Shown here: positions 1-64,000 of the stretch, piece by piece
Numbering within the stretch: the stretch's first letter is position 1
Layout of the letters: each line of letters opens with the position of its first letter
Source of the DNA: Trichosphaerium sp. ATCC 40318
Lineage: Eukaryota > Protista > Tubulinea
NCBI GenBank assembly: GCA_038496445.1
Contig: JALMLS010000311.1
Coordinates: forward strand, 1 to 64,000
DNA: 64,000 nucleotides
Direction: 5' to 3'
Notes under the pieces: model-generated
What the model saw: only the letters and a program-made list of their open reading frames with translations
Database searches by the model: none
Told to the model about the DNA's origin: nothing
Translations under genes and position numbers: made by a program

Positions 1-1015
1 ACTTGCGTAACATAAAAACATGATAATAGCATAGTCGGTTTTTTATGTCGATCTTTGCAAACTTATACATGTAATGTAATACGTTTGTTTTTATATAAAG
101 AACTTGACGGCCTAGGAGCTTATCCTTGGCTTCATTTCTGTGCGGGTTGGAGGTTTGATCTCTCACCCTCGCACGCTCGGCGAACTCCTTGATCCGTGTT
201 TCAAGACGGGATACACGGAGGCCATGGCCCAATAAGGGCATAGAGCCTCATTGAGGTTGTGGACGATGAATGACGAACTCCGTTCCTTTCGGAAGAAGAC
301 GTACATTCGGAGGTTTCAGTAATTTCAGTGAACCAACGCCATTTAAAGGTTTAAAAGTGCTTTTTGATGTCCTTTCAACCAAACCCACGTTTTTATGCTT
401 TTCAGCTTGTAGGATGGTGTGGACAGCACAATTAGCCAGTATGACTTTTTTGTGTTAGTCACTTCTATGTTACCTTCCCCTCGACGTTTTGTTTCATTAT
501 AATCTTCCAGGGCACAAGGCCCCGGTCGCTTTTCCCTCGCTACAAGAGCGTCTGCCATGTGCAGATTAGGTGCAGGGCACCTACGTACTCCGTGCCATTT
601 GTACCCTTGCCGGCTTCGGGTCTTTTAACCCTCTATCGAGGAGTGCTGTTTCAGTCTTCCCTCACGGTACTGGTGCGCTATCGGCCACCTCCCGATACTT
701 AGCCTTGCCGGGTAACCTCCCGGTAACTTCGTATGGCACGGCCAAACCATACTACTCCTGGACGATGGGACTCTATTTCCTCGGTTGACAGCGTACGGGG
801 CTCGCACCCTCTACGGCTACGACTCGTGCGTAATTCCCGTCAACGTCTGGAAGAGTCACCACGCCTTAGCCCACAACTCCGATGCTAGGCTCGGATTCAG
901 GCTTGAGCTTGTCCCCTTTCGCTCGCCGCTACTCAGGGAGTCCCTTTTGGTTTCCTTTCCTCTGCCCCAATGATATGCTTAACTTAGGCAGGTCGCCAAG
1001 TGTAACTCAGGACGC
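1..1015 (-). rRNA. 28S (LSU) rRNA, 5' part, truncated at the window edge
   Basis: Minus strand reads ...AAGTTAAGCATATCA...GAGGAAAGGAAACC...AGTAGCGGCGAGCGAA (LSU 5' core) and CCCGTCTTGAAACACGGATCAAGGAG (about 184-212, conserved block after D2). AT-rich D2/D3 expansions. Confidence 0.95.
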
Positions 1016-1211
1016 AAGTTGTGTTTTTTAATGCTTTCAGCATGAACCAACCTTCCCTCTGAAGCTTCGCTTAAGTAAGCTAGGCATGAGTTCTGGAGGA
1101 ACGTCACTTCTGGCAATTTATTAATTAGTTGTGGCAACCACTTTCTTTTTTACAAGATTTAAGTGTGTACACCATACGCAGCACCAAATAAATTTAGTGT
1201 TTGTTTTGCTG
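1016..1211 (-). other. ITS2
   Basis: Spacer between the 5.8S 3' end (GTGACTCAGCGACGC) and the 28S 5' end (GCGTCCTGAGTTAC), which are mutually complementary as expected for the 5.8S-28S proximal stem. Confidence 0.8.
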
Positions 1212-1376
1212 GCGTCGCTGAGTCACGCTCCTTTGCCTGTGATTCGTGAGAATACAGAACGCGGCCTGAGGCATTCGGCAATGCCACCTTCAGATGAGAG
1301 CGATTCCGGTGGCTGGTTTCATAGTGATCCATGGCCTTCTTCGGGGGAGGTGCCTAACCGTTCACCGACAAGGTTT
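1212..1376 (-). rRNA. 5.8S rRNA (highly divergent)
   Basis: Lies between 18S and 28S, about 165 nt. CGGTGAACGGTTAGGC...CCGAAGAAGGCC aligns to the CGGTGGATCACTCGGC...CGATGAAGAAC core, and the 3' end pairs with the 28S 5' end. Ends approximate. Confidence 0.8.
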
Positions 1377-1610
1377 GGTTTCTTTCGAAAATCTTGACGT
1401 TCTTTATAGTCGTGCCACGACTGTGTTTTTGGTTTGCCAAAATGGCGGTTGTGGAGCTGGCAGATATACAAGATATCACCACAGTAGAGGAGACTATATC
1501 TTCACTTACCGAGGTAAGCTTGGACTTGCCAGACCAAAACTGATACTCCAATTTCTTTTAAACTTGGTTAAAAGTTGGTTTAATTGCTTCTAAGGGTTAA
1601 ATACCAATAG
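1377..1610 (-). other. ITS1
   Basis: Spacer between the 18S 3' end (GAAGGATCAATA) and the inferred 5.8S start. Confidence 0.75.
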
Positions 1611-4259
1611 TATTGATCCTTCAGCAGGTTCACCTACTGAAACCTTGTTACGACTTCATCATCCTTTATGAGCGCAAGTTCGAGCAGGTTCGATAACCGG
1701 CAAGCCGGTCGTCCCCCTGGTCTCACTCGCACCCACATCGGTCGATGCGACGGGCGGTGTGTACAAGCAACAGGGACAGATTCCAGGTGCGTTGATGACA
1801 CACCTGTACGAGGCATTCCGCGTTCGTGGCTACAGTTACAGCAACCAGTCCCTAAGCACGCATGTGTCTTTTCGAAGAAGCAGCATTGAGCACACTTACA
1901 TCCAAATCGACCACACGGTGCGCTTTCATGTATTTTTTTATGAACATTGCAGAAACTTACTTCATAATAAAGTTTGCCTTGGTAAAGATATAATCTTCCA
2001 GGTCAAAGCATTTAAGTGAAGAAGAAACCTTGTTTGTTAATTTGAAACGATCCACAGCTCTTTCAATGTTTATACTAAGGAAACAAAGTCCAAAGATATA
2101 AATTTCATCTAACAGCGCTTCTCGTCTTAACATTAAAGGAATTTAACTTCCTAAAAAGCCTCGACGAGGGGGTTAACTCTTTATATTAGGTTCAGGACAG
2201 ACTTTGTTTGAAGGTGGTAGTTTCCGAAGGTGCGTTTAAGTGTAGTCGTATTTAGATAATAAAATCTGAGGTTTAACTCGCTGTCGTGAAGAAGTGTTCT
2301 GGCGGTTTCAGGGCTTGCCCGGATGCCTGTTCGGCCCAGGAACCCGTTGAACTAAGCAGTGTAGGCCGCGTGCGGCCCGGAATATCTGGGGGCATCCCGG
2401 ATCTGTTATAGCCGCCGCTTCTTACGACTTTTCGCCGTCAGTCCTGCACAGGGGTCCCGCACGAAGCGGGGGAATCAATGTGACAGTAGCGATCTCGCCC
2501 GTTATCGGAATAAACCTGACAGATAAGTCCACGAGCCTAAAACGACCATGCACCACCGTTAGCTAACTCGGAAAAGACCCTTCAGTCTGTTCGTCCCCTT
2601 AGAGCGTCCGATCCCGGTAAGTTGTCGCGCGTTGAGTCAAATTGAGCCGCAGCCTCCAGAGCCTGGTGGTGTTGCTCCGTCAATGCCTTTAAGTTTCAGC
2701 CTTGCGACCATACTTCCCCCCTGGGCCCGATTACTTCGGTTTCCCGTGGGAACGGGCCCCGAGCCTTGGTTTGCCCGGCGCCCATTCAGTCGGCATCGTT
2801 TACTGTGGAGACTACACGGGTCTCTAATCCGCTTCGCTCCCTCCACCATCGTTCTAGATCACCGGCCACGCCCTTGCAGAGCGCCTTCGCTTCGGGTAGT
2901 TTGGATCAGGTCAAAAGATTTCACTCCTCGCTGATACCACACTCTCTACCCCGTACGCACCTAGTAATCGTGTGTTCTTTATTAGTGTGAAGACTAACTC
3001 AAGTTTTTCCTCAAAGTACTTTTGTAATTCACAATGTTTTTATTCCCTTAATGAAGAACATGAGTTTTCACTCAGACTTGCATATCAGGATATTGTTCAT
3101 ACTTAGTTAAAATGAGACTTGAGCGTCGCACTTGGTAAAGTGTTGTTTTTTTGTTTTTTTAAAGCCCAATTCCAGGATGCTGGTGGGTGGCATAGCGGCC
3201 GAAGCCTAAACTGACCTTGCGTTTGAGCGAAGCCATTTATGCCTGGTCGGGCGATGAAAAAGAGTCGGGGGGTTTATGTCAAGGAGTAAACTCCTATCTA
3301 AACCTTGTCCCTCTCAGCTGTGTCGTTGTTTGGACTGCGAGCGCTTTAACAGCAACAGCAAAAGTATAAGCTTTCGGAGTGGGTGTTACCGCGGGTGCTG
3401 GCACCCAACTTGTCCTCCAATAGTTTCTCAGGGCGACATTCAGTTGCCCCTCATTGCGACGACCGGTTTAAATGCCGGCCTCGTTACACTCAGTCGCTGG
3501 CTCGATTTGCAATCAATGGCCAAGTTACGCGCCTGCTGTTACCCGTAAGTACAGGGGCCGTATCTAATGCCCCTTCTCCGGGAACCGAACCCTAGTTCCC
3601 CGTTACCCGTCACTGCCGCGGTAGGCCGTTACCCTACCGCCTGGCTGATAGGTCGGCCGCCCTTCCGACTCGTGGAGGGGGAGAACTCTCAACTTTATAT
3701 CGATATGATCTTTATGAAAAAGCACACATTCAGCGAAGGATCAAGATTTGAAACAATGTTCATTTTTCTTTCACCAAATTTTCACTTGTGTGTAGCTTTA
3801 CATTGTTTTGAAACATGTCTAGTTAGAGAGAACTCCTCGTAACTCCATCGCATGCCCCAACGCCGCTCTTCCCGACGGAGTACGGACGCCGCTTCCTAAG
3901 GGGAGGCTGCTTCCCTTGGCGAACCAAGATGGGATCGGGTGATCGTCCGCTCCTGAGCGTTGGATGCGACCGATGGGTCCTTGCAGCAGAGGGGCCCATC
4001 GGCAGCGCTAGGCGCATTACGTATTAGCCGCAGGTTTCCTTTAATCCCGGTTATCCGCGGGGGAGGCCACGAGTTTTGGTTATAGTGCGTTTAGGAAACG
4101 AGTTCCTGTGTGCAAAATGACGTGACCATTATTAGTCTTGTCGGGTGGGTTACGACCGTTTTAAGGAGCCGTTTGCGGCTCCGAGGATACCTCTTTGCTG
4201 AGCTTGCATGGCTTAATCCTTCGAGAAAGCTTATCACTCCTGGCAGGCTCAACCAGGTA
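1611..4259 (-). rRNA. 18S (SSU) rRNA, about 2650 nt with large AT-rich expansions
   Basis: Minus strand starts TACCTGGTTGAGCCTGCCAG...GATTAAGCCATGCA and contains GTGCCAGCACCCGCGGTAA, AAACTTAAAGGCATTGACGG, TGTACACACCGCCCGTCG and AAGTCGTAACAAGG...GGTGAACCTGCTGAAGGATCA. Confidence 0.98.
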
Positions 4260-5003
4260 CCTTTTGCATCAGAGTTTTTAAAGCAGATAGCTGCATTTAA
4301 AATAATTTCTCATCAGACCAAAGGTGGTTGAGGTTTTTAGGTGGTTTTTTGAAGAATGAACTTCATAAGAAACCATTCAATCTACATTCCTATTCTCTTT
4401 CAAGGAGGGTATATAGATGAAGGTCTTTTTGATGAACATCACAAATACCTGGTGCCGGACAACATCAGCCTTTCTTGTTGGAGAAGAAGCTGATGTGTCT
4501 TGGTTATGGTTTTTATGGCAAGAGATGCTCATAGAGCACATTGCCACAACAGCATAGGGTTGTGTCTTTTTAAAGGACTACTTTTCTTGATGAGTCATGC
4601 CTATTTTTTACTAAGTAGCCATTGAGGCATCGTCGGTAATAGCTTGCAACTGCATCATTTTTCATACACTCTTTTTTTTTTTTTTTTTTCTTTACTATTC
4701 AAGTACTTGGACTGTGCCTTTCCTTGTTAAGCCTTCAAGTTGTAGCAATTAGCTACACTTGCTTTTATTGATGTACTTGGCTTGTGTGCCTTTCCATCAA
4801 TTTACCTTTCACATTTTATTTATGCTTCAGGCTCACATCCTGTATTATTACCCAAGTACTTGATACTTGTCTTTCCATTGGGTGTTTCGGATGTGGTCAA
4901 TACAACTTTTGTGAATTACTTGGAGCACTTTGACTCCTTTCATCCACCTAAGCATGCGAATTTGCACATACTTAGAGCTGTATTGTCGTAGTATAACTCT
5001 GAA

Positions 5004-5761
5004 CTCGATTAGCATTTCTACACCTTTTTTTTTGGAGGTGTTATAATGTTAGAAGAGAGCATGTGTTCATACTATTGGCAGTTGTTGCCCACTGAGGGCT
5101 TCAACTTGATTTACATACTCCTGGTGGTGTGACTTGCACATACCTAGGAACTGTGAATTTGCCTAATCTTGCCATTCGATTAGCATTTCTACACCTTGTG
5201 GTAAAGTGTTCTAATGCTAGAAGAGATAGCTCAGTTTCGGGCTAACATGACTCGATTAGCATTTCTACACTTTCAAATGAGTGTTCTAATGCTAGAAGAG
5301 CACATGTGGGTTTGTACACAAGTGGTTTTGCCCACTAAGGGCTTCAAAACTCATGGTTTTCATGTTGCATTTAACTGTTTGCCCACTGAGGGCTACAAAG
5401 CTTAATACTTCAATTTGTGTATTGACAATAACTCGATCGACATCTCTTTATCAATCTGTTAATTTAAGTGACAGAGATAAGATGAAGGAGGAGTATAGTG
5501 TCTAGTTTATTGTAAACAATGCACTGGTCCACTGAGGACAATGATTGTAACAAAGTGCGTATTTCTAATGATACAAGTAACTCGATTAACACATTTTACA
5601 TATGCAAGAAGAGTACTTTGTGGTCACTGACAACATTGCCACTATTGAAGTGAAATGTTGCTTGTGTCATTGAGAGTACAGTTTTCTTTTGTTATGATCC
5701 CAAGGACTCGATTAACATTTCTACGCTCCGTACTAAAACGTGCGTTATAATGATAGAAGAG
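5004..5761. repeat. Dispersed approximately 50-nt imperfect inverted-repeat element: 4 full copies (5004-5057, 5175-5225, 5251-5300, 5707-5761) plus a degenerate copy (5581-5613)
   Basis: CTCGATTAGCATTTCTACAC-[variable 10-16 nt]-GTGTTMTAATGYTAGAAGAG-like unit (TAT or TCT in the 3' arm). The arms are complementary, and the last copy has ACGC/GCGT in place of ACAC/GTGT. Confidence 0.9.
5087..5539. repeat. Repeated mini-hairpin GCCC-ACTRA-GGGC (5087-5099, 5330-5342, 5381-5393) and variant GTCC-ACTGA-GGAC (5527-5539)
   Basis: Read directly; the fourth copy shows a compensatory stem change. Confidence 0.8.
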
Positions 5762-7294
5762 AACTCTTCATTCTGGGGGGGGGCGGACACAGTACTAAAG
5801 CTGCTATGTTACACATACAACAAACAACCAACGGGCATCGTCATCGATGGATATACTAAGAGACGTGCTTAACTCGCCCTTTTCTATCACATAAGAAAGC
5901 TAGAGTAGCCATACTTGTGGTTTTGTGTTTTTTTTTATGTGTGCATAAGCGCAACTAGAATGCTCATGTCCAACTTTCCAGTAGGAAGAACGGTATCGCG
6001 TAGCAAACAGGATTTACAGCCATGTGCTCTAAAACGCTCAAAAACTCAATAGAACCACGTGATTGGTTCCATGTGTTTTTTTGTTGCAATAGAAGAATAC
6101 AGACCACCCTTTTCGCTACGTTTTGAGCCACAAGTCGATTACCGCTGCCTATGGTGCTTATGTTTTTTACGCATTTTTCATAGGGGCTTTACGTGGTAGA
6201 AGACGACGGCATCATTCTAGGTCCTCGCGCTTACCGTCGCACCCGATCGCACTCCTGTGTTTTGTTTGGAATGTTGATCAGGCGCGATAGCCAGTCACCG
6301 TAAATGTGCTGCACGATGGGCGGACCCATATCACCGTGCACTCCCTGTGGGCTCTTTCATCGAGTAAAAACAAAAGGTTGCAGCATTCGTCGCATCTTTT
6401 CTTCTCAAGAAGAAAAAACGCTTTTGCATTCGACCGATTATTTTTTTGTTTTTCTCGATTGTGCCAAGGGAAAGAGATCCGACTTCTGCAGGCGTTTGTC
6501 GCTCAAAATTTTTCCTTGTCTTTCTGCGCAGGCAAATCGCCTGGCAGTTGATGGGAATTTGATTTTGGTTTATGCCTCGTAGCCTTTTCTCCATTTACGC
6601 CGCCATTAGGCTACACGGTTGTAAGACTGCCTCCCTTTCCCGAAAATATCGAGTTTTCGTAGTCCTGGCTTGGTTCAATGCCGCTATTACTCACTTTAGG
6701 ACGCAGTACAAATATCCACGGTTGGGAAAAAAAACTTTTCGAAGCTTTGTTTATCGCGTTGTACCCGCCCCCTGCGCTTTGTGCCGCCTTTTTTTCGTCA
6801 TAAACTACTTGCGGCTGGGGTTTTTAACCACTTGGCGCTGTTATTTCTCATTTGTAGCGTTGGTACGTTTTATTTTCTGGATATTTTGTCCAAAAAAAAA
6901 AACCAACTTCTTTTTTTTTTTGAGTTCAAATCGCTTTATTTATGGTCTTTACGCTCTTTTCAATCAATTTACGCACTACAAATCGCTATGGCTCGTCTAC
7001 GTCGCCTTTCCTGTCCACAACGAATTTATCTTGACGGCGAACACAAAAAAACAACCAACATTCGTGCGTTCACTTACACGAGAACGCGAATTAATTGGTA
7101 AGTGTAAAACGGCGTATCAAAGTTTTACTAGCACCGCTTTTCGTAGTAGCACTGTTACGCTTACAGATTCGTTGGCGCGACACGTGATGTACCATTCCTC
7201 TTTTCGCGAAAGACCAGAGACTGCGCATAAATTGCTCGGTTTATTTGTTTAGCATTCTTGGATGCATATTTTTTCCACCCTTCATAAATCCGTG

Positions 7295-10200
7295 CTAAAT
7301 TTGGACGTGCTTTCTGTACCCTCCAATGTGATGTGCTTCAGGAACACGTCTCCTCGCAATGGGTGACTTGAGCGTTCTATCCCAATCTTCCTTTTGCCGT
7401 GCGTACGTTGGCACTGGAAAGTAAAAATTATATTTTCATAAGCATAACAAAGTAACAACTTACCACTTGCAATTTTCCCTCGTGTGGTTGATAAACGTCT
7501 TTTCGGTTCTTCTAAACAATGGTAAATATACTTGTAGTTATGGGGTTCGTATTCTCACATAAAGAACAACGCGTACGTTCATGGTCTTTAGGCTTTTCCT
7601 GTTGACTTTTAGTTTTTGGTTTTTTCTCGAAATCTCCACTAGAGCTTGAGCTACTACTACTTTTTGACGAATCACTTGACTCGGAATCGTCAAGATCCTT
7701 CCCTTTTGGTTTTTCGTTATCAGTGCTAGCAATACTCCTTCGACTTTTTTCTGAATTTTTTGAGCCCCACACTCCCAACGAGTTCTTTACAGATTTTTCT
7801 TCATTTGACTTCTTATCGCTTTTGTGTAAGGTGTTTCCTGATTGCTTCGCTTGTGCTGCATTATTTAGACTTGGCATTATTCTACCCAGGGCAATGGCAA
7901 GTGGAGACACTTGATGTTCTACAAAAGGTAAATCAACAACAGCCGCTTGTGGAGTTCCAACAATATTTGTACTTTGATTTGAAGCTTTTTTCATCTCAAC
8001 CTTGACTTCTTTTGAGTTCAGTATTTGTCCGTCATACATGATTTCTATTGTAAGCGGTGCAACCATTGATGGTTTGTAATGAGCCAAAAATTCTCCTCGG
8101 TGACTCGTTGAGTCCAAACGTATAAACTGGTTGTTGACTCTGAACATTAGCTTGCTCTTGTCTGGTGAGAATGGCTTGTTTTTGTTCGCCTTATCTTCCA
8201 TATGGATTTTGAATACACTATTTTCGGCTTGGTACACGTGTACAGGAATTGAAAATCGTGCTGTTGGCTCTAAATCTCGCATTACAACAAAAAAGGAGCG
8301 TTTGGTTTTAAAAAAAAAAAACGGCACTTACGTATTCTTGATCCTTTTGAGATAACTTCAACTGCTGGGTCTGTATTCAACGTACGGCGTGGGTGATTTA
8401 TTTTCGCTGGTTTTGTAGTATGTTTTATCGTAGTTGAGACCTTACTTTCAGGGATTTGACTCTGTTTATCCAAGTCGGTTTCCTTTATGTGCTCGAATAT
8501 TCCAAACTTTCCTGTGAGCACATCATGTCCAAGCAAAATTTCAGATGCTGGAGAACACGTGACACTCACGCAAAGTGCGTGTTCACGAACCCGTTTTATC
8601 GATGCAACTTTGGCGCCATATTTCTGAACCTGGCGATGGATCTTTTTAGCGTCATACTGTAGGAGCTCTCCAGATATTTTATCGTCTCTCAAATAAAATG
8701 TTCTTTCGATTACTTGTGTCTTAATGTCCAAACTTGTGCCTGTGTGCTTTAAAACAAACAGAAACAACTTGATAAGGGTGTCAACATGATGGATACTTGG
8801 TTCAGTAGTGGCCAGAGATAATCGTAGGGCATTTCTAAGAGGCAAGATAAGAACGAGAAAATGAAGAAGCAAAAAAAAAAGGTATCGCACGTTTTGCAAG
8901 ATTTACAAAAGTCGTCTGATGAGTGCCTAGGTACATCTATACCACCAATTTTCTTCACCACCTGGAGGTACTCCCTCGAGTCGTGTATAAGACGACGCAA
9001 TTTTCGCTCAATACTCGGACTGCTAAATATATGAACTTTCCCATTCGTTTTGTCTTTGTGTTCAATATTGAAGTCAACAGCAAGATCGCAGTTGAAAGAC
9101 TAAACCCAAATTTCTTATTACTAATACGTTTTAGCGTGTTCACTTACCTCACATATTGCTGAGCGCTGTTCTAAAGCCAAATCTTTCTTCGATACAACAA
9201 GTACAAGCCAAGGTTTCGTTGAGTTTAAGAAAAGTGGTTTTATCTTGCATAAGTCGCAGGTAATCTCTTTCAATCCGAAAGGTTGTATCCATAAAGGATG
9301 CGAAAACCTTTAACAAAAATCAACGTCAGTGTCCATGAGAATAAAATCGGAAAATCGTATTTGTAAAGTTTGCGCACATTGTATTGTAGTCAGCTTTTGT
9401 AAACAGTATACAAACTTGAGGTTCGTAACCAGAACAGAATCGAATAAACTGCTTAAGACTGATAGAAGCATTCAATGATTCAGGCGAAGGCAAGTGTTGC
9501 GATAACTGAGAAATTAACCAAGGAGCGTCAGGTCTTTTACTTGGTTCTTGTAGGCATTTCTCTATGATATACGTAAACTCAGCCGTTTTCGCATCAAGTG
9601 TCACACGCTTAGTAATTACCTACACGTGTCAAAAAAAATTCCCATAATTATAATTTTCTTTCTAATGTGTACATCTCTTTGAAGGGATGGGTGGTACCCA
9701 TGGGAATGGTACGGTCTGGTAAATACAACTAACGTGAGTACACCAAACATGTAGATATCACTTTGTGTTGTAAACACCATATCATCGTCGTGGCCGAAAA
9801 CCTCATCAGGTATAAATATTCTATTTACGCATGGTCTCCTGGAAGAGGAGCATCAGTTATTGCTATCAGCCTTTAAGGTTATCTTACTTGTCGATTTCAA
9901 AAGGTTTGAATAATTGACTTAATCCAAAATCAGCTAATCGAACTGAAATAGGTTCAAACGATTCTACCTAATTTCTCGTTGTTACATTGTTATTGACACA
10001 AAAAAAAAAAAAGGTGTACCAACACGTTCTGCTCACAAATATCTCTGTGTATAACATCGTGTGTGTGGAGGTACTGTAAAGCAAGTGCAATTTGATGTAC
10101 AATCTACACAAAGCAATAAGTCCAAGTATAAATAAAGAACCAAGTAATATTTTTTTGCGTACAAGAACACCATCCTTTTTTGTGACCAAGTCACGTTTAC

Positions 10201-10831
10201 TACGCAAAAAATTTTCTAGTGTACCCAAAGGGTAGTATTCCATAACAAGATTAACACCATATAATGGCCCATAAGGAAACTGTGTGTATCCAATAACTTC
10301 AACCAAATGTTCATGATTAAGGCTTCTAAATCAACATTAGCACTGGGTTCTTCATGCTGTGCCATGATTAACGTACCCAATTTCTTTTAGTTGTACTAGC
10401 AAATCATCGTCAGATGTACCTTTAGGAACGTGTTTAAACTTCTTTATAACGACCTCCATCCCTATAAATATCAATCACGTGATTTCTATTTGGATTTGAT
10501 TTGTGACAGCGGAAGAATCTTTAAGCGTACGTCTACGCTTCCATAGTGCTCTATACAGATTGGCATATGCACTTTTATGCATCAAGCTGTGCTTGCTATC
10601 AAGTTCTTTGTGTGGGATCCCTGAAACAGTGAGAACAAAAAGACGTTACTTAAAATAATCGTGGAGTACCTTCTGCAATAGCGCTTGGGTCACGTGGAAT
10701 CTTGTAAGAGCCCATTAACGCTTTATGTATGATATCAATTAAAACGAAGCTAGTAGAGCCCTGTTTGCGTAAAATGACGTACCTACGCTGCGTCTCCGAC
10801 TTTTCGCGAGGCTCGTTTGTTCCTTTTCCAT
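7295..10831 (-). CDS. TKL/tyrosine-kinase-like protein kinase with long C-terminal extension (possible filamin/Ig-type fold, Ser/Lys-rich tail); multi-exon
   Basis: Spliced translation gives VVIKKF, NHEHLVEVIG, LVMEYY, IHRDICEQNVL, RLADFGL, SDIYMFG and CLQEPSKRP. The frame continues through GT-AG introns into ORFs 8282-8899 and 7512-8327 (GEFLAHYKPSMVAPLTIEIMYDGQ) and ends at TAG 7295. Confidence 0.8.
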
Positions 10832-11204
10832 AATTATAACCCAGACCGTATTAAGTAGTGGTAGCGGCAGCTGTGATAGGGAGGATCTTGAAAAAGTTTA
10901 CAACAAATTCTGAGGTTTTTTTTACCAGCACTCTTTTTGTGTTACACAACAGCAACGTGATAAAGGGAATAGTATTGCTACCAAACAAAATGTTGCGCAA
11001 AACTGCCCTTAATAGAAAATGTTGACTGAACACGTGCGCCTGCAGAAAAATTTGACGTAGCTTGCTACTCTGTAGCGAAGTAAAGCACAACAAACGTTTT
11101 GGATGTACAAATAAATCCTTGCAACGGACTTTTTTTATTTTTTTTCTTTTTGAGTTTGTCTTCTTGTTATTTACATTTTTTTTTTTTGGTGTGTTTTTCT
11201 TTCT

Positions 11205-13130
11205 TTAACTGAACCCGCCGAACATGTTTCCGCCTCCTTTGTTAGCACCATCCTTATTATCAGTACCACTAAAAGAAAAAGAACCATTCCTAGCAGAGAT
11301 ACGCTTTCCTCGTTTGCCCTTCTTTGGAGCATTCGTTGCAGTGTTACCAAACATATTACCTCCTGTACTTGCATCAGTTCCTCCAGAACCAAACGAGTTT
11401 CCAGTGCCACCAAAGCCACTACTTCCAGAGTTATTGCCACCAAAAGCACCTCCAGAAGTGCCACCAAATCCGCTACCACCAGTGGCGTTATTATTAGTTT
11501 GTCCGAAAGCGCCTGTTGCTCCTGTTCCGAACCCAGATGTGTTATCTTTTGATTGGCTACTTCCAAAGGCGTTGCTTCCTCCAAAGCCACTGGTACCCGA
11601 TGTACCTCCTCCAAATCCTGAAGTGCTACCGCCAGCTGCACTGTTACCGAAAGAAAACGCTTTCGGATCACCAGTGAAACCTGAACTACCAGTTGCACCA
11701 AACGTACTGTTGTTTCCTGAAGTAGAACCAAATCCAGAACTACTGTTAGCATTGGACTGACCGCTACCAAATCCGCTACCACCAGTTGCGTTATTATTAG
11801 ATTGTCCGAATCCGCCTGTTGCTCCTGTTCCAAACCCAGATGTGTTGTCTTTTGATTGGGTACCTCCAAAGGCGTTGCTTCCTCCAAAGCCTGAAGTGTC
11901 GGCGTTGGATTTGCTTGGTGTACCTCCAAACCCAGAGGTGCTACCACCAGCCTTGTTGTCGAATGAAAACGATTTTGTAGCACCGAAACCAGAGGAGGTG
12001 TTACCCGATGCGCCAAATGCGTTGTTTCCACCAAAACCGCTACTGCTTCCGTCGTCTTTCTTTGCACCGCCTCCAAATGCATTGTTTCCGCCAAAACCGC
12101 TAGTGTTAGTGTCCTCCTTCTTCACAGCACCACCAAATGCATTGTTTCCACCGAAACCATTATTGCTAGTGTCAGTCTTGTTTCCAAACCCAGAGGTATT
12201 TCCAAAGCCACCAGTACTGGCACCATCCTTCTTTGTGCTTCCTGTAGCACCAAATGCGTTATTTCCACCGAAACCGCTACTACTGGCACCATCTTTCTGT
12301 GTTGAATTACCGAACCCACTGCTGCCGTTTCCGAACCCAGAAGTACCTCCAAAGCCGCTAGTACTTGTATTCTCTTTCTTTACAGAGTCAAGACCTCCAT
12401 TGCCAGCATTAGAACCAAATCCAGAGCCGGTTGTGGAAGCACCATCAGCCTTATTATTTTGACCAAATGCGCCATTGCCTTGTCCGCCAAAACCACCAGT
12501 GGTTCCAGATTTACCGGTGACAAATTCAGTGCCACTACCGAAAGTACTAGTGTTGTTTGTAGTATCCTTCTTTCCACCAAATCCAGCATTATTACCGCTG
12601 CCGAAACCACCAGTACTTGTGCCTCCGTTTCCACCAAATCCAGCATTATTACTACCACCAAAACCACCGGTGGTTCCAGATTTACCGGCGACAAATTCAG
12701 TGCCACTACCGAAAGTGCTGGTGTTGTTTGTAGTATCCTTCTTTTCGCCAAACCCAGCTGTGTTTCCGCCGAAACCACCAGTGGTTCCAGATTGACCAGT
12801 GACAAATTCAGTACCACTACCAAAAGTGCTGGTGTTTTTCGTAGCATCCTTCTTTGCACCAAATCCAGCGGCGGTTCCACCAAACCCACCGGTATTACCG
12901 CCGAAACCACCAGTGGTTCCAGATTGACCAGCAACAAATTCAGTGCCACTGCCAAAAGTGCTGGTGTTGTTCGTAGCATCCTTCTTTGCACCAAATCCAG
13001 CGGCATTTCCGCCAAACCCACCGGTGGTTCCAGATTGCCCAACAACAAATTCAGTGCCACTACCGAAAGTGCTAGTACTTGTATCTTCCTTCTTACCGTC
13101 TGATTTCGACGTGGTATCAGTATTTGTGGT
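11205..13130 (-). repeat. Coding FG repeat array: about 5 x FGSGTEFVxGxSGTTGGFGG (12480-13080), multiple SGFGGNNAFG units, and a duplicated block (about 11465-11600 and 11765-11900)
   Basis: Recurrent acaaattcagtrccactrcc and ccaaatgcrttrtttccrcc strings on the plus strand. Confidence 0.9.
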
Positions 13131-15246
13131 AGCAGGAAACTAAAAGAAAACAAAAGTAAGTAAACTAAAAGATCAAGTAATACAAAAGAAGGTACCAGGG
13201 TTGGATTCTTTTTAATAGCGCTAGCTGCTGCTCCAAATACACCTCCTGTTTTTAGGTTTGCATCAAAGGACTAAGGAAGAGAAAGGTAAGCTTAAGAACG
13301 ACAACAAAAAGAGATGTTTCCAATTCGCAAAAAAAACCCACAAACGTACGGTTTCGCTATTTAGTTTTGGCTTGTCTTTACCGGTTGTAGGTGTGTTTGT
13401 TTGTGAACTTGCACCAAATCCTGTAATGTTTGTAGCCGCAGGAGATCCAAATCCAGGTGTTGAGGGCGATGTCTTTTGAATTTAAGGTGAGTTCTCAACA
13501 ACACTGAAGGATTTTTTTTGTTTTCGGAAAATTTTGATGTTGTAAAGATTTAAATAACAATGGCTCGGTTTGTAGCTTGTTTACGTACCGTATTGGTTGG
13601 TGGACTTGTCAAAGGTAATTGGAATCCCACCTTCTTCTTCTTACCACTCAATGCAGCCATTTCAGCACCTCTCTTGGCCATATGGTTTACTCTTTCTATT
13701 ACTTCTTCTTTTGTAAACACTGGAATAGGAGCCTAAAAGGAGTACTGGTAAGAACGGGTAAAATGAACATAAAAAAAAAATACACGACATTTTTGGTTTT
13801 TTTTGGTAGGCATTATCACGTGAATATAAAAAACAAGGATGAGTTTTGGGCTTCGGTTTTTTAAATCACGCACCCTCTTTTTGATAGGTGTAAGCATGAC
13901 ACCTGGATCAGGTGGCCTTATAGCACGTCTTGTAATTGGATCAATTTCAAGTTTAGGCATTGCCTTGAAAGGTGGCAAGTTATCTTCGTCTTCAATATCA
14001 TCATACTCATATATCGGTATTGGCTTCTTTCTTTTGGGTGTATTCTTTGTTGGAGAAGTTGAAGCTCTTCTTTTCTTTGTTTTTGTAGTAGACTTCTTTG
14101 GTTTCCTTGCAGAGGCAGATCCTTTCTTGGTAATAGTAGAACGACGCTTCTTCTTTTTCTGTTGTTGTCCTTCAGCTTCAGCTTCACGTTTCTTTTTCAA
14201 GCGTTGTGCTTGTCTCTTTTCTTGCAATTCTTGCTTTCGTATATTAGCTTCTCTTTCCAGTTGAGCTGCACGTTGCTGTTGCTTAAGTATACGAGGAGTC
14301 CCTGGATCAATATCAACAGCTGGAGGCAGAACGATTTGCGAGACTCTGTTAAACTTAGTCATCATTGTCTTTTGTCTCTTTTGGTTGCTTGTCATTGTTG
14401 TAGATTTTCTTCTCTTACGATCAATCGCCTTTTTTTTAACGGGTTTTGGAGTATTTGTTCTAGCTTTGGCTGCAGCGCTCGCTTTTCTTGATGCGCTCAT
14501 TGCCTTCTCGAAATATGACTGAGGGTTCGCTAATCTAATAGGGGATTGACCAAATTTACGCGATGGGCTGTAAGGTAACGGGCGAGGTTTTACTGCTGAG
14601 AAGCTTCGTTGCCGAAATCCTGGTGTTCTCCCTGATAGTGATGGTGAAGGATACGGTGATTGCGGTAGCGATGCAGACACTGGTGGAGGTGGCCCATGTA
14701 ACGGATAAGGGTAAGGGACATATTCCTCCTTTGGTGATGGGAGCGTCGTGTTCAAGTATGATGGTTGTGGGAGTACTTGGTGAGCAGGGTAGCGTTTGGG
14801 TGTTCTACAACAGTTGAGTTTTAGAAAAATTAATGAGTTTTACACGAAATTAAACCAAATGTACCGGCTTGGTGTCGAAAACGGGCTATTGAACGCGTCA
14901 GAACTGACACCGCTCCCATATGTTCTACTTGATCGTTTAGCAGCGCTTGGAGGTGACTTTCTTGTCTCTACTATCGGAAATACCGCTGAAAATCGTGAGA
15001 TAAGATACAACAAGTAGCGTTTTGTGTTTTTACCATTCTTTTTTTTGCGCGAAGGGCTTACTGGAGTAACGAGTGGAATTCTTTCGGCACTATAGGATAG
15101 TCGTTAAACAAAAATAATCAAAAAAAAAACAAAAAAAAAAAATAAAAACCAAAATGTTTGGCGCCAAACCTTATCCACACGTAGGCTATGTAAGCTGCTA
15201 TGGCCAAAGTCCATAGAATCATCGCCACAGCGGTTGACAGTTCCAT
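11205..15246 (-). CDS. FG-repeat nucleoporin with N-terminal transmembrane helix (POM121/Nup153-like architecture); multi-exon
   Basis: Exon 1 MELSTAVAMILWTLAIAAYIAYVWI is hydrophobic. It splices into a Ser/Pro-rich and K/R-rich region (ORF 13733-14755), then via short exons into an open frame from about 13139 to TAA 11205 with dozens of FG motifs. Confidence 0.8.
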
Positions 15247-15450
15247 TGGAGCCAAATTGCAATGATGAATAAAAAACGCTTTGAGAATAATTTTGACGTT
15301 CACAGACCGCGCTAAATACTATTGTAGACACGTATTTGCGTATATTTCGCCCGTAGCATTAGGTATGATAATTTTTACATGAATAAAGAAAAGGTTTTGC
15401 ATGTTCTGTTCGTTCATTGTATTGCCTATGTTAGGGTGCCCAGGTGACTA

Positions 15451-17108
15451 ATGGCTACTACTGGGATAGTACCAAAGCTGAAATGGCAAAGCAAGCAAAA
15501 ATTAAACGACAAGTACGCCACAGATTACATGGTTGGCATGGGGACGTTTGGGTATGTGTATAAAGGCACAGCAAAGGATAAAACAAAAAACGTTGTTGCC
15601 ATAAAACGGTTTAAAGACGGTCAAGCAATATCCTTTACGGCTTGCAGAGAGATAGCGGTACGGCAACCCATCAACGCGTATTTTGCAAGATGAAAGCAAT
15701 TGAACAAAAAAAAACTCCCCAATATTCATCCTATTAGTTGCTACGCGAGTTAGACCATGAACACATTGTGCGATTGGTGGATGTTTGTGTTGAACCATTA
15801 TCTCAGAGCCTCTACCTTATATTCGATTATGCTGAATACGATCTCTATGTATGTGAACCGTTGCTACATCTGTAACAAAACCCCTCGTGTTTTCTTATCA
15901 TAATCAAAAAGGAAATCTTGAAAGCGCATCGTGGAAAGCCTCCATTACACCCAGGCGCTGTAAAGAGCTTCTTGTGGCAAATATTAAACGCAATGAACTA
16001 CTTACACGCAAATTGGATCATTCACAGAGATCTCAAGCCTTCAAACATCCTTGTCATGGGTGCTGGTAAAGATGAGGGATACGTCAAAATTGGTACGACG
16101 CTTTCTTTGGTTAATTCCTCACTCACGTTTTACGTGCAGCTGATTTCGGTTTGGCGCGAGTTTTTAAAAGGTATGGTTATTGAGTAACTATTTGATATAC
16201 ACAGTGGTTGCTTATTTCCACCTCTAGTCCTCTTAGACGTCTCTCTGATAACGGTGTTGTTGTTACAATATGGTACAGAGCTCCAGAGCTATTGCTAGGC
16301 GCCAAGCATTACACAAATGCCATCGGTACTTTTTTTCTTCATTGTTGTGGCCACAAGCCTGTGTCTACTCACAAAAGGGCTTACTAGATATTTGGGCTAT
16401 TGGTTGTATATTCGCAGAGTTAGCTACTATATGGCCTCTTTTTCAGGGAACTGAAATAGAAGTGAATAACCCTAATGCATACCAAGATAATCAAGTAAAG
16501 CAGATAGTGTCAGTTTTGGGTAACGTTTCTACTGAAGATTGGCCAGGAGTCCAGTATTTACCTTTCTACACAAAGGCATACTATGCAGGTGCTCAACACT
16601 GTTTAGCAAAACGTGTTGAAAAGCTTCAATCAGCTCAGGGTTTGGATCTTTTGACACAAATGCTAGCGGTATGTGTTTACAAAACACATTCATTTTGTGT
16701 CGGGCCTGTGTGCTATGAATATTGGTCTTATTATTTTTTAGTATGATCCTAATAAGCGTATTACTGCTGCTGATGCACTCGAACATCCTTACTTTAAAGA
16801 AGCTCCTATACCAGTCAAAAAGTACATTAACTTGGTTATTTTTATTATTCTACAGTTGTAATTTTTTTTTTTGTACTTGTTCTTAATGCTTTTGTGTAGT
16901 GTGTTTAGCCGAGATGTAGGATATGCTAGTCGCGCAAAATATCCAATTCGTAAGGAATTTCATCCCCAAGCAACAGCACAAAAAGCAAAGCGTAAAGGTA
17001 TTGTCAAGTCTTACATTTGGTTTTTTCTCATTGTTGTTTTTAGATGCTTCACAACCTCAATCAACACGCCTAAAGTATGCCAGAGGTAAAGACGGCAATC
17101 GATTTTAA
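15451..17108 (+). CDS. CDK8: Cyclin-dependent kinase 8 (Mediator kinase); multi-exon
   Basis: [68 protein letters not shown] and [13 protein letters not shown] after removing canonical introns. Confidence 0.93.
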
Positions 17109-17435
17109 TATGAGAACATTTAAACACTACACTTCACTTGTACAATAAAAGTCTAAAAGACGAGAAATCATAAAAACGACATGAAGAAAACACGATTTTT
17201 TTAGCAAAGTGATGTTGGTTTAATGTCTTCTCACGTGTGCTGAAAACTTCAAGTATTCTTGTTGCGTCCTTGAGTAGCCGTAATACACTTTTGAGTTCTT
17301 GTACATGTGGAGATTTCAAAGCAATCTCCGTAACTCACTAAGTTCGGCCGAGGCCACTTTTGATTTCACTGAACTTGTAAAGCAGAAACTTGTCACAAAA
17401 ATACAGCTTCTACTCAACGCGCAACTTATCTATCA

Positions 17436-18352
17436 ATGTTACTACGAACTACTGCATACGCTAAACAACGGGTTGTCCGCATACAAAAAAGAGCGCAATA
17501 CTCAACATCTAGTGCTACCAGACGCAATGTTCTTGTACAAGGTGGCGGAAAAGGCATTGGCCTTGCATTTAGTAAGTAAGTTCGTTAAATTTAGATGAAG
17601 ATGACCTACAACGTTACTGACCGCGTAAATTAGGCACTATTTGCAAGAAAATAACGAAAACAAAGTGATTATTACATGTCGCGATCCAACTACAAATAAC
17701 GACCTTTCAGATCTTCGTAACAAGTACGGGGAGCGCGTTGCGCTGCACCCACTTGATATCAAGAGCGAAACGTCAATTAAGAACCTGAGCGAAGAAGTCA
17801 AAAAAACCGTTGACAACCTCGACGTCCTACTTAACGTAACTGGCATTGTACACCCTAGCGGAAGAGGTACACAATCAACACTTATACACCTTCACCAACA
17901 CCCATCTAGGCGAGACATCACTTCAACAAGTGACAGAAAAGGATAGTGCAGAAGTATATGCTATTAATTGTCTTGGTCCTTTACTTGTTACTCGATACTT
18001 TGAGCCTCTTTTAACTGCTACAAAGGATGTTTCACATATCATTAATATCTCAGCAAAGAGCGGTAGTATTGCGCTTAATATAGGCGGATGGTATGCTCAG
18101 CGTATGGCAAAGGCAGGGATGAACATGTGGACCAAGAGTGTTGCTGTAGAGCTAAAAAGGAAGAATGTTATTTGTGTTGCTTTAGATCCTGGTTTAGTAA
18201 AGACACAGCTCTCTGAGCCTTATCATAGATCTTGGAAGGGTGTCGTATCTCCAGAAGTAACTGTTGAGAATATGATAAAGGTAATAGAAGGCCTTGATAT
18301 AAGCAAGACTGGAAAGTTCATGGATTCATTTGGTAAAGATATACCGTATTAG
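17436..18352 (+). CDS. Short-chain dehydrogenase/reductase, C-factor/CsgA-like, with mitochondrial-type presequence
   Basis: MLLRTTAYAKQRVVRIQKRAQYST presequence; VQGGGKGIGLA, LDVLLNVTGI, INISAKSGSI, DPGLVKTQLS; two introns. Confidence 0.88.
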
Positions 18353-18559
18353 CATGCTGGGTAAGCTGTGTTTTATATTGCTATTTGTAGCTATACATTT
18401 TATTACAATAAACATCCAAGCAAAGAAGTACTCAATATCTTGCCCTTTTTTAATGTATGTACAATACGATTGAAGTTTGCAATAATGTTTGAGTACAGCA
18501 AAGTTTCAGAATGATAACTATTTTTTTGAATTTACATTTTGATTTTTTACATTCGTTTG

Positions 18560-20072
18560 TTATACACGGGCTTGCTCTTTCATTTTAAACATTATTTGTA
18601 ATGCTTGAATGATGAACCTATAAAAGTAGCAAACTTGATTAGAATGGGACAAGGAACACAGGTACTATAAATATACTAAAGCGTTACCTTGGCTTTGAAG
18701 CTGAACCTTTCCATGTAAATTTTTCCCATTCCCAATTGTAGTTTGGTTCGAGCTCTACCAACATTTGTGGCCAGAATCTTGAAAGCCTCCAGCATTGTAC
18801 AGTGTTTGAAAAAGCAGTCAATTGTCTGAATGAAACATGATACCTTAAAGAAAAAAAGTAAGTTCAACAAAAGCAAAAAAATTATTTGGTGATGGTAAAA
18901 AAAAGTTCATACCACATTTCTGGGCTTGTGAAACCAGCCTTCTTCCTTACAGCTCTAAGAAAAGTACGGAATAGTGTCCATTGGTCGAATTCAGCACGAG
19001 TGGATGTAAGTCCTTGCCAATGAAATCTTGTATTATCCCAAACATGGTTTTTGTAAACTGACTGTAATGCACGTTGTAGTGATCCTCCATACCTAAAAAC
19101 AAACCTTAAGAACCAACATACAATATCAATCCTTTGGAGCCTTTTTGTTTTTGTGGTTGAGCAAGTATTAGTACATTTCTATTATATAATCGCCACCAAC
19201 TTCCTTAAAGAAACTTTGTCTAATCCCATACCAATCATCCATTACTTTAACCCCAAGCTGTTCAGCACATGTATTGAATAATTGCCGTTGACGTGGTAAT
19301 GTCCAATAATTCTTTGGTGCATGTCTTTTGTACAAACACGTGTTAATCACGTGACTATTTTTTTTTTGTTTAAATAACAACGCACTGGAAGTTTGTTGGT
19401 GTCCATTTGAAGTCAGGGAATAAAGCCTCCAATGTCTTAGATAAAGAGTTTTTGTGACAACGCCTGATATGGTTGTAATTATGAGAATTATTGGGTGTCT
19501 TTTACAAAAGACTGAAGTGACGCACAATATACAACGACCTCCATAGGCAGTAATATCATTAACGCCAAAGTCGTACCAATCATCTAAGCTCTTGACACGA
19601 AGTTCTTTGGCTATTGTGTTCATTTTTATATGTTGAACATTTGGGTCTTCCCAGTGATGTACTGGTGCGTTTTTGCGCCTAGAAAAGGTATGGTTAATAC
19701 TTGCAATAAGGTACATAACATGAACTGTGCAGGCGCACATAAACTTCCATGACTCCCAGGAGTATTGAGGGTAAACATCAGCTAAACATTTGTAAAGTGA
19801 ACCGTCATAGAATTGTCTGCTCAAAACGCCTCATTTAGCGTTTATTTTGTTGTTATCATGTTTACTTGCCGTATAATGTACGATGTGTCACTTCCAAATG
19901 ATGTTGGATCAACTGTGTACCATTCTTCTAGATTTTTGAAGCCATTTGTCTTCTCAACAGCGTAGATGAGGTTTTTACGGTTACTTGGTATCGTCCAGTG
20001 GCTCCATGGGTTTCTTGTAGAAGTTTGGTGAAGTTTTTGTCCGTTATTACTCAAATACTTCAGTGTACTCAT
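18560..20072 (-). CDS. Trp-rich approximately 70-aa repeat protein (about 4 repeats, no catalytic domain seen); paralogue 1
   Basis: Repeats such as APKNYWTLPRQRQLFNTCAEQLGVKVMDDWYGIRQSFFKEVGGDYIIEMYGGSLQRALQSVYKNHVWDNTRF; multi-exon. Confidence 0.8.
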
Positions 20073-20352
20073 TTATAAGCGCTAATATAGCCATTACACG
20101 TTATGAATACATTTAACAGAGTAATAAATAGAGAAACGCACGTATTAACCATAAAGAAGCGTCTACGTTTCGTATAGAATGTGATCAAGTTATTCCACAG
20201 CCGGTTTAGAACGAAACAGACTTAAGCGCAAGAGAAGTTAAGTTTTTTGCCGTAAACCGCGTATTGGGCGTGTGAAACTACTTTAGTTATAATACGTGGA
20301 TTTATTAGTTGTGTTACAGCAGTTTTAACGTTTTTTTCATGTTCTGTTAAGG

Positions 20353-23300
20353 TCACGTGTGTGAATGAGATGATAGGGAGTTTCCTTTAGCTCTAAATAT
20401 TGTAGTCTTACTTTTACTATCTCCACTGCTCATACGCCCTCGTTTTTTGACTGCACGTCTTTGACTAGGTGGTCCTATTGCCTTTGCAAGGGTTTCAAGC
20501 TTATCACCAGCGTCAGAGTCGATAGTCTTTAGCTTAGGTAGCTTGTCATTTATAAAGCTGTGAAGGTATGCCAATGAAGATAAAATAATATCTTGTGGCA
20601 CTGTTAACCTCACTGTGATTCCAGGTGGTGCTGTGCCAGGAGGATTCTATTGTATTTAAAAGGATCAGTAAGGAGGTAAAAAAGCAAATAATGAATAAAA
20701 CGTACAGCAAGTTTATCTATAAAGTCTCTAAAGTCTGATTGGTTATCAAGAATAAAATCATTAATTTTCTCCATATATTCTTCTTTTATACCAGGTAAAG
20801 TCTCATTAGCGAGATTCTGTAGTGCCTTTGAAAGAAGTACGAAATACCGTTGAGACGTTTGACAAGGAAGTACTAGTAATCATGTCAAACAAGTAGAGGA
20901 CGCCAACTTTTGTTCGAATAAAAAAAAAAGTACAAGTACCTGGAAGCAATCCATATACTTGTGGTGTAGAAATCGCAGGACAAATGAACCTCAAGAATAT
21001 GAAGCCACCTACAGCTTTATAGTTTGTACGCTTCTCTGGGAACTTCTCACCGACTACTTCCATTACGTGGTGAGCCAAATGACGCATTTCACTAAACGAG
21101 GTTAGACCAGTAAAAAAACCTTATTGACTATTTTAAAGTCGTACAGGCGCATGTTTGGTAGTGACTCTTTGATACCCTTGAAGAGCTTCTGTGCTGTGAC
21201 AAGGAGGGTATAATTATTGATTGTAATATCTGCATCATCAACAAAGTCATGTTCAATGCGTTCTGGATCAATCTCAAGATCAAACTAACCAATCTTGATA
21301 AGAAAAAACCCGGAAGAAAGTTAGTGTATTGCTTTCGTACCCTAATAAGCTCTGTTCTATCGTTCTCTGCAACACCTTCCTCACCAATAGCAGTTGCATG
21401 AAGATCATAGATATATTCTGCAAACGTATGCCAGAGGTAAGGTATACCAATAATCTTTGCCCATACAGTAAACATCTTTGATGCAATACTCTCTGATCTA
21501 AATAATATAGAAGGATCACCTCTTGCTCTTTTAACTTCTTCATCAATAAACGTGAACAAAAGTTCTAGTACGCGACCCTATATAATGTTATTATCCAAGC
21601 ATAGAATGAAGCAACTTAAGTTGTGATGTACCTTGCTGTAGTACAAATAAACTAAAGCCTTTGCGAGTGTATCAGCATCATTAGATGAGTGTACTTGCTC
21701 TAGTAGTATAGGCAAGCTATAGCCTGGTTGATCCAACATAGCGTCTAGTGTTTGCAAGTAATTGGCTTGCTCTGCTGTCACATCATGCATTAGTCTTTGT
21801 GTTCCACCGAAAGCGAGAAGAGAATAATCAGGTTCTCTGAAAGCACGCCTTCTCTTTCTTCGTATAATGATGGCAATAATAATTGCCGCAATAAGTAGGA
21901 GTACAAGTACTGCGATTATAATGTAAGCCCAGAACGGGATAACAGTACGGTTATCGTCTGGTTGTTGTACTGCAAATGTTACACCACCTGCAGAAGATGC
22001 AAATAGTTTATCGTTCCACCACAAGGACAAAGCAACGCTAAAGTAAGTGGTTAGATAGTTAAGAGTAGAGGTATGGATGAGTGAATAACTTCTTAAGACA
22101 AACTCGTGCCTAGAGCTTGACGATACAGGTGGTACTATACACGTAAGTGCAGTGTCATTTACTATTACTGCAGGTACTCTACCAGAGCCAAAATCACATT
22201 CCATAACAGGTGCGGCTTGTCTTTTCCCACTTGCAATAAATGGCACGAATGTTGAAATAATATTCACCACAGTGCCTGGTCCACCAGATAGTGGCGCGAC
22301 GCCAATAACAGCTTTAATAAAAGTGTCAGTAAAATTAGCAAGCAATCAAGAGTGTTACCTGGGCATTCATCGACTTCTATTGTTGTTTCTGTGATGGGTG
22401 CTATAGGGCATCCTGATTGTGGTACACAAGTACTACTATACAAGCACCATTCACACGCCTTTCCTTTTGTGTTTTGTGCTAGGCACTCTCCACAACTGCT
22501 TGTACCTTCTGTACAATCTACAAAAGCGTGAGTTTCGGTTTGCAAACGTTTATAACGTACTATAGAAATTAAAGGGAAGTGCAACACCAATGTTGTTTAT
22601 CTCTTCGACATCTGGAAGCGTCAAACGTATGTTAACAGATACTTCAGTCTCAGAACTGCTAAGAGGTACATTACATGCCATAGATGTAGCTGTGACCGCA
22701 AAAGCCTACAAACAGGAATCAGGATGTCTTCATTTCGAAGAAAACTCTTAACAATTCTCACCTCTTCGCTTCTCACTGCTCCGTTCTGAAAAGTGTAATC
22801 ACACGTGTACACTTCGTTGCCGAAAGCCCGAAAGATGCCGTTTATGTTTGTTACACTCTGAGAGCTATTCGAAAATTCGGCCACGGTGGTGTGTGGTGGA
22901 ATGAGTGCTGATACAATTGGACAAGCTAACAGAATATTAATTTCTTCTTACAAAAATTTTGCGCACCTGTAAAGTCTGTTACTCTAAAAGTATCTGAACA
23001 CAAAGAGCTAGTGGCACATCCCCACAATTCAGAGTCAAGACAAAAATTACATACTCCTTCGCTACCACCAATACAAGCGCCACAGGAGGTTCCGTACGAA
23101 GAGCAGTCTGCAAGGAAGAAATTAATAATTAACTCAATCTTAAAACTCATACCAATTAATGTGAGTGCATCTACTTTACGATCGATTACGTTTTGTCCTT
23201 GTAACAGTGATATATCAACAGTCCGTTTATCTCTAATCTGAACTATATCTACTGTTGCGCCACTTGCCTGACAAGTCACTTGACGACTTGAACTTGTAGC

Positions 23301-26300
23301 CAGCTGTGCTGGTACAACAACTTCATCTATTTTGGAACGTCAGGAAAATTATTTCATAGGTTTTAACATTTACCTGTACTGAAGTGATAGATACATTCTA
23401 AGTTACCACTAGCATCAGATATCAACTCGTTTAGCTCTAACTCTAATACAGGTAAAAGAGCTTTATCTGATTGAAAGAATTCCACTGCCAACTTATTAGG
23501 CTGTACACTCTCAATTTCTAATCACATTGTTAAATAAAAGTATAGTTACGAGAAACAATACGTACCTGGGCAAGAAGAGTCAAAGCTGATAAACTCATCG
23601 CAAGTGTCGGTACTGTTTATACATCTTGGTGTATCAGAGAGGCATAGAGTACAACCTCCTACGGCAACACAAGAAGAACATGATGGTTCAGTAGGACATG
23701 CTTCATAAGATACACGGAATTCTAGAATAAAAAAAAAAGGATGAGTGTCTGTCAAACAGTGCAAAAAAAGAATTCTTGGACACTTACTGCTTGACAAGTC
23801 ACCAGATGTGGAGTTCAGAGTCAAAAATCCTGAAACTGTTTCAGTAACATTAACAAATCTTGGTGTTTCACAGATAGCTTGGACTGCATTTCCTGTAGTA
23901 GCTGTCACTTCATAGATCTCACTACCAGCTTCGAATACACAACTCTCCAAACCCTCAAAGTTGTGTGTGACTACTAGTGAATAACCTCCTTGTGGTGATA
24001 ATCTTGTCCGAGATAAAGATCTTATACCTGCAACAAGTAAGACACAAACACATCCAACAATATACGGACCGCAATTAGTCAATACAGTACTAAGACAAGT
24101 CCCAGTGTCACCATCTTCTCTTGCGAAACATAGAGAAGAATCAGAGCAATATCTACATTCTGTATACTCAAAGTCTGTGTCTTCTAAGCAGCTAGAACAT
24201 GCAGTAGATTGAGCGTTACATGTGTAGAATCGCAATTGCGAGTCATAGATACTCACTATGCCACCATTAGCCTTGACAGCAACATCAACATCTCGGAATC
24301 GAGTAATGGCAGCATCATTCTTTGCAAGACATTGTATTGTGTTGTTTCCAATGAATGTAGCATTAACAGGTTGTCCATCGATTACGCACTGTGAAGTAGA
24401 GTTAACGGAGTGCAAATGTTAGTGTTTTCTTACTTGGTAGTCTGTCCAGCTTTCGCTCACTTTATCCATCTGTATAGATATTGTAGCTCCCAAAAGGAAG
24501 GTGTAAACAGCAGGAGGAGTGATTGACAGTATACCTACATTGTTTTTAACTTAATTCTATTTGTTTTCAGCTCGTACTTGGACATGTTACATCAGTGAGT
24601 TCTGGCTTATCTGATTTATAGTGACACTTAGCATTGGCTTCATCGAACACTAGCACGTGGAAGTTAACTCATTGATAAAATGTAGGCATATCATTTAATA
24701 ACTTACCACAGATTGAATACGAACTACAACTTGAACACGATGTCAAAGAATCACAATCTGTAAAAAAAACCAAAGTAAGCTTCTTTAGTTAACACTATTA
24801 AGTCATTGATTACCGTATAGAGTAAAGTCTATGCCATTTGATACAAAGGGTGTGCCACCATAATTCACACTTAGGTTTATTTTTTCTGTAAGTATAATGT
24901 AAGTCATAAAACAAACTCGTTTGCTATATTTTTTTTTACAAATCAAATAAAACAAAAGCCTTTCAGTACCTTCTCCAGTTGGTAGTGATATATTTTCTCT
25001 GGTTACATTCCCCGCACACAATACTGTATTACCTTGCTGTGTACCTGGTAGTGATAATTTACTACCAAACTCACAGGTCAAAGGACCTCTACTTGGATCA
25101 AGTAAAGACAAGAAAACTAGATTATCGCCCAGCAACAAAACTGATAGTTGAGTGGATTCACTGATAGCTGCAGAAGAAGGAGATGCACTTTCTAAAGCAC
25201 CACAAGCAAATGAGTCCTAATATCAAATAAACAAAAAGAAGCAGTAGTAACCAAAAACTACTAGTACCTCTAAAAACGCTCCTTGTAGACTCTCACAAGT
25301 TCGTTTAGTTGAATCACTGTTTGTGATACAACTTAATGTTCTCGTACAGTACGCACAATCTGGTGCGTCTATTAAGCAGCTTGAGCAACTACCGTTTCCT
25401 CTGGTTGAACAATCATAGTAGTCAATGGTGATAGGATCAAAGAGTGGCGTTAAGCCGTATGATATTGTCAAAGTTCCAGGACCTGCCTCGGCTCGAAGTA
25501 GTGTCTCGCAAGTGACTACACGAGGATTCGAAAAATCAATGACAGCTGCGCTCAACTGGGAAGAACCTTCAAAACTACAAAGAAGTGATGCTTTTGTTGG
25601 ATCATTCCACAGAGGTGCTAGTTATTGTAAATAAATAGTAAACAGGGTATTAATACCTTTGGTGGTAATTATTATGGAAGTACCGCCGCCTATACTCGCA
25701 CTGATAGGTAAAGAAGCAGGTGTGACTAAGTAATGTGAGACAAGATTGGTACAACACAAAAACGCACAAGATACAGATTTAGACCAAAACATGTTGTCAC
25801 CACAATCAATTGCTGCTGTGCAACTTCCTGCTAGTTGTGAAGATCCACTCTGATTAATACACCAACCACTACGAAAATAGTGAGTATAAGGCGTGAATAA
25901 AAGGCGTACCAATATGCCTTGTCCTTAGACACACATTCTTCAGGTGTAGCAAATAGCCCACAATCTAAAAGGTTTCAGTTTTGCTTACAATTATTTCAAA
26001 AAAACCCAATAACTACCTGATAGCGATATGGACACTATGTTATCAGTTATTACATGAACAACATGTTTCGCCTTATTGAACAGAATACCATAACTACCTA
26101 TTGGTACATCAAGTCTCCAGACAGGCTCTCTTTTTGAAAAACAAAACATTAGAATTGATTTTTTGGCTTTATAATTCCTTACTTATCAAAGTCAAATCCA
26201 TCATATCTAAATACGGCGTTGACACTCTCATCACGAACAAACAACTGATCTGTTTCTTTATCATAAATAAACGGCGGGCCTCGATTCTCCAAGAGCGCTC

Positions 26301-27688
26301 TGTCAGAGAGAGATTCTACAGAAGATCGCTTGAAGTGGATACTTAGAATAAAAAATCACTCATGTAGAATAAGTTTGCACGTACACCTTCAAAACTGAGC
26401 GAGTCACTCACATTTCTACGTATTAAACCTCTTATAATAGGTGCATCAATTCTTACACGTTTTATGAATCCACCAACACCAGCAATAATATATTCATTGT
26501 TTGTTGATACCATGGCACCGGTTGGTACAAATGATGCTAGTTCAGACTCCAAGGTTACAATAGCTGTTGCATTATCATTTGTAGGATCATCAATTGTAGT
26601 ATCATAAATTGTGTAGACCTCATCAATTTGATCACAGTATGTAACAACTAAACAATAAAAAGTAAGCACGCCAAGACTTTTGCTAAGAAATGATTGGCAT
26701 GCGTACAAAAGTCTTCCATAAATGCTGTAGCGAAGGAACCCAGAAGCCTGCAACCACACCCAGCAGTGATTCTGTTATAAAGATCCTCAACCACCCAATC
26801 ATCCTCGCCCTACAAAATAACGTTATTTGTTTTTTAATTTTCATTTCATTTTTGTACCCATTTTATACGATACATATGCGAGCGATCACCAAATGTCAAG
26901 AAACGAACGTATAAGTAATCACCAAATTCCTTTGCATCGTCAATATTAAGTTAAATTTTCTTTCGATAAAAAAAAAAAAAAAAAAGCCTTTTGACAAATC
27001 TCTCGTTGTCATAACTAACCTGAGAGCCAATTATTTCAAAATTGGTGGGAATGCAAGTGGAGCTGTTTGTTGTATCGAAATCTTGACTGAATACTAATTC
27101 TGGCGTTATTGTACCTGTTGATCATCAAAACGTATTAGGTAAAGAAATGGCCAATTAATAAAAACGTTTACTTATTTCCTTCACGCGTGATATAGGTGTT
27201 GCTCTTATGTTTACTGTAATTGTTGGTGTTTCAATATTCTCAATCTCGTACTCGAACAAAAACTCGGTGTTTTCTACCATGCAACGTTAATTGCGCGTAC
27301 AATATTGCTTTGCGTACCTCCTTTAAAGGGTATTGACCCAATATGAAGTCCAAAGTACTTTGTTACGTTCGGTTGAGCTATGTAGAGTTAGATGAGGCGC
27401 TTGGCACAACTTGCTTGCTACACCTGTAAAAAAAAACGTACTAGTTCTAATTTCTTGCGCAACAAGCTCAGAAGATCTACAATCTGTGCACGCTCCCATA
27501 GTTATACGTCCATCCACCTTCATTTTAAATAGTTCACCAGTCGTAGCAATAGCGTATTCATCTATACCGTTGATACTTTTGAAAGCGAGGGTAGTAGAAG
27601 TTATGCTTGGCATAGGGGTGGTGTAAATTGCAATAATACCAACGACATACAGCGCGCCAATAACACACGCACGCCAGAAGACGCTCAT
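20353..27688 (-). CDS. Type I membrane receptor: signal peptide, beta-rich N-domain, about 7 alternating PSI-like and IPT/TIG-like modules, TM helix, cytoplasmic RasGAP (plexin-like)
   Basis: Signal MSVFWRACVIGALYVVGIIA; Cys modules such as CSSYGTSCGACIGGSEGVCNFC and CTEGTSSCGECLAQNTKGKACEWC; IPT-like PLSGGPGTVVNI...CDFG...LTCIVPP; TM WAYIIIAVLVLLLIAAIIIAIII-RRKRRR; RasGAP motifs LFRSESIASK and GGFIFLRFICPAISTP. Confidence 0.85.
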
Positions 27689-27803
27689 GGTCGCAATATA
27701 AGTGTAACTGCCAAATAGAGTTGTTTGTTGGTATTTTAAGTTCAGGTACGCGCCAAAGTCGTATCCTCTAAGGCAGCTTTTTTTTTGGAGTCAACCGCTC
27801 GAG

Positions 27804-30791
27804 ATGGCGGGCAATAAAGTGTATGACATAGGAGAGACATTAGAGAAACACAGAATTATACTCAAATTGGCGAACAAGGTCTTTGGGACTTACAAAAGTT
27901 GGAATTTGTTTGCACTGCACGAGAAATACTTCTTTTGCATCAGCGACAACGAAATTCACGTCTTACGCAAAGATTTGCTGGTAAAGGGTGACACTACAAC
28001 CTCACAGGTTAGAAATGCCCTAGTACGCGAATAACACGTTGTAGAAAATCATACCACAGACCCCGCTCGATTTTTCAATTACTGGCATCAAAATTAACTG
28101 CGATGGCCGAGTAATCGCCATACATGGTAACCCATGCGTTGGTACAACGAAATGCTGACATGATTTAGGTAACCAAGAATGCCACATAATAAAACTTGGC
28201 AGTCCCGCCAAAGTTGCTTTGGACAACGGAGATCCAATAGTGATAATAAGCAACCACCAAATGCGGTTTGTAACAGGTAAATAACAAAAATTTTTTGAAT
28301 ATATTTTTTTAAACCGTCTACCACGCTTTGCGCTTGTTACTCATATTTAACATTACATAGCGCCATTTTTCCGTCAAGTATCTTGGCATCCTACTTCATT
28401 TAAACACCTACAGTTCCTCACAAAGAATAATACGTTCCTTACATACGATATAACGCAGAACATAAACGGACACGAGCAAATGTACTTTCTAGATCGTATG
28501 GGTTTTAATCAAGATGCTGTACGATTTCAGGTTGGTGCTTCTCGAGAGCCAAGGTACCCTCATTTTCAAATGTAACAATTGTGGCTGATGAAAACAAAGT
28601 TGGGACCATTTTACTGTATATTTTATGACAAGTTATGGTGATGTGTATGCTCTCAGCCCTGTTTTTCCTTTCAACTGGTACGGCTTTCTTTGTTGTTGCT
28701 TACCTTTAGTTTAAACATTTGCTCATGATCATGTCCTTTAGTGTTGTTGAGAGGGAGTTCTTAACATTCCTCCAAGAAGACGAGGAGGCACGGCTCAAAG
28801 GTTTGTTCGAATCTCCATCTGTAGTACCACAAAAGAGGTTTGCCGAAAATGGTACACAGCCAATGCACAGTTGTGCTTTACCAGTTGTTGTTAAAAATAT
28901 AATTATAGAGGAGACAATTAGATGGTTATCTCAAATGCAAGGCATATACGAAGACACATTGCCAGAGAACATAATCCGTACGGCACCTGGTTTTTTTCAT
29001 GTTATTTTCGTAAAAAAAATCCACGTGACTGGTTTTTAGGCACCGAATTTATTACCTCTGGCGTCATTAAAAGTCCTGGAAAACCAGTTATGCAAGGACC
29101 ATTAACAGTTGGCTTTAAATCTTTAAACGGCAAAAGAAAGAATCGAGATATTAAATATGCCTTGAGTAGTTTGAGTACAACACCAGGCGTTGTTATTAGA
29201 TGCAGTTCTGATGGTATCGTTGAAATTTTACTTCGAGTAAAGGAGTTGTCACCAAGATGGGCAAGCTCTATACCTGGAGAAGATGACTACGATGAAGGTA
29301 GCGAGAGACAACTCGTTTACTTTGAGCGTATTGAACTTAAAACAATGGTATGCAACTTAGCCATTATTTTGGAGTGCCTTTTTTTGAATAATGCTGAGAC
29401 ACTTTTGTAGAGTGACTCATATAAAATGGCACCTGTTATAATACCAGATCTTGTGATGGATCAAGTTGGTACGGTTTCAGATCACGTTCAACTTCAATTG
29501 GCTTATATGTTTACTAGTGTTTATTGTTACTGGTGTTGGTGTACATAAGCTCACGTTCCCATGGCTGTTTCCATTAGCGAAAGCAATTAAAAACGACGTG
29601 AGCCTTTTTTTGTCATTTTCTTTTGCGTCTGTTTTTGTTCTGACGCTCGAGCACAGGGGCTAATATCTAATCTTCCAAAAACAATTGTTACTTATCTTGT
29701 TGATATAATGCCACATGCTGGTTATGACTGTTCTTCTGTTCTTGGTAGTGTAGCATGGAATTGGCCTGGATATGAACCTGGTAAATATTCGATTATTTAC
29801 ATTTGCAATTGTTACTTAACAAAATTGTTTTAGGTGTTGCTATACGTCTTGATGGATGTCTTATAGCTATAAAAACACGTGATGATGCTGCAGACAATTT
29901 TGAAAAGGTGTTAGCGGACGATAAGCTAGTTTTAAACGTCGAAAAGACTCCTCTTGCCAAACCAACATTTGACATGCCACGTATTGTCATTAAAAAGGAA
30001 AGAACTATTACGGAAGGTCTCTCTGATAGGAAAGCAGTAAAGGCTATGATGGATGTAATACAAAAAATGGGTGACGGGATCAATAACCTTGAAACAAACA
30101 GGAATATAGCGGAAAATAGGCTGCAGCTTTTGGGACAAAGGTTGCATCATGATAAAACAAGAGCTAAAGATGTAAATGAAAGTTATAACAAACTAGAACA
30201 GAGACAAAGGGAAATATCTTCTAAGATAGTATCGGTTCAGAATAATCAAGAAACTTTGAATTCCAAGCTGAGAGTACGCTTTATTTTTTTGTCGATTTTG
30301 GTTTTTTTTGGTTTTTATTTAGAGTGAGGTTTGACCTTTTAATAGACTTTACACAAAAAAGCGCATATGCTAAGCTCTGAGATTACTCCTGCAGAAAAGA
30401 ATTACTTTACTACATTAGCTTTGCTGAAGCGTAGGGTGGATGAAGAATTTTCGGAAGCTATAAGACTTGTATGTTTCATCCTTTTAGTTTTTTTTTTGCT
30501 TTGCTTACCGTGTTTATAGTCAGAGCGAAGTATAGCAGAAGCAAAAGGTGCACCTCAGGTAGGTATACCTGGTTTGGTAGGAATCAATCAAGAATCTCTT
30601 GCTAAGATCAATCCTTTGATCCTAGAGCAGTATCCTAAAAGAGAACTTCTAAATGTTTTTTTTTTTTTTGTTTTTCTGGAAATGTACCTCCACGCTTTTT
30701 TTTCCTTAACGATTAAAGAACACGCATGCTACAAGACCTGGTTGATAATGTAAATGATCTAAAGGGAAAAATAGCTCAACTCACTATCTAG
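27804..30791 (+). CDS. Nup88/Nup82-like nucleoporin (beta-propeller plus C-terminal coiled coil); multi-exon
   Basis: SWHPTS...TVPHKE/LT region, WDHFTVYFMTSYGDVYALSPVFPF (Nup88-type block), and a coiled-coil region in ORF 29803-30327; ends TAG 30791. Confidence 0.65.
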
Positions 30792-31283
30792 GCTGATTTT
30801 TTTTGAGTCAAGAGCAACAACCACCAAAAAGCACCGGAAAAATAAGCAAGTTGTAAATAAAACGTTTGTCGTTCCAAAAAATAAGCGTGTTATTTTTATT
30901 TATGTCCATGGTATGTACCTTTTAGTACGCGCACTCACTGTCCTATTAGGCCTTTCTAGCATTTGTTTAGACACGTTTGTGTTTTTAGGAAGAATCACAC
31001 TCCCACTAATTTGGCTTTTCTTTGGGCCTTGTCCCTTACACGTAGCAGCGCTGTAATGAATCATGGTAGGAATACCCTTCTTTTATCACGTGCGCAATAC
31101 CCGAATATTCCCTGAGATACGTTAAAACTATTCAGGAGGAGCACTCCGGGTCTGTTTTTTTGTATCACAGCCGTTTTCACTATTTTTGAAGCCTTTCCTA
31201 AACGCAACTTTTTGTTTGAAACCAAAACCAAATAGTAGCTTGTTAAGACTTAACTCTACGTTTGGATTATTGGAGTGCATGTT

Positions 31284-34200
31284 ATGATGAGCACAAAGGA
31301 CGCCCAAGGGCGTACTATGACGGCTATAAAACGCCACGACTTGAAAGTTAAATTCTCAAAGCTACAAAAAAAGGTACCACGTGACAAGTGTTGGGTTGTT
31401 TAGGTTCTCACGATGATTCCGCGTTTATCTAGACGTTCGAAAATTGGATAAACTACACTATTGGAGAAAATGTTGTTACAGATCTATTTGTAGACCTACA
31501 GAATGGGTACATACTTTAATCAGTTACCTTGCCGTAGTTTTTATTTGTGAAAATAATTTTTCTAATTTTTTTGGCTAGAAGCATTCTAGTTGATGTACTG
31601 GAAAAAACGAGCGGTAAACGCATCAGCGTTAATGAAACCAAACGGTTAAAGGTAAGTACAAACCCCGTACTTACTAATTTTTTAATTGAATGAATCCCTT
31701 TGCTTCCTACTCACGTGTATACTCATAGGACCGTAATGAAGACGCAGCTAATATTACCAACTTGACAGTACCAGACAAACTGGTCGATTTTTCTCGCCTT
31801 GCAGTTCTCAATACGGCATTCAAGTTTATGAAGGAAGAGATGCATTTAAAGTTTAAATTTGTTGCGAAAGGTAAGTACTTATTTGATAACAATGAAAAAA
31901 AAAAAACACGAACGAAACGAAAAAACTATCCAGATTATTGGTACTTCTGTCCAAAAAAAACAAAAAAAATTATTTACACCTCCACGTGACCTTTTGAATC
32001 TTTTTTTTTTTTTCATTATCGGTTAAAAACACAGTTTGCCAATTGGTGCCTTGTGGGTTTTCGTTTGACATTGTAAAAACTAATCAAAAAATATTAGATA
32101 TTCTAGAAGGTAATAATGATGCTATACTACAATTAATGTGGAGATTGGTCGAATATACACATCTTACAAGGAAAAAATTGGATAAATACAAACTAAGAGA
32201 CTTTGTAAAAGGAAGAGTATCCATCTACTCTGTATCCTTTTCCAACTTCGATAGGAGTTGGCAAGACGGTAGATTATTCTGTGCTCTTGTACATTCATTG
32301 GATACTACATTATTTACATTCCAAGATTACGAGAAAGTACGTCATTCAATGGGGAAGAGAATCCACTTAAAACAAATAGAGTTCCCCCTTTAGATTCGAA
32401 AATAGTTTTTTTTTGTTTTATGAGTTTATGTTAATATCATTTTGTAGCGTGACCCTTTGGATCGTCTCAATCAAGCTTTTTTTGTAGCTGAGCAGTACCA
32501 TAATATTCCCCCATTGCTCGACGCAAAAATTATTACAGAAACAAAAGCAGATACACGCTCTATAAAGACGTACTTATCTTTATTCATGGATTTGCGAATG
32601 AAAAAGCTTGATGAACAGCCAGAAAAAAGGACTCCAGAGAAACGTCATGAACCTGTACAATTATCTTTTGAGGCCAGAGAGGTTTGTTACACGTATGACG
32701 CTTTTTTTTATTAACATACTAACCTCTAGAACTCAAATTCTGAAAATAATTCTCAAAAATCAGACAAGTCAGAAAAATCGAACAAATCTGATAAAGAAAA
32801 GGTTGTACGACCTACTCCTGCAAATGGTGCTGTACCACCGGTAGTACCACCTCCTTGTCCGCCTGTAAAGATGATACCAAGACTGACAAAAATACCTCCA
32901 CCACCAAGCACCAAGAGACCTTCTGCATTTTCTACACCGCCACCTCGTGTTTCGCCTAGACCACCTGCTCCTCCACCTGGAAAACCACCTTCGTATGCTT
33001 TCCGAAAAGTTGTTTTCACAAACGTCAAACGTCAACAAGGAAGCCTCGCTTCTAGTGCACCAGCAGCTCCTGAGGTGCCAAGAACACGTCCTTCAAGACC
33101 TCTATCTGTGGCTATAGATGCATTATCAACGGAACCTGGTGATGCACGACACTCTTTACCTAAAGAAGCCAGACAAAAGCGACCAGTATCTATGATATAT
33201 TCAGCTGATCACGCTGAAGAAATGAAGAAATTCTCACCACCTCGAGCACATAAATCGGGACAACGGCCTCAATCCCCACGTAGAAGACGTGTTTCAGACT
33301 CTCCTACACGGACAACGCGTTCAGGATCCCCCGGAAGACAAAGACCAAGTTCACCAGGAAGGCGGAGGCCAAGCTCGCCACAAAGGCAACGGCAAGGATC
33401 ACCAAATTCAAGCAAACAAAGAGCACCGTCTCCTGGTAGATCTCGTTCACCTGGAAGAAGGAGACAGAGTGATTCATCTACAAAACGAGGGCGTTCTAAT
33501 TCGAATGGGAAAACTAGGGAGCTCAATTTTAGTGTTACACCAATTTCTGCAACTTCAAACGCTCGCAAGAAAATGAGACGACCTAATTCTGTTGTGTTCT
33601 CAGCAGCACCTGCTTCTTCTTCGGCACATGTCAGGTTCGGTGTTGAAAGTATACCTGAGAAGAAAAGAGATCCAAACAGTGCTAAAGCATTGAGGAGAAG
33701 AAACAGTGAAGGAGATAAAAGGTTCATGATAACTTCACGAGGTAATGCTTTTTTTGTAACCTTCACTGATAGAATCTTCTCTTTGTTCAAACCCTACTAG
33801 GTCATAGAGGAAAAGGCGCTCATGGTCATAGTAAACATCAAAAGCATAAACCACGTGCTAGTAAAACGCCTCGCAGAGCACATTCAAAGGTACTTTTATT
33901 CAACGTAATGTGAAATGCAAGAAAGAAAGAATTTGACTTTGGTGTTTTGGTTTTTTTTTACATTTTTTTTGGAGTACACGTGAACAAAATCCACTGAAAA
34001 AAAAATAAACCACCAGAGAAAATTGCCATGAGGCGCAAGAGAGGTTACAGACGTAGCTTGTTTTTGGTATCGAAACTCTTCTGATTAAATTTCTGTTCTT
34101 CATCTATCAATTGGCTCAAAATACCCTTTTGACTAACACACGTTAGGCAAAACTTGGAAAGAGCTCTTCAGGTGGCGGTGCACACATGCTCAGGTACGAA

Positions 34201-36677
34201 ATTAAAAATATACTACCTTGTAGAGATAGTGGGCGCTCGTACATAGTATTAATTCCAAATAGAGCAACACACAGTGCTGGTACATCTTCGTCAAAAAGTG
34301 GGGTTGGAAACGGCTACTCTACTGTAAATTTGGGCAATCTGGGTCCAATACCACCAGGTAGTGAATTTGGAACGCTAGCGCGTCTATTATCACATGATAA
34401 AAAAGCGTACGTTGAATTTTATATAAATTGGTAATGAAAAATCACGTGCTTGGATACGATATGGGTTTATCGTTTTGGGTTTTTTTTTCTGTATAATAAT
34501 GTTGAGTTGTGTACACTTTTTGTTTGTTTGTGTGCATACTCTGATATTATTTACCAGGCGTAAACGTGTTCATTCCATGGGCGTTAAAAATCTCAACGCA
34601 GAGGGTCGTCCATCAATGTTTTTTGCGTTAACATCAAAGGAAGAGAGTACGCTTCTTTTTTGGCTTTTTATATGATTATTAACTTATTTGGATGACGTTA
34701 TAATGAACTAATATTTTCTCCGTAATAGAATACTGGGAGGAAAACAATGCTAAGCTTCTAAAGGTTCAAAGTGTAGCTAGACGATTTTTAGCCATAAAAA
34801 TGAAGAAACGCCTTCGTAAGCAGATACAAGAGATTTTAAATCATTTATCGTATTATTAACATATCTCCAGGCGAGAGGAATAAGTGCGCAAAAGAGTTAT
34901 TGACCTCGGAAACAGCGTATATCGCTAATATAGATATAATAATTACAGTAAGTTCTTCAAAAATACCCTTGGAAAAAAAAAACGACTTAAGCTGGCTTGT
35001 GGCTGTGCTTGGTGTTTTCTTTTCCTCTCTCTGTTTGAAATAGACCACTAATATATCTTATTAGCATTACTTGAAGCCTTTGAGAAGTAAGGGAAATAAG
35101 ATGTTAAATGACATGGAGATAAAGGTAATTAACACTATTTATGATTATAGTTCTTCTTTAAATACTAACACTTTGAGCCACGTTCAGGCTATATTTAGTG
35201 AACTTCAAGTTATCAGAGCTTACAACCAAAAGCTTCATATTGAGCTTACTAACAAACTGAAGAATTGGCATTACTCATCTTGCATTGGAGAAGTTTTTTC
35301 GAAGAAGGGATTTGTAAGTACAATTGTTTCGATCTTGTTTTTTTGTCACGTGACTCCATCTGATTTTCTCCTATTTTAGTCTCAATACTTGAAGATTTAT
35401 ACCCAATACGTTAATAATTATGAAAGAGTACGTGGTTAAGCTATACGATGAACACTGTATTGATTTTTCTAACTATTGGTTAGGCTATATCGACGCTTAG
35501 TCAATGTAAGAAAAAAAATACAGATTTTAGAAATTTCCTGGATAAGACTGATGCAAACCCAGCTTGTAAGGGTTTGGGTCTTTCAGTACGTACTCTTCCA
35601 TACCTATATTTCATACTAATACCCTTATTAGCATTATTTAATTGTCCCAGTTCAACGTACAGTGATTTTTTTATCCATAAAAAAAAAGAATATTAAAAAC
35701 AAGAAATGCTAACAATCTGCCATAGGTATACCACGTTATGTCATGTTATTGGGGGTGCGGAGTTAATTAATATAATCTATTTACTTACAGCCTATTTCTA
35801 GAGTATTTTGAAATGTACACCAAAAGACCATCCTGACTATGGTACGTCCTTCTTTTTGTTTCTTTAATCAGTTTCCTTTTGTTTTTGTTTTTTTTTTGTA
35901 CTTTCTATTAACTTGTATGGTTAGCTGGAATAGAGAATTCCTTCAAGGATATGCAATTAACTGCTGAGTATGTAAACAACAAAAAGAGAGAAGCAGAACA
36001 GCTCGCTGAAATCCTTGTCGTCGAAGAAAAAATAACTGGTAAAGCTGTGGTAAGTGCTTGGTTGAGTTTTACGAACTTGGTGTGGCTAACACGTGACTTC
36101 CCTTTAGAAACTTGCTGCACCTCATAGACGGTTTATTCGCGAAGGTGAAATGAATATCATGACTGGCAAGAAGGAGAAGATGCATTACTGGTTCTTGTTT
36201 ACCGACCTAATCGTAGAAACAAAAGAAATCATCAGGTAATAATTTATTTTTGGCGAGTTGGAAGTGATTTTGTCCTAAGTTTCTTTTAAATTAGACGGGC
36301 AAGTATGCGTGGACTATGGAGTAATAGTGGGGCTAGCAACAAAAAGTATAAATTCGTAAATCAAATCAATATATCCCATGAGACTGTATGTGAAGTATTC
36401 CAATCTTTATCAGGCACGTGATAAAAAATATCCAAAAAAAAAAAAAGGCCATGCGCATGTTCTCTCTTGCTTACATTTATGTTTAGTTGTAATTGGATTC
36501 CGTGTAACTAATGGAGATACTGAATACATATTCTGTTGTAAGTCTGACGCACAAAGGTCAGAATGGTTAGAAGCAATACAAGGAACAATTGATACACTAA
36601 AGAAAAACAAATTTGCAAAAGAAAACGCAAATCATACCGAAGGAAATCAACAACCAACTACGCCTGTGGGAGGATAG
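31284..36677 (+). CDS. RhoGEF with tandem calponin-homology (actin-binding) domains, Pro/Arg/Ser-rich linker, IQ-like motif and DH-PH; multi-exon
   Basis: LQKKTFENWIN...DLFVDLQNG (CH1); NFDRSWQDGRLFCALVH (CH2); KVQSVARRFL (IQ-like); ELLTSETAYIANI, LKIYTQYVNNY, LIVPVQRIPRYVMLL (DH); RRFIREG...RSEWLEAIQ (PH). Confidence 0.9.
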
Positions 36678-36959
36678 AAAAAAAACAAACCAAAAGCGCT
36701 CAAAGCGAAAAAAAAAAGGAAAGTGTGTTAATATAATAGGTTAAAAGCTGTAAACAATATAAAAAAAAATCAAGATTAGAAAAAAGTAAGGTGTCAAGTC
36801 ACAATACGTCAGCAATTTCTTCAACAACATGCTACATACATAGTGTTCTCCCCTCTTGAAGATTGTAAGACGTTTTCAGTAACAAGGTGTGACGCTTGGG
36901 TAACTTAACTGAAAAACTCAACTAAGTACAGTCGGTCTTTTTGTACAGTTTTTTTTGGA

Positions 36960-38605
36960 ATGGAGTACCGCGCACGTCATGGTGCTAAGCGCCCTCCTGC
37001 AATGTGCCAATATTTGAAGATATTGATCCTCTTCGGTGTTATTTCGTACTCAATTATATGGTTATTACTACAACCACGTGCGCATGTTAAACCCAGCGCT
37101 GTTGTAGCGCCTTTAATCAAATCTAGGTCAAAAACAAGAAATACAACACGAGGTAGCTAACCATGACTATGCCGTCGAAAGAGAACCCAAAGCGTTAAGA
37201 CGTAAGCTGTGATACATAACCAAGTGATGAACGACTTTTACAAACTTATTAGCGAGAAAGAAACAAGGGTGGATACTTGGCGACGCAAAGTGGCTGGAAT
37301 GTATTAATGATGAGACACTACAAACCAACAGACTCATAAACCGTATTGACGAGAAGCCTACTGTTATTTTACTCTGGGACATATTTGCAAGTGTATGTAC
37401 TATGTGAAAAAGAAGCATGCGTTCATTATTAGTAGAGTGGAAGACGTCAAATCAAGGACTCTTATCCAATAGCCTTTAACGTATATATGCCAAATGTAAG
37501 CTTGCTTCTAAACTTTATGTGTTAGGATCCTGTTCCGGAATGTGATGTGGACTGCGTTGTATTGGCGAATATCACTGCTTCTCCTTCATGTGCTAGTATG
37601 GTTGATGCGATTGTTTTTACTGAAATGCCGAGAACATATTCATTGGAGTATTTCCAAAGCCCATATCGTGTCGCTTATAACTATTACTTGAATCCGACGT
37701 TTTATGAAATACCAATAGATATCCACATGTCAAGGCGCCCTTCAGCTGATGTACCGATGCTCCACATCCCGAAATGCCCTCTTTCAAATATGGTACTAAA
37801 ATACCACGTGATATCTCCCGCTCTTTGTTTTACATACCTCAGGTTGCAAAAGAGTTTGATCGTAATATTATACTACTGTGGATTTCTGATTGTTCCGCTT
37901 TACCAAGTATTGCTCAAGATCTTATTCAGTTATTGCTGAAGGTGCGTGTGATAGGTTTACTTAAGTTGTATTAACAGCAATAAAAAATACAGAACGGCTA
38001 TGAAATACATGGAGAAACATGTGGCATGCAGGTACACAATAACACATTCATCAGGCTATTTGACAAATACTCAGGGAATAGAACAGATCTCGTTTGAAGG
38101 TGCCAGACAGAGTAGTAGTATTAATGTTGCTTATTCACCTTTTTGTACATAGACTTTAGACAAACAATTGGAAAGTATACCTTTGCAATAATCATAGACG
38201 CTATGGCTTCATCTCAACATTTCAGTAAAGAAGTCATGGAATCAGTTTGCTCTAACACCATCACAGGTACTAATATTTCGTATAATACAAACTTACTCTT
38301 ATTTTGTAGTATACTATGGATCACGTGTTTTAGACAAGCTGTTCACGTGGGGTCCAGAAATTATAAGACTTGAGCACCAGTGAGTTATACTTCATGAGTG
38401 GCTTCGCTTACAAAGTCTTACTAGATCTTCACTGCCAGGAATTATGCGCTTGTTAGACGGTATTAGACAAGGAGATGCTATCAATTACTATCAAGATCAA
38501 GAAGCAGAAGGTGAGATATTGGGACATCCTTATGAAGACTACTCAGAAGAAACAGCAGCATGTAGACTATGTAAGGCCTTATCAAATGTAGAGAATAGTG
38601 TATGA
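36960..38605 (+). CDS. Type II membrane glycosyltransferase, GT10 (alpha-1,3-fucosyltransferase)-like, degenerate motif
   Basis: Short N-tail plus TM (ILILFGVISYSIIWLLL); LLWISDC; KYTFAIIIDAMASSQHFSKE resembling YKFYLAFENS..DYVTEK; terminal CRLC; TGA stop. Confidence 0.55.
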
Positions 38606-38732
38606 ACGAATCCAACAATCTTAAATTGGTGTCTTTTTTAACCAACTTATTTGTTTCAGTGATTGACATCTCAAGTTATCAGTTATAAGTTGGGCTAACC
38701 ATCCCATTTCATGTTTTATTGATTGGGTTAGC

Positions 38733-40304
38733 ATGGAAGGACAAGTTTGGATACGAGACGAATATTTAAAGCGAGATCTTTGGCGTAAAAGGTGGTTAAA
38801 GTTGTCAGACGATCAACTGTTGCTATTTAGCGGTAAGAATAGTAAAACTACGTGTGGCTACACTGTTACGTTAACAGATGGTAAGGTCTTTATTTAATTC
38901 GACTCTAAATACCAATAGACGCCGTAATCGAATCTACAAACATCGCAATGAAGAAAAGACACGGATTTGCGGTACATTTTTGTTAAATAAATACAAACTG
39001 ACATCTATAAAAGGTTTCCACCGTTGGAGGTAGTACAGTGCACTTTTGCGCCTCCAAGCAAACAGAGCGTGATTTATGGGTTGAAAAAATAACGGCAGCT
39101 ATTCCTGCGAGGACCCTTGACAGCATTCCTACTGAGCTTTGGATTTACATCATTCAATATTCTAACTTGAGCACAGTTCTATCTCTACGAGTAGTAAGTA
39201 GGACGATGTTTGCTTCTACCGTCTACAGTCTACGTAAGAAGCTATCGCAGGACGACGCGCTCAAAATGGCGCGAAGCATGACTCTCAGCGGCGCGAAGGT
39301 AAGATTGCAGTCTCGAGAGCGGATATTGAATAACGTTGTAGGCTGCTGATGCACTGAGGCGGTCTACTACGCCTTCTTATAACCGCCAAGCACGTTGGTT
39401 TTGGGATGTAACGAACCAAGCTTTGATACTTCTTGAGCACCTTGACAGTAGAATAAAATTGACAACTAGTGGCTTTAACTGTTGTAACGGCATGGCACAC
39501 GTAAACATACTGCGAGGTACGGGCTGTGGTATGATTATGATTTACGATGGCGTTATCTCTCCAACAACGCGATGCATGGCTAGGTACTATGGTGCTATAT
39601 GCGCTAGGAACATTGCAACCTTTTGGGAGATTTTCGGCGAGCAGCTGACTAAGGAAGACAATGAAGGTGAAGAAGAAAGAGTTGTTGGCCAAAGTGACTT
39701 GGACTTTTGTTTGGAGATGAGATTAATCAACTCAACAAAAGCATTCTTCCTTATCATTTGGTCAGCCCTTTTTAGAGGTATACCTGAATTTGAGCGATCG
39801 TGCTTAAGCCAAATGACAGCATCAGGGCTACAGCTGGTGGCGGCAATCTTGGAGTACAAAAAAAATCCAAAAAGTACAATTAATGATGTTAATTTCAATG
39901 AATTGTTCCCTTCTATGACGCTCACTGAGACAATGCCTGAATGGACAAGGACACCTGATAAATTTAGAAAATACTTAAAAAATATAAAATGGGATATTGA
40001 TCACGTGACAATGATTTTAGATGACTTGGAAGCTCACAACAAGCACATGTTAGATTTTTATCAACGTGGTATAATTTATTATAACATGGCATGTATACAA
40101 TGTATGCTGGTTAGGGCGTACAAAGATTCACAAACTAAGAAAGTAGATAGTACTGATGTATGGCTTAAAACAGCAATGGATTACTTAAAGGAAGCGAGTT
40201 CTTATGATGATTGTCCTGGATTATCTTACTTTCTACAAGACGCTGATCTCAGAGAACTTAGAGAATCAGTAGACGCACACGAGTTTGTAAATATCTTTGT
40301 CTAA
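38733..40304 (+). CDS. PH domain + F-box protein with C-terminal TPR-like helical cap
   Basis: MEGQVW...WRKRWLKL...HFCASKQTERDLWVEKI (PH); LDSIPTELWIYIIQYSNLSTVLSLRVVSR (F-box); YYNMAC...DADLRELR. Confidence 0.78.
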
Positions 40305-40445
40305 ACAACCAGCATCTAATTGGTCTACAATTAATAAATAATTTTCTTTTAAAAAGTACTTGAATTGAAACATCTCCCAAAAAAATTTCTGCAGTTTTGT
40401 GCTAACATTTTTTGTGATAATAGTAGTACTTTTTTTATTTAACAA

Positions 40446-41977
40446 CTAGTTTACATTTGCCAATTTCACTTGTTCAGGGTTCATTGTACGTCGATTTGTG
40501 TTTTCAAATGAGCATGTAGCGTTTACATCAGTAAACAGAAGAGCATCATCTAACTGAGTACTCACTTGCACGTGAGGAGCTTGGTTAGATATATATTTGA
40601 TAAGAGACTGTGTAGTACCATCCCACCAGTACGGGATGATAACAAGCGTTATACCTGTAAAAAAAACCTCAGCTTTAAACAAAAGAAAAGTGAAAAAACT
40701 GATCGACAATCTCGACATTTTTCTCACCTGCAACGTGACATTGGACTCTTTTTTCGACATCATAAGCTTCTCTAGTTACACTTGATAAACCCTCTCCAAA
40801 TACCTTATCATCATAATGTTGCTCACCTAAATGTATAAGAAAAGCAATTAAACAAATGCAACTGGTAAGGCATACCTTGATATTCAAAAGCAAGTGTTAA
40901 ATCAGGTACAAATACATCAACGGTCAAACTTCTTCCTGACGCTGCTCGCGTCCCTACAGCATGCTCATCTATGACATGACACTCAGGGAACACTCTAGAA
41001 ATACATGATGACATCCACCTACAAAACAAAGAGGTAGCGTAAGACTACAGGAAGCCCAAGTCTGCTTACCTTTGTCGTGATTTTTTGGACAAGGTAATAA
41101 ACTTATGCCACTCCCAACGGTACTGCGGATCCAACACTGATAAAACTTGAGGATAATATCTTAACAATCCTCCACCACCTATCTGACACACCTGCGCTTT
41201 TGATACTGTATACCTAAATGGAGAATATTAACAACAAGTTCTCGTCAAAATTCAAACCATACCAAGAGCTTAGTGTCTTTATACCGAGTGTGTCCATAGC
41301 TTTGTGAAGGAAATCTTTGACATTCTTTGAGTCCTGCCAGTATCTATAAGGGTTTCTATCACCCTTTTCCTTAAACGACCAAGCATGACATGGGAAATTA
41401 GCGCACAAGGCACTTTGTAAAGATCCGTTGAATCTTTATGTAAAATGAGAAAGCTTTCGCTATTTCCATAACTATGTACCTGCTGATAAGCCCATGGCCA
41501 CGTTGCTTTATGACGCTGGCAACTGAAATGTTATACCATCCATCAAGCTCTTTTACGTTTAGTGTTTCGCTTATCGTGTCGAGAAGCTTTCCTTGGTTAT
41601 GTTTGTACCCCCAGTAGCGTTGGGGCACTTTTCTACATGAAATGTTAGTAACGCACGCCAAATAACACTATTCGTACCTAAATCGCTCTGGTTGCCAGTT
41701 GTGCCACGGATAAATGCACTCAAGAGCTTTATAAACAGAATTGTCGTATCTATCGCGCGTTAACGCTACAAATAACATGAACGCGTATTTTATAGCGTAT
41801 TAAACCAGTTTTGTGGTTAACACACCTCAGCATGACACCTCTACCATTATTTTGGTTTATATCCCTGTGCGTAACACTATACCACCCATTTAAATCTTTA
41901 ACGCCAAGCTTTGCGCCAATAACCTCAAACCTTTGGCGCTGATGGGCAACATTGCACCAATAGCCACGCCAAATCAT
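40446..41977 (-). CDS. Trp-rich repeat protein (3 repeats) with C-terminal RAP/Vsr-like PD-(D/E)XK domain; paralogue 2
   Basis: Repeats such as KVPQRYWGYKHNQGKLLDTISETLNVKELDGWYNISVASVIKQRGHGLISR; C-terminal VDVFVPDLTLAFEYQGEQHY...DVEKRVQC...GITLVIIPYWWD. Start codon uncertain. Confidence 0.82.
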
Positions 41978-42251
41978 TGACAACGTTCACTCCATCGCTA
42001 AATTGAGATTTGTGGTATTTGACTTAATGTTTGGTCGTGACACGTGCACTTGGTCTCGCATAGACATACGACAAGATTTACTGCAGGGATGATAAAACAA
42101 CATACCCATCTATCACAGTTTTTTAGAACGACTTTGGTGGGCAATAAGTATTCGTTGGTTTGTATCCAAAGTTAAACAACACAGCTGTAAATTGTTGACG
42201 TTTTTTGACTACTGTTTTTGGAAGGAACTCGTAAGTTCCTGCAGGAACTAA

Positions 42252-43039
42252 ATGATGGGTGCGTTTTTTGTAATTGCGGTAGTTACAATTGTTTACGCGA
42301 GTTTAGAACCTAGTAATTCTAGTTCTCGCACTTCTACTGCGCCTCACTCCGAAGGCTATCTTAGTAGTAACGATAGCTTCTTTTCGCCAGATTCGGAACC
42401 CGAGCAGTTGATAGACCTTGGAGGACCTTATATTGCCGCTTGGATAAACGACCAATACCCAGCAGAAGAGAATAAATGGTCTACAGCATTTCTGCGTCAT
42501 ATTAGCTTGAACCTTGACGGAGCTTCTCTATACAACATGGTTACGTTGTATTACGCCAATGGACGAGCATACCCAACTTCTTTGGAGAACATTTTGGGAC
42601 CTTTCAAGTTGGAAGGGTTTTTTGCAATGTGTAAAGAGCGTTTTGATAAGGAAGCCCTTCAACGACAAATTAATGCCAAGAGAGCAGAAGCTGCCATTAA
42701 TCAAGCCAGAGACGAAGAAGAAGCTGCGAGAAGGCAAGCAGAAGCCGCCAGAAGACAAGCAGAATATGACAGAGAGATTGAGGAAATGCAAAAAGCACTG
42801 GATGCAATGAACGACAAGAAAAACTCAGATATGGTACAAAAGAGACTATCAAAGCATACACTTAAACACAACCCAAGGAAGAGTAGGGGATCATTAGCAT
42901 ATAATAACAAGGTACGTTAATCTTGATCGTTACAATAAATGTGTCTGACATTTAATAGCTATTCAAAATACCAAAACCATCAGCCACTGGACCTACAGTT
43001 AAAAAAAGACGTAAAAAACACAGGCGAAAACCAAGTTGA
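42252..43039 (+). CDS. Hypothetical protein with N-terminal signal/TM segment, coiled coil and basic tail
   Basis: 222-aa ORF with hydrophobic start and EEEAARRQAEAARRQAE heptads; one GTACG...TAG intron gives a basic C-terminus ending in TGA. Confidence 0.65.
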
Positions 43040-43317
43040 TTTTGTGCAACTTTGTGGATCAATCAAATGTAAATTTAACTGTATTGTATTTTAAAACTGT
43101 AATTATAAAAACTAGTCAGCTGGTAAATATTCTTATTTGGGATGCAATGCGCAGTTTTAATTGCGTGAAAACAAGCTGGGTTTTATCTCTTAATGTTGGT
43201 CTAACACGACATCTTTATCACGTTTTTAGCCGGCAAATAAATGTTGCCGCAACTTTGAATGCAATACTATATTTCTTGGCATCTCACGTGTGGTCCATAA
43301 AAATACAAGTATCTTAT

Positions 43318-45908
43318 TTAGTCCCAACGCCTTGCTTTATTCATGTGATTCATTAAACCAGACAATTGAGATGCACATTCTCCTTCTGATGTAATTGCAG
43401 CATCCAAAGAACGTGTTAAACGAGTGAACGTATCATAAGCCTGGTACAAAGGTATTTTTGCAGTATCTGTTTGTGATAACGCTTCTAACTGCTTTTCAAC
43501 AGCTTTAACCTTTTTAAGGAGTGTATGAGAGCTTGCTCTTGTAACAGCGAATATCGAATAGTTGTAAAGAGAGTACTCAGGGTACGATAGGTTGATTGCT
43601 GCTTGGCACCAAGCTTGAGAGTACATTTGGTATTCTATGCCTTCTTCTGCAAATGACTCACGTAAGTCCCTAAATATAAAAGTTAGATACCTTTTCTTAG
43701 CTATGGTGTAAGGTTGTGCGAGATTGTACCTGTCTGATGTAATGACCATCGTTGCTGAAAGGTTTTCTGGTGATAGTGTATGTACCCAAGCTTTCATTGC
43801 ATCGTCAGCACACTCAAAACCTGAGGCACTCAGCATTTCTATCGTAGTGCCATTCTCAGTACTTTGTTTAAGGAAAATAAGTCAGCATCTTTGGAAATTG
43901 AAGTGAAAGCGTGAAAGTAGTGGCGTACACTTCAGAGGTAGAGTCAAAGAATCTATCTCCGTACACAACAACACGTTTAACTTGTTTAAGATTTTCAAGC
44001 CATTTCTTTGTCAAGTCGATTACGCACTGGCGCATAATTTGTCGTTGAAGTGAATTTCCTTCATCAGCTAATGATTTATGAGTTAGTTTTAGTTGAGCCA
44101 ATATTTTGTGATGACTTACAATCTTTTTTAGATAGCCACTCTGATACGTATGGCAATGTATGAAAAATGTTATCACAATCGATTAATAGCGTGTTAACAC
44201 AATCTGGAATACTATCTACACTAAAAAAGAATAAGTTTTAAATAAAAGATTGTACAATCTTTTTTACACCAATCAACACGTACTGAAATTGGCTCGCTCT
44301 CCATTTTTGCTCCGGATACAATGTGAGCATAGCTTCTGATAATGAACCATAACTATTTGAGGGCGTTAATGTACGAAACTGAAAAGACAAAGCTCTATTT
44401 CTGTGAAACAAATAGACAGAAAAAAATAAGAAATGGTTGCAAAAGAAAAGATGTGTACATGTCTAATAGTGGTGCACCACCTAATCTTCTTATCTCCTCA
44501 GATGTTACACGATACCAAGCTTCAGCAGTGTGTAAATGTAAATGTTTTTTTACACGTGTAAGAAAATATCTTTGGTGTTTTGTCTTTTGCCACCACTCAG
44601 CGGTAGGTGCATCTCTAACAGAAGAACATAAATAACAAGACATCAACAATTTAAATCACGCTTACATAAACTCCCATAGTAGCCAATGATACTCTGGGAA
44701 AGCATTGACAAGTCGTTCATGCATACTTCGTATGTCTTTCTCCTCTTGCTGCCTAAAGAATATTGGTTAACACTTCAGTAGTTGGGTATTTTACACTGCA
44801 CGTCACGTACTCTACAGCCAAATCAAAATGTTTAGTTAGAACTGTATACCAATCACTCATTGCCATTACTTCCAAAACTTCTGCTGTATCTTGAATACGC
44901 TGTAAAACCGAGAGGTGTAAGCGAACAAAGCTCAAATCAAGTTGGGTTTTTGTGTTTTTATAAATAACAAAATGACTTGTTCTTGTCTTTTCATTCTTTT
45001 GTACCGTGTCAGTTTGTGGGCGTTGCTTGTTCTTCTTTTTTATACGCTTTGACACTGTTCCAAAAATTTCTTTACGTCTTTCCTCATTTACATCTCTAGA
45101 TACATTCCTATATAATTGTCGTTCAATGGCAGCGCTTGTTTTCTCACTAATTCTTCTATCAGGACGCTATTTAAAAAATGTTAATCATATATATCCTTAT
45201 TGCAACAGTAACACTTTGTTACCAATGTACCTCTCCTACGTCTATCCTTTCACTTCCAAATCTACTTTCGAAGCTACGCTCTTTATATGGCTCAGTATTT
45301 TCTTCTACTTTCTCCTCTACTATATCACTAGCTACTTCCTCTTTGTGATGATGTGGGTCATAAGATCTGGACCTATTCGGACGGCGATCTTCCCGTCTAC
45401 CTCTCCTATCACCTCTTCTGTCGTCATTCCTCTCATTGTACCCTGCACGTTTGTCTCTACCATCTCTTCGTCTCTCAGAACGTTTCTTGGATGGCCTGCC
45501 ATCATTGTCATACGCTGAGCTACCTCTACGTTTAGGCGCAGGTACATCAGCTTCAAGTTCAGAGAAATTAGCTCGTGGTACACCGCTATGGGCACTTTCA
45601 GCTCTTTCTTTTCGTTCCATATGCTTTTTTTTCTTTTCCATACTGTATAGGGAGTTAATAGGCCAATTGATTTCATGTCAAATGTTTGATTTTCTCGTTT
45701 CTCACCTGGACGAATTCTCAGTGGATACGAGGTCTACTAGGTCCAGAGCATAGCATCGTACGCCTAAAAAAGGAGAACAATTATTAAAAGTACATAATAT
45801 CCATCATTTACGCGTGATATGGCCACCAAGACACGCACCTTTGCGCCTAGACACCTTTCTAGTAGATTGTACACGAGATTGCACAATACAGCGTGCTGAT
45901 TGCCACAT
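43318..45908 (-). CDS. Trp-rich repeat protein with mitochondrial-type presequence and C-terminal YacP/Rae1-type NYN (PIN-fold) nuclease domain; paralogue 3
   Basis: MWQSARCIVQSRVQSTRKVSRRKGVRCY presequence; R/D/G-rich region; two repeats (WYTV..AFPEYHWLLWEF and WWQK..WYRVTSEEIRRLGG..YGSLSEAMLTLYPEQKW); after splicing LLIDCDNI...VVVYGD...ADDAM...VITSDRDL. Confidence 0.78.
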
Positions 45909-46023
45909 AGTACGCAATGAAGTGATTTGTACTACTTTTCTCAACAATAGCCAGAACTGAACTCCTGATGGAACTTGTACGACCAAAAGCCCAAAAAAAA
46001 AAAAATTGTTATTTTGCTCACAA

Positions 46024-48288
46024 ATGACAGACAAACTGGGTAGGGAAATTGCTTGTTACCAATTATCGTCTTACGCTATTTAGATGATGTTCCTGTCGTT
46101 GTAGACGTTTTAAAGCGTGGTTTTGCCACAGGAAAGACGTTACGTGTTTCATGGAGGAAACAACAGTTGTTAAAGCTCAAGAAGATGATTGTTGAAAACA
46201 TGAGCGAGGTACAAACGTACTTTACACAACAATTGTGATTAACGTCATGGCAAGTTAAAACAAGCATTGTCAACTGATTTGAGACATCCAGATTCTCTAT
46301 CAGGCGCTAATATGTACGGCATGATCGGGGAAATTGACACCATCCTCGACAACTTGGATAAATGGGTGAAACCACAGAAGAAATCGACTCCTCTCATGTT
46401 GAAGGTACAACCGTTAATAATTACCAATTTCCTAAAATGCTGGCTAGCCAGCAAGCGCATACGTGCATCCAGAACCTTTGGGTGTTGTACTTGTTATCGC
46501 ACCTTGGAATTATCCAATCTCCTTGTGTTTGAAGCCTGTTTTCGGTACGTCGTTTCGCCGTTTCTTTTAAACGGTTTGACATGTGTCGGTAACCTCAGAG
46601 TTAACAAAGAGTAGGTGCTATAGCAGCTGGTAACGCTGTTCTAGTCAAACCATCAGAAGTAGCACCAAGTTGCGAGAAGCTTTTATACGAGCTACTCAAC
46701 GACCCAAAGTACGTTCTTGTTGTTATCAATAACTTACCATAACTCTAAGATATGTTGATCCAGAGGTTATTCGTGTACTTACTGGAGGTGTTAAAAAAAG
46801 TACAGAAATACTCAAACAGAAGTTTGACTTGATTTTCTTCACTGGAGGAACGAGCGTTGGAAAGATTGTAATGAAGGTACCAAAAAAAAAAAAAAAAATA
46901 ACTAAACAACGCTAACGTCCAATTAAAATAGGCTGCTGCAGAGCATTTGACACCTGTCGTACTTGAACTTGGTGGTAAAGCACCAACTATTGTTCATAGT
47001 GATTGTGACATTAAGGTATCCGCAAGGCGTATCGTATGGTACGTATCAATCAAGCTGTTTATATTTTTTTTTTTGGATTTTTGAACATCTGGAAAGTTCA
47101 TCTAAATTATTGGCTTATTAACGTTCAAAAAGGGGCAAAACACTAGGTTGTGGACAAAATTGTATATCACCAGACTACTTGTTCATACACGAGAGTATCA
47201 AATCAAAGTTCGTTGCTGCATTAAAAAAAGCAGCTGATGAGTTTTTCCCTATTGGCATGTCCAAATCCAAGGTAAGAAATAAACCGGATCATCAACTCCA
47301 GCCACAAAAAGCAAAAAACTCTCTTGAACAAAAAAAGTTCATAAACAAATCTAGCCGATCTACGGATGTGGTTGGACACTGCGCAGAACATCCATATTTA
47401 TCGTTTTTAGGATTACGCACGCATTGTTAGTGATAGGCATATTGATAGACAGATATCTATGCTAGAGGAAATAGATAAGGAAAAAATACTCGGTGGTGGT
47501 AAATATGATAAAGAAGAACGTTTCATGGAGTTTACTCTTATTGATAATCCTCCACCAGATAGCAAAGTAAGTTTTAGTTTTTTTGGTTTTTTTGATTTTT
47601 TTTCCTTTATTTATTTTTTAGATCGCCACTGAAGAGATATTTGGCCCTATTCTTCCTGTATATACATACCGTGATATCGAGGAAGTTATAAAATATGTTA
47701 ACGATAGACCAAAACCGTTAGTATTATACTTATTCTCCAAGTAAGTCAAAAATCATATTAACAAAAAAGAGTGAAAATTCGTACTAAACGTTTCATAGGA
47801 GCAAAGCCTTGAAAGATAAAATACTTCAAAGTACTTCATCAGGTGCAGTCGTATTCAATGATACAATGATGCACTACATAGCATCTGATCTACCATTTGG
47901 TGGTGTAGGAGACTCAGGCATTGGAAAATACCATGGTATGTATTTCTGAAAAAAACGTAAAAATCCCAAATCAGAAACGCTTACTCCACTCAAAAAGGTT
48001 CTACTTCTTTTGAAGTATTCTCTCATTATAAGTCCGTTCTTGACAAGGTACTTCATAACTTATAAATCATGTTTGATACTGAAACTAATATAATTCAAAA
48101 CAAAGGGTCTATGGCCAGATATGAAGCTTCGTTATCCTCCGTACTCTGATAGAACAAACAAAATATTCAATTCTGTACCTCCACGTATTTCAAACAGCGC
48201 CAAAAGCGCTTTGACACTTGGTACCATTGTGGCTGCAGTTGGAGCCGCTGCTTTTATTGCACTCAGAACCGGTCTCATCAAGATGTAA
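46024..48288 (+). CDS. Aldehyde dehydrogenase, ALDH3/fatty-aldehyde type with C-terminal membrane anchor; multi-exon
   Basis: [71 protein letters not shown]; hydrophobic C-terminus. Confidence 0.93.
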
Positions 48289-48367
48289 CCTCGAAAGAGG
48301 TCAAGTACATTTCAACTCAGTATAAATTGTCTCTAAATAAAATCTTTTTTTTAATTTACAATGAAGT

Positions 48368-50171
48368 TTACTCAGAACTGTCTTTTAAACTCTTCACAGA
48401 CTTTTGCAGACGAGAAATAACTATCAATGCATCTGAGAGCTTGCCTTCTAGTTCATCTATACGACTTTCTAGAGACTTCTGAACATGTGAATCCAATACG
48501 TTATCAAGAACTGCAAGCTTGGAATCACCGTTAATATCTTGCGCTTCCTCTTCATCAGTGGAGCTTAGATTAAGAGAAAAGGTATCATCAGTATCACTTG
48601 AGGTTATTACATCAATTCCTAGTCCTTGTAAGCGATTAGAATAACAAAAAAGAAGTCACCTTTAGCTCGTAGTTTTTCTGCTTTTTTTCTTCTCTTTTGT
48701 TTCCTTTCTAGCTTCTTTTGCTTACGTACTTCAATAAAATGTTCTCCAACACTTTCAAATCCCCAACCAAGAATAGCAGTAGGTACCTAAAAACAAGATA
48801 ACATCAACAAACCGATTCACGAAAAGCAATAAAGCGTACAGCAAATACAGCAATAGAAAATACGCAAGTTATTCCTAACACAACTATTAACACCAAAAAA
48901 GATACTTCTAACTTGACATTGTATGCATAGAAATCTAGAGAGTACCTACTACCCATTTGCCTCCAGCAGATACTAATTCATGGGTCAGTAGAAATTACAC
49001 GGTGAATGAATTTTGACTGAATTAGGTTGCTACAAAATAACATACGTATCTCTTCATCTGGCACACCTTGCCCCGTAATAAGTAGGATACAAATATACAA
49101 AGTGTCAGGTATTGAATCAAATTTGTTAGATGGGTTATCCTTCTCTACAAAGTACAATATTGAAGCTGTAATAAGAAACAATAGCATTCCCTAATTAAAG
49201 TGTCAAATACTTGTTTGAGCACAAAACCCTGTACCATAAACAAGGTGGTTAAAAGAACCTCTCTGTTATTCTTTAAAACGCTTTTCAAAATGCTAATGGC
49301 ATGAGTGTACTTCTCAATCTGGTGACAAGTCAGCAAAGGAAAAAGTTTTTGGAAAAAAAAGTGCCTTGAACAGCCTAAAGAGCCTTGTGATACGGAACGC
49401 TAATAAGAAGGATACATTAGTATTCCCTGCAACAGCTTTTGCTATCCAGTATGGTAATATAGCCTGTATTCAAACATCAGAAAAAAAAACATAAAGCGAA
49501 CAAAAAAACTGCTCGATGGTCACGTGCCACTATGTCTATAAGAGCCATGAACGTAAACATGTATTTAATACGGCCTAATAAATATAAGCAATTCACAAAT
49601 GTGAGTGACGGTCACCAAGTATTGGTCCTCGCTGTCCAAACCTGCAAAAGTCATCAGTTTACTCTAATACGAAGTTGTATCTTTTAGTACTTTTTCTTCT
49701 CAATGCACGTATAAACCCGAATAATGTACTCAATTGTAAAGATTATCACACTCGCAAGCTCTAAGTAATCTAAGAGAGGCCCTTGATTCTTTTCTGTTCT
49801 ATATTTTGTTACTTTAGCTCCATTGTTCTTTTTAAGTACCTATCATCGCTGTAATCCACTCCTGGTATCTATTTTATTAATTATTAGATTGTAGATAACA
49901 AAAAGGATATCTGATGCGTTGTTGATCAAGATAAGCTTACCGTAGATACAATAAACATAATTACATTGCCAACAATTAGAATTATAATAAATGCTTCTAT
50001 TATGTAGTCCCATGGATGCAAGCCGCCAAAAAACAGGCTATGGAGCAAAGATCTAACTGGTTTTCTACATTTAGAGTGTCAATGTCTACATAAACTATAT
50101 GTCGCAACGTGCCCGCAATCCTTTTTATTCCTCTCTGGTTCGAAGACGGGTACAAGTGGCTCAGTATCCAT
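48368..50171 (-). CDS. 6-TM voltage-gated (Kv-like) cation channel subunit with non-canonical filter (TGQG)
   Basis: FTIEYIIRVY, LIDIVAILPYW, S4 FRITRLFRLFK, LYFVEK..FDSIP, pore LLITGQG, S6 FAVPTAILGWGFE; C-terminal coiled coil. Confidence 0.85.
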
Positions 50172-50353
50172 TTCACGCTTAAATATGAACAAAACAGTTG
50201 AAAACGACTTAATTAGTCTTCTAGATGGGAACCACAAGTCTCACCGTACGCTGCTGGTAATAGCTCATCGATTAATGAGTATATTTGGCATTTTCCTTTT
50301 TTGAAACCACAAAGAATCGTAACAATTTGGAAAGTTCCAGAGGTGTACGCAAC

Positions 50354-52233
50354 ATGGATCTTATCCTCGCTACGCCAACGATGGCGAATATGTCTAATGG
50401 CACCATGCCACCAGGCGCTGATAATAAAAACCCACTACTCGGTACGCCAATCTACACTTACGTTGTTTGTATTAACGCAGTTTTAGGGTATATAGGCATA
50501 GTTGCAGCCGCATTATGCTATGGCACTAACTTTGTACCTGTACGCTACTGTTGTTGCATATTGAAGCGTTTGTAGCTGCGTATTTGCTCTTTTGACAATT
50601 GTACAGGTTAAAAAGTTTAAAACAGGCGACGGCATGTTCTTTCAATGGGTTACATGCAAGTACGTGACAATATTGGCCTATTCTTTCCCAAAAAGCTGCT
50701 GGCTTACCATTCTAGCGCAATTTTCCTATGCTCTTTCGTTGTACTTGGTATAAGACACTTTCCTGAGTTTGAACCGCTTGTACGTGCAACAACGATCAGA
50801 AATTATTGTTTTTGACTTTTCAACTAGGCCATGGTTGGTGGTGCATTATGGGCGACAGGTTAGTGCTTTTGTTTTTGTAAATATTCACCCACGTGTATCT
50901 TACAAATTCAATAGGGAATATCGCAGCGGTTAGATTTAGTGGGGTTATGCAAAATTTCTGACATTTATCGTTATTCTAGGTGCCTATTATACATATGATT
51001 GGAATGGCACTTGCTGTTACAATGTGGGGGTTATCTAGCATGTTAATGGGATGGTCAAGTGGCTTTTTTGGACTCTATGGACTTCATAAGGTAATTGTCA
51101 ATCAATTCTTGACATTTTGCTGCCTATCACGTTTTCTGACTTTTCGATTTGTCTGTAGCAAAAAGTGAGACATGTCGCTTTAAATGTTGTTGGTGTTTGC
51201 TTTGCTGTGTTGGCAATCGTTATACTAACATTTGTAAAACCTATTGTAATGTACGAGCAAGCACGTTTAAATTGAACCTCGGCTAATTGAGTTGCACCTT
51301 GTAGTAAGCCAGGTGAAAAGAAAAAGAAGAAGAACTCAGGAGGCATTCTGTAAGAACTAAAGAATTCCTTAACAATCTTGCTAATACTGATTGTTTTAGT
51401 ACAACATCTAGCGACAATGAAGATTGGGGTACTATTTAATTCATATTTCTATTCTCATTGATACAGACAACTTGCCAAAGGAAACTGATAATCTAATAAA
51501 CGGGAGTGATTCCGGAGACAGAGGAACAGAGACATCAATTCTTGACAAGGTCGTCTGACTTGTCACACAACTTAGTTTAACGCATTGTAGATTCCAAAAC
51601 GATTACGACACGTTGTGGGTATCGTTAGCGCTCTTGTTGTAGGCCTAATGTACGGTAACTCCTTCAATCCTGTACAACACATGATTGACAATGACCCTAC
51701 TAAATCCAGACACTGTACGACTACCGAAAGAAACTAGTTTGAGTTACTAATACTACCAAAATTAGATTTGGATTATTGCTTTGCATTCTTTTGTGGTATA
51801 TGGTTAGCGAGTACATTTTGGTTTATAGTGTACTGCTTCCTTAAAAAAAACAAACCAGACATTTACCCTAAAGCTATTTTACCAGGCATTGCTTCAGGTA
51901 CATAAAAAAAAACTCGCTTGAAAGAACTTTTCTTTTTTTTTTCTGATAGTCTTTGTAGGTGTATTATGGGCAATTGCTGAAATAGGATGGTTTGTTGCAA
52001 ATCAGAATTTGCAATATGTTGTTACATTTCCATTAATAACAACGTCTCCTGGTATAGTAGCAGCAGTATGGGCTGTTGTTGTATTCAAAGAAATCACTGG
52101 TTTAAAAAACTATTTGATTCTTACTGCTGGCTTTGCGTCCGTTATTGTTTGTGGTGTACGTTTAAAACGTTAATGTCTGGGTCTGTTTATGTACTGACGT
52201 TGATTTTAGGTTTGCGTTGGGCTATCTCACTAG
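50354..52233 (+). CDS. TMEM144: Transmembrane protein 144-like (DMT-superfamily transporter); multi-exon
   Basis: YGTNFVPVKKFKTGDGMFFQW, AMVGGALWATGN, LMGWSSGFFGLYGL, PGIVAAVWAVVVFKEI. Confidence 0.88.
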
Positions 52234-52631
52234 AATGCCAATATAATACTGGCAGCGCTTGCAACCCAATAGGTGCAATCGTATAAGCGATTTCGCTTCC
52301 ACAAAGGTGTAAAAAATACGAAACGAACAACTAAGAATAAACTCCTTGCGCGTAGCGCGTAGTTGTAAACAACGAACGATTAAGTTATCCACATTGTAGA
52401 TAGGTCATGCCTATTGATAGAACAAAAGCTGCTTTTGCTCCAAAACTAACGCAAGGTTTAGGCTGTTAGTTACCATTTAAAATAATTGTCATTAGTTAGT
52501 GGACGCAACAGTGTACAGTTTCAAGCGTTATGTGGAACGATGTTGAAATTTATGAAATAAAACAATTCCATTGGTAGCTAATACACAACTGGGATAACTC
52601 CTTGCTGTTACACACCCCAAAGCGAGGCGCA

Positions 52632-54578
52632 ATGGCTTGCTGTATGAGCTCCAGCCATGGCCAAAAGGAAAAAAATAATCAAATAAACGCTGATTTGCGC
52701 AATGGCAAACAGGAAATGTCGAAAACAATCAATTTATTGTTATTGGGTACGTCTAATTCGCGACATGTTTGAAGCACTAATTTAAGTAAAAACAGGTACA
52801 GGAGACTCAGGTAAAAGTACATTCGCCAAAGTACGCTGTGAGTTGCCCAGGGCGTTAATTTTTAACCAATAATTTAAAGCAAATGAAATTGATACATGCG
52901 GGTGGCTTTACAAAAACTGAGACGGAGAAGTATAAGCACGTCTTACGTGACGCTACGTTAAAAAACATGAAAAAGCTCGTGCACGGCCTTAAACAAAATC
53001 ACACTTGTCCCAGTGGCATGAAGGTAACCAGTTTTACAACGCCATCTGGATTTTCCACCAGTTTACCCCTGTTAGAAACATTTTGCCAGAATTATGGACT
53101 CAACGGAGCCAGGTGAGGTGCGTTTCAAACGTCAATGTAAGCAAGAGTGCTTATACTATGTCAGGATGTTTTAAAGGCAATACAACACGTGTGGAAGAAT
53201 AAGAAGGCAAAGGATTTCTTTAAAAATAAGCGAGCAGAACTATCAATATCATGCCAAGCAGATTAGTACGTAACAGTACAAAAAAAAACTTTCTACAACT
53301 GCTGTCGATGCATACCTAATTTCCTTTTTGGTCTTATAATTTTATCTCAATAGCTATTTCGAACAAGCAGAGAGGTATTTCGCTGATGATTTCGAGCCTA
53401 CAGAAGAGGACATACTAAGGTACATTTTAAAAGTAATTTCATAATAAAAACGTACCAACAAATCGAGTAACGGACAAACTATTACTGCGACGTGTTGGAT
53501 GAAATCACAATTTTTTTTTTTCCTTTTTTCTTACCATACCTAAAAAGACAGCTAACAATTCTCTATTTTTTCTCTTTAACGTCTTCCCTAAGGGCAAAAC
53601 AAAAGACAACTGGAGTAGTAGAAACAATTTTTAATGTTCAAGGCGTCAAATTGAAACTCATTGATGTTGGTGGACAGCGTACTGAGAGGCGTAAATGGTT
53701 ACATTGCTTTGAAGATGTTACCGCTGTTATTTATGTTGCTAGTTTGGAAGAGTGTACGCCACTTAGTAAACATTATATTACTACGTACTAAAAACCTTTT
53801 GTAGACGACGCAGTTCTTGAAGAAGACCCCACACAGAACCGGTAAGGATAATCATCGCTCTTTGGCGTATTTAACAACTAATGTCATGAATAGCATGGAG
53901 GAAGCTTTATCTTTATTTTCTGAAGTGTCAGGTACAGCTTCGCGGTTGTTGAATTTCTGAATTCGTGTGTAATATAATTTTTGTTAATACTGTGTACTGT
54001 AGGTTCTCCATTTTTTAGAGATGCGGGGTTTATGCTGTTTTTAAATAAAAAAGATCTTTTTCAGCAAAAAATAGAAGAGGACTCGGCAGGCCTCAAAAAA
54101 CTATTTGCTGATTACGATGGTACGTATTTATACGATAAAACACAACCACGCGCTATTTTTTGTCCAAATTTACTTTTTTGTACTAAATAATAAATAATAA
54201 CCGCGTTATTAGGTGGTGAGGACTATGATAAAGCAAGTAATTTTATTCAAGAGAAATACCAAGATAAATTCAACGGACACGTTCTATACCCACCTTACAC
54301 CACAACGGCCGTTGACAGAAATAATATTAAAGTGTACGTACGCTAAAATAGACTTGATAACCTACGAGACTCACGAAGAATCCCGGGTTTAAAACACAAC
54401 ATAACCAAAAAAAATCCTCGTAGCCACACTATTTTATCACGCTTTGGAATCACGTGAACTACCAGTTTTTTGACAAAACATTCTTAGTACTTCTTACTAA
54501 TCTATTCTTTTTAGAGTAATGTCGACCGTTTTAGATATTCTTATACGAGCTGCGGTTGAAAATACAACTGCGGTATAG
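52632..54578 (+). CDS. Heterotrimeric G-protein alpha subunit; multi-exon
   Basis: MACCMS N-terminus; LLLLGTGDSGKSTFAKQMK; DILRAKQKTTG; DVGGQRTERRKWLHCFEDV; LFLNKKDLF; TTAVD. Confidence 0.95.
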
Positions 54579-55682
54579 GATAATTTTATTAGTGTCGTAA
54601 AACTGTGTACAAAAAAAAAAAAAACAAAAACAAAAAGGAGAAAACGAAAAAATCCACAGTCTTGTATTGTAAATAGAATAGCTTTTTGCCTGTGTTATAC
54701 AAGTGGTTTAGTAAGTTGAGCTTAAAATACTGTGCCGGTACGTATTTTGAAGTACCTTGTTTATGGCTCACAAAGTGTTTGGTAGCTAATTTGAAATATA
54801 GTCGTCATTGCACTTGCGTCTTGAAGAGGCACTGCGAAATGACTAATCTGTTTTTGTCGTGCATAGCTGAGGGATACCAAGCACATATACCTTTGTAAAT
54901 GTTCTCCTCTTGTTGCCAATCGTCAAGGAGTCCCTTACTAGGTTAAGAATCAACAAAGAATTTAGAACATGGTATGTTATTAATAACATCAGTTCTGTAC
55001 CGCGTTTATGACCAGTAAATAAGCGAAGGTAGACATCGTAGGTATCCAAAGCTCACTGGAACAAAAGTACCCAAAAGAAGTTTGAGTACTACGTGGCAAC
55101 ACACGCTGACATTGAACTAACAAAATTGGCAAAGTGTCAAAATGTCATTTTGACACGTTCACTGAATAGAGTCATGTAATGACCTTACAACACTGTTTGC
55201 CCTAACGCCATTGCATCGCGTTCCGCAAAAATCCGCTTGTTCGTGGGTTGTACTGAGTTGCTTACGTTAGCAATTTAAGCTGGAGAGTACTGATGGATCG
55301 TTCTTGTATGTGCTGTTTTAACATAGCACTCGCTCCCTTGCTTACCAATGCGTGAAGACAACATGAATATCATGCTTCAAGTTGATGTCATTTAAGAAAG
55401 ACGTGATTGGCACGTTGCTCCAGCGCATTTTACTACTGGAGGTATTGCACGAGCAATTATACGCGTTGTTTGTAGCATGGCCAAATTTCGCATAGATCTC
55501 TTAATTTGAAAACTGTCTGTCGCCTTGTGTAGCGTACAAAGTGCTTTCATTGCAAGTCCAAGCGTATGGCACTCTTTTTACGGTCATTACAGACCTCAAT
55601 AGCTATTAGCTGTGCAAAACTAAGTACAAGTCAACAGAAATCGTATCAGATTATCAAATACGCTTGGTATAGGCATAACAAA

Positions 55683-57095
55683 ATGGCATATCGCTTGGTA
55701 AGCAATGCTGTTACAAAAGCGCTAAAAGGCAAAGTCATTGCTAAACAAATCACCCCATACCTACCAAGCGCATTTGGATACAACAATTCGCTCGTCTTCC
55801 AACAATATAGGTAAGTTTTGTGGCATTTCCTAAATTCACAGTTGTAGATCCCGTGTAAGTATTGGTACCTTCACGGCAGACAATCTAGGAAGTCCACTCA
55901 GACATTTAATGCCATTTATGTGCCTATCTGGTCTCGCCGTTGTGTTCTGGGGTATGTATGTACCTTTAATACAATCACCACGCGTAAGGGCGTATCATCC
56001 GCCTAAACGATCGCTGTTCAGAAAAGTAGCACAAAGATACCCTTATTCCCACTGCTACCGCGTCAGGTACTCATAAACGAACGCTTTAGCGCTATTTCTT
56101 CAAATGACATTGACAGTCACTCAACTTGATTGTAGCATTGATGAATTCAAAGACCACAACGAACTAAAAGAAGGAGAGCAGGTTAGACAATTTATGAGGA
56201 AGTTTGTTCAAACAACTCCACCATGGGCATTGTTTTTCATTGGAGTACGTTAATACGCGTAGAAAATAACTATTATTAATAACTATAACCAGTGGCGCGA
56301 TTTCTTCGCTAACAGGCTAGCATTATCTGCTGTTACACTTAAAGACCCAAAAACACAAACTATCAAGATGAGTGATGAGCTAGAGCGAGGAGAACCAGCA
56401 TTTGGTATGTGTTCTGTCTTTTTTTTAGAGTAGCAGGTTTATTAATAACTTCCAAAATAGGCAACATTAAATTTCTTGATTCTGAAGGTGAGGATATTCT
56501 ACTTGGTATTAACGACCGCGCATACAGATTACGCGTTGGTTTCACTGTACAACCAGTACCAGAGGTAATTTTTTTTGTAAAATAGAGGATACTTATGTGA
56601 CTGTCATTCTTAAAATATTCTTTTTATTAGGATGATTCTGAGGGTAAACAAAAAGATGAAAGAGGTTACTATGTGAGTCTTTCTCTTGCTTACAAAAGCG
56701 AAAATTGGTGGGGAGCATTAACCAAGTGGCCTTGTACGTTAAACAAAAAAAAAAACTGCGCGCGCTCTTTGTTGAAAAAAAAATCAAAGAAAAAAGAACA
56801 CTTCTGTTCACAAAACTGCAACAAATCTCAGTGTTCTTATCCTTTTTTTTAAATAGGTATCTGGGCTCATTGGTGGGTTGCTCGTCTTATGTTACAAAGA
56901 ACTTGTTTTGATATTGAGACCGAGACAGGAATGATACGACAGGATAACTATATTATTTACGATTATGAAGACCATAGAACAGAAGATTTTAGAAAGATTG
57001 CTGATGAACTTCATACTAGACAAGCTAATTTTGAAATAGAGCTTGCTCTTAAAGAGGAACAAGAAGAGGAGGCAAGAAAAAACGCAAGTGCATAA
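55683..57095 (+). CDS. Hypothetical protein, probably mitochondrial membrane protein; multi-exon
   Basis: Basic/hydroxyl-rich, acid-free N-terminus (MAYRLVSNAVTKALKGK...QQYR), hydrophobic LMPFMCLSGLAVVFW segment, and a continuous spliced frame to TAA 57095. Confidence 0.6.
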
Positions 57096-57205
57096 AAAAT
57101 AAACAAGGAGAAAAATTTTTGTTTTTTGAATTGCTTCTTGAGAGAAACTAAAGACACTACAAACAACATCGATATGTTAAAGCTGTAACTATATTCATAA
57201 GTTTC

Positions 57206-62408
<5,203 letters not shown>

Positions 62409-63410
62409 CGTGAAGTCTCCTCTCCCTAAAAATGAAATGTCGGAATAAGAGTCGAAACCCAAAAAACTAGTAGTGCGAACCTTCGACAAGTTCAAGTCAG
62501 CAACAACAAGTGTCAATGTTTCTAATTGACTCTCTTTTCGCGTTATACCAGATCTAATTCTTAATTTGAATGTTATTTTATCCTTTGCCAGGTCATTTAT
62601 TTTAATCCTGGTGATGTAGGTTATATTTTGTAGTAAAAATGGAACAATGAAGTTGGTTCTTCCTTCAAACTTTTTTTTTTTTTTTCGAAAAAACAAGAAC
62701 TCTCTTTTTGTTTTGTAAACGCACTTATGTGTAGAGTTGAAGTGAGGTCTCTCGTTTATAGACTTTTTAAGCTAAAATGTAATTAGTTTTAATAATGTTT
62801 TTTTTTGTTTTTGTAATTCTTGTGATCACGTGCTTTAGTCTTCTCGCTGAAAGCGCCTTTTTCAACTTTAATATAAGTTGAGTACCCTCCTTTAATTTTT
62901 TACGCGTTAATCAATTGTACAGAGTGTTTATAATTGTATACATACCTTCCTTGTATTTCGAAGGGTAAACAGCCTCCTTTATCTTTACGATAAGCATAAG
63001 CTTTCTTCGTTACAAAAGGGACATTAAAAATAACGCTTTAATTCACAATATTGTTTAAGGAAAAACTACTAATTAACTGATAGTGTAGGCTTAATGTATT
63101 GTCTATTGTATAGCTAGCAACTAGCGAACCATTGTGATGCACATGATGGTGTAGTTCGCGACTATTTTCCTTGTGAAACCTAGTTTTTCTTTATTTATTG
63201 GGGCGTTAGACCCACATATGAGAAATTTGCGTTGAGAAGTTCCTTGTAGGAAGTTGTAGTTCGCAAAAGATCTCAAGCAGTTACTTAAAAATTCCTTATT
63301 GAATCTAATATCACGTGATTGCAAGAAAAACTGTAGAAATACAACACCACAGCCGTAGCGTTGCATCTAATGTCTGGTAGAACAGTTTGCTTGCAATCAC
63401 TGATTTTCGA

Positions 63411-64000
63411 CTAACTGCCACTACATCAAACAAGTCTACTATTTATTTTCGCTTTTTATTATACAACTATTCTTATGTATACTTACTAAAAGAAGCATGT
63501 ATTGAACCTTGGTCCAATCAATGACAGTAACACAGGTAAAAGGATAAGTCCATGCAGTGTGCCAACTATAATAACCAAGAAGTACATTCTGAAAAAGTAT
63601 ACTTCAAAAATTTGGTACTTAGCAAATGCAAGCACAAACACACCCATTAGTGTAGACAATCCACCAGAAATGACAGAATGTCCAAGACCTGAAAAATATT
63701 AAGCTCAACGGATAAAATCACGATTAACTTACGGTGTAATGCATGGGATGCTCTCTCTGTTCTTGTACCATCCTTCTTCAACATAAATGCTCTGGTCACA
63801 TGAGCTACAAACTCAACACTTAATCCAACACCCCTTTTTTAAATACAATTAGCTAAGGCAGTCTAAGAAGAAAAAAAGGTGTCCGTACATGATTAAATTG
63901 ACTGCTGATAAAGGATTGAGAGCAATATTCCAAGCAGCCATGAGGGCTGCTGTGTCAACTATTATAGCGATGATCACCAAGACACAAAGTACAGAAGCGA
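63411..64000 (-). CDS. NPC1/Patched-family sterol-sensing transporter, 3' end only
   Basis: WNIALNPLSAVNLI, GLSVEFVAHVTRAF, GHSVISGGLSTLMGVFVLAFAKYQIFEVYFFRMY...HGLILLPVLLSLIGP. Exact stop uncertain (63411 or about 63486). Confidence 0.88.

Follow-up and report, generated by a model that had tools for sequence, protein, structure and literature searches.

Three Trichosphaerium genes within 28 kb share a DUF4046-type repeat, and one of them ends in a putative NYN ribonuclease domain

In plants, animals and apicomplexans, the expression of organellar genes is run by repeat readers that carry nucleases, the PPR-NYN and the HPR- and OPR-RAP proteins. The Vsr fold is able to cut mitochondrial RNA, as in FASTKD5 (doi 10.1101/2024.07.18.603998), and Rae1/YacP is an RNase requiring D7 and D81 (PMC10351889). 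RAP has been reported as undetected in Amoebozoa and Excavata (PMC8190603). The family described here comprises thousands of unstudied proteins, and it could be the counterpart of these readers, built on an unrelated fold without a solved structure.

The window, the whole 64,000-nucleotide stretch from Trichosphaerium sp. ATCC 40318 that was analysed, holds three minus-strand genes, A, B and C (Table 1). A sequence-only reading had proposed that they have about nine copies of a repeat in common, and this is borne out by the spliced models, the HMM tests and the intron positions. All three genes give open spliced models between the ends proposed earlier, and nine repeats were counted, four in A, three in C and two in B; the repeat HMM found no further copies in the window. 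The genes align reciprocally, as the proposal needed them to: when each gene in turn was left out and searched with an HMM of the other two, it scored 144 bits (A), 136 (C) or 60 (B), while the best of 2000 shuffles reached 13, 11 and 8 bits, respectively. The period is 75-76 residues, and not about 70 as first estimated. Introns lie at common repeat columns and always in phase 2, around columns 51 and 75 in all three genes, and at column 32 in A and C. The RNA check that had been called for was successful in part. All seven introns of C are seen as joints in a public transcript contig of run X1, which places the 5' end of the transcript, with a template-switch adaptor, at 42041. For B, public transcript contigs show intron 1 as a joint, and the edge of one contig agrees with the last acceptor, but none of these contigs spans the junction between the repeats and the NYN domain, and gene A, where intron 1 is GC-AG, and most of B are still predicted models.

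Table 1. Positions of the three genes and their parts in the window.
Feature	Positions	Strand	Basis or content
Gene A	18560..20072	(-)	Predicted spliced model: 8 exons, 351 aa; four DUF4046-type repeats
Repeat array of A	18717..20012	(-)	aa 21-323; HMM, intron positions
Gene C	40446..41977	(-)	8 exons, 380 aa; three repeats and Vsr/EDxHD/RAP-fold nuclease; introns RNA-confirmed
Nuclease domain of C	40575..41089	(-)	Invariant residues; fold of homologue P0129; tree
Repeat array of C	41099..41977	(-)	aa 1-221; net charge +4 to +5 per repeat
Gene B	43318..45908	(-)	11 exons, 643 aa; mostly predicted model; intron 1 RNA-confirmed
NYN (YacP-like) domain of B	43639..44195	(-)	Locally built YacP profiles
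Two repeats of B	44284..44896	(-)	aa 271-403; HMM
Arg/Asp-rich low-complexity region of B	45231..45641	(-)	Gene model
Presequence-like leader of B	45746..45908	(-)	aa 1-29: 8 K/R, no D/E

Structures were predicted for the homologue P0129, standing in for A, B and C, and the repeats in the window match the same HMM as the P0129 repeats. The pLDDT is 91 for the full-length model and 98 for a two-repeat model, and the repeat unit is seen as a compact body of five short helices. The two-repeat model matches bacterial DUF4046 clusters with a TM of 0.76-0.81, and DUF4046 clusters are also the nearest named ones by language-model features. PF13255 is precomputed on five homologues, with a newer version of the Pfam model; with our local Pfam copy the gathering score was not reached, and 4 of 100 two-repeat segments matched, the best with an E of 0.028. 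DUF4046-type matches, which the earlier reading had advised looking for, are present in fold and marginal in sequence, and judged by the predicted fold the repeat is a eukaryotic branch of the catalogued, unstudied DUF4046 fold (PF13255). Foldseek gave no match at E 0.001 for the two-repeat model in the PDB or a viral library, no alpha-solenoid in the PDB matched it, and PDB sequence searches with the repeat and nuclease profiles were also without a match. The period of 75 and the five-helix unit agree with the earlier claim that the repeat does not match PPR, OPR or HPR, where a helix-turn-helix hairpin of 35-38 residues builds up the alpha-solenoid. As a new module it can be upheld to the extent that we found no study of the family and no mention of DUF4046 in the literature searched, and the passages found in the Andalucia mitoproteome paper do not describe the family; the fold itself was already catalogued.

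The repeat is mildly basic, with a mean charge of +1.1, and varies at columns 37, 38, 41, 46, 47, 50, 51 and 57. It is possible, though on the doubtful side, that the array evolved independently into a sequence-reading organellar scaffold with a code of its own. If a code exists it would offer a new scaffold for engineering, but to call the array programmable, in the sense of the one-repeat-one-base code of TALE, PPR and PUF scaffolds, is speculation.

Gene C starts straight within a repeat, without a leader peptide. Its nuclease keeps the near-invariant family columns D265, E276, H282, D301 and K304, and its first helix carries Q230, at a position where Gln replaces Glu in 97 of 111 nucleases of the family. 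Judged from the order of the motifs, the catalytic Asp and His and the supporting acid among the retained residues probably correspond to D196/H213/D222 of I-Bth0305I. The RAP-like end proposed for this gene was found to have the Vsr/RAP fold on the model of P0129, which scored Z 10.0 against Vsr, 9.6 against a Toxoplasma mitoribosomal RAP-type chain, 9.4 against I-Bth0305I and 9.1 against FASTKD4. Pfam searches on ten family nuclease domains returned DUF2726 alone, mostly below the cut-off, and no RAP match. The nearest relatives in sequence are phage homing endonucleases and proteins combining DUF723 or DUF4379 with a nuclease. Gene C itself has spliceosomal introns, lies amid ordinary nuclear genes and is not within a mobile intron or intein.

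The family has 4,945 clusters, and its members come from bacteria, from amoebae and from the heterolobosean BB2; it is expanded in Cavostelium, present in Echinamoeba and Pyxidicula, and the top-scoring homologue in the search that also showed the PF13255 matches comes from Heterolobosea sp. BB2. The Vsr/EDxHD/RAP-fold nuclease stands at the C-terminus of 118 of 186 homologues, preceded by 2 to 25 repeats. Six of the 186 add a LigE ligase; among these tails one has an intact KxDG motif and most are without the catalytic lysine. PARP-like Zn-finger tails also occur, and there are bacterial proteins with repeats only. NYN was absent from the 186 homologues and occurs only in B among 189 proteins; a second repeat-NYN protein was not found in other organisms. 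All identified partner domains (nuclease, LigE ligase, NYN) are nucleic-acid enzymes. Since the Vsr-like domain is the rule, NYN was seen in B alone among these proteins, and A has probably lost its nuclease, the description of the effectors as freely interchangeable was overstated. Presequence-like N-termini were seen in 70% of 97 family proteins and in 17% of internal controls, an imperfect control, since the start of a protein tends in any case to be more basic than its interior.

Gene A has an acid-free leader of 20 residues and a short tail after its four repeats. A nuclease was searched for without a match, in agreement with the claim that one gene has repeats only. We considered the tail as a remnant of the first nuclease helix and rejected this, the score being reached by 927 of 3000 shuffles. 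Since that score is not significant, the intron position and the terminal-repeat type are the grounds on which A looks like a nuclease-losing derivative.

The leader of gene B ends in an R-x-Y-A motif, which we take to be an MPP-type cleavage site. Of its two repeats only the second is intact, and it is basic; the first has degenerated and is acidic. Two repeats may be too few for specificity. The NYN domain proposed at the end of one gene was supported for B as YacP-like by alignment to profiles, with a helical tail beyond it. The NYN group is defined by an Asp after S1, an acid after S2, an acid at the start of H4 and an Asp after S4 (PMC5499597), and B has D417-x-x-N420, D474, D502/D503 and D526 and D528 at these places in the YacP alignment, every acidic residue being kept. 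The motif becomes whole only when an in-frame intron of 60 nt (43729-43670) is spliced out. With an unbiased Firmicute profile the domain is colinear with YacP and ranks 4 of 3005; a broader, partly motif-selected profile gives 37.9 bits, and 23/5000 with the selection motifs masked or 64/5000 with the N-terminal half alone. Contigs named human gut metagenome were left out of the YacP profile. The independent statistical support for the assignment is modest. No ATG lies downstream of the last repeat before the NYN motifs begin, so the domain cannot be encoded as a gene of its own. Pfam and NCBIfam searches on exon pieces, and length-filtered word-based homologue searches with the intron-containing ORFs of A and B, gave no match. 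Atlas feature searches with C-terminal pieces of B gave no usable match; a DUF885 match for one such piece was rejected for low recognition and few features in common.

The explanation that we favour, and to which we give an even chance, is that these proteins are mitochondrial nucleic-acid-binding arrays that position C-terminal enzymes, and that B is an RNA endonuclease. A, B and C would then be nuclear-encoded members of a large, mostly mitochondrion-targeted protist family built of tandem 75-residue units, each with five helices in the DUF4046 fold. The array would most likely bind a site in mitochondrial nucleic acid, by sequence or by structure, and place the enzyme there. The ancestral and usual enzyme would be the endonuclease seen in C, while A, having lost it, may act as a binding-only factor. 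B appears to be a fusion peculiar to its lineage: a YacP/Rae1-like NYN ribonuclease would have been attached, presumably by exon shuffling, where a phase-2 intron closes a repeat. Its product would be a mitochondrial RNA endonuclease, parallel in architecture to PPR-NYN (PRORP) and HPR-RAP (FASTKD5) but independent of them. This fusion is the distinctive part of the window, and, as the sole form seen with an RNase, it is an argument for RNA as a possible target of the repeat. For the family as a whole RNA is a possible rather than an established substrate, because phage homing endonucleases come closest to the nuclease in sequence and a DNA ligase follows in several homologues; for the C-type branch these point to DNA. 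Having B beside C gives a direct test of DNA against RNA.

The same relatives and ligases lead to another reading, possible but unlikely in our view, in which the repeat is an HTH-like DNA-binding unit, inherited from mobile nucleases of bacteria or phages, and the family acts on mitochondrial DNA by nicking, recombination or nick-and-seal repair, as for NUMOD-EDxHD homing endonucleases. I-Bth0305I has the same order, repeated binding motifs and then a Vsr-like domain (PMC3239194), and the Zn-finger tails would also fit. The repeat resembles a TetR HTH with a Z of up to 4.1, but this is below significance, and the catalytic lysine is missing in most ligase tails. B would have to be an oddity, its RNase tethered either to nascent transcripts or to DNA. 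The NYN fold is that of an RNase, and RAP domains, with the nuclease fold in common, act on RNA. To our knowledge, the large organelle-targeted repeat-protein expansions (PPR, OPR, HPR) are RNA readers.

The relationship to BB2 raises the question of editing, as neither guide RNAs nor site motifs have been found for the insertional editing in BB2 and its site recognition is unexplained (PMC5421314). It is conceivable, but improbable, that in the host mitochondria the arrays specify the sites of such editing, each marking a base-doubling position in template or transcript. A large family with presequence-like leaders would suit this and is a testable candidate for choosing the sites. Among heteroloboseans, BB2 has insertional editing and Pharyngomonas lacks it. 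Yet the literature gave us no report of BB2-type editing in Cavostelium, Echinamoeba, Pyxidicula or bacteria, where the family is also found; the editing looks co-transcriptional and nuclease-free, whereas most family members keep an intact nuclease; and hundreds to thousands of sites would require very many factors. More improbable again is the combined reading, that the array is an independently evolved, coded organellar reader, which combines with effectors of the Vsr, ligase and NYN kinds and also recognises base-doubling sites here and in BB2. The least probable is that the repeats serve as spacers, either structural or for contacts between proteins as in the mitoribosome, with the specificity residing in the nuclease domains. 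No code is visible, the charge is modest, RAP proteins that are mitoribosomal subunits are in the top Foldseek rows, and B, with one intact repeat, could be a Rae1-like ribosome-associated RNase that acquired two repeats by chance. The varying repeat number before a constant nuclease fits a reader, however, and the bacterial repeat-only proteins and the partner enzymes also speak against spacers.

Returning to arrays that position enzymes, the closest relatives in fold are the uncharacterised DUF4046 (PF13255) repeat proteins of Bacillota, similar over two repeats; the sequence match is marginal, and the eukaryotic branch has leaders in addition and is fused to a nuclease, a ligase or NYN. The FASTK/HPR-RAP and OPR-RAP proteins likewise have a leader, helical repeats and a C-terminal Vsr-fold domain, in a mitochondrial setting that is probable for our family, but their repeat is a hairpin of 37-38 residues and not a five-helix globule, and the present nucleases keep the full Vsr-type D/E/H/D/K set. 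With Vsr and the EDxHD homing endonuclease I-Bth0305I the family has the nuclease fold in common, and with the latter also the similarity to phage homing endonuclease ORFs and the repeated binding modules N-terminal to the nuclease. In contrast, the family genes are nuclear, intron-rich and outside self-splicing introns or inteins, with DUF4046-type repeats in place of NUMOD and the first-helix Gln in place of Glu. PRORP (PPR with an NYN-like metallonuclease) resembles B in joining an organelle leader, helical repeats and a PIN/NYN-fold RNase, but the repeat of B is different, PPR motifs are absent, no Zn-binding central domain was seen in B, and its nuclease is on the YacP/DUF188 side of the NYN group. 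Compared with Rae1/YacP (PF05991), the motifs of B are colinear and the acidic residues the same. B has D-C-D-N where YacP has the D-G-Y-N signature (PMC5499597), though many bacterial YacP-like proteins also depart from GYN. YacP proteins are mostly single-domain, whereas in B the domain is fused to repeats and a leader.

The three minus-strand Trp-repeat genes, A (repeats only), C (repeats and nuclease) and B (repeats and NYN), have the same repeat in common, as the sequence-only reading had claimed. Their nine units, four in A, three in C and two in B, are 12–33% identical in pairs, and in a leave-one-gene-out HMM comparison the third gene was found at 144, 136 and 60 bits (A, C and B), as compared to 13, 11 and 8 bits for the best shuffles. 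Introns of phase 2 sit at repeat columns ~51 and 75 in each of the three genes, and A and C share a further one at column 32. These shared positions support homology without recourse to the sequence scores and also imply that whole repeat units can be gained or lost in frame. The measured period is 75 aa (mode 75) and not about 70 aa as first read. The HMM found no further copies in the 64-kb window.

The gene models were built by hand, and all are open. In the public transcript contigs 7 of 7 introns of C are seen, and its transcript has the 5' end at 42041, bearing a template-switch adaptor. For B, intron 1 is seen and a contig edge coincides with the last acceptor, while 43672-45735 has no coverage in these contigs. 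The leader of the C transcript holds a three-codon upstream ORF (41986-41994, minus strand) directly ahead of the start codon at 41977. The reading frame of C begins within a repeat, and the gene could be truncated at its 5' end. A GC-AG intron (19869-19817, minus strand) is required to keep the frame of A, and exon 4 of B has a possible extra in-frame intron of 105 nt (45004-44900, minus strand) just before the first repeat.

The surrounding sequence is intron-rich eukaryotic nuclear DNA of 35–50% GC, with a kinase, an SDR, an IPT/RasGAP receptor and a formin as neighbours. Long Gly/Phe-rich low-complexity ORFs with tandem repeats of 60, 111 and 132 bp, like an FG-repeat nucleoporin, lie at 11171-13153 (minus strand). 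A spliced, well-expressed gene at 42224-43105 (plus strand), with a predicted N-terminal hydrophobic segment, a charged coiled-coil region and no Pfam family, stands head-to-head with C, their transcript starts ~180 bp apart, and tail-to-tail with B.

Repeat genes and annotated neighbours in the window
Feature	Coordinates	Strand	Remarks
Gene A	20072-18560	-	8 exons, 351 aa; predicted model
Plexin-like receptor gene, IPT/TIG repeats + RasGAP	20353-27688	-	weak Pfam matches; adjoins gene A
Gene C	41977-40446	-	8 exons, 380 aa; hand-built model + transcript contigs
Gene B	45908-43318	-	11 exons, 643 aa; hand-built model, partial transcript support
Formin gene, GBD + FH2 domains	57748-61869	-	

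The fold was modelled on the homologue P0129, standing in for A, B and C (pLDDT 91; 98 for a two-repeat model). In this model each unit folds into a compact globule, its five short helices packed round invariant Trp residues, and not into a hairpin solenoid of the PPR, OPR or HPR kind; the earlier reading had already set the repeat apart from these by its periodicity. The two-repeat model has no solved relative among the PDB structures (best Z 4.1), and TetR-type HTH matches were weak, below significance. Compared with bacterial DUF4046 clusters, the model gave a TM of 0.76 across both repeats, and PF13255 is precomputed on five homologues and marginal in a direct scan. The repeat proposed as a new scaffold is already listed among the domains of unknown function and appears to be unstudied, neither a study nor a mention of DUF4046 being found in the literature searched. 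The net charge per repeat is on average +1.1, with +4 to +5 in C and -8 and +4 in B. The columns varying most fall in the third to fifth helices, which would be the natural place for specificity residues. The repeats are only slightly more alike within a protein (37%) than between proteins (30%).

After the second repeat of B comes an intron in phase 2, at the position usual for a repeat end, and then the NYN exon. This exon has no ATG ahead of its first motif and its unspliced frame hits a stop, so the domain must be spliced to upstream exons; exon shuffling would be the simplest origin of the fusion. The domain is colinear with YacP, with D-C-D-N for D-G-Y-N, then Y-G-D, A-D-D and T-S-D-R-D. 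It scored 8.3 bits (rank 4 of 3005) with an unbiased Firmicute YacP profile, whose family identity was checked, and 37.9 bits with a broader profile partly selected on two of these motifs; with the selection motifs masked, 23 of 5000 shuffles were as good, and 64 of 5000 for the N-terminal half alone. All acidic positions required in PIN/NYN nucleases (PMC5499597) are present, among them the putative counterparts of Rae1 D7 and D81 (PMC10351889). The NYN domain originally read here holds as NYN-class and YacP-like, but without the GYN signature of YacP. None of the 186 homologues checked has a NYN domain, and no repeat-NYN fusion was found elsewhere.

The nuclease of C, previously called RAP-like, has a Vsr/RAP-type fold in the P0129 model, but none of 10 nuclease domains of the family that were scanned matches Pfam RAP. 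Statistically, its similarities to Vsr (Z 10.0), a Toxoplasma mitoribosomal chain (9.6), I-Bth0305I (9.4) and FASTKD4 (9.1) are tied. The substrate cannot be told from the fold, since DNA is cut by I-Bth0305I (PMC3239194) and mitochondrial RNA by FASTKD5 (doi 10.1101/2024.07.18.603998), and FASTKD4 lacks catalytic activity (PMC11879112). C retains the near-invariant D265, E276, H282, D301 and K304, and nests within the repeat-fused clade in a tree of 112 columns and limited resolution. The last repeat of A is of C's terminal type (32% identity, with the column-32 intron in both), and the last intron of A is phase 2, ten residues past the array, exactly as in C. This suggests that A lost its nuclease, rather than being a designed empty slot, but it is only a hint since the remaining C-terminal tail gives no nuclease score.

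A half-repeat profile matched 4,945 clusters at 50% identity, with up to 25 repeats among the matches examined. The members with a named source come from Heterolobosea sp. BB2, Cavostelium apophysatum, which has many paralogues, Echinamoeba and Pyxidicula; further members are located on eukaryotic metagenome contigs. On one of these, an intronless member of 2124 aa combines 25 repeats with the nuclease (L001:10001-16375). A bacterial contig (L242:5516-7873) carries the repeat-only P0031, ten units, amid two-component signalling genes. The same nuclease as in C forms the C-terminal end of 118 of the 186 homologues, and many of the others are fragments. By eye, the tails of P0011 and P0090 resemble a PARP-type zinc finger. 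Basic, acid-free N-termini were seen in 70% of 97 proteins, as compared to 17% of internal segments, which is consistent with mitochondrial presequences; B would be a clear example, A a plausible one, and C has none.

The most probable reading, with a chance that we put at about even, is that imported repeat arrays bind a site on mitochondrial nucleic acid and present the enzyme at their C-terminal end. B would then cut RNA as an endonuclease, C would be an active nuclease of the Vsr fold acting on either DNA or RNA, and A a derivative that only binds. That the arrays are DNA readers is possible but clearly less probable. It would fit the homing-endonuclease ancestry of the nuclease, whose nearest annotated sequence relatives are phage homing endonuclease ORFs, and the six homologues (P0038, P0062, P0080, P0090, P0093 and P0166) in which a LigE/PRK09125-type ATP-dependent DNA ligase is added to the repeats and Vsr-type nuclease. 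These ligase tails mostly lack the catalytic lysine, the full KxDG being present only in P0038 among those checked, and the ligase label requires at least two changes on the nuclease tree.

A role in insertional mitochondrial RNA editing of the BB2 type seems improbable. BB2 itself possesses the repeat family and its site recognition is unexplained (PMC5421314), but the family is distributed widely and its nucleases are intact. Least likely of all is that the repeats are spacers without a reading role.

What the window adds is three end states side by side, together with the NYN fusion. The repeat family is a member of neither the PPR-NYN nor the HPR-RAP proteins, but the architecture works like that of both.

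What the first reader, a model, noticed from the sequence alone, without database searches (positions are those of the whole stretch)
20353..27688. Plexin-like receptor (propeller?-[PSI-IPT]x~7-TM-RasGAP) in a protist
Seen: signal peptide; about 450-aa beta-rich N-domain ending VSISLS-DCGLFATPEECVSKDKAY-x-GWC, which resembles the Sema-PSI junction; about seven alternating Cys-rich and IPT-like units; one TM; and a RasGAP with arginine finger (LFRS) and FLRFICPAI signature, with no inserted Rho-binding domain. Established: plexins are Sema-PSI-IPT-TM receptors with a split GAP, described from animals and choanoflagellates. Inference: either a pre-holozoan ancestor of plexins with an unsplit GAP or a convergent receptor-GAP, meaning ligand-controlled Ras/Rap inactivation at the cell surface.
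Basis: partly seen in the sequence, partly recalled or inferred. Interest (0 to 1): 0.8.

Follow-up and report, generated by a model that had tools for sequence, protein, structure and literature searches.

The report
Protist surface receptor with built-in RasGAP
This protist gene encodes a single-pass surface receptor with a plexin-like stalk outside and an ordinary, intact Ras-inactivating enzyme inside; it belongs to a protist receptor family I found no description of and is not a true plexin, which matters because it couples a receptor directly to a Ras switch outside animals.

Summary
A 33-exon gene on the minus strand (27688 to 20353, introns 39-84 nt) encodes about 1884 residues. In order it has a signal peptide, an orphan beta-rich head (26-408), seven alternating PSI-IPT units, one TM helix and a complete unsplit RasGAP. 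R1582, FLRFICPAI and K..QNLAN are all intact.

IPT7, the TM helix and the first 77 cytoplasmic residues lie in one exon, so ectodomain and GAP are physically linked.

About 25 relatives share the layout. They come from two transcriptomes and from intron-poor environmental eukaryote contigs. The window protein scores 413.6 bits against their cytoplasmic profile.

No Sema signal was found in the head exons or in ten full-length relatives. The head's fold could not be tested, because the joined model may not be sent to the fold or search tools.

Verdict: a receptor-RasGAP built from shared PSI-IPT modules, by convergence or domain shuffling with plexins, not a plexin ancestor. The scan already noted this receptor kind elsewhere in this genome (s1-400883, s1-397133).

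The parts
20353..27688 (-). Whole gene: 33 exons, about 1884 codons plus stop, introns of 39-84 nt, mostly with GTA donors
   Evidence: Codon-score and splice dynamic programming, then hand curation. The cytoplasmic part is validated end to end by the family profile.
27614..27688 (-). Start codon and signal-peptide-like hydrophobic N-terminus (residues 1-25)
   Evidence: Translation. It is the first ATG after an in-frame stop.
26018..27613 (-). Orphan beta-rich head domain (residues 26-408; 9 exons). Exon borders here are the least certain part of the model.
   Evidence: No match to Pfam, PDB, the heads of relatives or metagenome contigs. Composition.
25415..26017 (-). PSI-IPT unit 1 (residues 409-551)
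   Evidence: Seven-unit alignment; collinear stalk alignment with relatives.
24815..25414 (-). PSI-IPT unit 2 (552-706)
   Evidence: PSI_integrin 0.015; TIG_plexin 0.23.
24224..24814 (-). PSI-IPT unit 3 (707-836). Its PSI lacks the fourth Cys of CxWC.
   Evidence: 2.7e-9 to IPT-rich proteins; TIG 0.0027.
23702..24223 (-). PSI-IPT unit 4 (837-974)
23154..23701 (-). PSI-IPT unit 5 (975-1125)
22562..23153 (-). PSI-IPT unit 6 (1126-1275)
21947..22561 (-). PSI-IPT unit 7 (1276-1450)
   Evidence: PSI 6.7e-4; TIG 0.0043; 8e-21 to IPT-rich proteins.
21632..22311 (-). Exon 28 of the 33 in the final model (exon 27 of the draft table). This single exon carries IPT7, the TM helix and the first 77 cytoplasmic residues, so it is the physical link between ectodomain and GAP.
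   Evidence: Stop-free translation. It was the query that found the family.
21863..21922 (-). Transmembrane helix (1459-1478), followed by RRKRRR
21767..21862 (-). Family-specific juxtamembrane segment (1479-1510) with the conserved PDY motif
   Evidence: Profile positions 1-33 are matched only by family members.
20440..21766 (-). RasGAP domain (about 1511-1856; 5 exons plus the end of the bridging exon)
   Evidence: 413.6 bits to family profile A1. One exon alone reaches PF00616 at 44.7 bits, above the 28.3 cut-off. That exon matches NF1 and p120GAP at 4e-5.
21497..21499 (-). Arginine-finger codon (R1582 in ILFRSES)
   Evidence: the column is invariant in the family (F102/R103 of A1).
20971..20997 (-). 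FLRFICPAI motif (secondary arginine R1715)
   Evidence: invariant F, L, R and P in A1.
20805..20828 (-). KALQNLAN motif (catalytic-site lysine region)
   Evidence: invariant K, Q, A and N in A1.
20356..20439 (-). Basic, Ser-rich C-terminal tail, followed by the stop codon TGA at 20353-20355

Best explanation
The gene encodes a type I single-pass receptor. An orphan, fast-evolving head sits on a long rod of seven PSI-IPT units. After one TM helix and only about 30 linker residues comes a complete, catalytically intact, canonical RasGAP domain.

It belongs to a protist family with the layout head-(PSI-IPT)x7-TM-RasGAP, whose heads differ between members.

Most likely mechanism (inferred, not shown):
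- The head binds something outside the cell, such as a surface, prey, a partner cell or a soluble cue.
- Binding clusters or re-orients the receptor.
- The membrane-apposed GAP then switches off lipid-anchored Ras, or a Ras-like GTPase such as Rap, at that spot.
- This locally damps actin protrusion or cup formation.

It works like a plexin (receptor directly coupled to a GAP), but it is not a plexin. The GAP is an ordinary unsplit RasGAP, and nothing marks the head as Sema.
For: Shown:
- The gene model gives an open 1884-codon frame with uniform short GT-AG introns.
- One exon carries IPT7, the TM helix and the juxtamembrane segment.
- The joined model matches the 399-position family cytoplasmic profile from position 2 to 391 at 413.6 bits. 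Non-family RasGAPs score 211 bits or less.
- Relatives of 1600-2040 aa carry PSI, TIG and a full-length PF00616 in one uninterrupted ORF on intron-poor eukaryote contigs.
- Two relatives are Trinity transcripts. P0062 is a complete ORF from head to GAP; P0001 spans PSI7 to GAP.
- The Arg finger, FLR and K..Q.LAN are invariant across 21 members and present here.
- The family profile hits NF1 at 1.1e-53, p120GAP at 1.4e-47, SynGAP at 2.9e-44 and IQGAP at 7e-21, with no plexin at E<=10.
- The AF2 model of the closest relative's cytoplasmic domain (pLDDT 83.6) is nearest to p120GAP, NF1 and SynGAP by Foldseek.
- In a quick ML tree the family forms its own group (SH-aLRT 97), apart from the NF1/IRA and SynGAP groups.
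- Heads are unrelated between subgroups.

Inferred from established knowledge: RasGAPs such as NF1 shape Ras patches, macropinocytosis and phagocytosis in Dictyostelium (PMC4374526).
Against: - No RNA run was listed for this genome, so splice sites, above all in the head, rest on prediction.
- The head's fold is unknown, so a Sema-like propeller is not excluded.
- The Arg-finger exon scores slightly better on Plexin_cytopl (2.8e-4) than on RasGAP (1.5e-3).
- Nothing was measured about ligand control, the substrate GTPase or GAP activity.
- I could not confirm the organism's lineage.
Confidence: 0.8

Rival explanations
1. It is a true stem plexin. The head would be a diverged Sema propeller, the stalk would be homologous to the plexin stalk, and the plexin GAP would descend from this kind of unsplit GAP by later insertion of the RBD.
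For: - Same order of parts as in plexins, and PSI plus TIG_plexin hits in relatives.
- Plexin cytoplasmic domains align structurally over more residues than p120GAP does, 338-351 against 313, at a nearly equal Z.
- The Arg-finger motif R-S-E-S-I-A-x-K-M resembles that of plexin A3.
Against: - No Sema or Plexin_cytopl hit in ten full-length relatives or in the window's exons.
- Sequence identity is 24-26% to p120GAP and NF1, but 10-14% to plexins.
- The family profile finds no plexin at E<=10.
- The stalk is seven strict PSI-IPT pairs, not three pairs followed by three IPT domains.
- Heads are interchangeable within the family.
- The head is 383 aa, shorter than a Sema domain, which by my own knowledge is about 450-500 aa.
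Confidence: 0.08
2. It is a constitutively active, membrane-tethered RasGAP. The ectodomain would serve adhesion or positioning, holding the GAP at contact sites, rather than gating it by ligand.
For: - The GAP sits only about 30 residues from the membrane, and no autoinhibitory module is visible.
- IPT-rich rods are common in adhesion-type proteins retrieved with the same exon.
Against: - The variable heads on a conserved stalk look like recognition modules.
- The juxtamembrane segment, with an invariant Pro and a conserved PDY, is conserved as if it had a regulatory role.
- No test distinguishes this reading from ligand gating.
Confidence: 0.1
3. It is a gene-model artefact: an ectodomain gene and a RasGAP gene lying head to tail and wrongly joined.
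For: There is no RNA evidence for this locus. The model is ab initio plus homology.
Against: - IPT7, the TM helix and 77 cytoplasmic residues share one stop-free exon.
- The family profile runs without a break across the next intron.
- More than 20 relatives have the fusion in single ORFs or single transcripts.
Confidence: 0.02

Closest known systems
Plexins (animals and choanoflagellates; PMC6374515, PMC8011033)
   Different: The stalk is seven strict PSI-IPT pairs instead of Sema-(PSI-IPT)x3-IPTx3. The GAP is a canonical PF00616 domain with no RBD insert and only 10-14% identity to plexins. No Sema or Plexin_cytopl signal was found. The head is orphan and varies within the family.
Canonical cytosolic RasGAPs: neurofibromin GRD, p120GAP, SynGAP
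   Different: Those proteins are soluble and reach the membrane through C2, PH, SH2 or Sec14 modules. Here the GAP is welded to a TM receptor through a family-specific 30-residue linker. The family is a separate group in the quick tree.
Receptor-RasGAP genes noted elsewhere in this genome by this scan (s1-400883, s1-397133, s1-390923, s1-411333, s1-372822)
   Same: The same TM plus intact-RasGAP logic. s1-400883 also reports a PSI/IPT ectodomain.
   Different: According to those notes (not checked here), other copies carry beta-solenoid or adhesin-like ectodomains. This copy has an orphan 383-residue head on a seven-unit PSI-IPT rod.
MET/RON receptors and Met-like plexin-ectodomain kinases (PMC6374515)
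   Same: A PSI-IPT stalk under a head domain, and a single TM helix.
   Different: Their output domain is a tyrosine kinase, not a GAP, and their head is a Sema domain.

Membership tests
Plexin | N-terminal Sema domain (PF01403, seven-bladed propeller) | tested here: inconclusive
No Sema hit in any head exon at E<=1, nor in ten full-length relatives. Head exons find nothing in PDB.
Plexin | PSI and IPT modules between the head and the TM helix | tested here: met
   Seven PSI-IPT units. PSI 6.7e-4 and TIG about 3e-3 on single exons. Strong PSI, TIG and TIG_plexin hits in collinear relatives. The number and order differ from plexins.
Plexin | Plexin-type cytoplasmic domain (PF08337): a GAP split by a Rho-GTPase-binding domain | tested here: not met
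   Relatives hit PF00616 over positions 2-207 of 207 and do not hit PF08337. The two arginines are 133 residues apart. The family profile finds no plexin at E<=10. One exon gives a sub-threshold PF08337 hit of 20.3 bits against a cut-off of 25.
Canonical RasGAP (PF00616) | Arginine finger (FRxxS), FLR..PA and K..Q.LAN catalytic motifs | tested here: met
   ILFRSES, FLRFICPAI and KALQNLAN are present, in columns that are invariant across the family.
Canonical RasGAP (PF00616) | Match to the family model above the curated cut-off | tested here: met
   One exon alone scores 44.7 bits against a cut-off of 28.3. It matches the NF1 and p120GAP chains at 4e-5.
Unnamed protist head-(PSI-IPT)x7-TM-RasGAP receptor family | Family-specific juxtamembrane segment plus GAP profile (alignment A1) | tested here: met
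   413.6 bits over profile positions 2-391 of 399. Other RasGAPs score 211 bits or less and lack positions 1-33. In the quick tree the window protein is sister to P0001 (support 99), inside the family group (support 97).
Unnamed protist head-(PSI-IPT)x7-TM-RasGAP receptor family | Collinear stalk of about 1000 residues | tested here: met
   The stalk alone aligns with P0062 at 2e-36 (query 11-992), with P0002 at 8e-30 and with P0048 at 1e-28.
Neurofibromin/IRA | GRD embedded in a protein of about 2500-3000 aa, followed by a Sec14-PH (CRAL-TRIO) module | tested here: not met
   Nothing follows the GAP here except a 28-residue tail. The NF1/IRA sequences form a separate group in the tree.

The most novel reading that the evidence does not exclude
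Receptors of the form (PSI-IPT)n-TM-RasGAP existed in protists before Holozoa and are the chassis from which plexins were built. On this reading a Sema head replaced the variable head, and an RBD was inserted into a GAP that then diverged fast. My data do not exclude it. The GAP folds are equally close, the stalk modules are shared, and the plexin GAP is too diverged to be placed by sequence.
Probability: 0.12. Interest if true: 0.85.

Novelty: new variant of a known kind. Interest (0 to 1): 0.6.

Why it matters
As far as I know, plexins are usually presented as the only receptors with a GAP domain of their own, and as an invention of the choanoflagellate-animal lineage (PMC6374515, PMC8011033).

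This gene and about 25 relatives show that a surface receptor welded directly to a Ras-family GAP also exists in protists. They use the same PSI and IPT building blocks, but with an ordinary RasGAP. I found no paper describing such a family in four full-text searches; that is not proof that none exists.

There are two ways it could matter.
- It gives a concrete candidate for how plexin-type signalling could be assembled by domain shuffling.
- It offers a testable route by which amoeboid cells could switch off Ras patches, and so protrusion and cup formation, exactly where their surface touches something.

Tried and rejected
- **RNA support.** The look-up of sequencing runs listed no RNA run, so read laying was never used.
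- **The window's own protein in the databases.** The exon carrying IPT7 and the TM helix, searched against 1.84 billion representatives, found at best 38% identity. This genome's proteins are therefore not on record.
- **Head homologues.** All of the following drew blanks:
  - local phmmer with filters off and hhalign against the heads of relatives;
  - a self-comparison looking for repeats;
  - the ESM Atlas feature search on the largest head exon;
  - two metagenome scans with head exons;
  - PDB phmmer on three head exons.
- **Folding a relative's head.** P0057:22-375 with 7 sequences gave pLDDT 49.8 and only generic propeller matches at TM about 0.3. I discard this as evidence. That head is also not alignable to the window's head.
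- **Lineage.** An SDR exon of the window found only unnamed hits. The AP-4 beta adaptin next to relatives on L002 has no named relative above 31% identity.
- **Rejected splice calls.** My first models contained false introns inside PSI2 (25317-25352) and IPT6 (22786-22854). They also read through the stop at 20353 into the next gene.
Full report
**Gene model.**
The region holds no long ORF. It holds a chain of short stop-free segments on the minus strand, separated by 40-70 nt gaps that begin GT(A) and end AG.

I trained a codon score on the window, ran a splice-aware dynamic programme and curated the result by hand against the repeating PSI and IPT pattern. The final model has 33 exons running from 27688 to 20353. 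It has introns of 39-84 nt and encodes 1884 codons before TGA.

Two errors of the automatic model were corrected:
- false introns inside PSI2 and IPT6;
- a read-through of the stop into the next gene.

The borders of head exons 2-6, and a possible 66-nt in-frame intron inside IPT7, remain uncertain.

The joined protein was used only in my own scripts.

**Anatomy.**
| Residues | Part | Basis |
|---|---|---|
| 1-25 | hydrophobic signal-like start | |
| 26-408 | head | |
| 409-1450 | seven units, each a Cys-rich PSI-like module followed by an IPT-like module | |
| 1459-1478 | TM helix, followed by RRKRRR | |
| 1479-1856 | juxtamembrane segment and RasGAP domain (R1582 in ILFRSES, FLRFICPAI, KALQNLAN) | |
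| 1857-1884 | short basic tail | |

- The seven units align with one another. They share the pattern C..C...C.(W/Y/F)C...CP, a central Cys and a closing aromatic.
- Single exons give weak but consistent Pfam hits: RasGAP at 1.8e-11 (above the curated cut-off), PSI at 6.7e-4, TIG at 0.003-0.004 and TIG_plexin at 0.23.
- The two catalytic arginines are 133 residues apart, which leaves no room for a Rho-binding domain.

**One protein or two.**
No RNA run was listed. Three other lines of evidence link the ectodomain to the GAP:
- A single stop-free exon (21632-22311) carries IPT7, the TM helix and the first 77 cytoplasmic residues.
- The profile of relatives runs unbroken across the next 54-nt intron.
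- Relatives carry the whole architecture in single ORFs on intron-poor contigs and in Trinity transcripts.

**The family.**
Searching that bridging exon against 1.84 billion representatives gave no self hit. It did find proteins of 1600-1900 aa that match across IPT, TM helix and juxtamembrane segment.

- Pfam finds PSI, TIG, TIG_plexin and a full-length PF00616 in ten of them. It finds neither Sema nor Plexin_cytopl.
- A word search with the cytoplasmic part of P0002 added more members. Beyond the family it found NF1/IRA at about 1e-18 and SynGAP at about 1e-14, and no plexin at E<=1e-3.
- The members sit on eukaryote contigs that also carry an adaptin, a mitochondrial carrier and ubiquitin genes. 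They often occur as head-to-head paralogue pairs next to a PAP2 gene.
- My joined model aligns collinearly with them from PSI1 to the C-terminus. It scores 413.6 bits on the 21-member cytoplasmic profile A1, against 211 bits or less for any other RasGAP.

**What kind of GAP.**
- Profile A1 against all PDB sequences gave NF1-GRD 1.1e-53, p120GAP 1.4e-47, SynGAP 2.9e-44 and IQGAP 7e-21. No plexin appeared at E<=10.
- The FLR exon alone hits NF1 and p120GAP at 4e-5. The Arg-finger exon hits plexin A3 (0.06) and NF1 (0.2) at noise level.
- An AF2 model of the closest relative's cytoplasmic domain (P0001:215-613, pLDDT 83.6) is nearest to p120GAP, NF1 and SynGAP by Foldseek, at 22-28% identity. Plexins appear only from rank 26, at 9-13% identity.
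- A quick ML tree puts the receptor GAPs in one group (SH-aLRT 97), with the window protein sister to P0001 (99). That group is separate from the NF1/IRA and SynGAP groups.
- The careful tree search did not finish, and no plexin sequence could be fetched to include.

**The head.**
The 383-residue head has no detectable relative. It matches:
- none of the family's heads;
- nothing in Pfam, searched exon by exon;
- nothing in PDB;
- nothing in the ESM Atlas feature search;
- nothing in JGI metagenome contigs.

It shows no internal repeat by BLAST.

The heads of relatives fall into at least two mutually unrelated groups plus singletons. The head is therefore the variable part of a conserved chassis.

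A low-confidence model of one relative's head is all-beta and matches only generic propellers at TM about 0.3. I do not count this as evidence.

Each of the seven PSI modules starts the same way after the last strand of the preceding IPT.

By eye the head holds six or seven stretches of the type 'D..g.lYv....i.r', as in many propeller blades. That is inference only.

**Lineage.**
I could not confirm the organism. Earlier notes of this scan call it amoeba-like; I did not test that. An SDR exon gave only unnamed hits.

The relatives' contigs have 51-56% GC and few introns. The AP-4 beta adaptin on L002, next to two of the relatives, has no named relative above 31% identity. They therefore come from an unsampled eukaryote lineage, different from the 38% GC, intron-rich genome of the window.

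**Literature.**
Plexins and semaphorins are reported from animals and choanoflagellates, and not from Creolimax or Capsaspora. [quoted passage not shown]

Four full-text searches found no description of a transmembrane RasGAP with a PSI-IPT ectodomain. That is a statement about this library only.

The scan itself has already noted receptor-RasGAPs elsewhere in this genome (s1-400883, s1-397133 and others).

**Mechanism.**
- Shown: the architecture, the intact catalytic motifs, the membrane-proximal placement of the GAP, the conserved juxtamembrane segment, and the variable head on a conserved stalk.
- Inferred: engagement of the head clusters or re-orients the receptor, and this brings GAP activity onto lipid-anchored Ras or Rap at the contact site, switching off protrusive signalling there. 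This is by analogy with dimerisation-activated plexins and with the role of NF1 in Dictyostelium cups (PMC4374526).
- Unknown: whether the GAP is gated or merely positioned, and which GTPase it acts on.

**Left out.**
- Any search or fold of the joined spliced protein.
- Read mapping, because no run was listed.
- A tree including plexins.

Noticed in passing
window 19033-20343, minus strand: Directly downstream lies what looks like a separate multi-exon gene. Several of its exons are about 33 codons long and repeat a W..DP / DDW(Y) motif. My splice programme wrongly fused it to the receptor by skipping the stop. It has no Pfam hit.
   Followed up: partly
L001 3428-8617 and 10001-15526; L002 3264-8537 and 10001-15295; L004 1-2085 and 3001-9129: In the intron-poor relatives, the receptor-RasGAP genes sit as head-to-head pairs of diverged paralogues. 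A PAP2 phosphatase gene lies next to the pair in L001, L002 and L003, which suggests an old, conserved tandem arrangement.
   Followed up: no
window 11208-13139, minus strand: A 644-codon stop-free stretch rich in GGFGG / FG repeats and Thr/Ser, which looks like an FG-nucleoporin-type low-complexity protein. It has no Pfam hit.
   Followed up: no
window 57751-61875, minus strand: Segments that look like a Diaphanous-type formin: a GBD/FH3-like stretch at 61525-61875, and a Gly/Pro-rich stretch around 59271-59681 seen on the other strand. This is read from translations only.
   Followed up: no
window 21970-22100, minus strand (inside IPT7): A 22-residue segment (LRSYSLIHTSTLNYLTTYFS) interrupts the IPT7 pattern. 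It could be an in-frame 66-nt intron with an unusual GTTTGT donor, or a loop insertion. This is unresolved without RNA.
   Followed up: partly
family alignment A1, positions 146-182 of P0001:215-613: Family members carry a variable, low-confidence loop of about 10-35 extra residues between the Arg-finger helix and the conserved E-V-D-P motif. I could not check whether this is the site where plexins carry their RBD.
   Followed up: no

Follow-up and report, generated by a model that had tools for sequence, protein, structure and literature searches.

The window, a stretch of 64,000 nucleotides at the start of contig JALMLS010000311.1 of Trichosphaerium sp. ATCC 40318, carries at positions 43318-45908 of its minus strand a single gene, for which a manual splice model gives 11 exons and 10 GT-AG introns. 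All features of this gene described below lie on the minus strand. The bacterial-style list of open reading frames breaks the region into many minus-strand pieces; once spliced, the frame is open from an ATG at 45908 to a stop codon at 43318-43320 and contains no in-frame stop. The product of the revised model is 643 amino acids long, the stop codon being extra. The exons were placed at 45908-45839, 45763-45706, 45642-45231 and 45166-44811 (exons 1-4), 44752-44666, 44614-44459, 44352-44284 and 44220-44120 (exons 5-8) and 44067-43929, 43861-43730 and 43669-43318 (exons 9-11). The introns range from 51 to 106 nt, all ten are canonical GT-AG introns with GTAAGT, GTACGT or GTACAN at the donor, and TTAAC/CTAAC-like branch sites are found 10-25 nt ahead of the AG. 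The sequence around the gene is AT-rich (36%-40% G+C), its introns are short and its character is eukaryotic. Pfam searches of ten large ORFs yielded only a fragment of a short-chain dehydrogenase, and a homologue search with this fragment had no match at E <= 1e-10.

Parts of the stretch were found in seven public runs, and four of these, one from each of four studies, were compared with the window over positions 43200-46000. The run material consisted of short Logan contigs, several of which were spliced. The gene is expressed, and six of the ten introns were backed by spliced contigs, five of them being skipped exactly in runs from three studies: intron 1 (45838-45764) in contigs of runs X1 and X6, intron 2 (45705-45643) in a contig of X1, intron 4 (44810-44753) in a contig of X3, and the introns at 44283-44221 and 44119-44068 in contigs of both X1 and X3. 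The last two had been named as introns in an earlier sequence-only reading of this DNA, which had also proposed one hidden gene joined through GT-AG introns, and the splice model together with the spliced contigs bears this out. Transcripts of X1 and X3 do not end at the TAA within 44221-44283, as two separate genes would have them do; their contigs span the junction. The four peptide strings on which that reading was built (TLLIDCDNIF, KRVVVYGD, ECADDAMKAW and MVITSDRDLRE) are all present in the spliced product.

The sixth intron was resolved from a loose end. An X1 contig over exons 9, 8 and 7 continues for 14 nt past 44352, and these 14 nt, once reverse-complemented, match the end of exon 6 exactly, which places the acceptor of intron 6 at 44353 (44353-44458, 106 nt). 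Our initial model had used an acceptor at 44401, and this was ruled out by the same contig, in which the end of exon 6 is joined to 44352. With the correction 16 residues drop out, and the repeat regains its motif G-G-A-P-L-L-D-I-Y-G-S-L. Introns 3, 5, 9 and 10 had no contig coverage among the four runs compared. Intron 10 is 60 nt long, stop-free and in frame, so that the reading frame is kept whether it is spliced or retained. At the other end of the gene the contigs spanning introns 1 and 2 (X1, X6) extend up to 50 nt upstream of the ATG.

The N-terminus of the protein (residues 1-28; 45750..45908, covering exon 1, intron 1 and the first part of exon 2) resembles a mitochondrial presequence in composition. 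It contains eight lysine or arginine residues and no aspartate or glutamate, giving a charge of +8, and its hydrophobic moment of 0.46-0.53 corresponds to moderate amphipathicity. It ends in V-R-C-Y followed by A-L, that is R-C-Y|A, which fits the R-3 motif R-x-[FYL]|[AS] of MPP/Icp55 processing. The acid-free, RCY-ending start and the presequence-like composition described in the sequence-only reading were thus recovered. A mitochondrial location of the protein, as suggested by these features, is less firm. An A8 tract in codons 45-48 (45617..45624) is A8 in X3, as in the window, and A9 in X1; with A9 the open reading frame from the ATG at 45908 would stop after about 57 codons, and the start would fall to Met50, with loss of the presequence. 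The mitochondrial reading is weakened by this difference, since the X1 form would detach the presequence from the rest of the protein. The X3 sequence in turn has one additional nucleotide in exon 4, at 44941, and the protein of that sample would be cut short as a result. The window sequence itself is open across all eleven exons, and the A9 and +1 forms may be strain alleles, contig errors or assembly errors.

A charged and probably disordered region follows (residues 44-242; 44981..45641), in which we counted 59 lysine or arginine and 41 aspartate or glutamate residues in 207 residues. No Pfam family above threshold was found for exons 3 and 4; exon 4 gave a 15-bit match to PRP1_N, under the cut-off of that family. 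The region also contains NLS-like basic clusters, a point against the preferred reading given below.

Self-comparison and tblastn identified two repeat units downstream of the charged region. Repeat A (residues 243-326; 44671..44980, with intron 4 inside) is degenerate; it keeps D-W-Y-x-V and F-P-E-x-x-W-x-x-W-x-F and is without the G-G..L-L segment. Repeat B (residues 327-401; 44289..44670, with introns 5 and 6 inside) is a canonical Trp-rich unit of about 75 amino acids with the motif W-W..Q-R-x-F-L..W-Y-x-V..G-G-x-x-L-L-x-x-Y-G-S-L..Y-P-E-x-x-W. Taking the unit of the repeat family as W..Q-R-x-F..W-Y-x-[VI]..G-G..L-L..Y-x-G-S-L..Y-P-x-x-x-W-x-x-W-x-F, all of its elements are found in repeat B and part of them in repeat A. 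Repeat B matched positions 19525-19800 and 41241-41423 of the window (tblastn, E about 1e-4), and the genes at 19171-19800 and 41241-41962 of the window also carry the Trp-rich repeat. The units are predicted to be helical. Repeats had been reported in the sequence-only reading and do exist, although they number only two and one is degenerate; its description of the protein as repeat-guided is overstated for two repeats.

Repeat B is separated by a linker of only about 10 residues from the candidate nuclease domain (residues 412-545; 43615..44195, exons 8-11), which is followed by a C-terminal tail of about 100 residues (residues 546-643; 43321..43614) that is probably helical and carries the basic clusters K-K-V-K and K-A-R-R. 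General searches with this part of the protein were blank. Pfam searches of each single exon and of the exon 10+11 read-through found no relevant family. A phmmer search of the 180-residue read-through of exons 10 and 11 against 1.84 billion representative proteins found no relative, and its sole match, P0001, a low-complexity repeat protein of 2599 amino acids that pairs with the coiled tail, was discarded as spurious. The Protein Atlas search gave no usable match, phmmer of the same read-through against PDB sequences gave nothing relevant, and two metagenome scans, with the exon 7/8 junction and with a word from exon 10 as queries, returned zero matches. The AlphaFold2 model of exons 10 and 11 with the in-frame intron was all-helical with a pLDDT of 38 and was unusable. 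An hhalign comparison of the read-through with a 16-sequence YacP alignment (P = 0.3) was likewise set aside; there S-D-R-Y-N-L, encoded by the intron, had been mispaired with V-D-G-Y-N.

For comparison with the YacP family (NYN_YacP, PF05991) we built our own profiles. Seeds were obtained by fetching 120 bacterial loci with a degenerate L-L-V-D-G-Y-N-V pattern, and three seed ORFs scored 60-204 bits on PF05991. A further 120 members, from cyanobacteria and all carrying the PF05991 annotation, came from a homologue search, and the final HMM contained 197 domains; the seed set is biased to exact L-L-V-D-G-Y-N-V sequences. The spliced domain scored 15.4 bits against this HMM over HMM positions 1-116 with the four motifs collinear, and 17.3 bits once the tail was added. 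None of 5000 composition-preserving shuffles scored as high (best 11.2 bits), and the reversed domain scored 3.8 bits. Among 2109 ORF translations of the fetched loci only the pattern-matched YacP loci outscored the domain (at least 25 bits), the best other translation reaching 12.3 bits. The hhalign comparison with the 197-sequence profile gave P = 4.6e-4 over 118 columns with a score of 28.7; the highest of 200 shuffles scored 23.9. With the smaller 16-sequence profile the domain scored 9.0 bits, 1 of 5000 shuffles scored as high and the hhalign P value was 0.035. Exons 8-9 alone scored 0.4 bits, and retention of intron 10 lowered the score from 17.3 bits for the spliced form to 14.4 bits. 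The scores of the spliced domain (9.0-17.3 bits) all fall below the Pfam threshold of 24.6 bits for PF05991 and were obtained with proxy HMMs rather than with that of Pfam.

Within the alignment the invariant YacP columns D417, N420, R445, A501-D502, T524-S525-D526 and G537 are kept; those lost are the G-Y pair (now C-D), the Asp of V-F-D (G473, with D474 next to it) and a Glu (K506). Three of the four invariant Asp columns are accordingly filled, by the putative metal ligands D417 (44180-44178), D502 (43806-43804) and D526 (43734-43732), and the fourth candidate ligand, D474 (43957-43955), lies one residue after the V-F-D Asp column. The GYN signature after the first Asp is not matched, since D417 is followed by C-D-N and only the Asn is kept. 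Counting along a Bacillus-type seed places D417 opposite Asp7 and D502 opposite Asp81 of Rae1, which we take to be the two residues mutated in catalytic-dead Rae1. The sequence-only reading had described an intact YacP/Rae1-type NYN nuclease. The resemblance to YacP goes beyond chance and covers all four motifs; "intact" does not hold for a domain with CDN in place of GYN, Gly in the V-F-D Asp column and a score below threshold. Judged by these columns and scores, the domain is not a clean YacP family member; it probably does belong to the YacP branch of the NYN group, or to a sister of that branch, but has diverged very far.

Comparison of the contigs with the window revealed 13 single-base differences, 5 in the 63-nt intron 2 (a divergence of about 8%) and 8 in exons. 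Six of the eight exonic differences are synonymous, and within exons 8-11 there are 6 synonymous changes versus 1 non-synonymous change (R468C). As roughly a quarter of random changes are expected to be synonymous, this excess indicates that the C-terminal half of the protein, which includes the tail, is under purifying selection.

These data bear on whether the C-terminal part is an active nuclease at all. The motif resemblance might have arisen by chance in some unrelated domain, alpha/beta or helical, or this part might be a degenerate PIN-like module which binds RNA or protein. The profile scores are low and alignment-dependent (9-17 bits), the GYN signature is gone, the second invariant Asp is displaced, homologues were undetected among the 1.84 billion representatives, the Atlas and the PDB sequences, and two other samples (X1, X3) carry frameshifted versions, all of which would fit an inactive module. 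On the other hand, the score with the large profile was unmatched by any shuffle or unrelated ORF, the four motifs occur in order and at YacP-like spacing, three of the four Asp together with the Asn, the Arg and T-S-D sit in invariant columns, and the synonymous bias in the region is strong. We regard an inactive C-terminal part as rather unlikely, and the nuclease assignment as plausible but weak.

The closest characterized system is Rae1. YacP/Rae1-type nucleases have been described from Gram-positive bacteria, cyanobacteria and plant chloroplasts (PMC5499597, PMC10351889), and structures of the B. subtilis protein are available (5MQ8, 5MQ9). In B. subtilis, cleavage of mRNA by Rae1 depends on translation and takes place upstream of ribosomes that have stalled or collided (PMC12407103, PMC10351889, PMC13622287). 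Rae1/YacP and the domain described here have four motifs in common, L-L-[VI]-D-x-x-N, V-V-[FY]-x-D, x-A-D and V-x-T-S-D, whose order and spacing agree; both also possess a conserved Arg in helix 1, and both are followed by an extension, here probably helical. The present domain differs in its sub-threshold score (15-17 bits), in CDN for GYN and in the shift of the V-F-D Asp by one residue. YacP domains carry four or more Asp, end in a pair of basic helices and form single-domain proteins, of about 170-190 amino acids in bacteria and plants (PMC5499597), whereas here the domain lies C-terminal to a presequence-like start, a charged region and two repeats in a protein of 643 residues.

The main mechanistic rival to our preferred reading is one in which the YacP-like domain and the tail would attach to (mito)ribosomes and cleave mRNA where these have stalled or collided, with the repeats supplying a second contact, so that the enzyme would serve translation quality control and not precursor processing. 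The sole characterized member of the closest family works in this way (PMC12407103, PMC10351889, PMC13622287), the best sequence match of the domain is to YacP over all four motifs, and a probably helical tail follows the domain, as helices do in YacP (PMC5499597). However, the tail fits the YacP C-terminal helices with an alignment of 1.3 bits only, which is weak, and Rae1 has no counterpart to the two repeats and the 200-residue charged region. A function at the ribosome seems unlikely to us.

The sequence-only reading had gone further and proposed an active, repeat-guided mitochondrial endoribonuclease convergent on PRORP, possibly for the processing of tRNA, rRNA or mRNA; in its strongest form this would be a mitochondrial RNase P made of protein only. 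PRORP itself joins PPR motifs to a zinc-binding linker, and its nuclease domain belongs to a structurally distinct type (PMC5499597, PMC9181182); according to reviews it is absent from amoebozoa and fungi (PMC10941002). The layout of the present protein, with a start resembling an organellar presequence, predicted helical repeats and a tail of probable PIN-like/NYN metallonuclease type, parallels that of PRORP (PF16953) (PMC9181182), and another NYN type, MNU1/2, has been implicated in 5' maturation of plant mitochondrial RNA (PMC9181182). In contrast to PRORP, no PPR match was found on any exon by Pfam, the repeats being Trp-rich units of about 75 amino acids; there are two of them versus five PPR motifs in PRORP, there is no recognizable zinc module and the domain resembles YacP. 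Nothing ties the protein to tRNA or to tRNA 5' processing. We consider this proposal very improbable, and the idea of a PRORP substitute is unsupported speculation.

Comparable architectures are known from other organellar proteins. MNU1 and MNU2 of plant mitochondria (NYN, PF01936, plus LOTUS) also combine an NYN-type domain with separate RNA-binding modules, and their catalysis is likewise putative (PMC9181182); they belong to another NYN subfamily, use other binding modules and are restricted to seed plants. The fusion of a lineage-expanded helical repeat to a nuclease-type tail is shared with OPR/HPR-RAP and FASTK proteins. Unlike OPR/HPR-RAP proteins, the repeat here is a Trp-rich unit of about 75 amino acids and not the HPR/OPR unit of 37-38 amino acids, and the tail is NYN-like and not RAP/PD-(D/E)xK.

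Taking the evidence together, our best explanation, to which we give a probability of about one in two, is that this is a modular protein whose C-terminal part is most likely a metal-dependent RNA endonuclease delivered to its substrate by the repeats and/or the tail. The 643-residue product of this nuclear gene would begin with a targeting peptide, which is probably mitochondrial, and continue with a long disordered segment rich in charged residues and the pair of Trp-rich helical repeats. About 10 residues past the repeats there would be a PIN-like domain of the NYN/YacP (Rae1) kind, strongly diverged, and behind it a helical tail. Mg2+ or Mn2+ would be held by Asp417, Asp502, Asp526 and probably Asp474. 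The PIN-like fold, the catalytic activity, RNA as the substrate and the mitochondrial location are inferred. As explanations of the locus we rank a generic organellar metal-dependent RNA endonuclease as the best reading, followed by ribosome-linked cleavage of the Rae1 kind, then a non-catalytic module or chance resemblance, with the PRORP-like enzyme last. A bolder reading, a new and independently evolved organellar RNA-processing endonuclease in which a lineage-specific Trp-rich repeat adaptor delivers a YacP-derived nuclease to mitochondrial precursor RNAs, seems very improbable to us; such an organellar endonuclease could act as a PRORP-independent, protein-only RNase P.

If the preferred reading is true, a highly diverged copy of YacP has been combined with a helical repeat specific to this lineage and with a presequence of mitochondrial type, which would be a new architecture for this class of nuclease. 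The protein would then be a further case of the "repeat adaptor plus interchangeable nuclease" arrangement in organelle gene expression, alongside PPR-PRORP, OPR/HPR-RAP and FASTK.

The short Logan contigs from two public sequencing runs, X1 and X3, that were placed on the gene at 45908-43318 (minus strand) differed from the window in several respects. One X3 contig, spanning 45599-45765, retained intron 2 and diverged from the window at approximately 8% of intron positions, compared with 1%–2% in exons. Since intron 2 was unspliced and carried this level of divergence, X3 therefore contains pre-mRNA or DNA from a diverged strain or allele. Single-base insertions were observed in spliced, RNA-derived contigs from these other samples, with X1 having nine A residues where the window has eight (45617-45624, exon 3) and X3 having one additional nucleotide at 44941 (exon 4). 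In both cases the inserted base duplicated the adjoining A. Either insertion alone would disrupt the ORF. The extra bases could be alleles of the sampled strains, mistakes in the contigs or the assembly, or products of slippage.

A short-chain dehydrogenase exon at 17846-18349 (plus strand; Pfam adh_short, 51 bits) retrieved no protein at E ≤ 1e-10 in a word-indexed search of 5.8 billion proteins, and the source organism seems to be thinly covered by public protein sets.

The approximately 75-residue Trp-rich repeat was also found in other genes of the window. The adjacent multi-exon gene (40446-41977, minus strand) contained at least three copies by tblastn, with matches at 41241-41423, 41476-41616 and 41843-41962. 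Several copies were present in a second intron-rich gene at about 19171-20072 (minus strand), examples within 19525-19800 being D-D-W-Y-x-x..G-G and Y-P-Q-Y-S-W-E-S-W-K-F.

Intron 10 of the nuclease-like gene (43670-43729, minus strand, 60 nt) is in frame and without a stop, and its translation gives S-D-R-Y-N-L. Profile tools wrongly pair this intron-encoded peptide with the V-D-G-Y-N motif of the YacP nuclease family. Searches which use the uninterrupted 172-residue ORF are liable to this mis-alignment trap.
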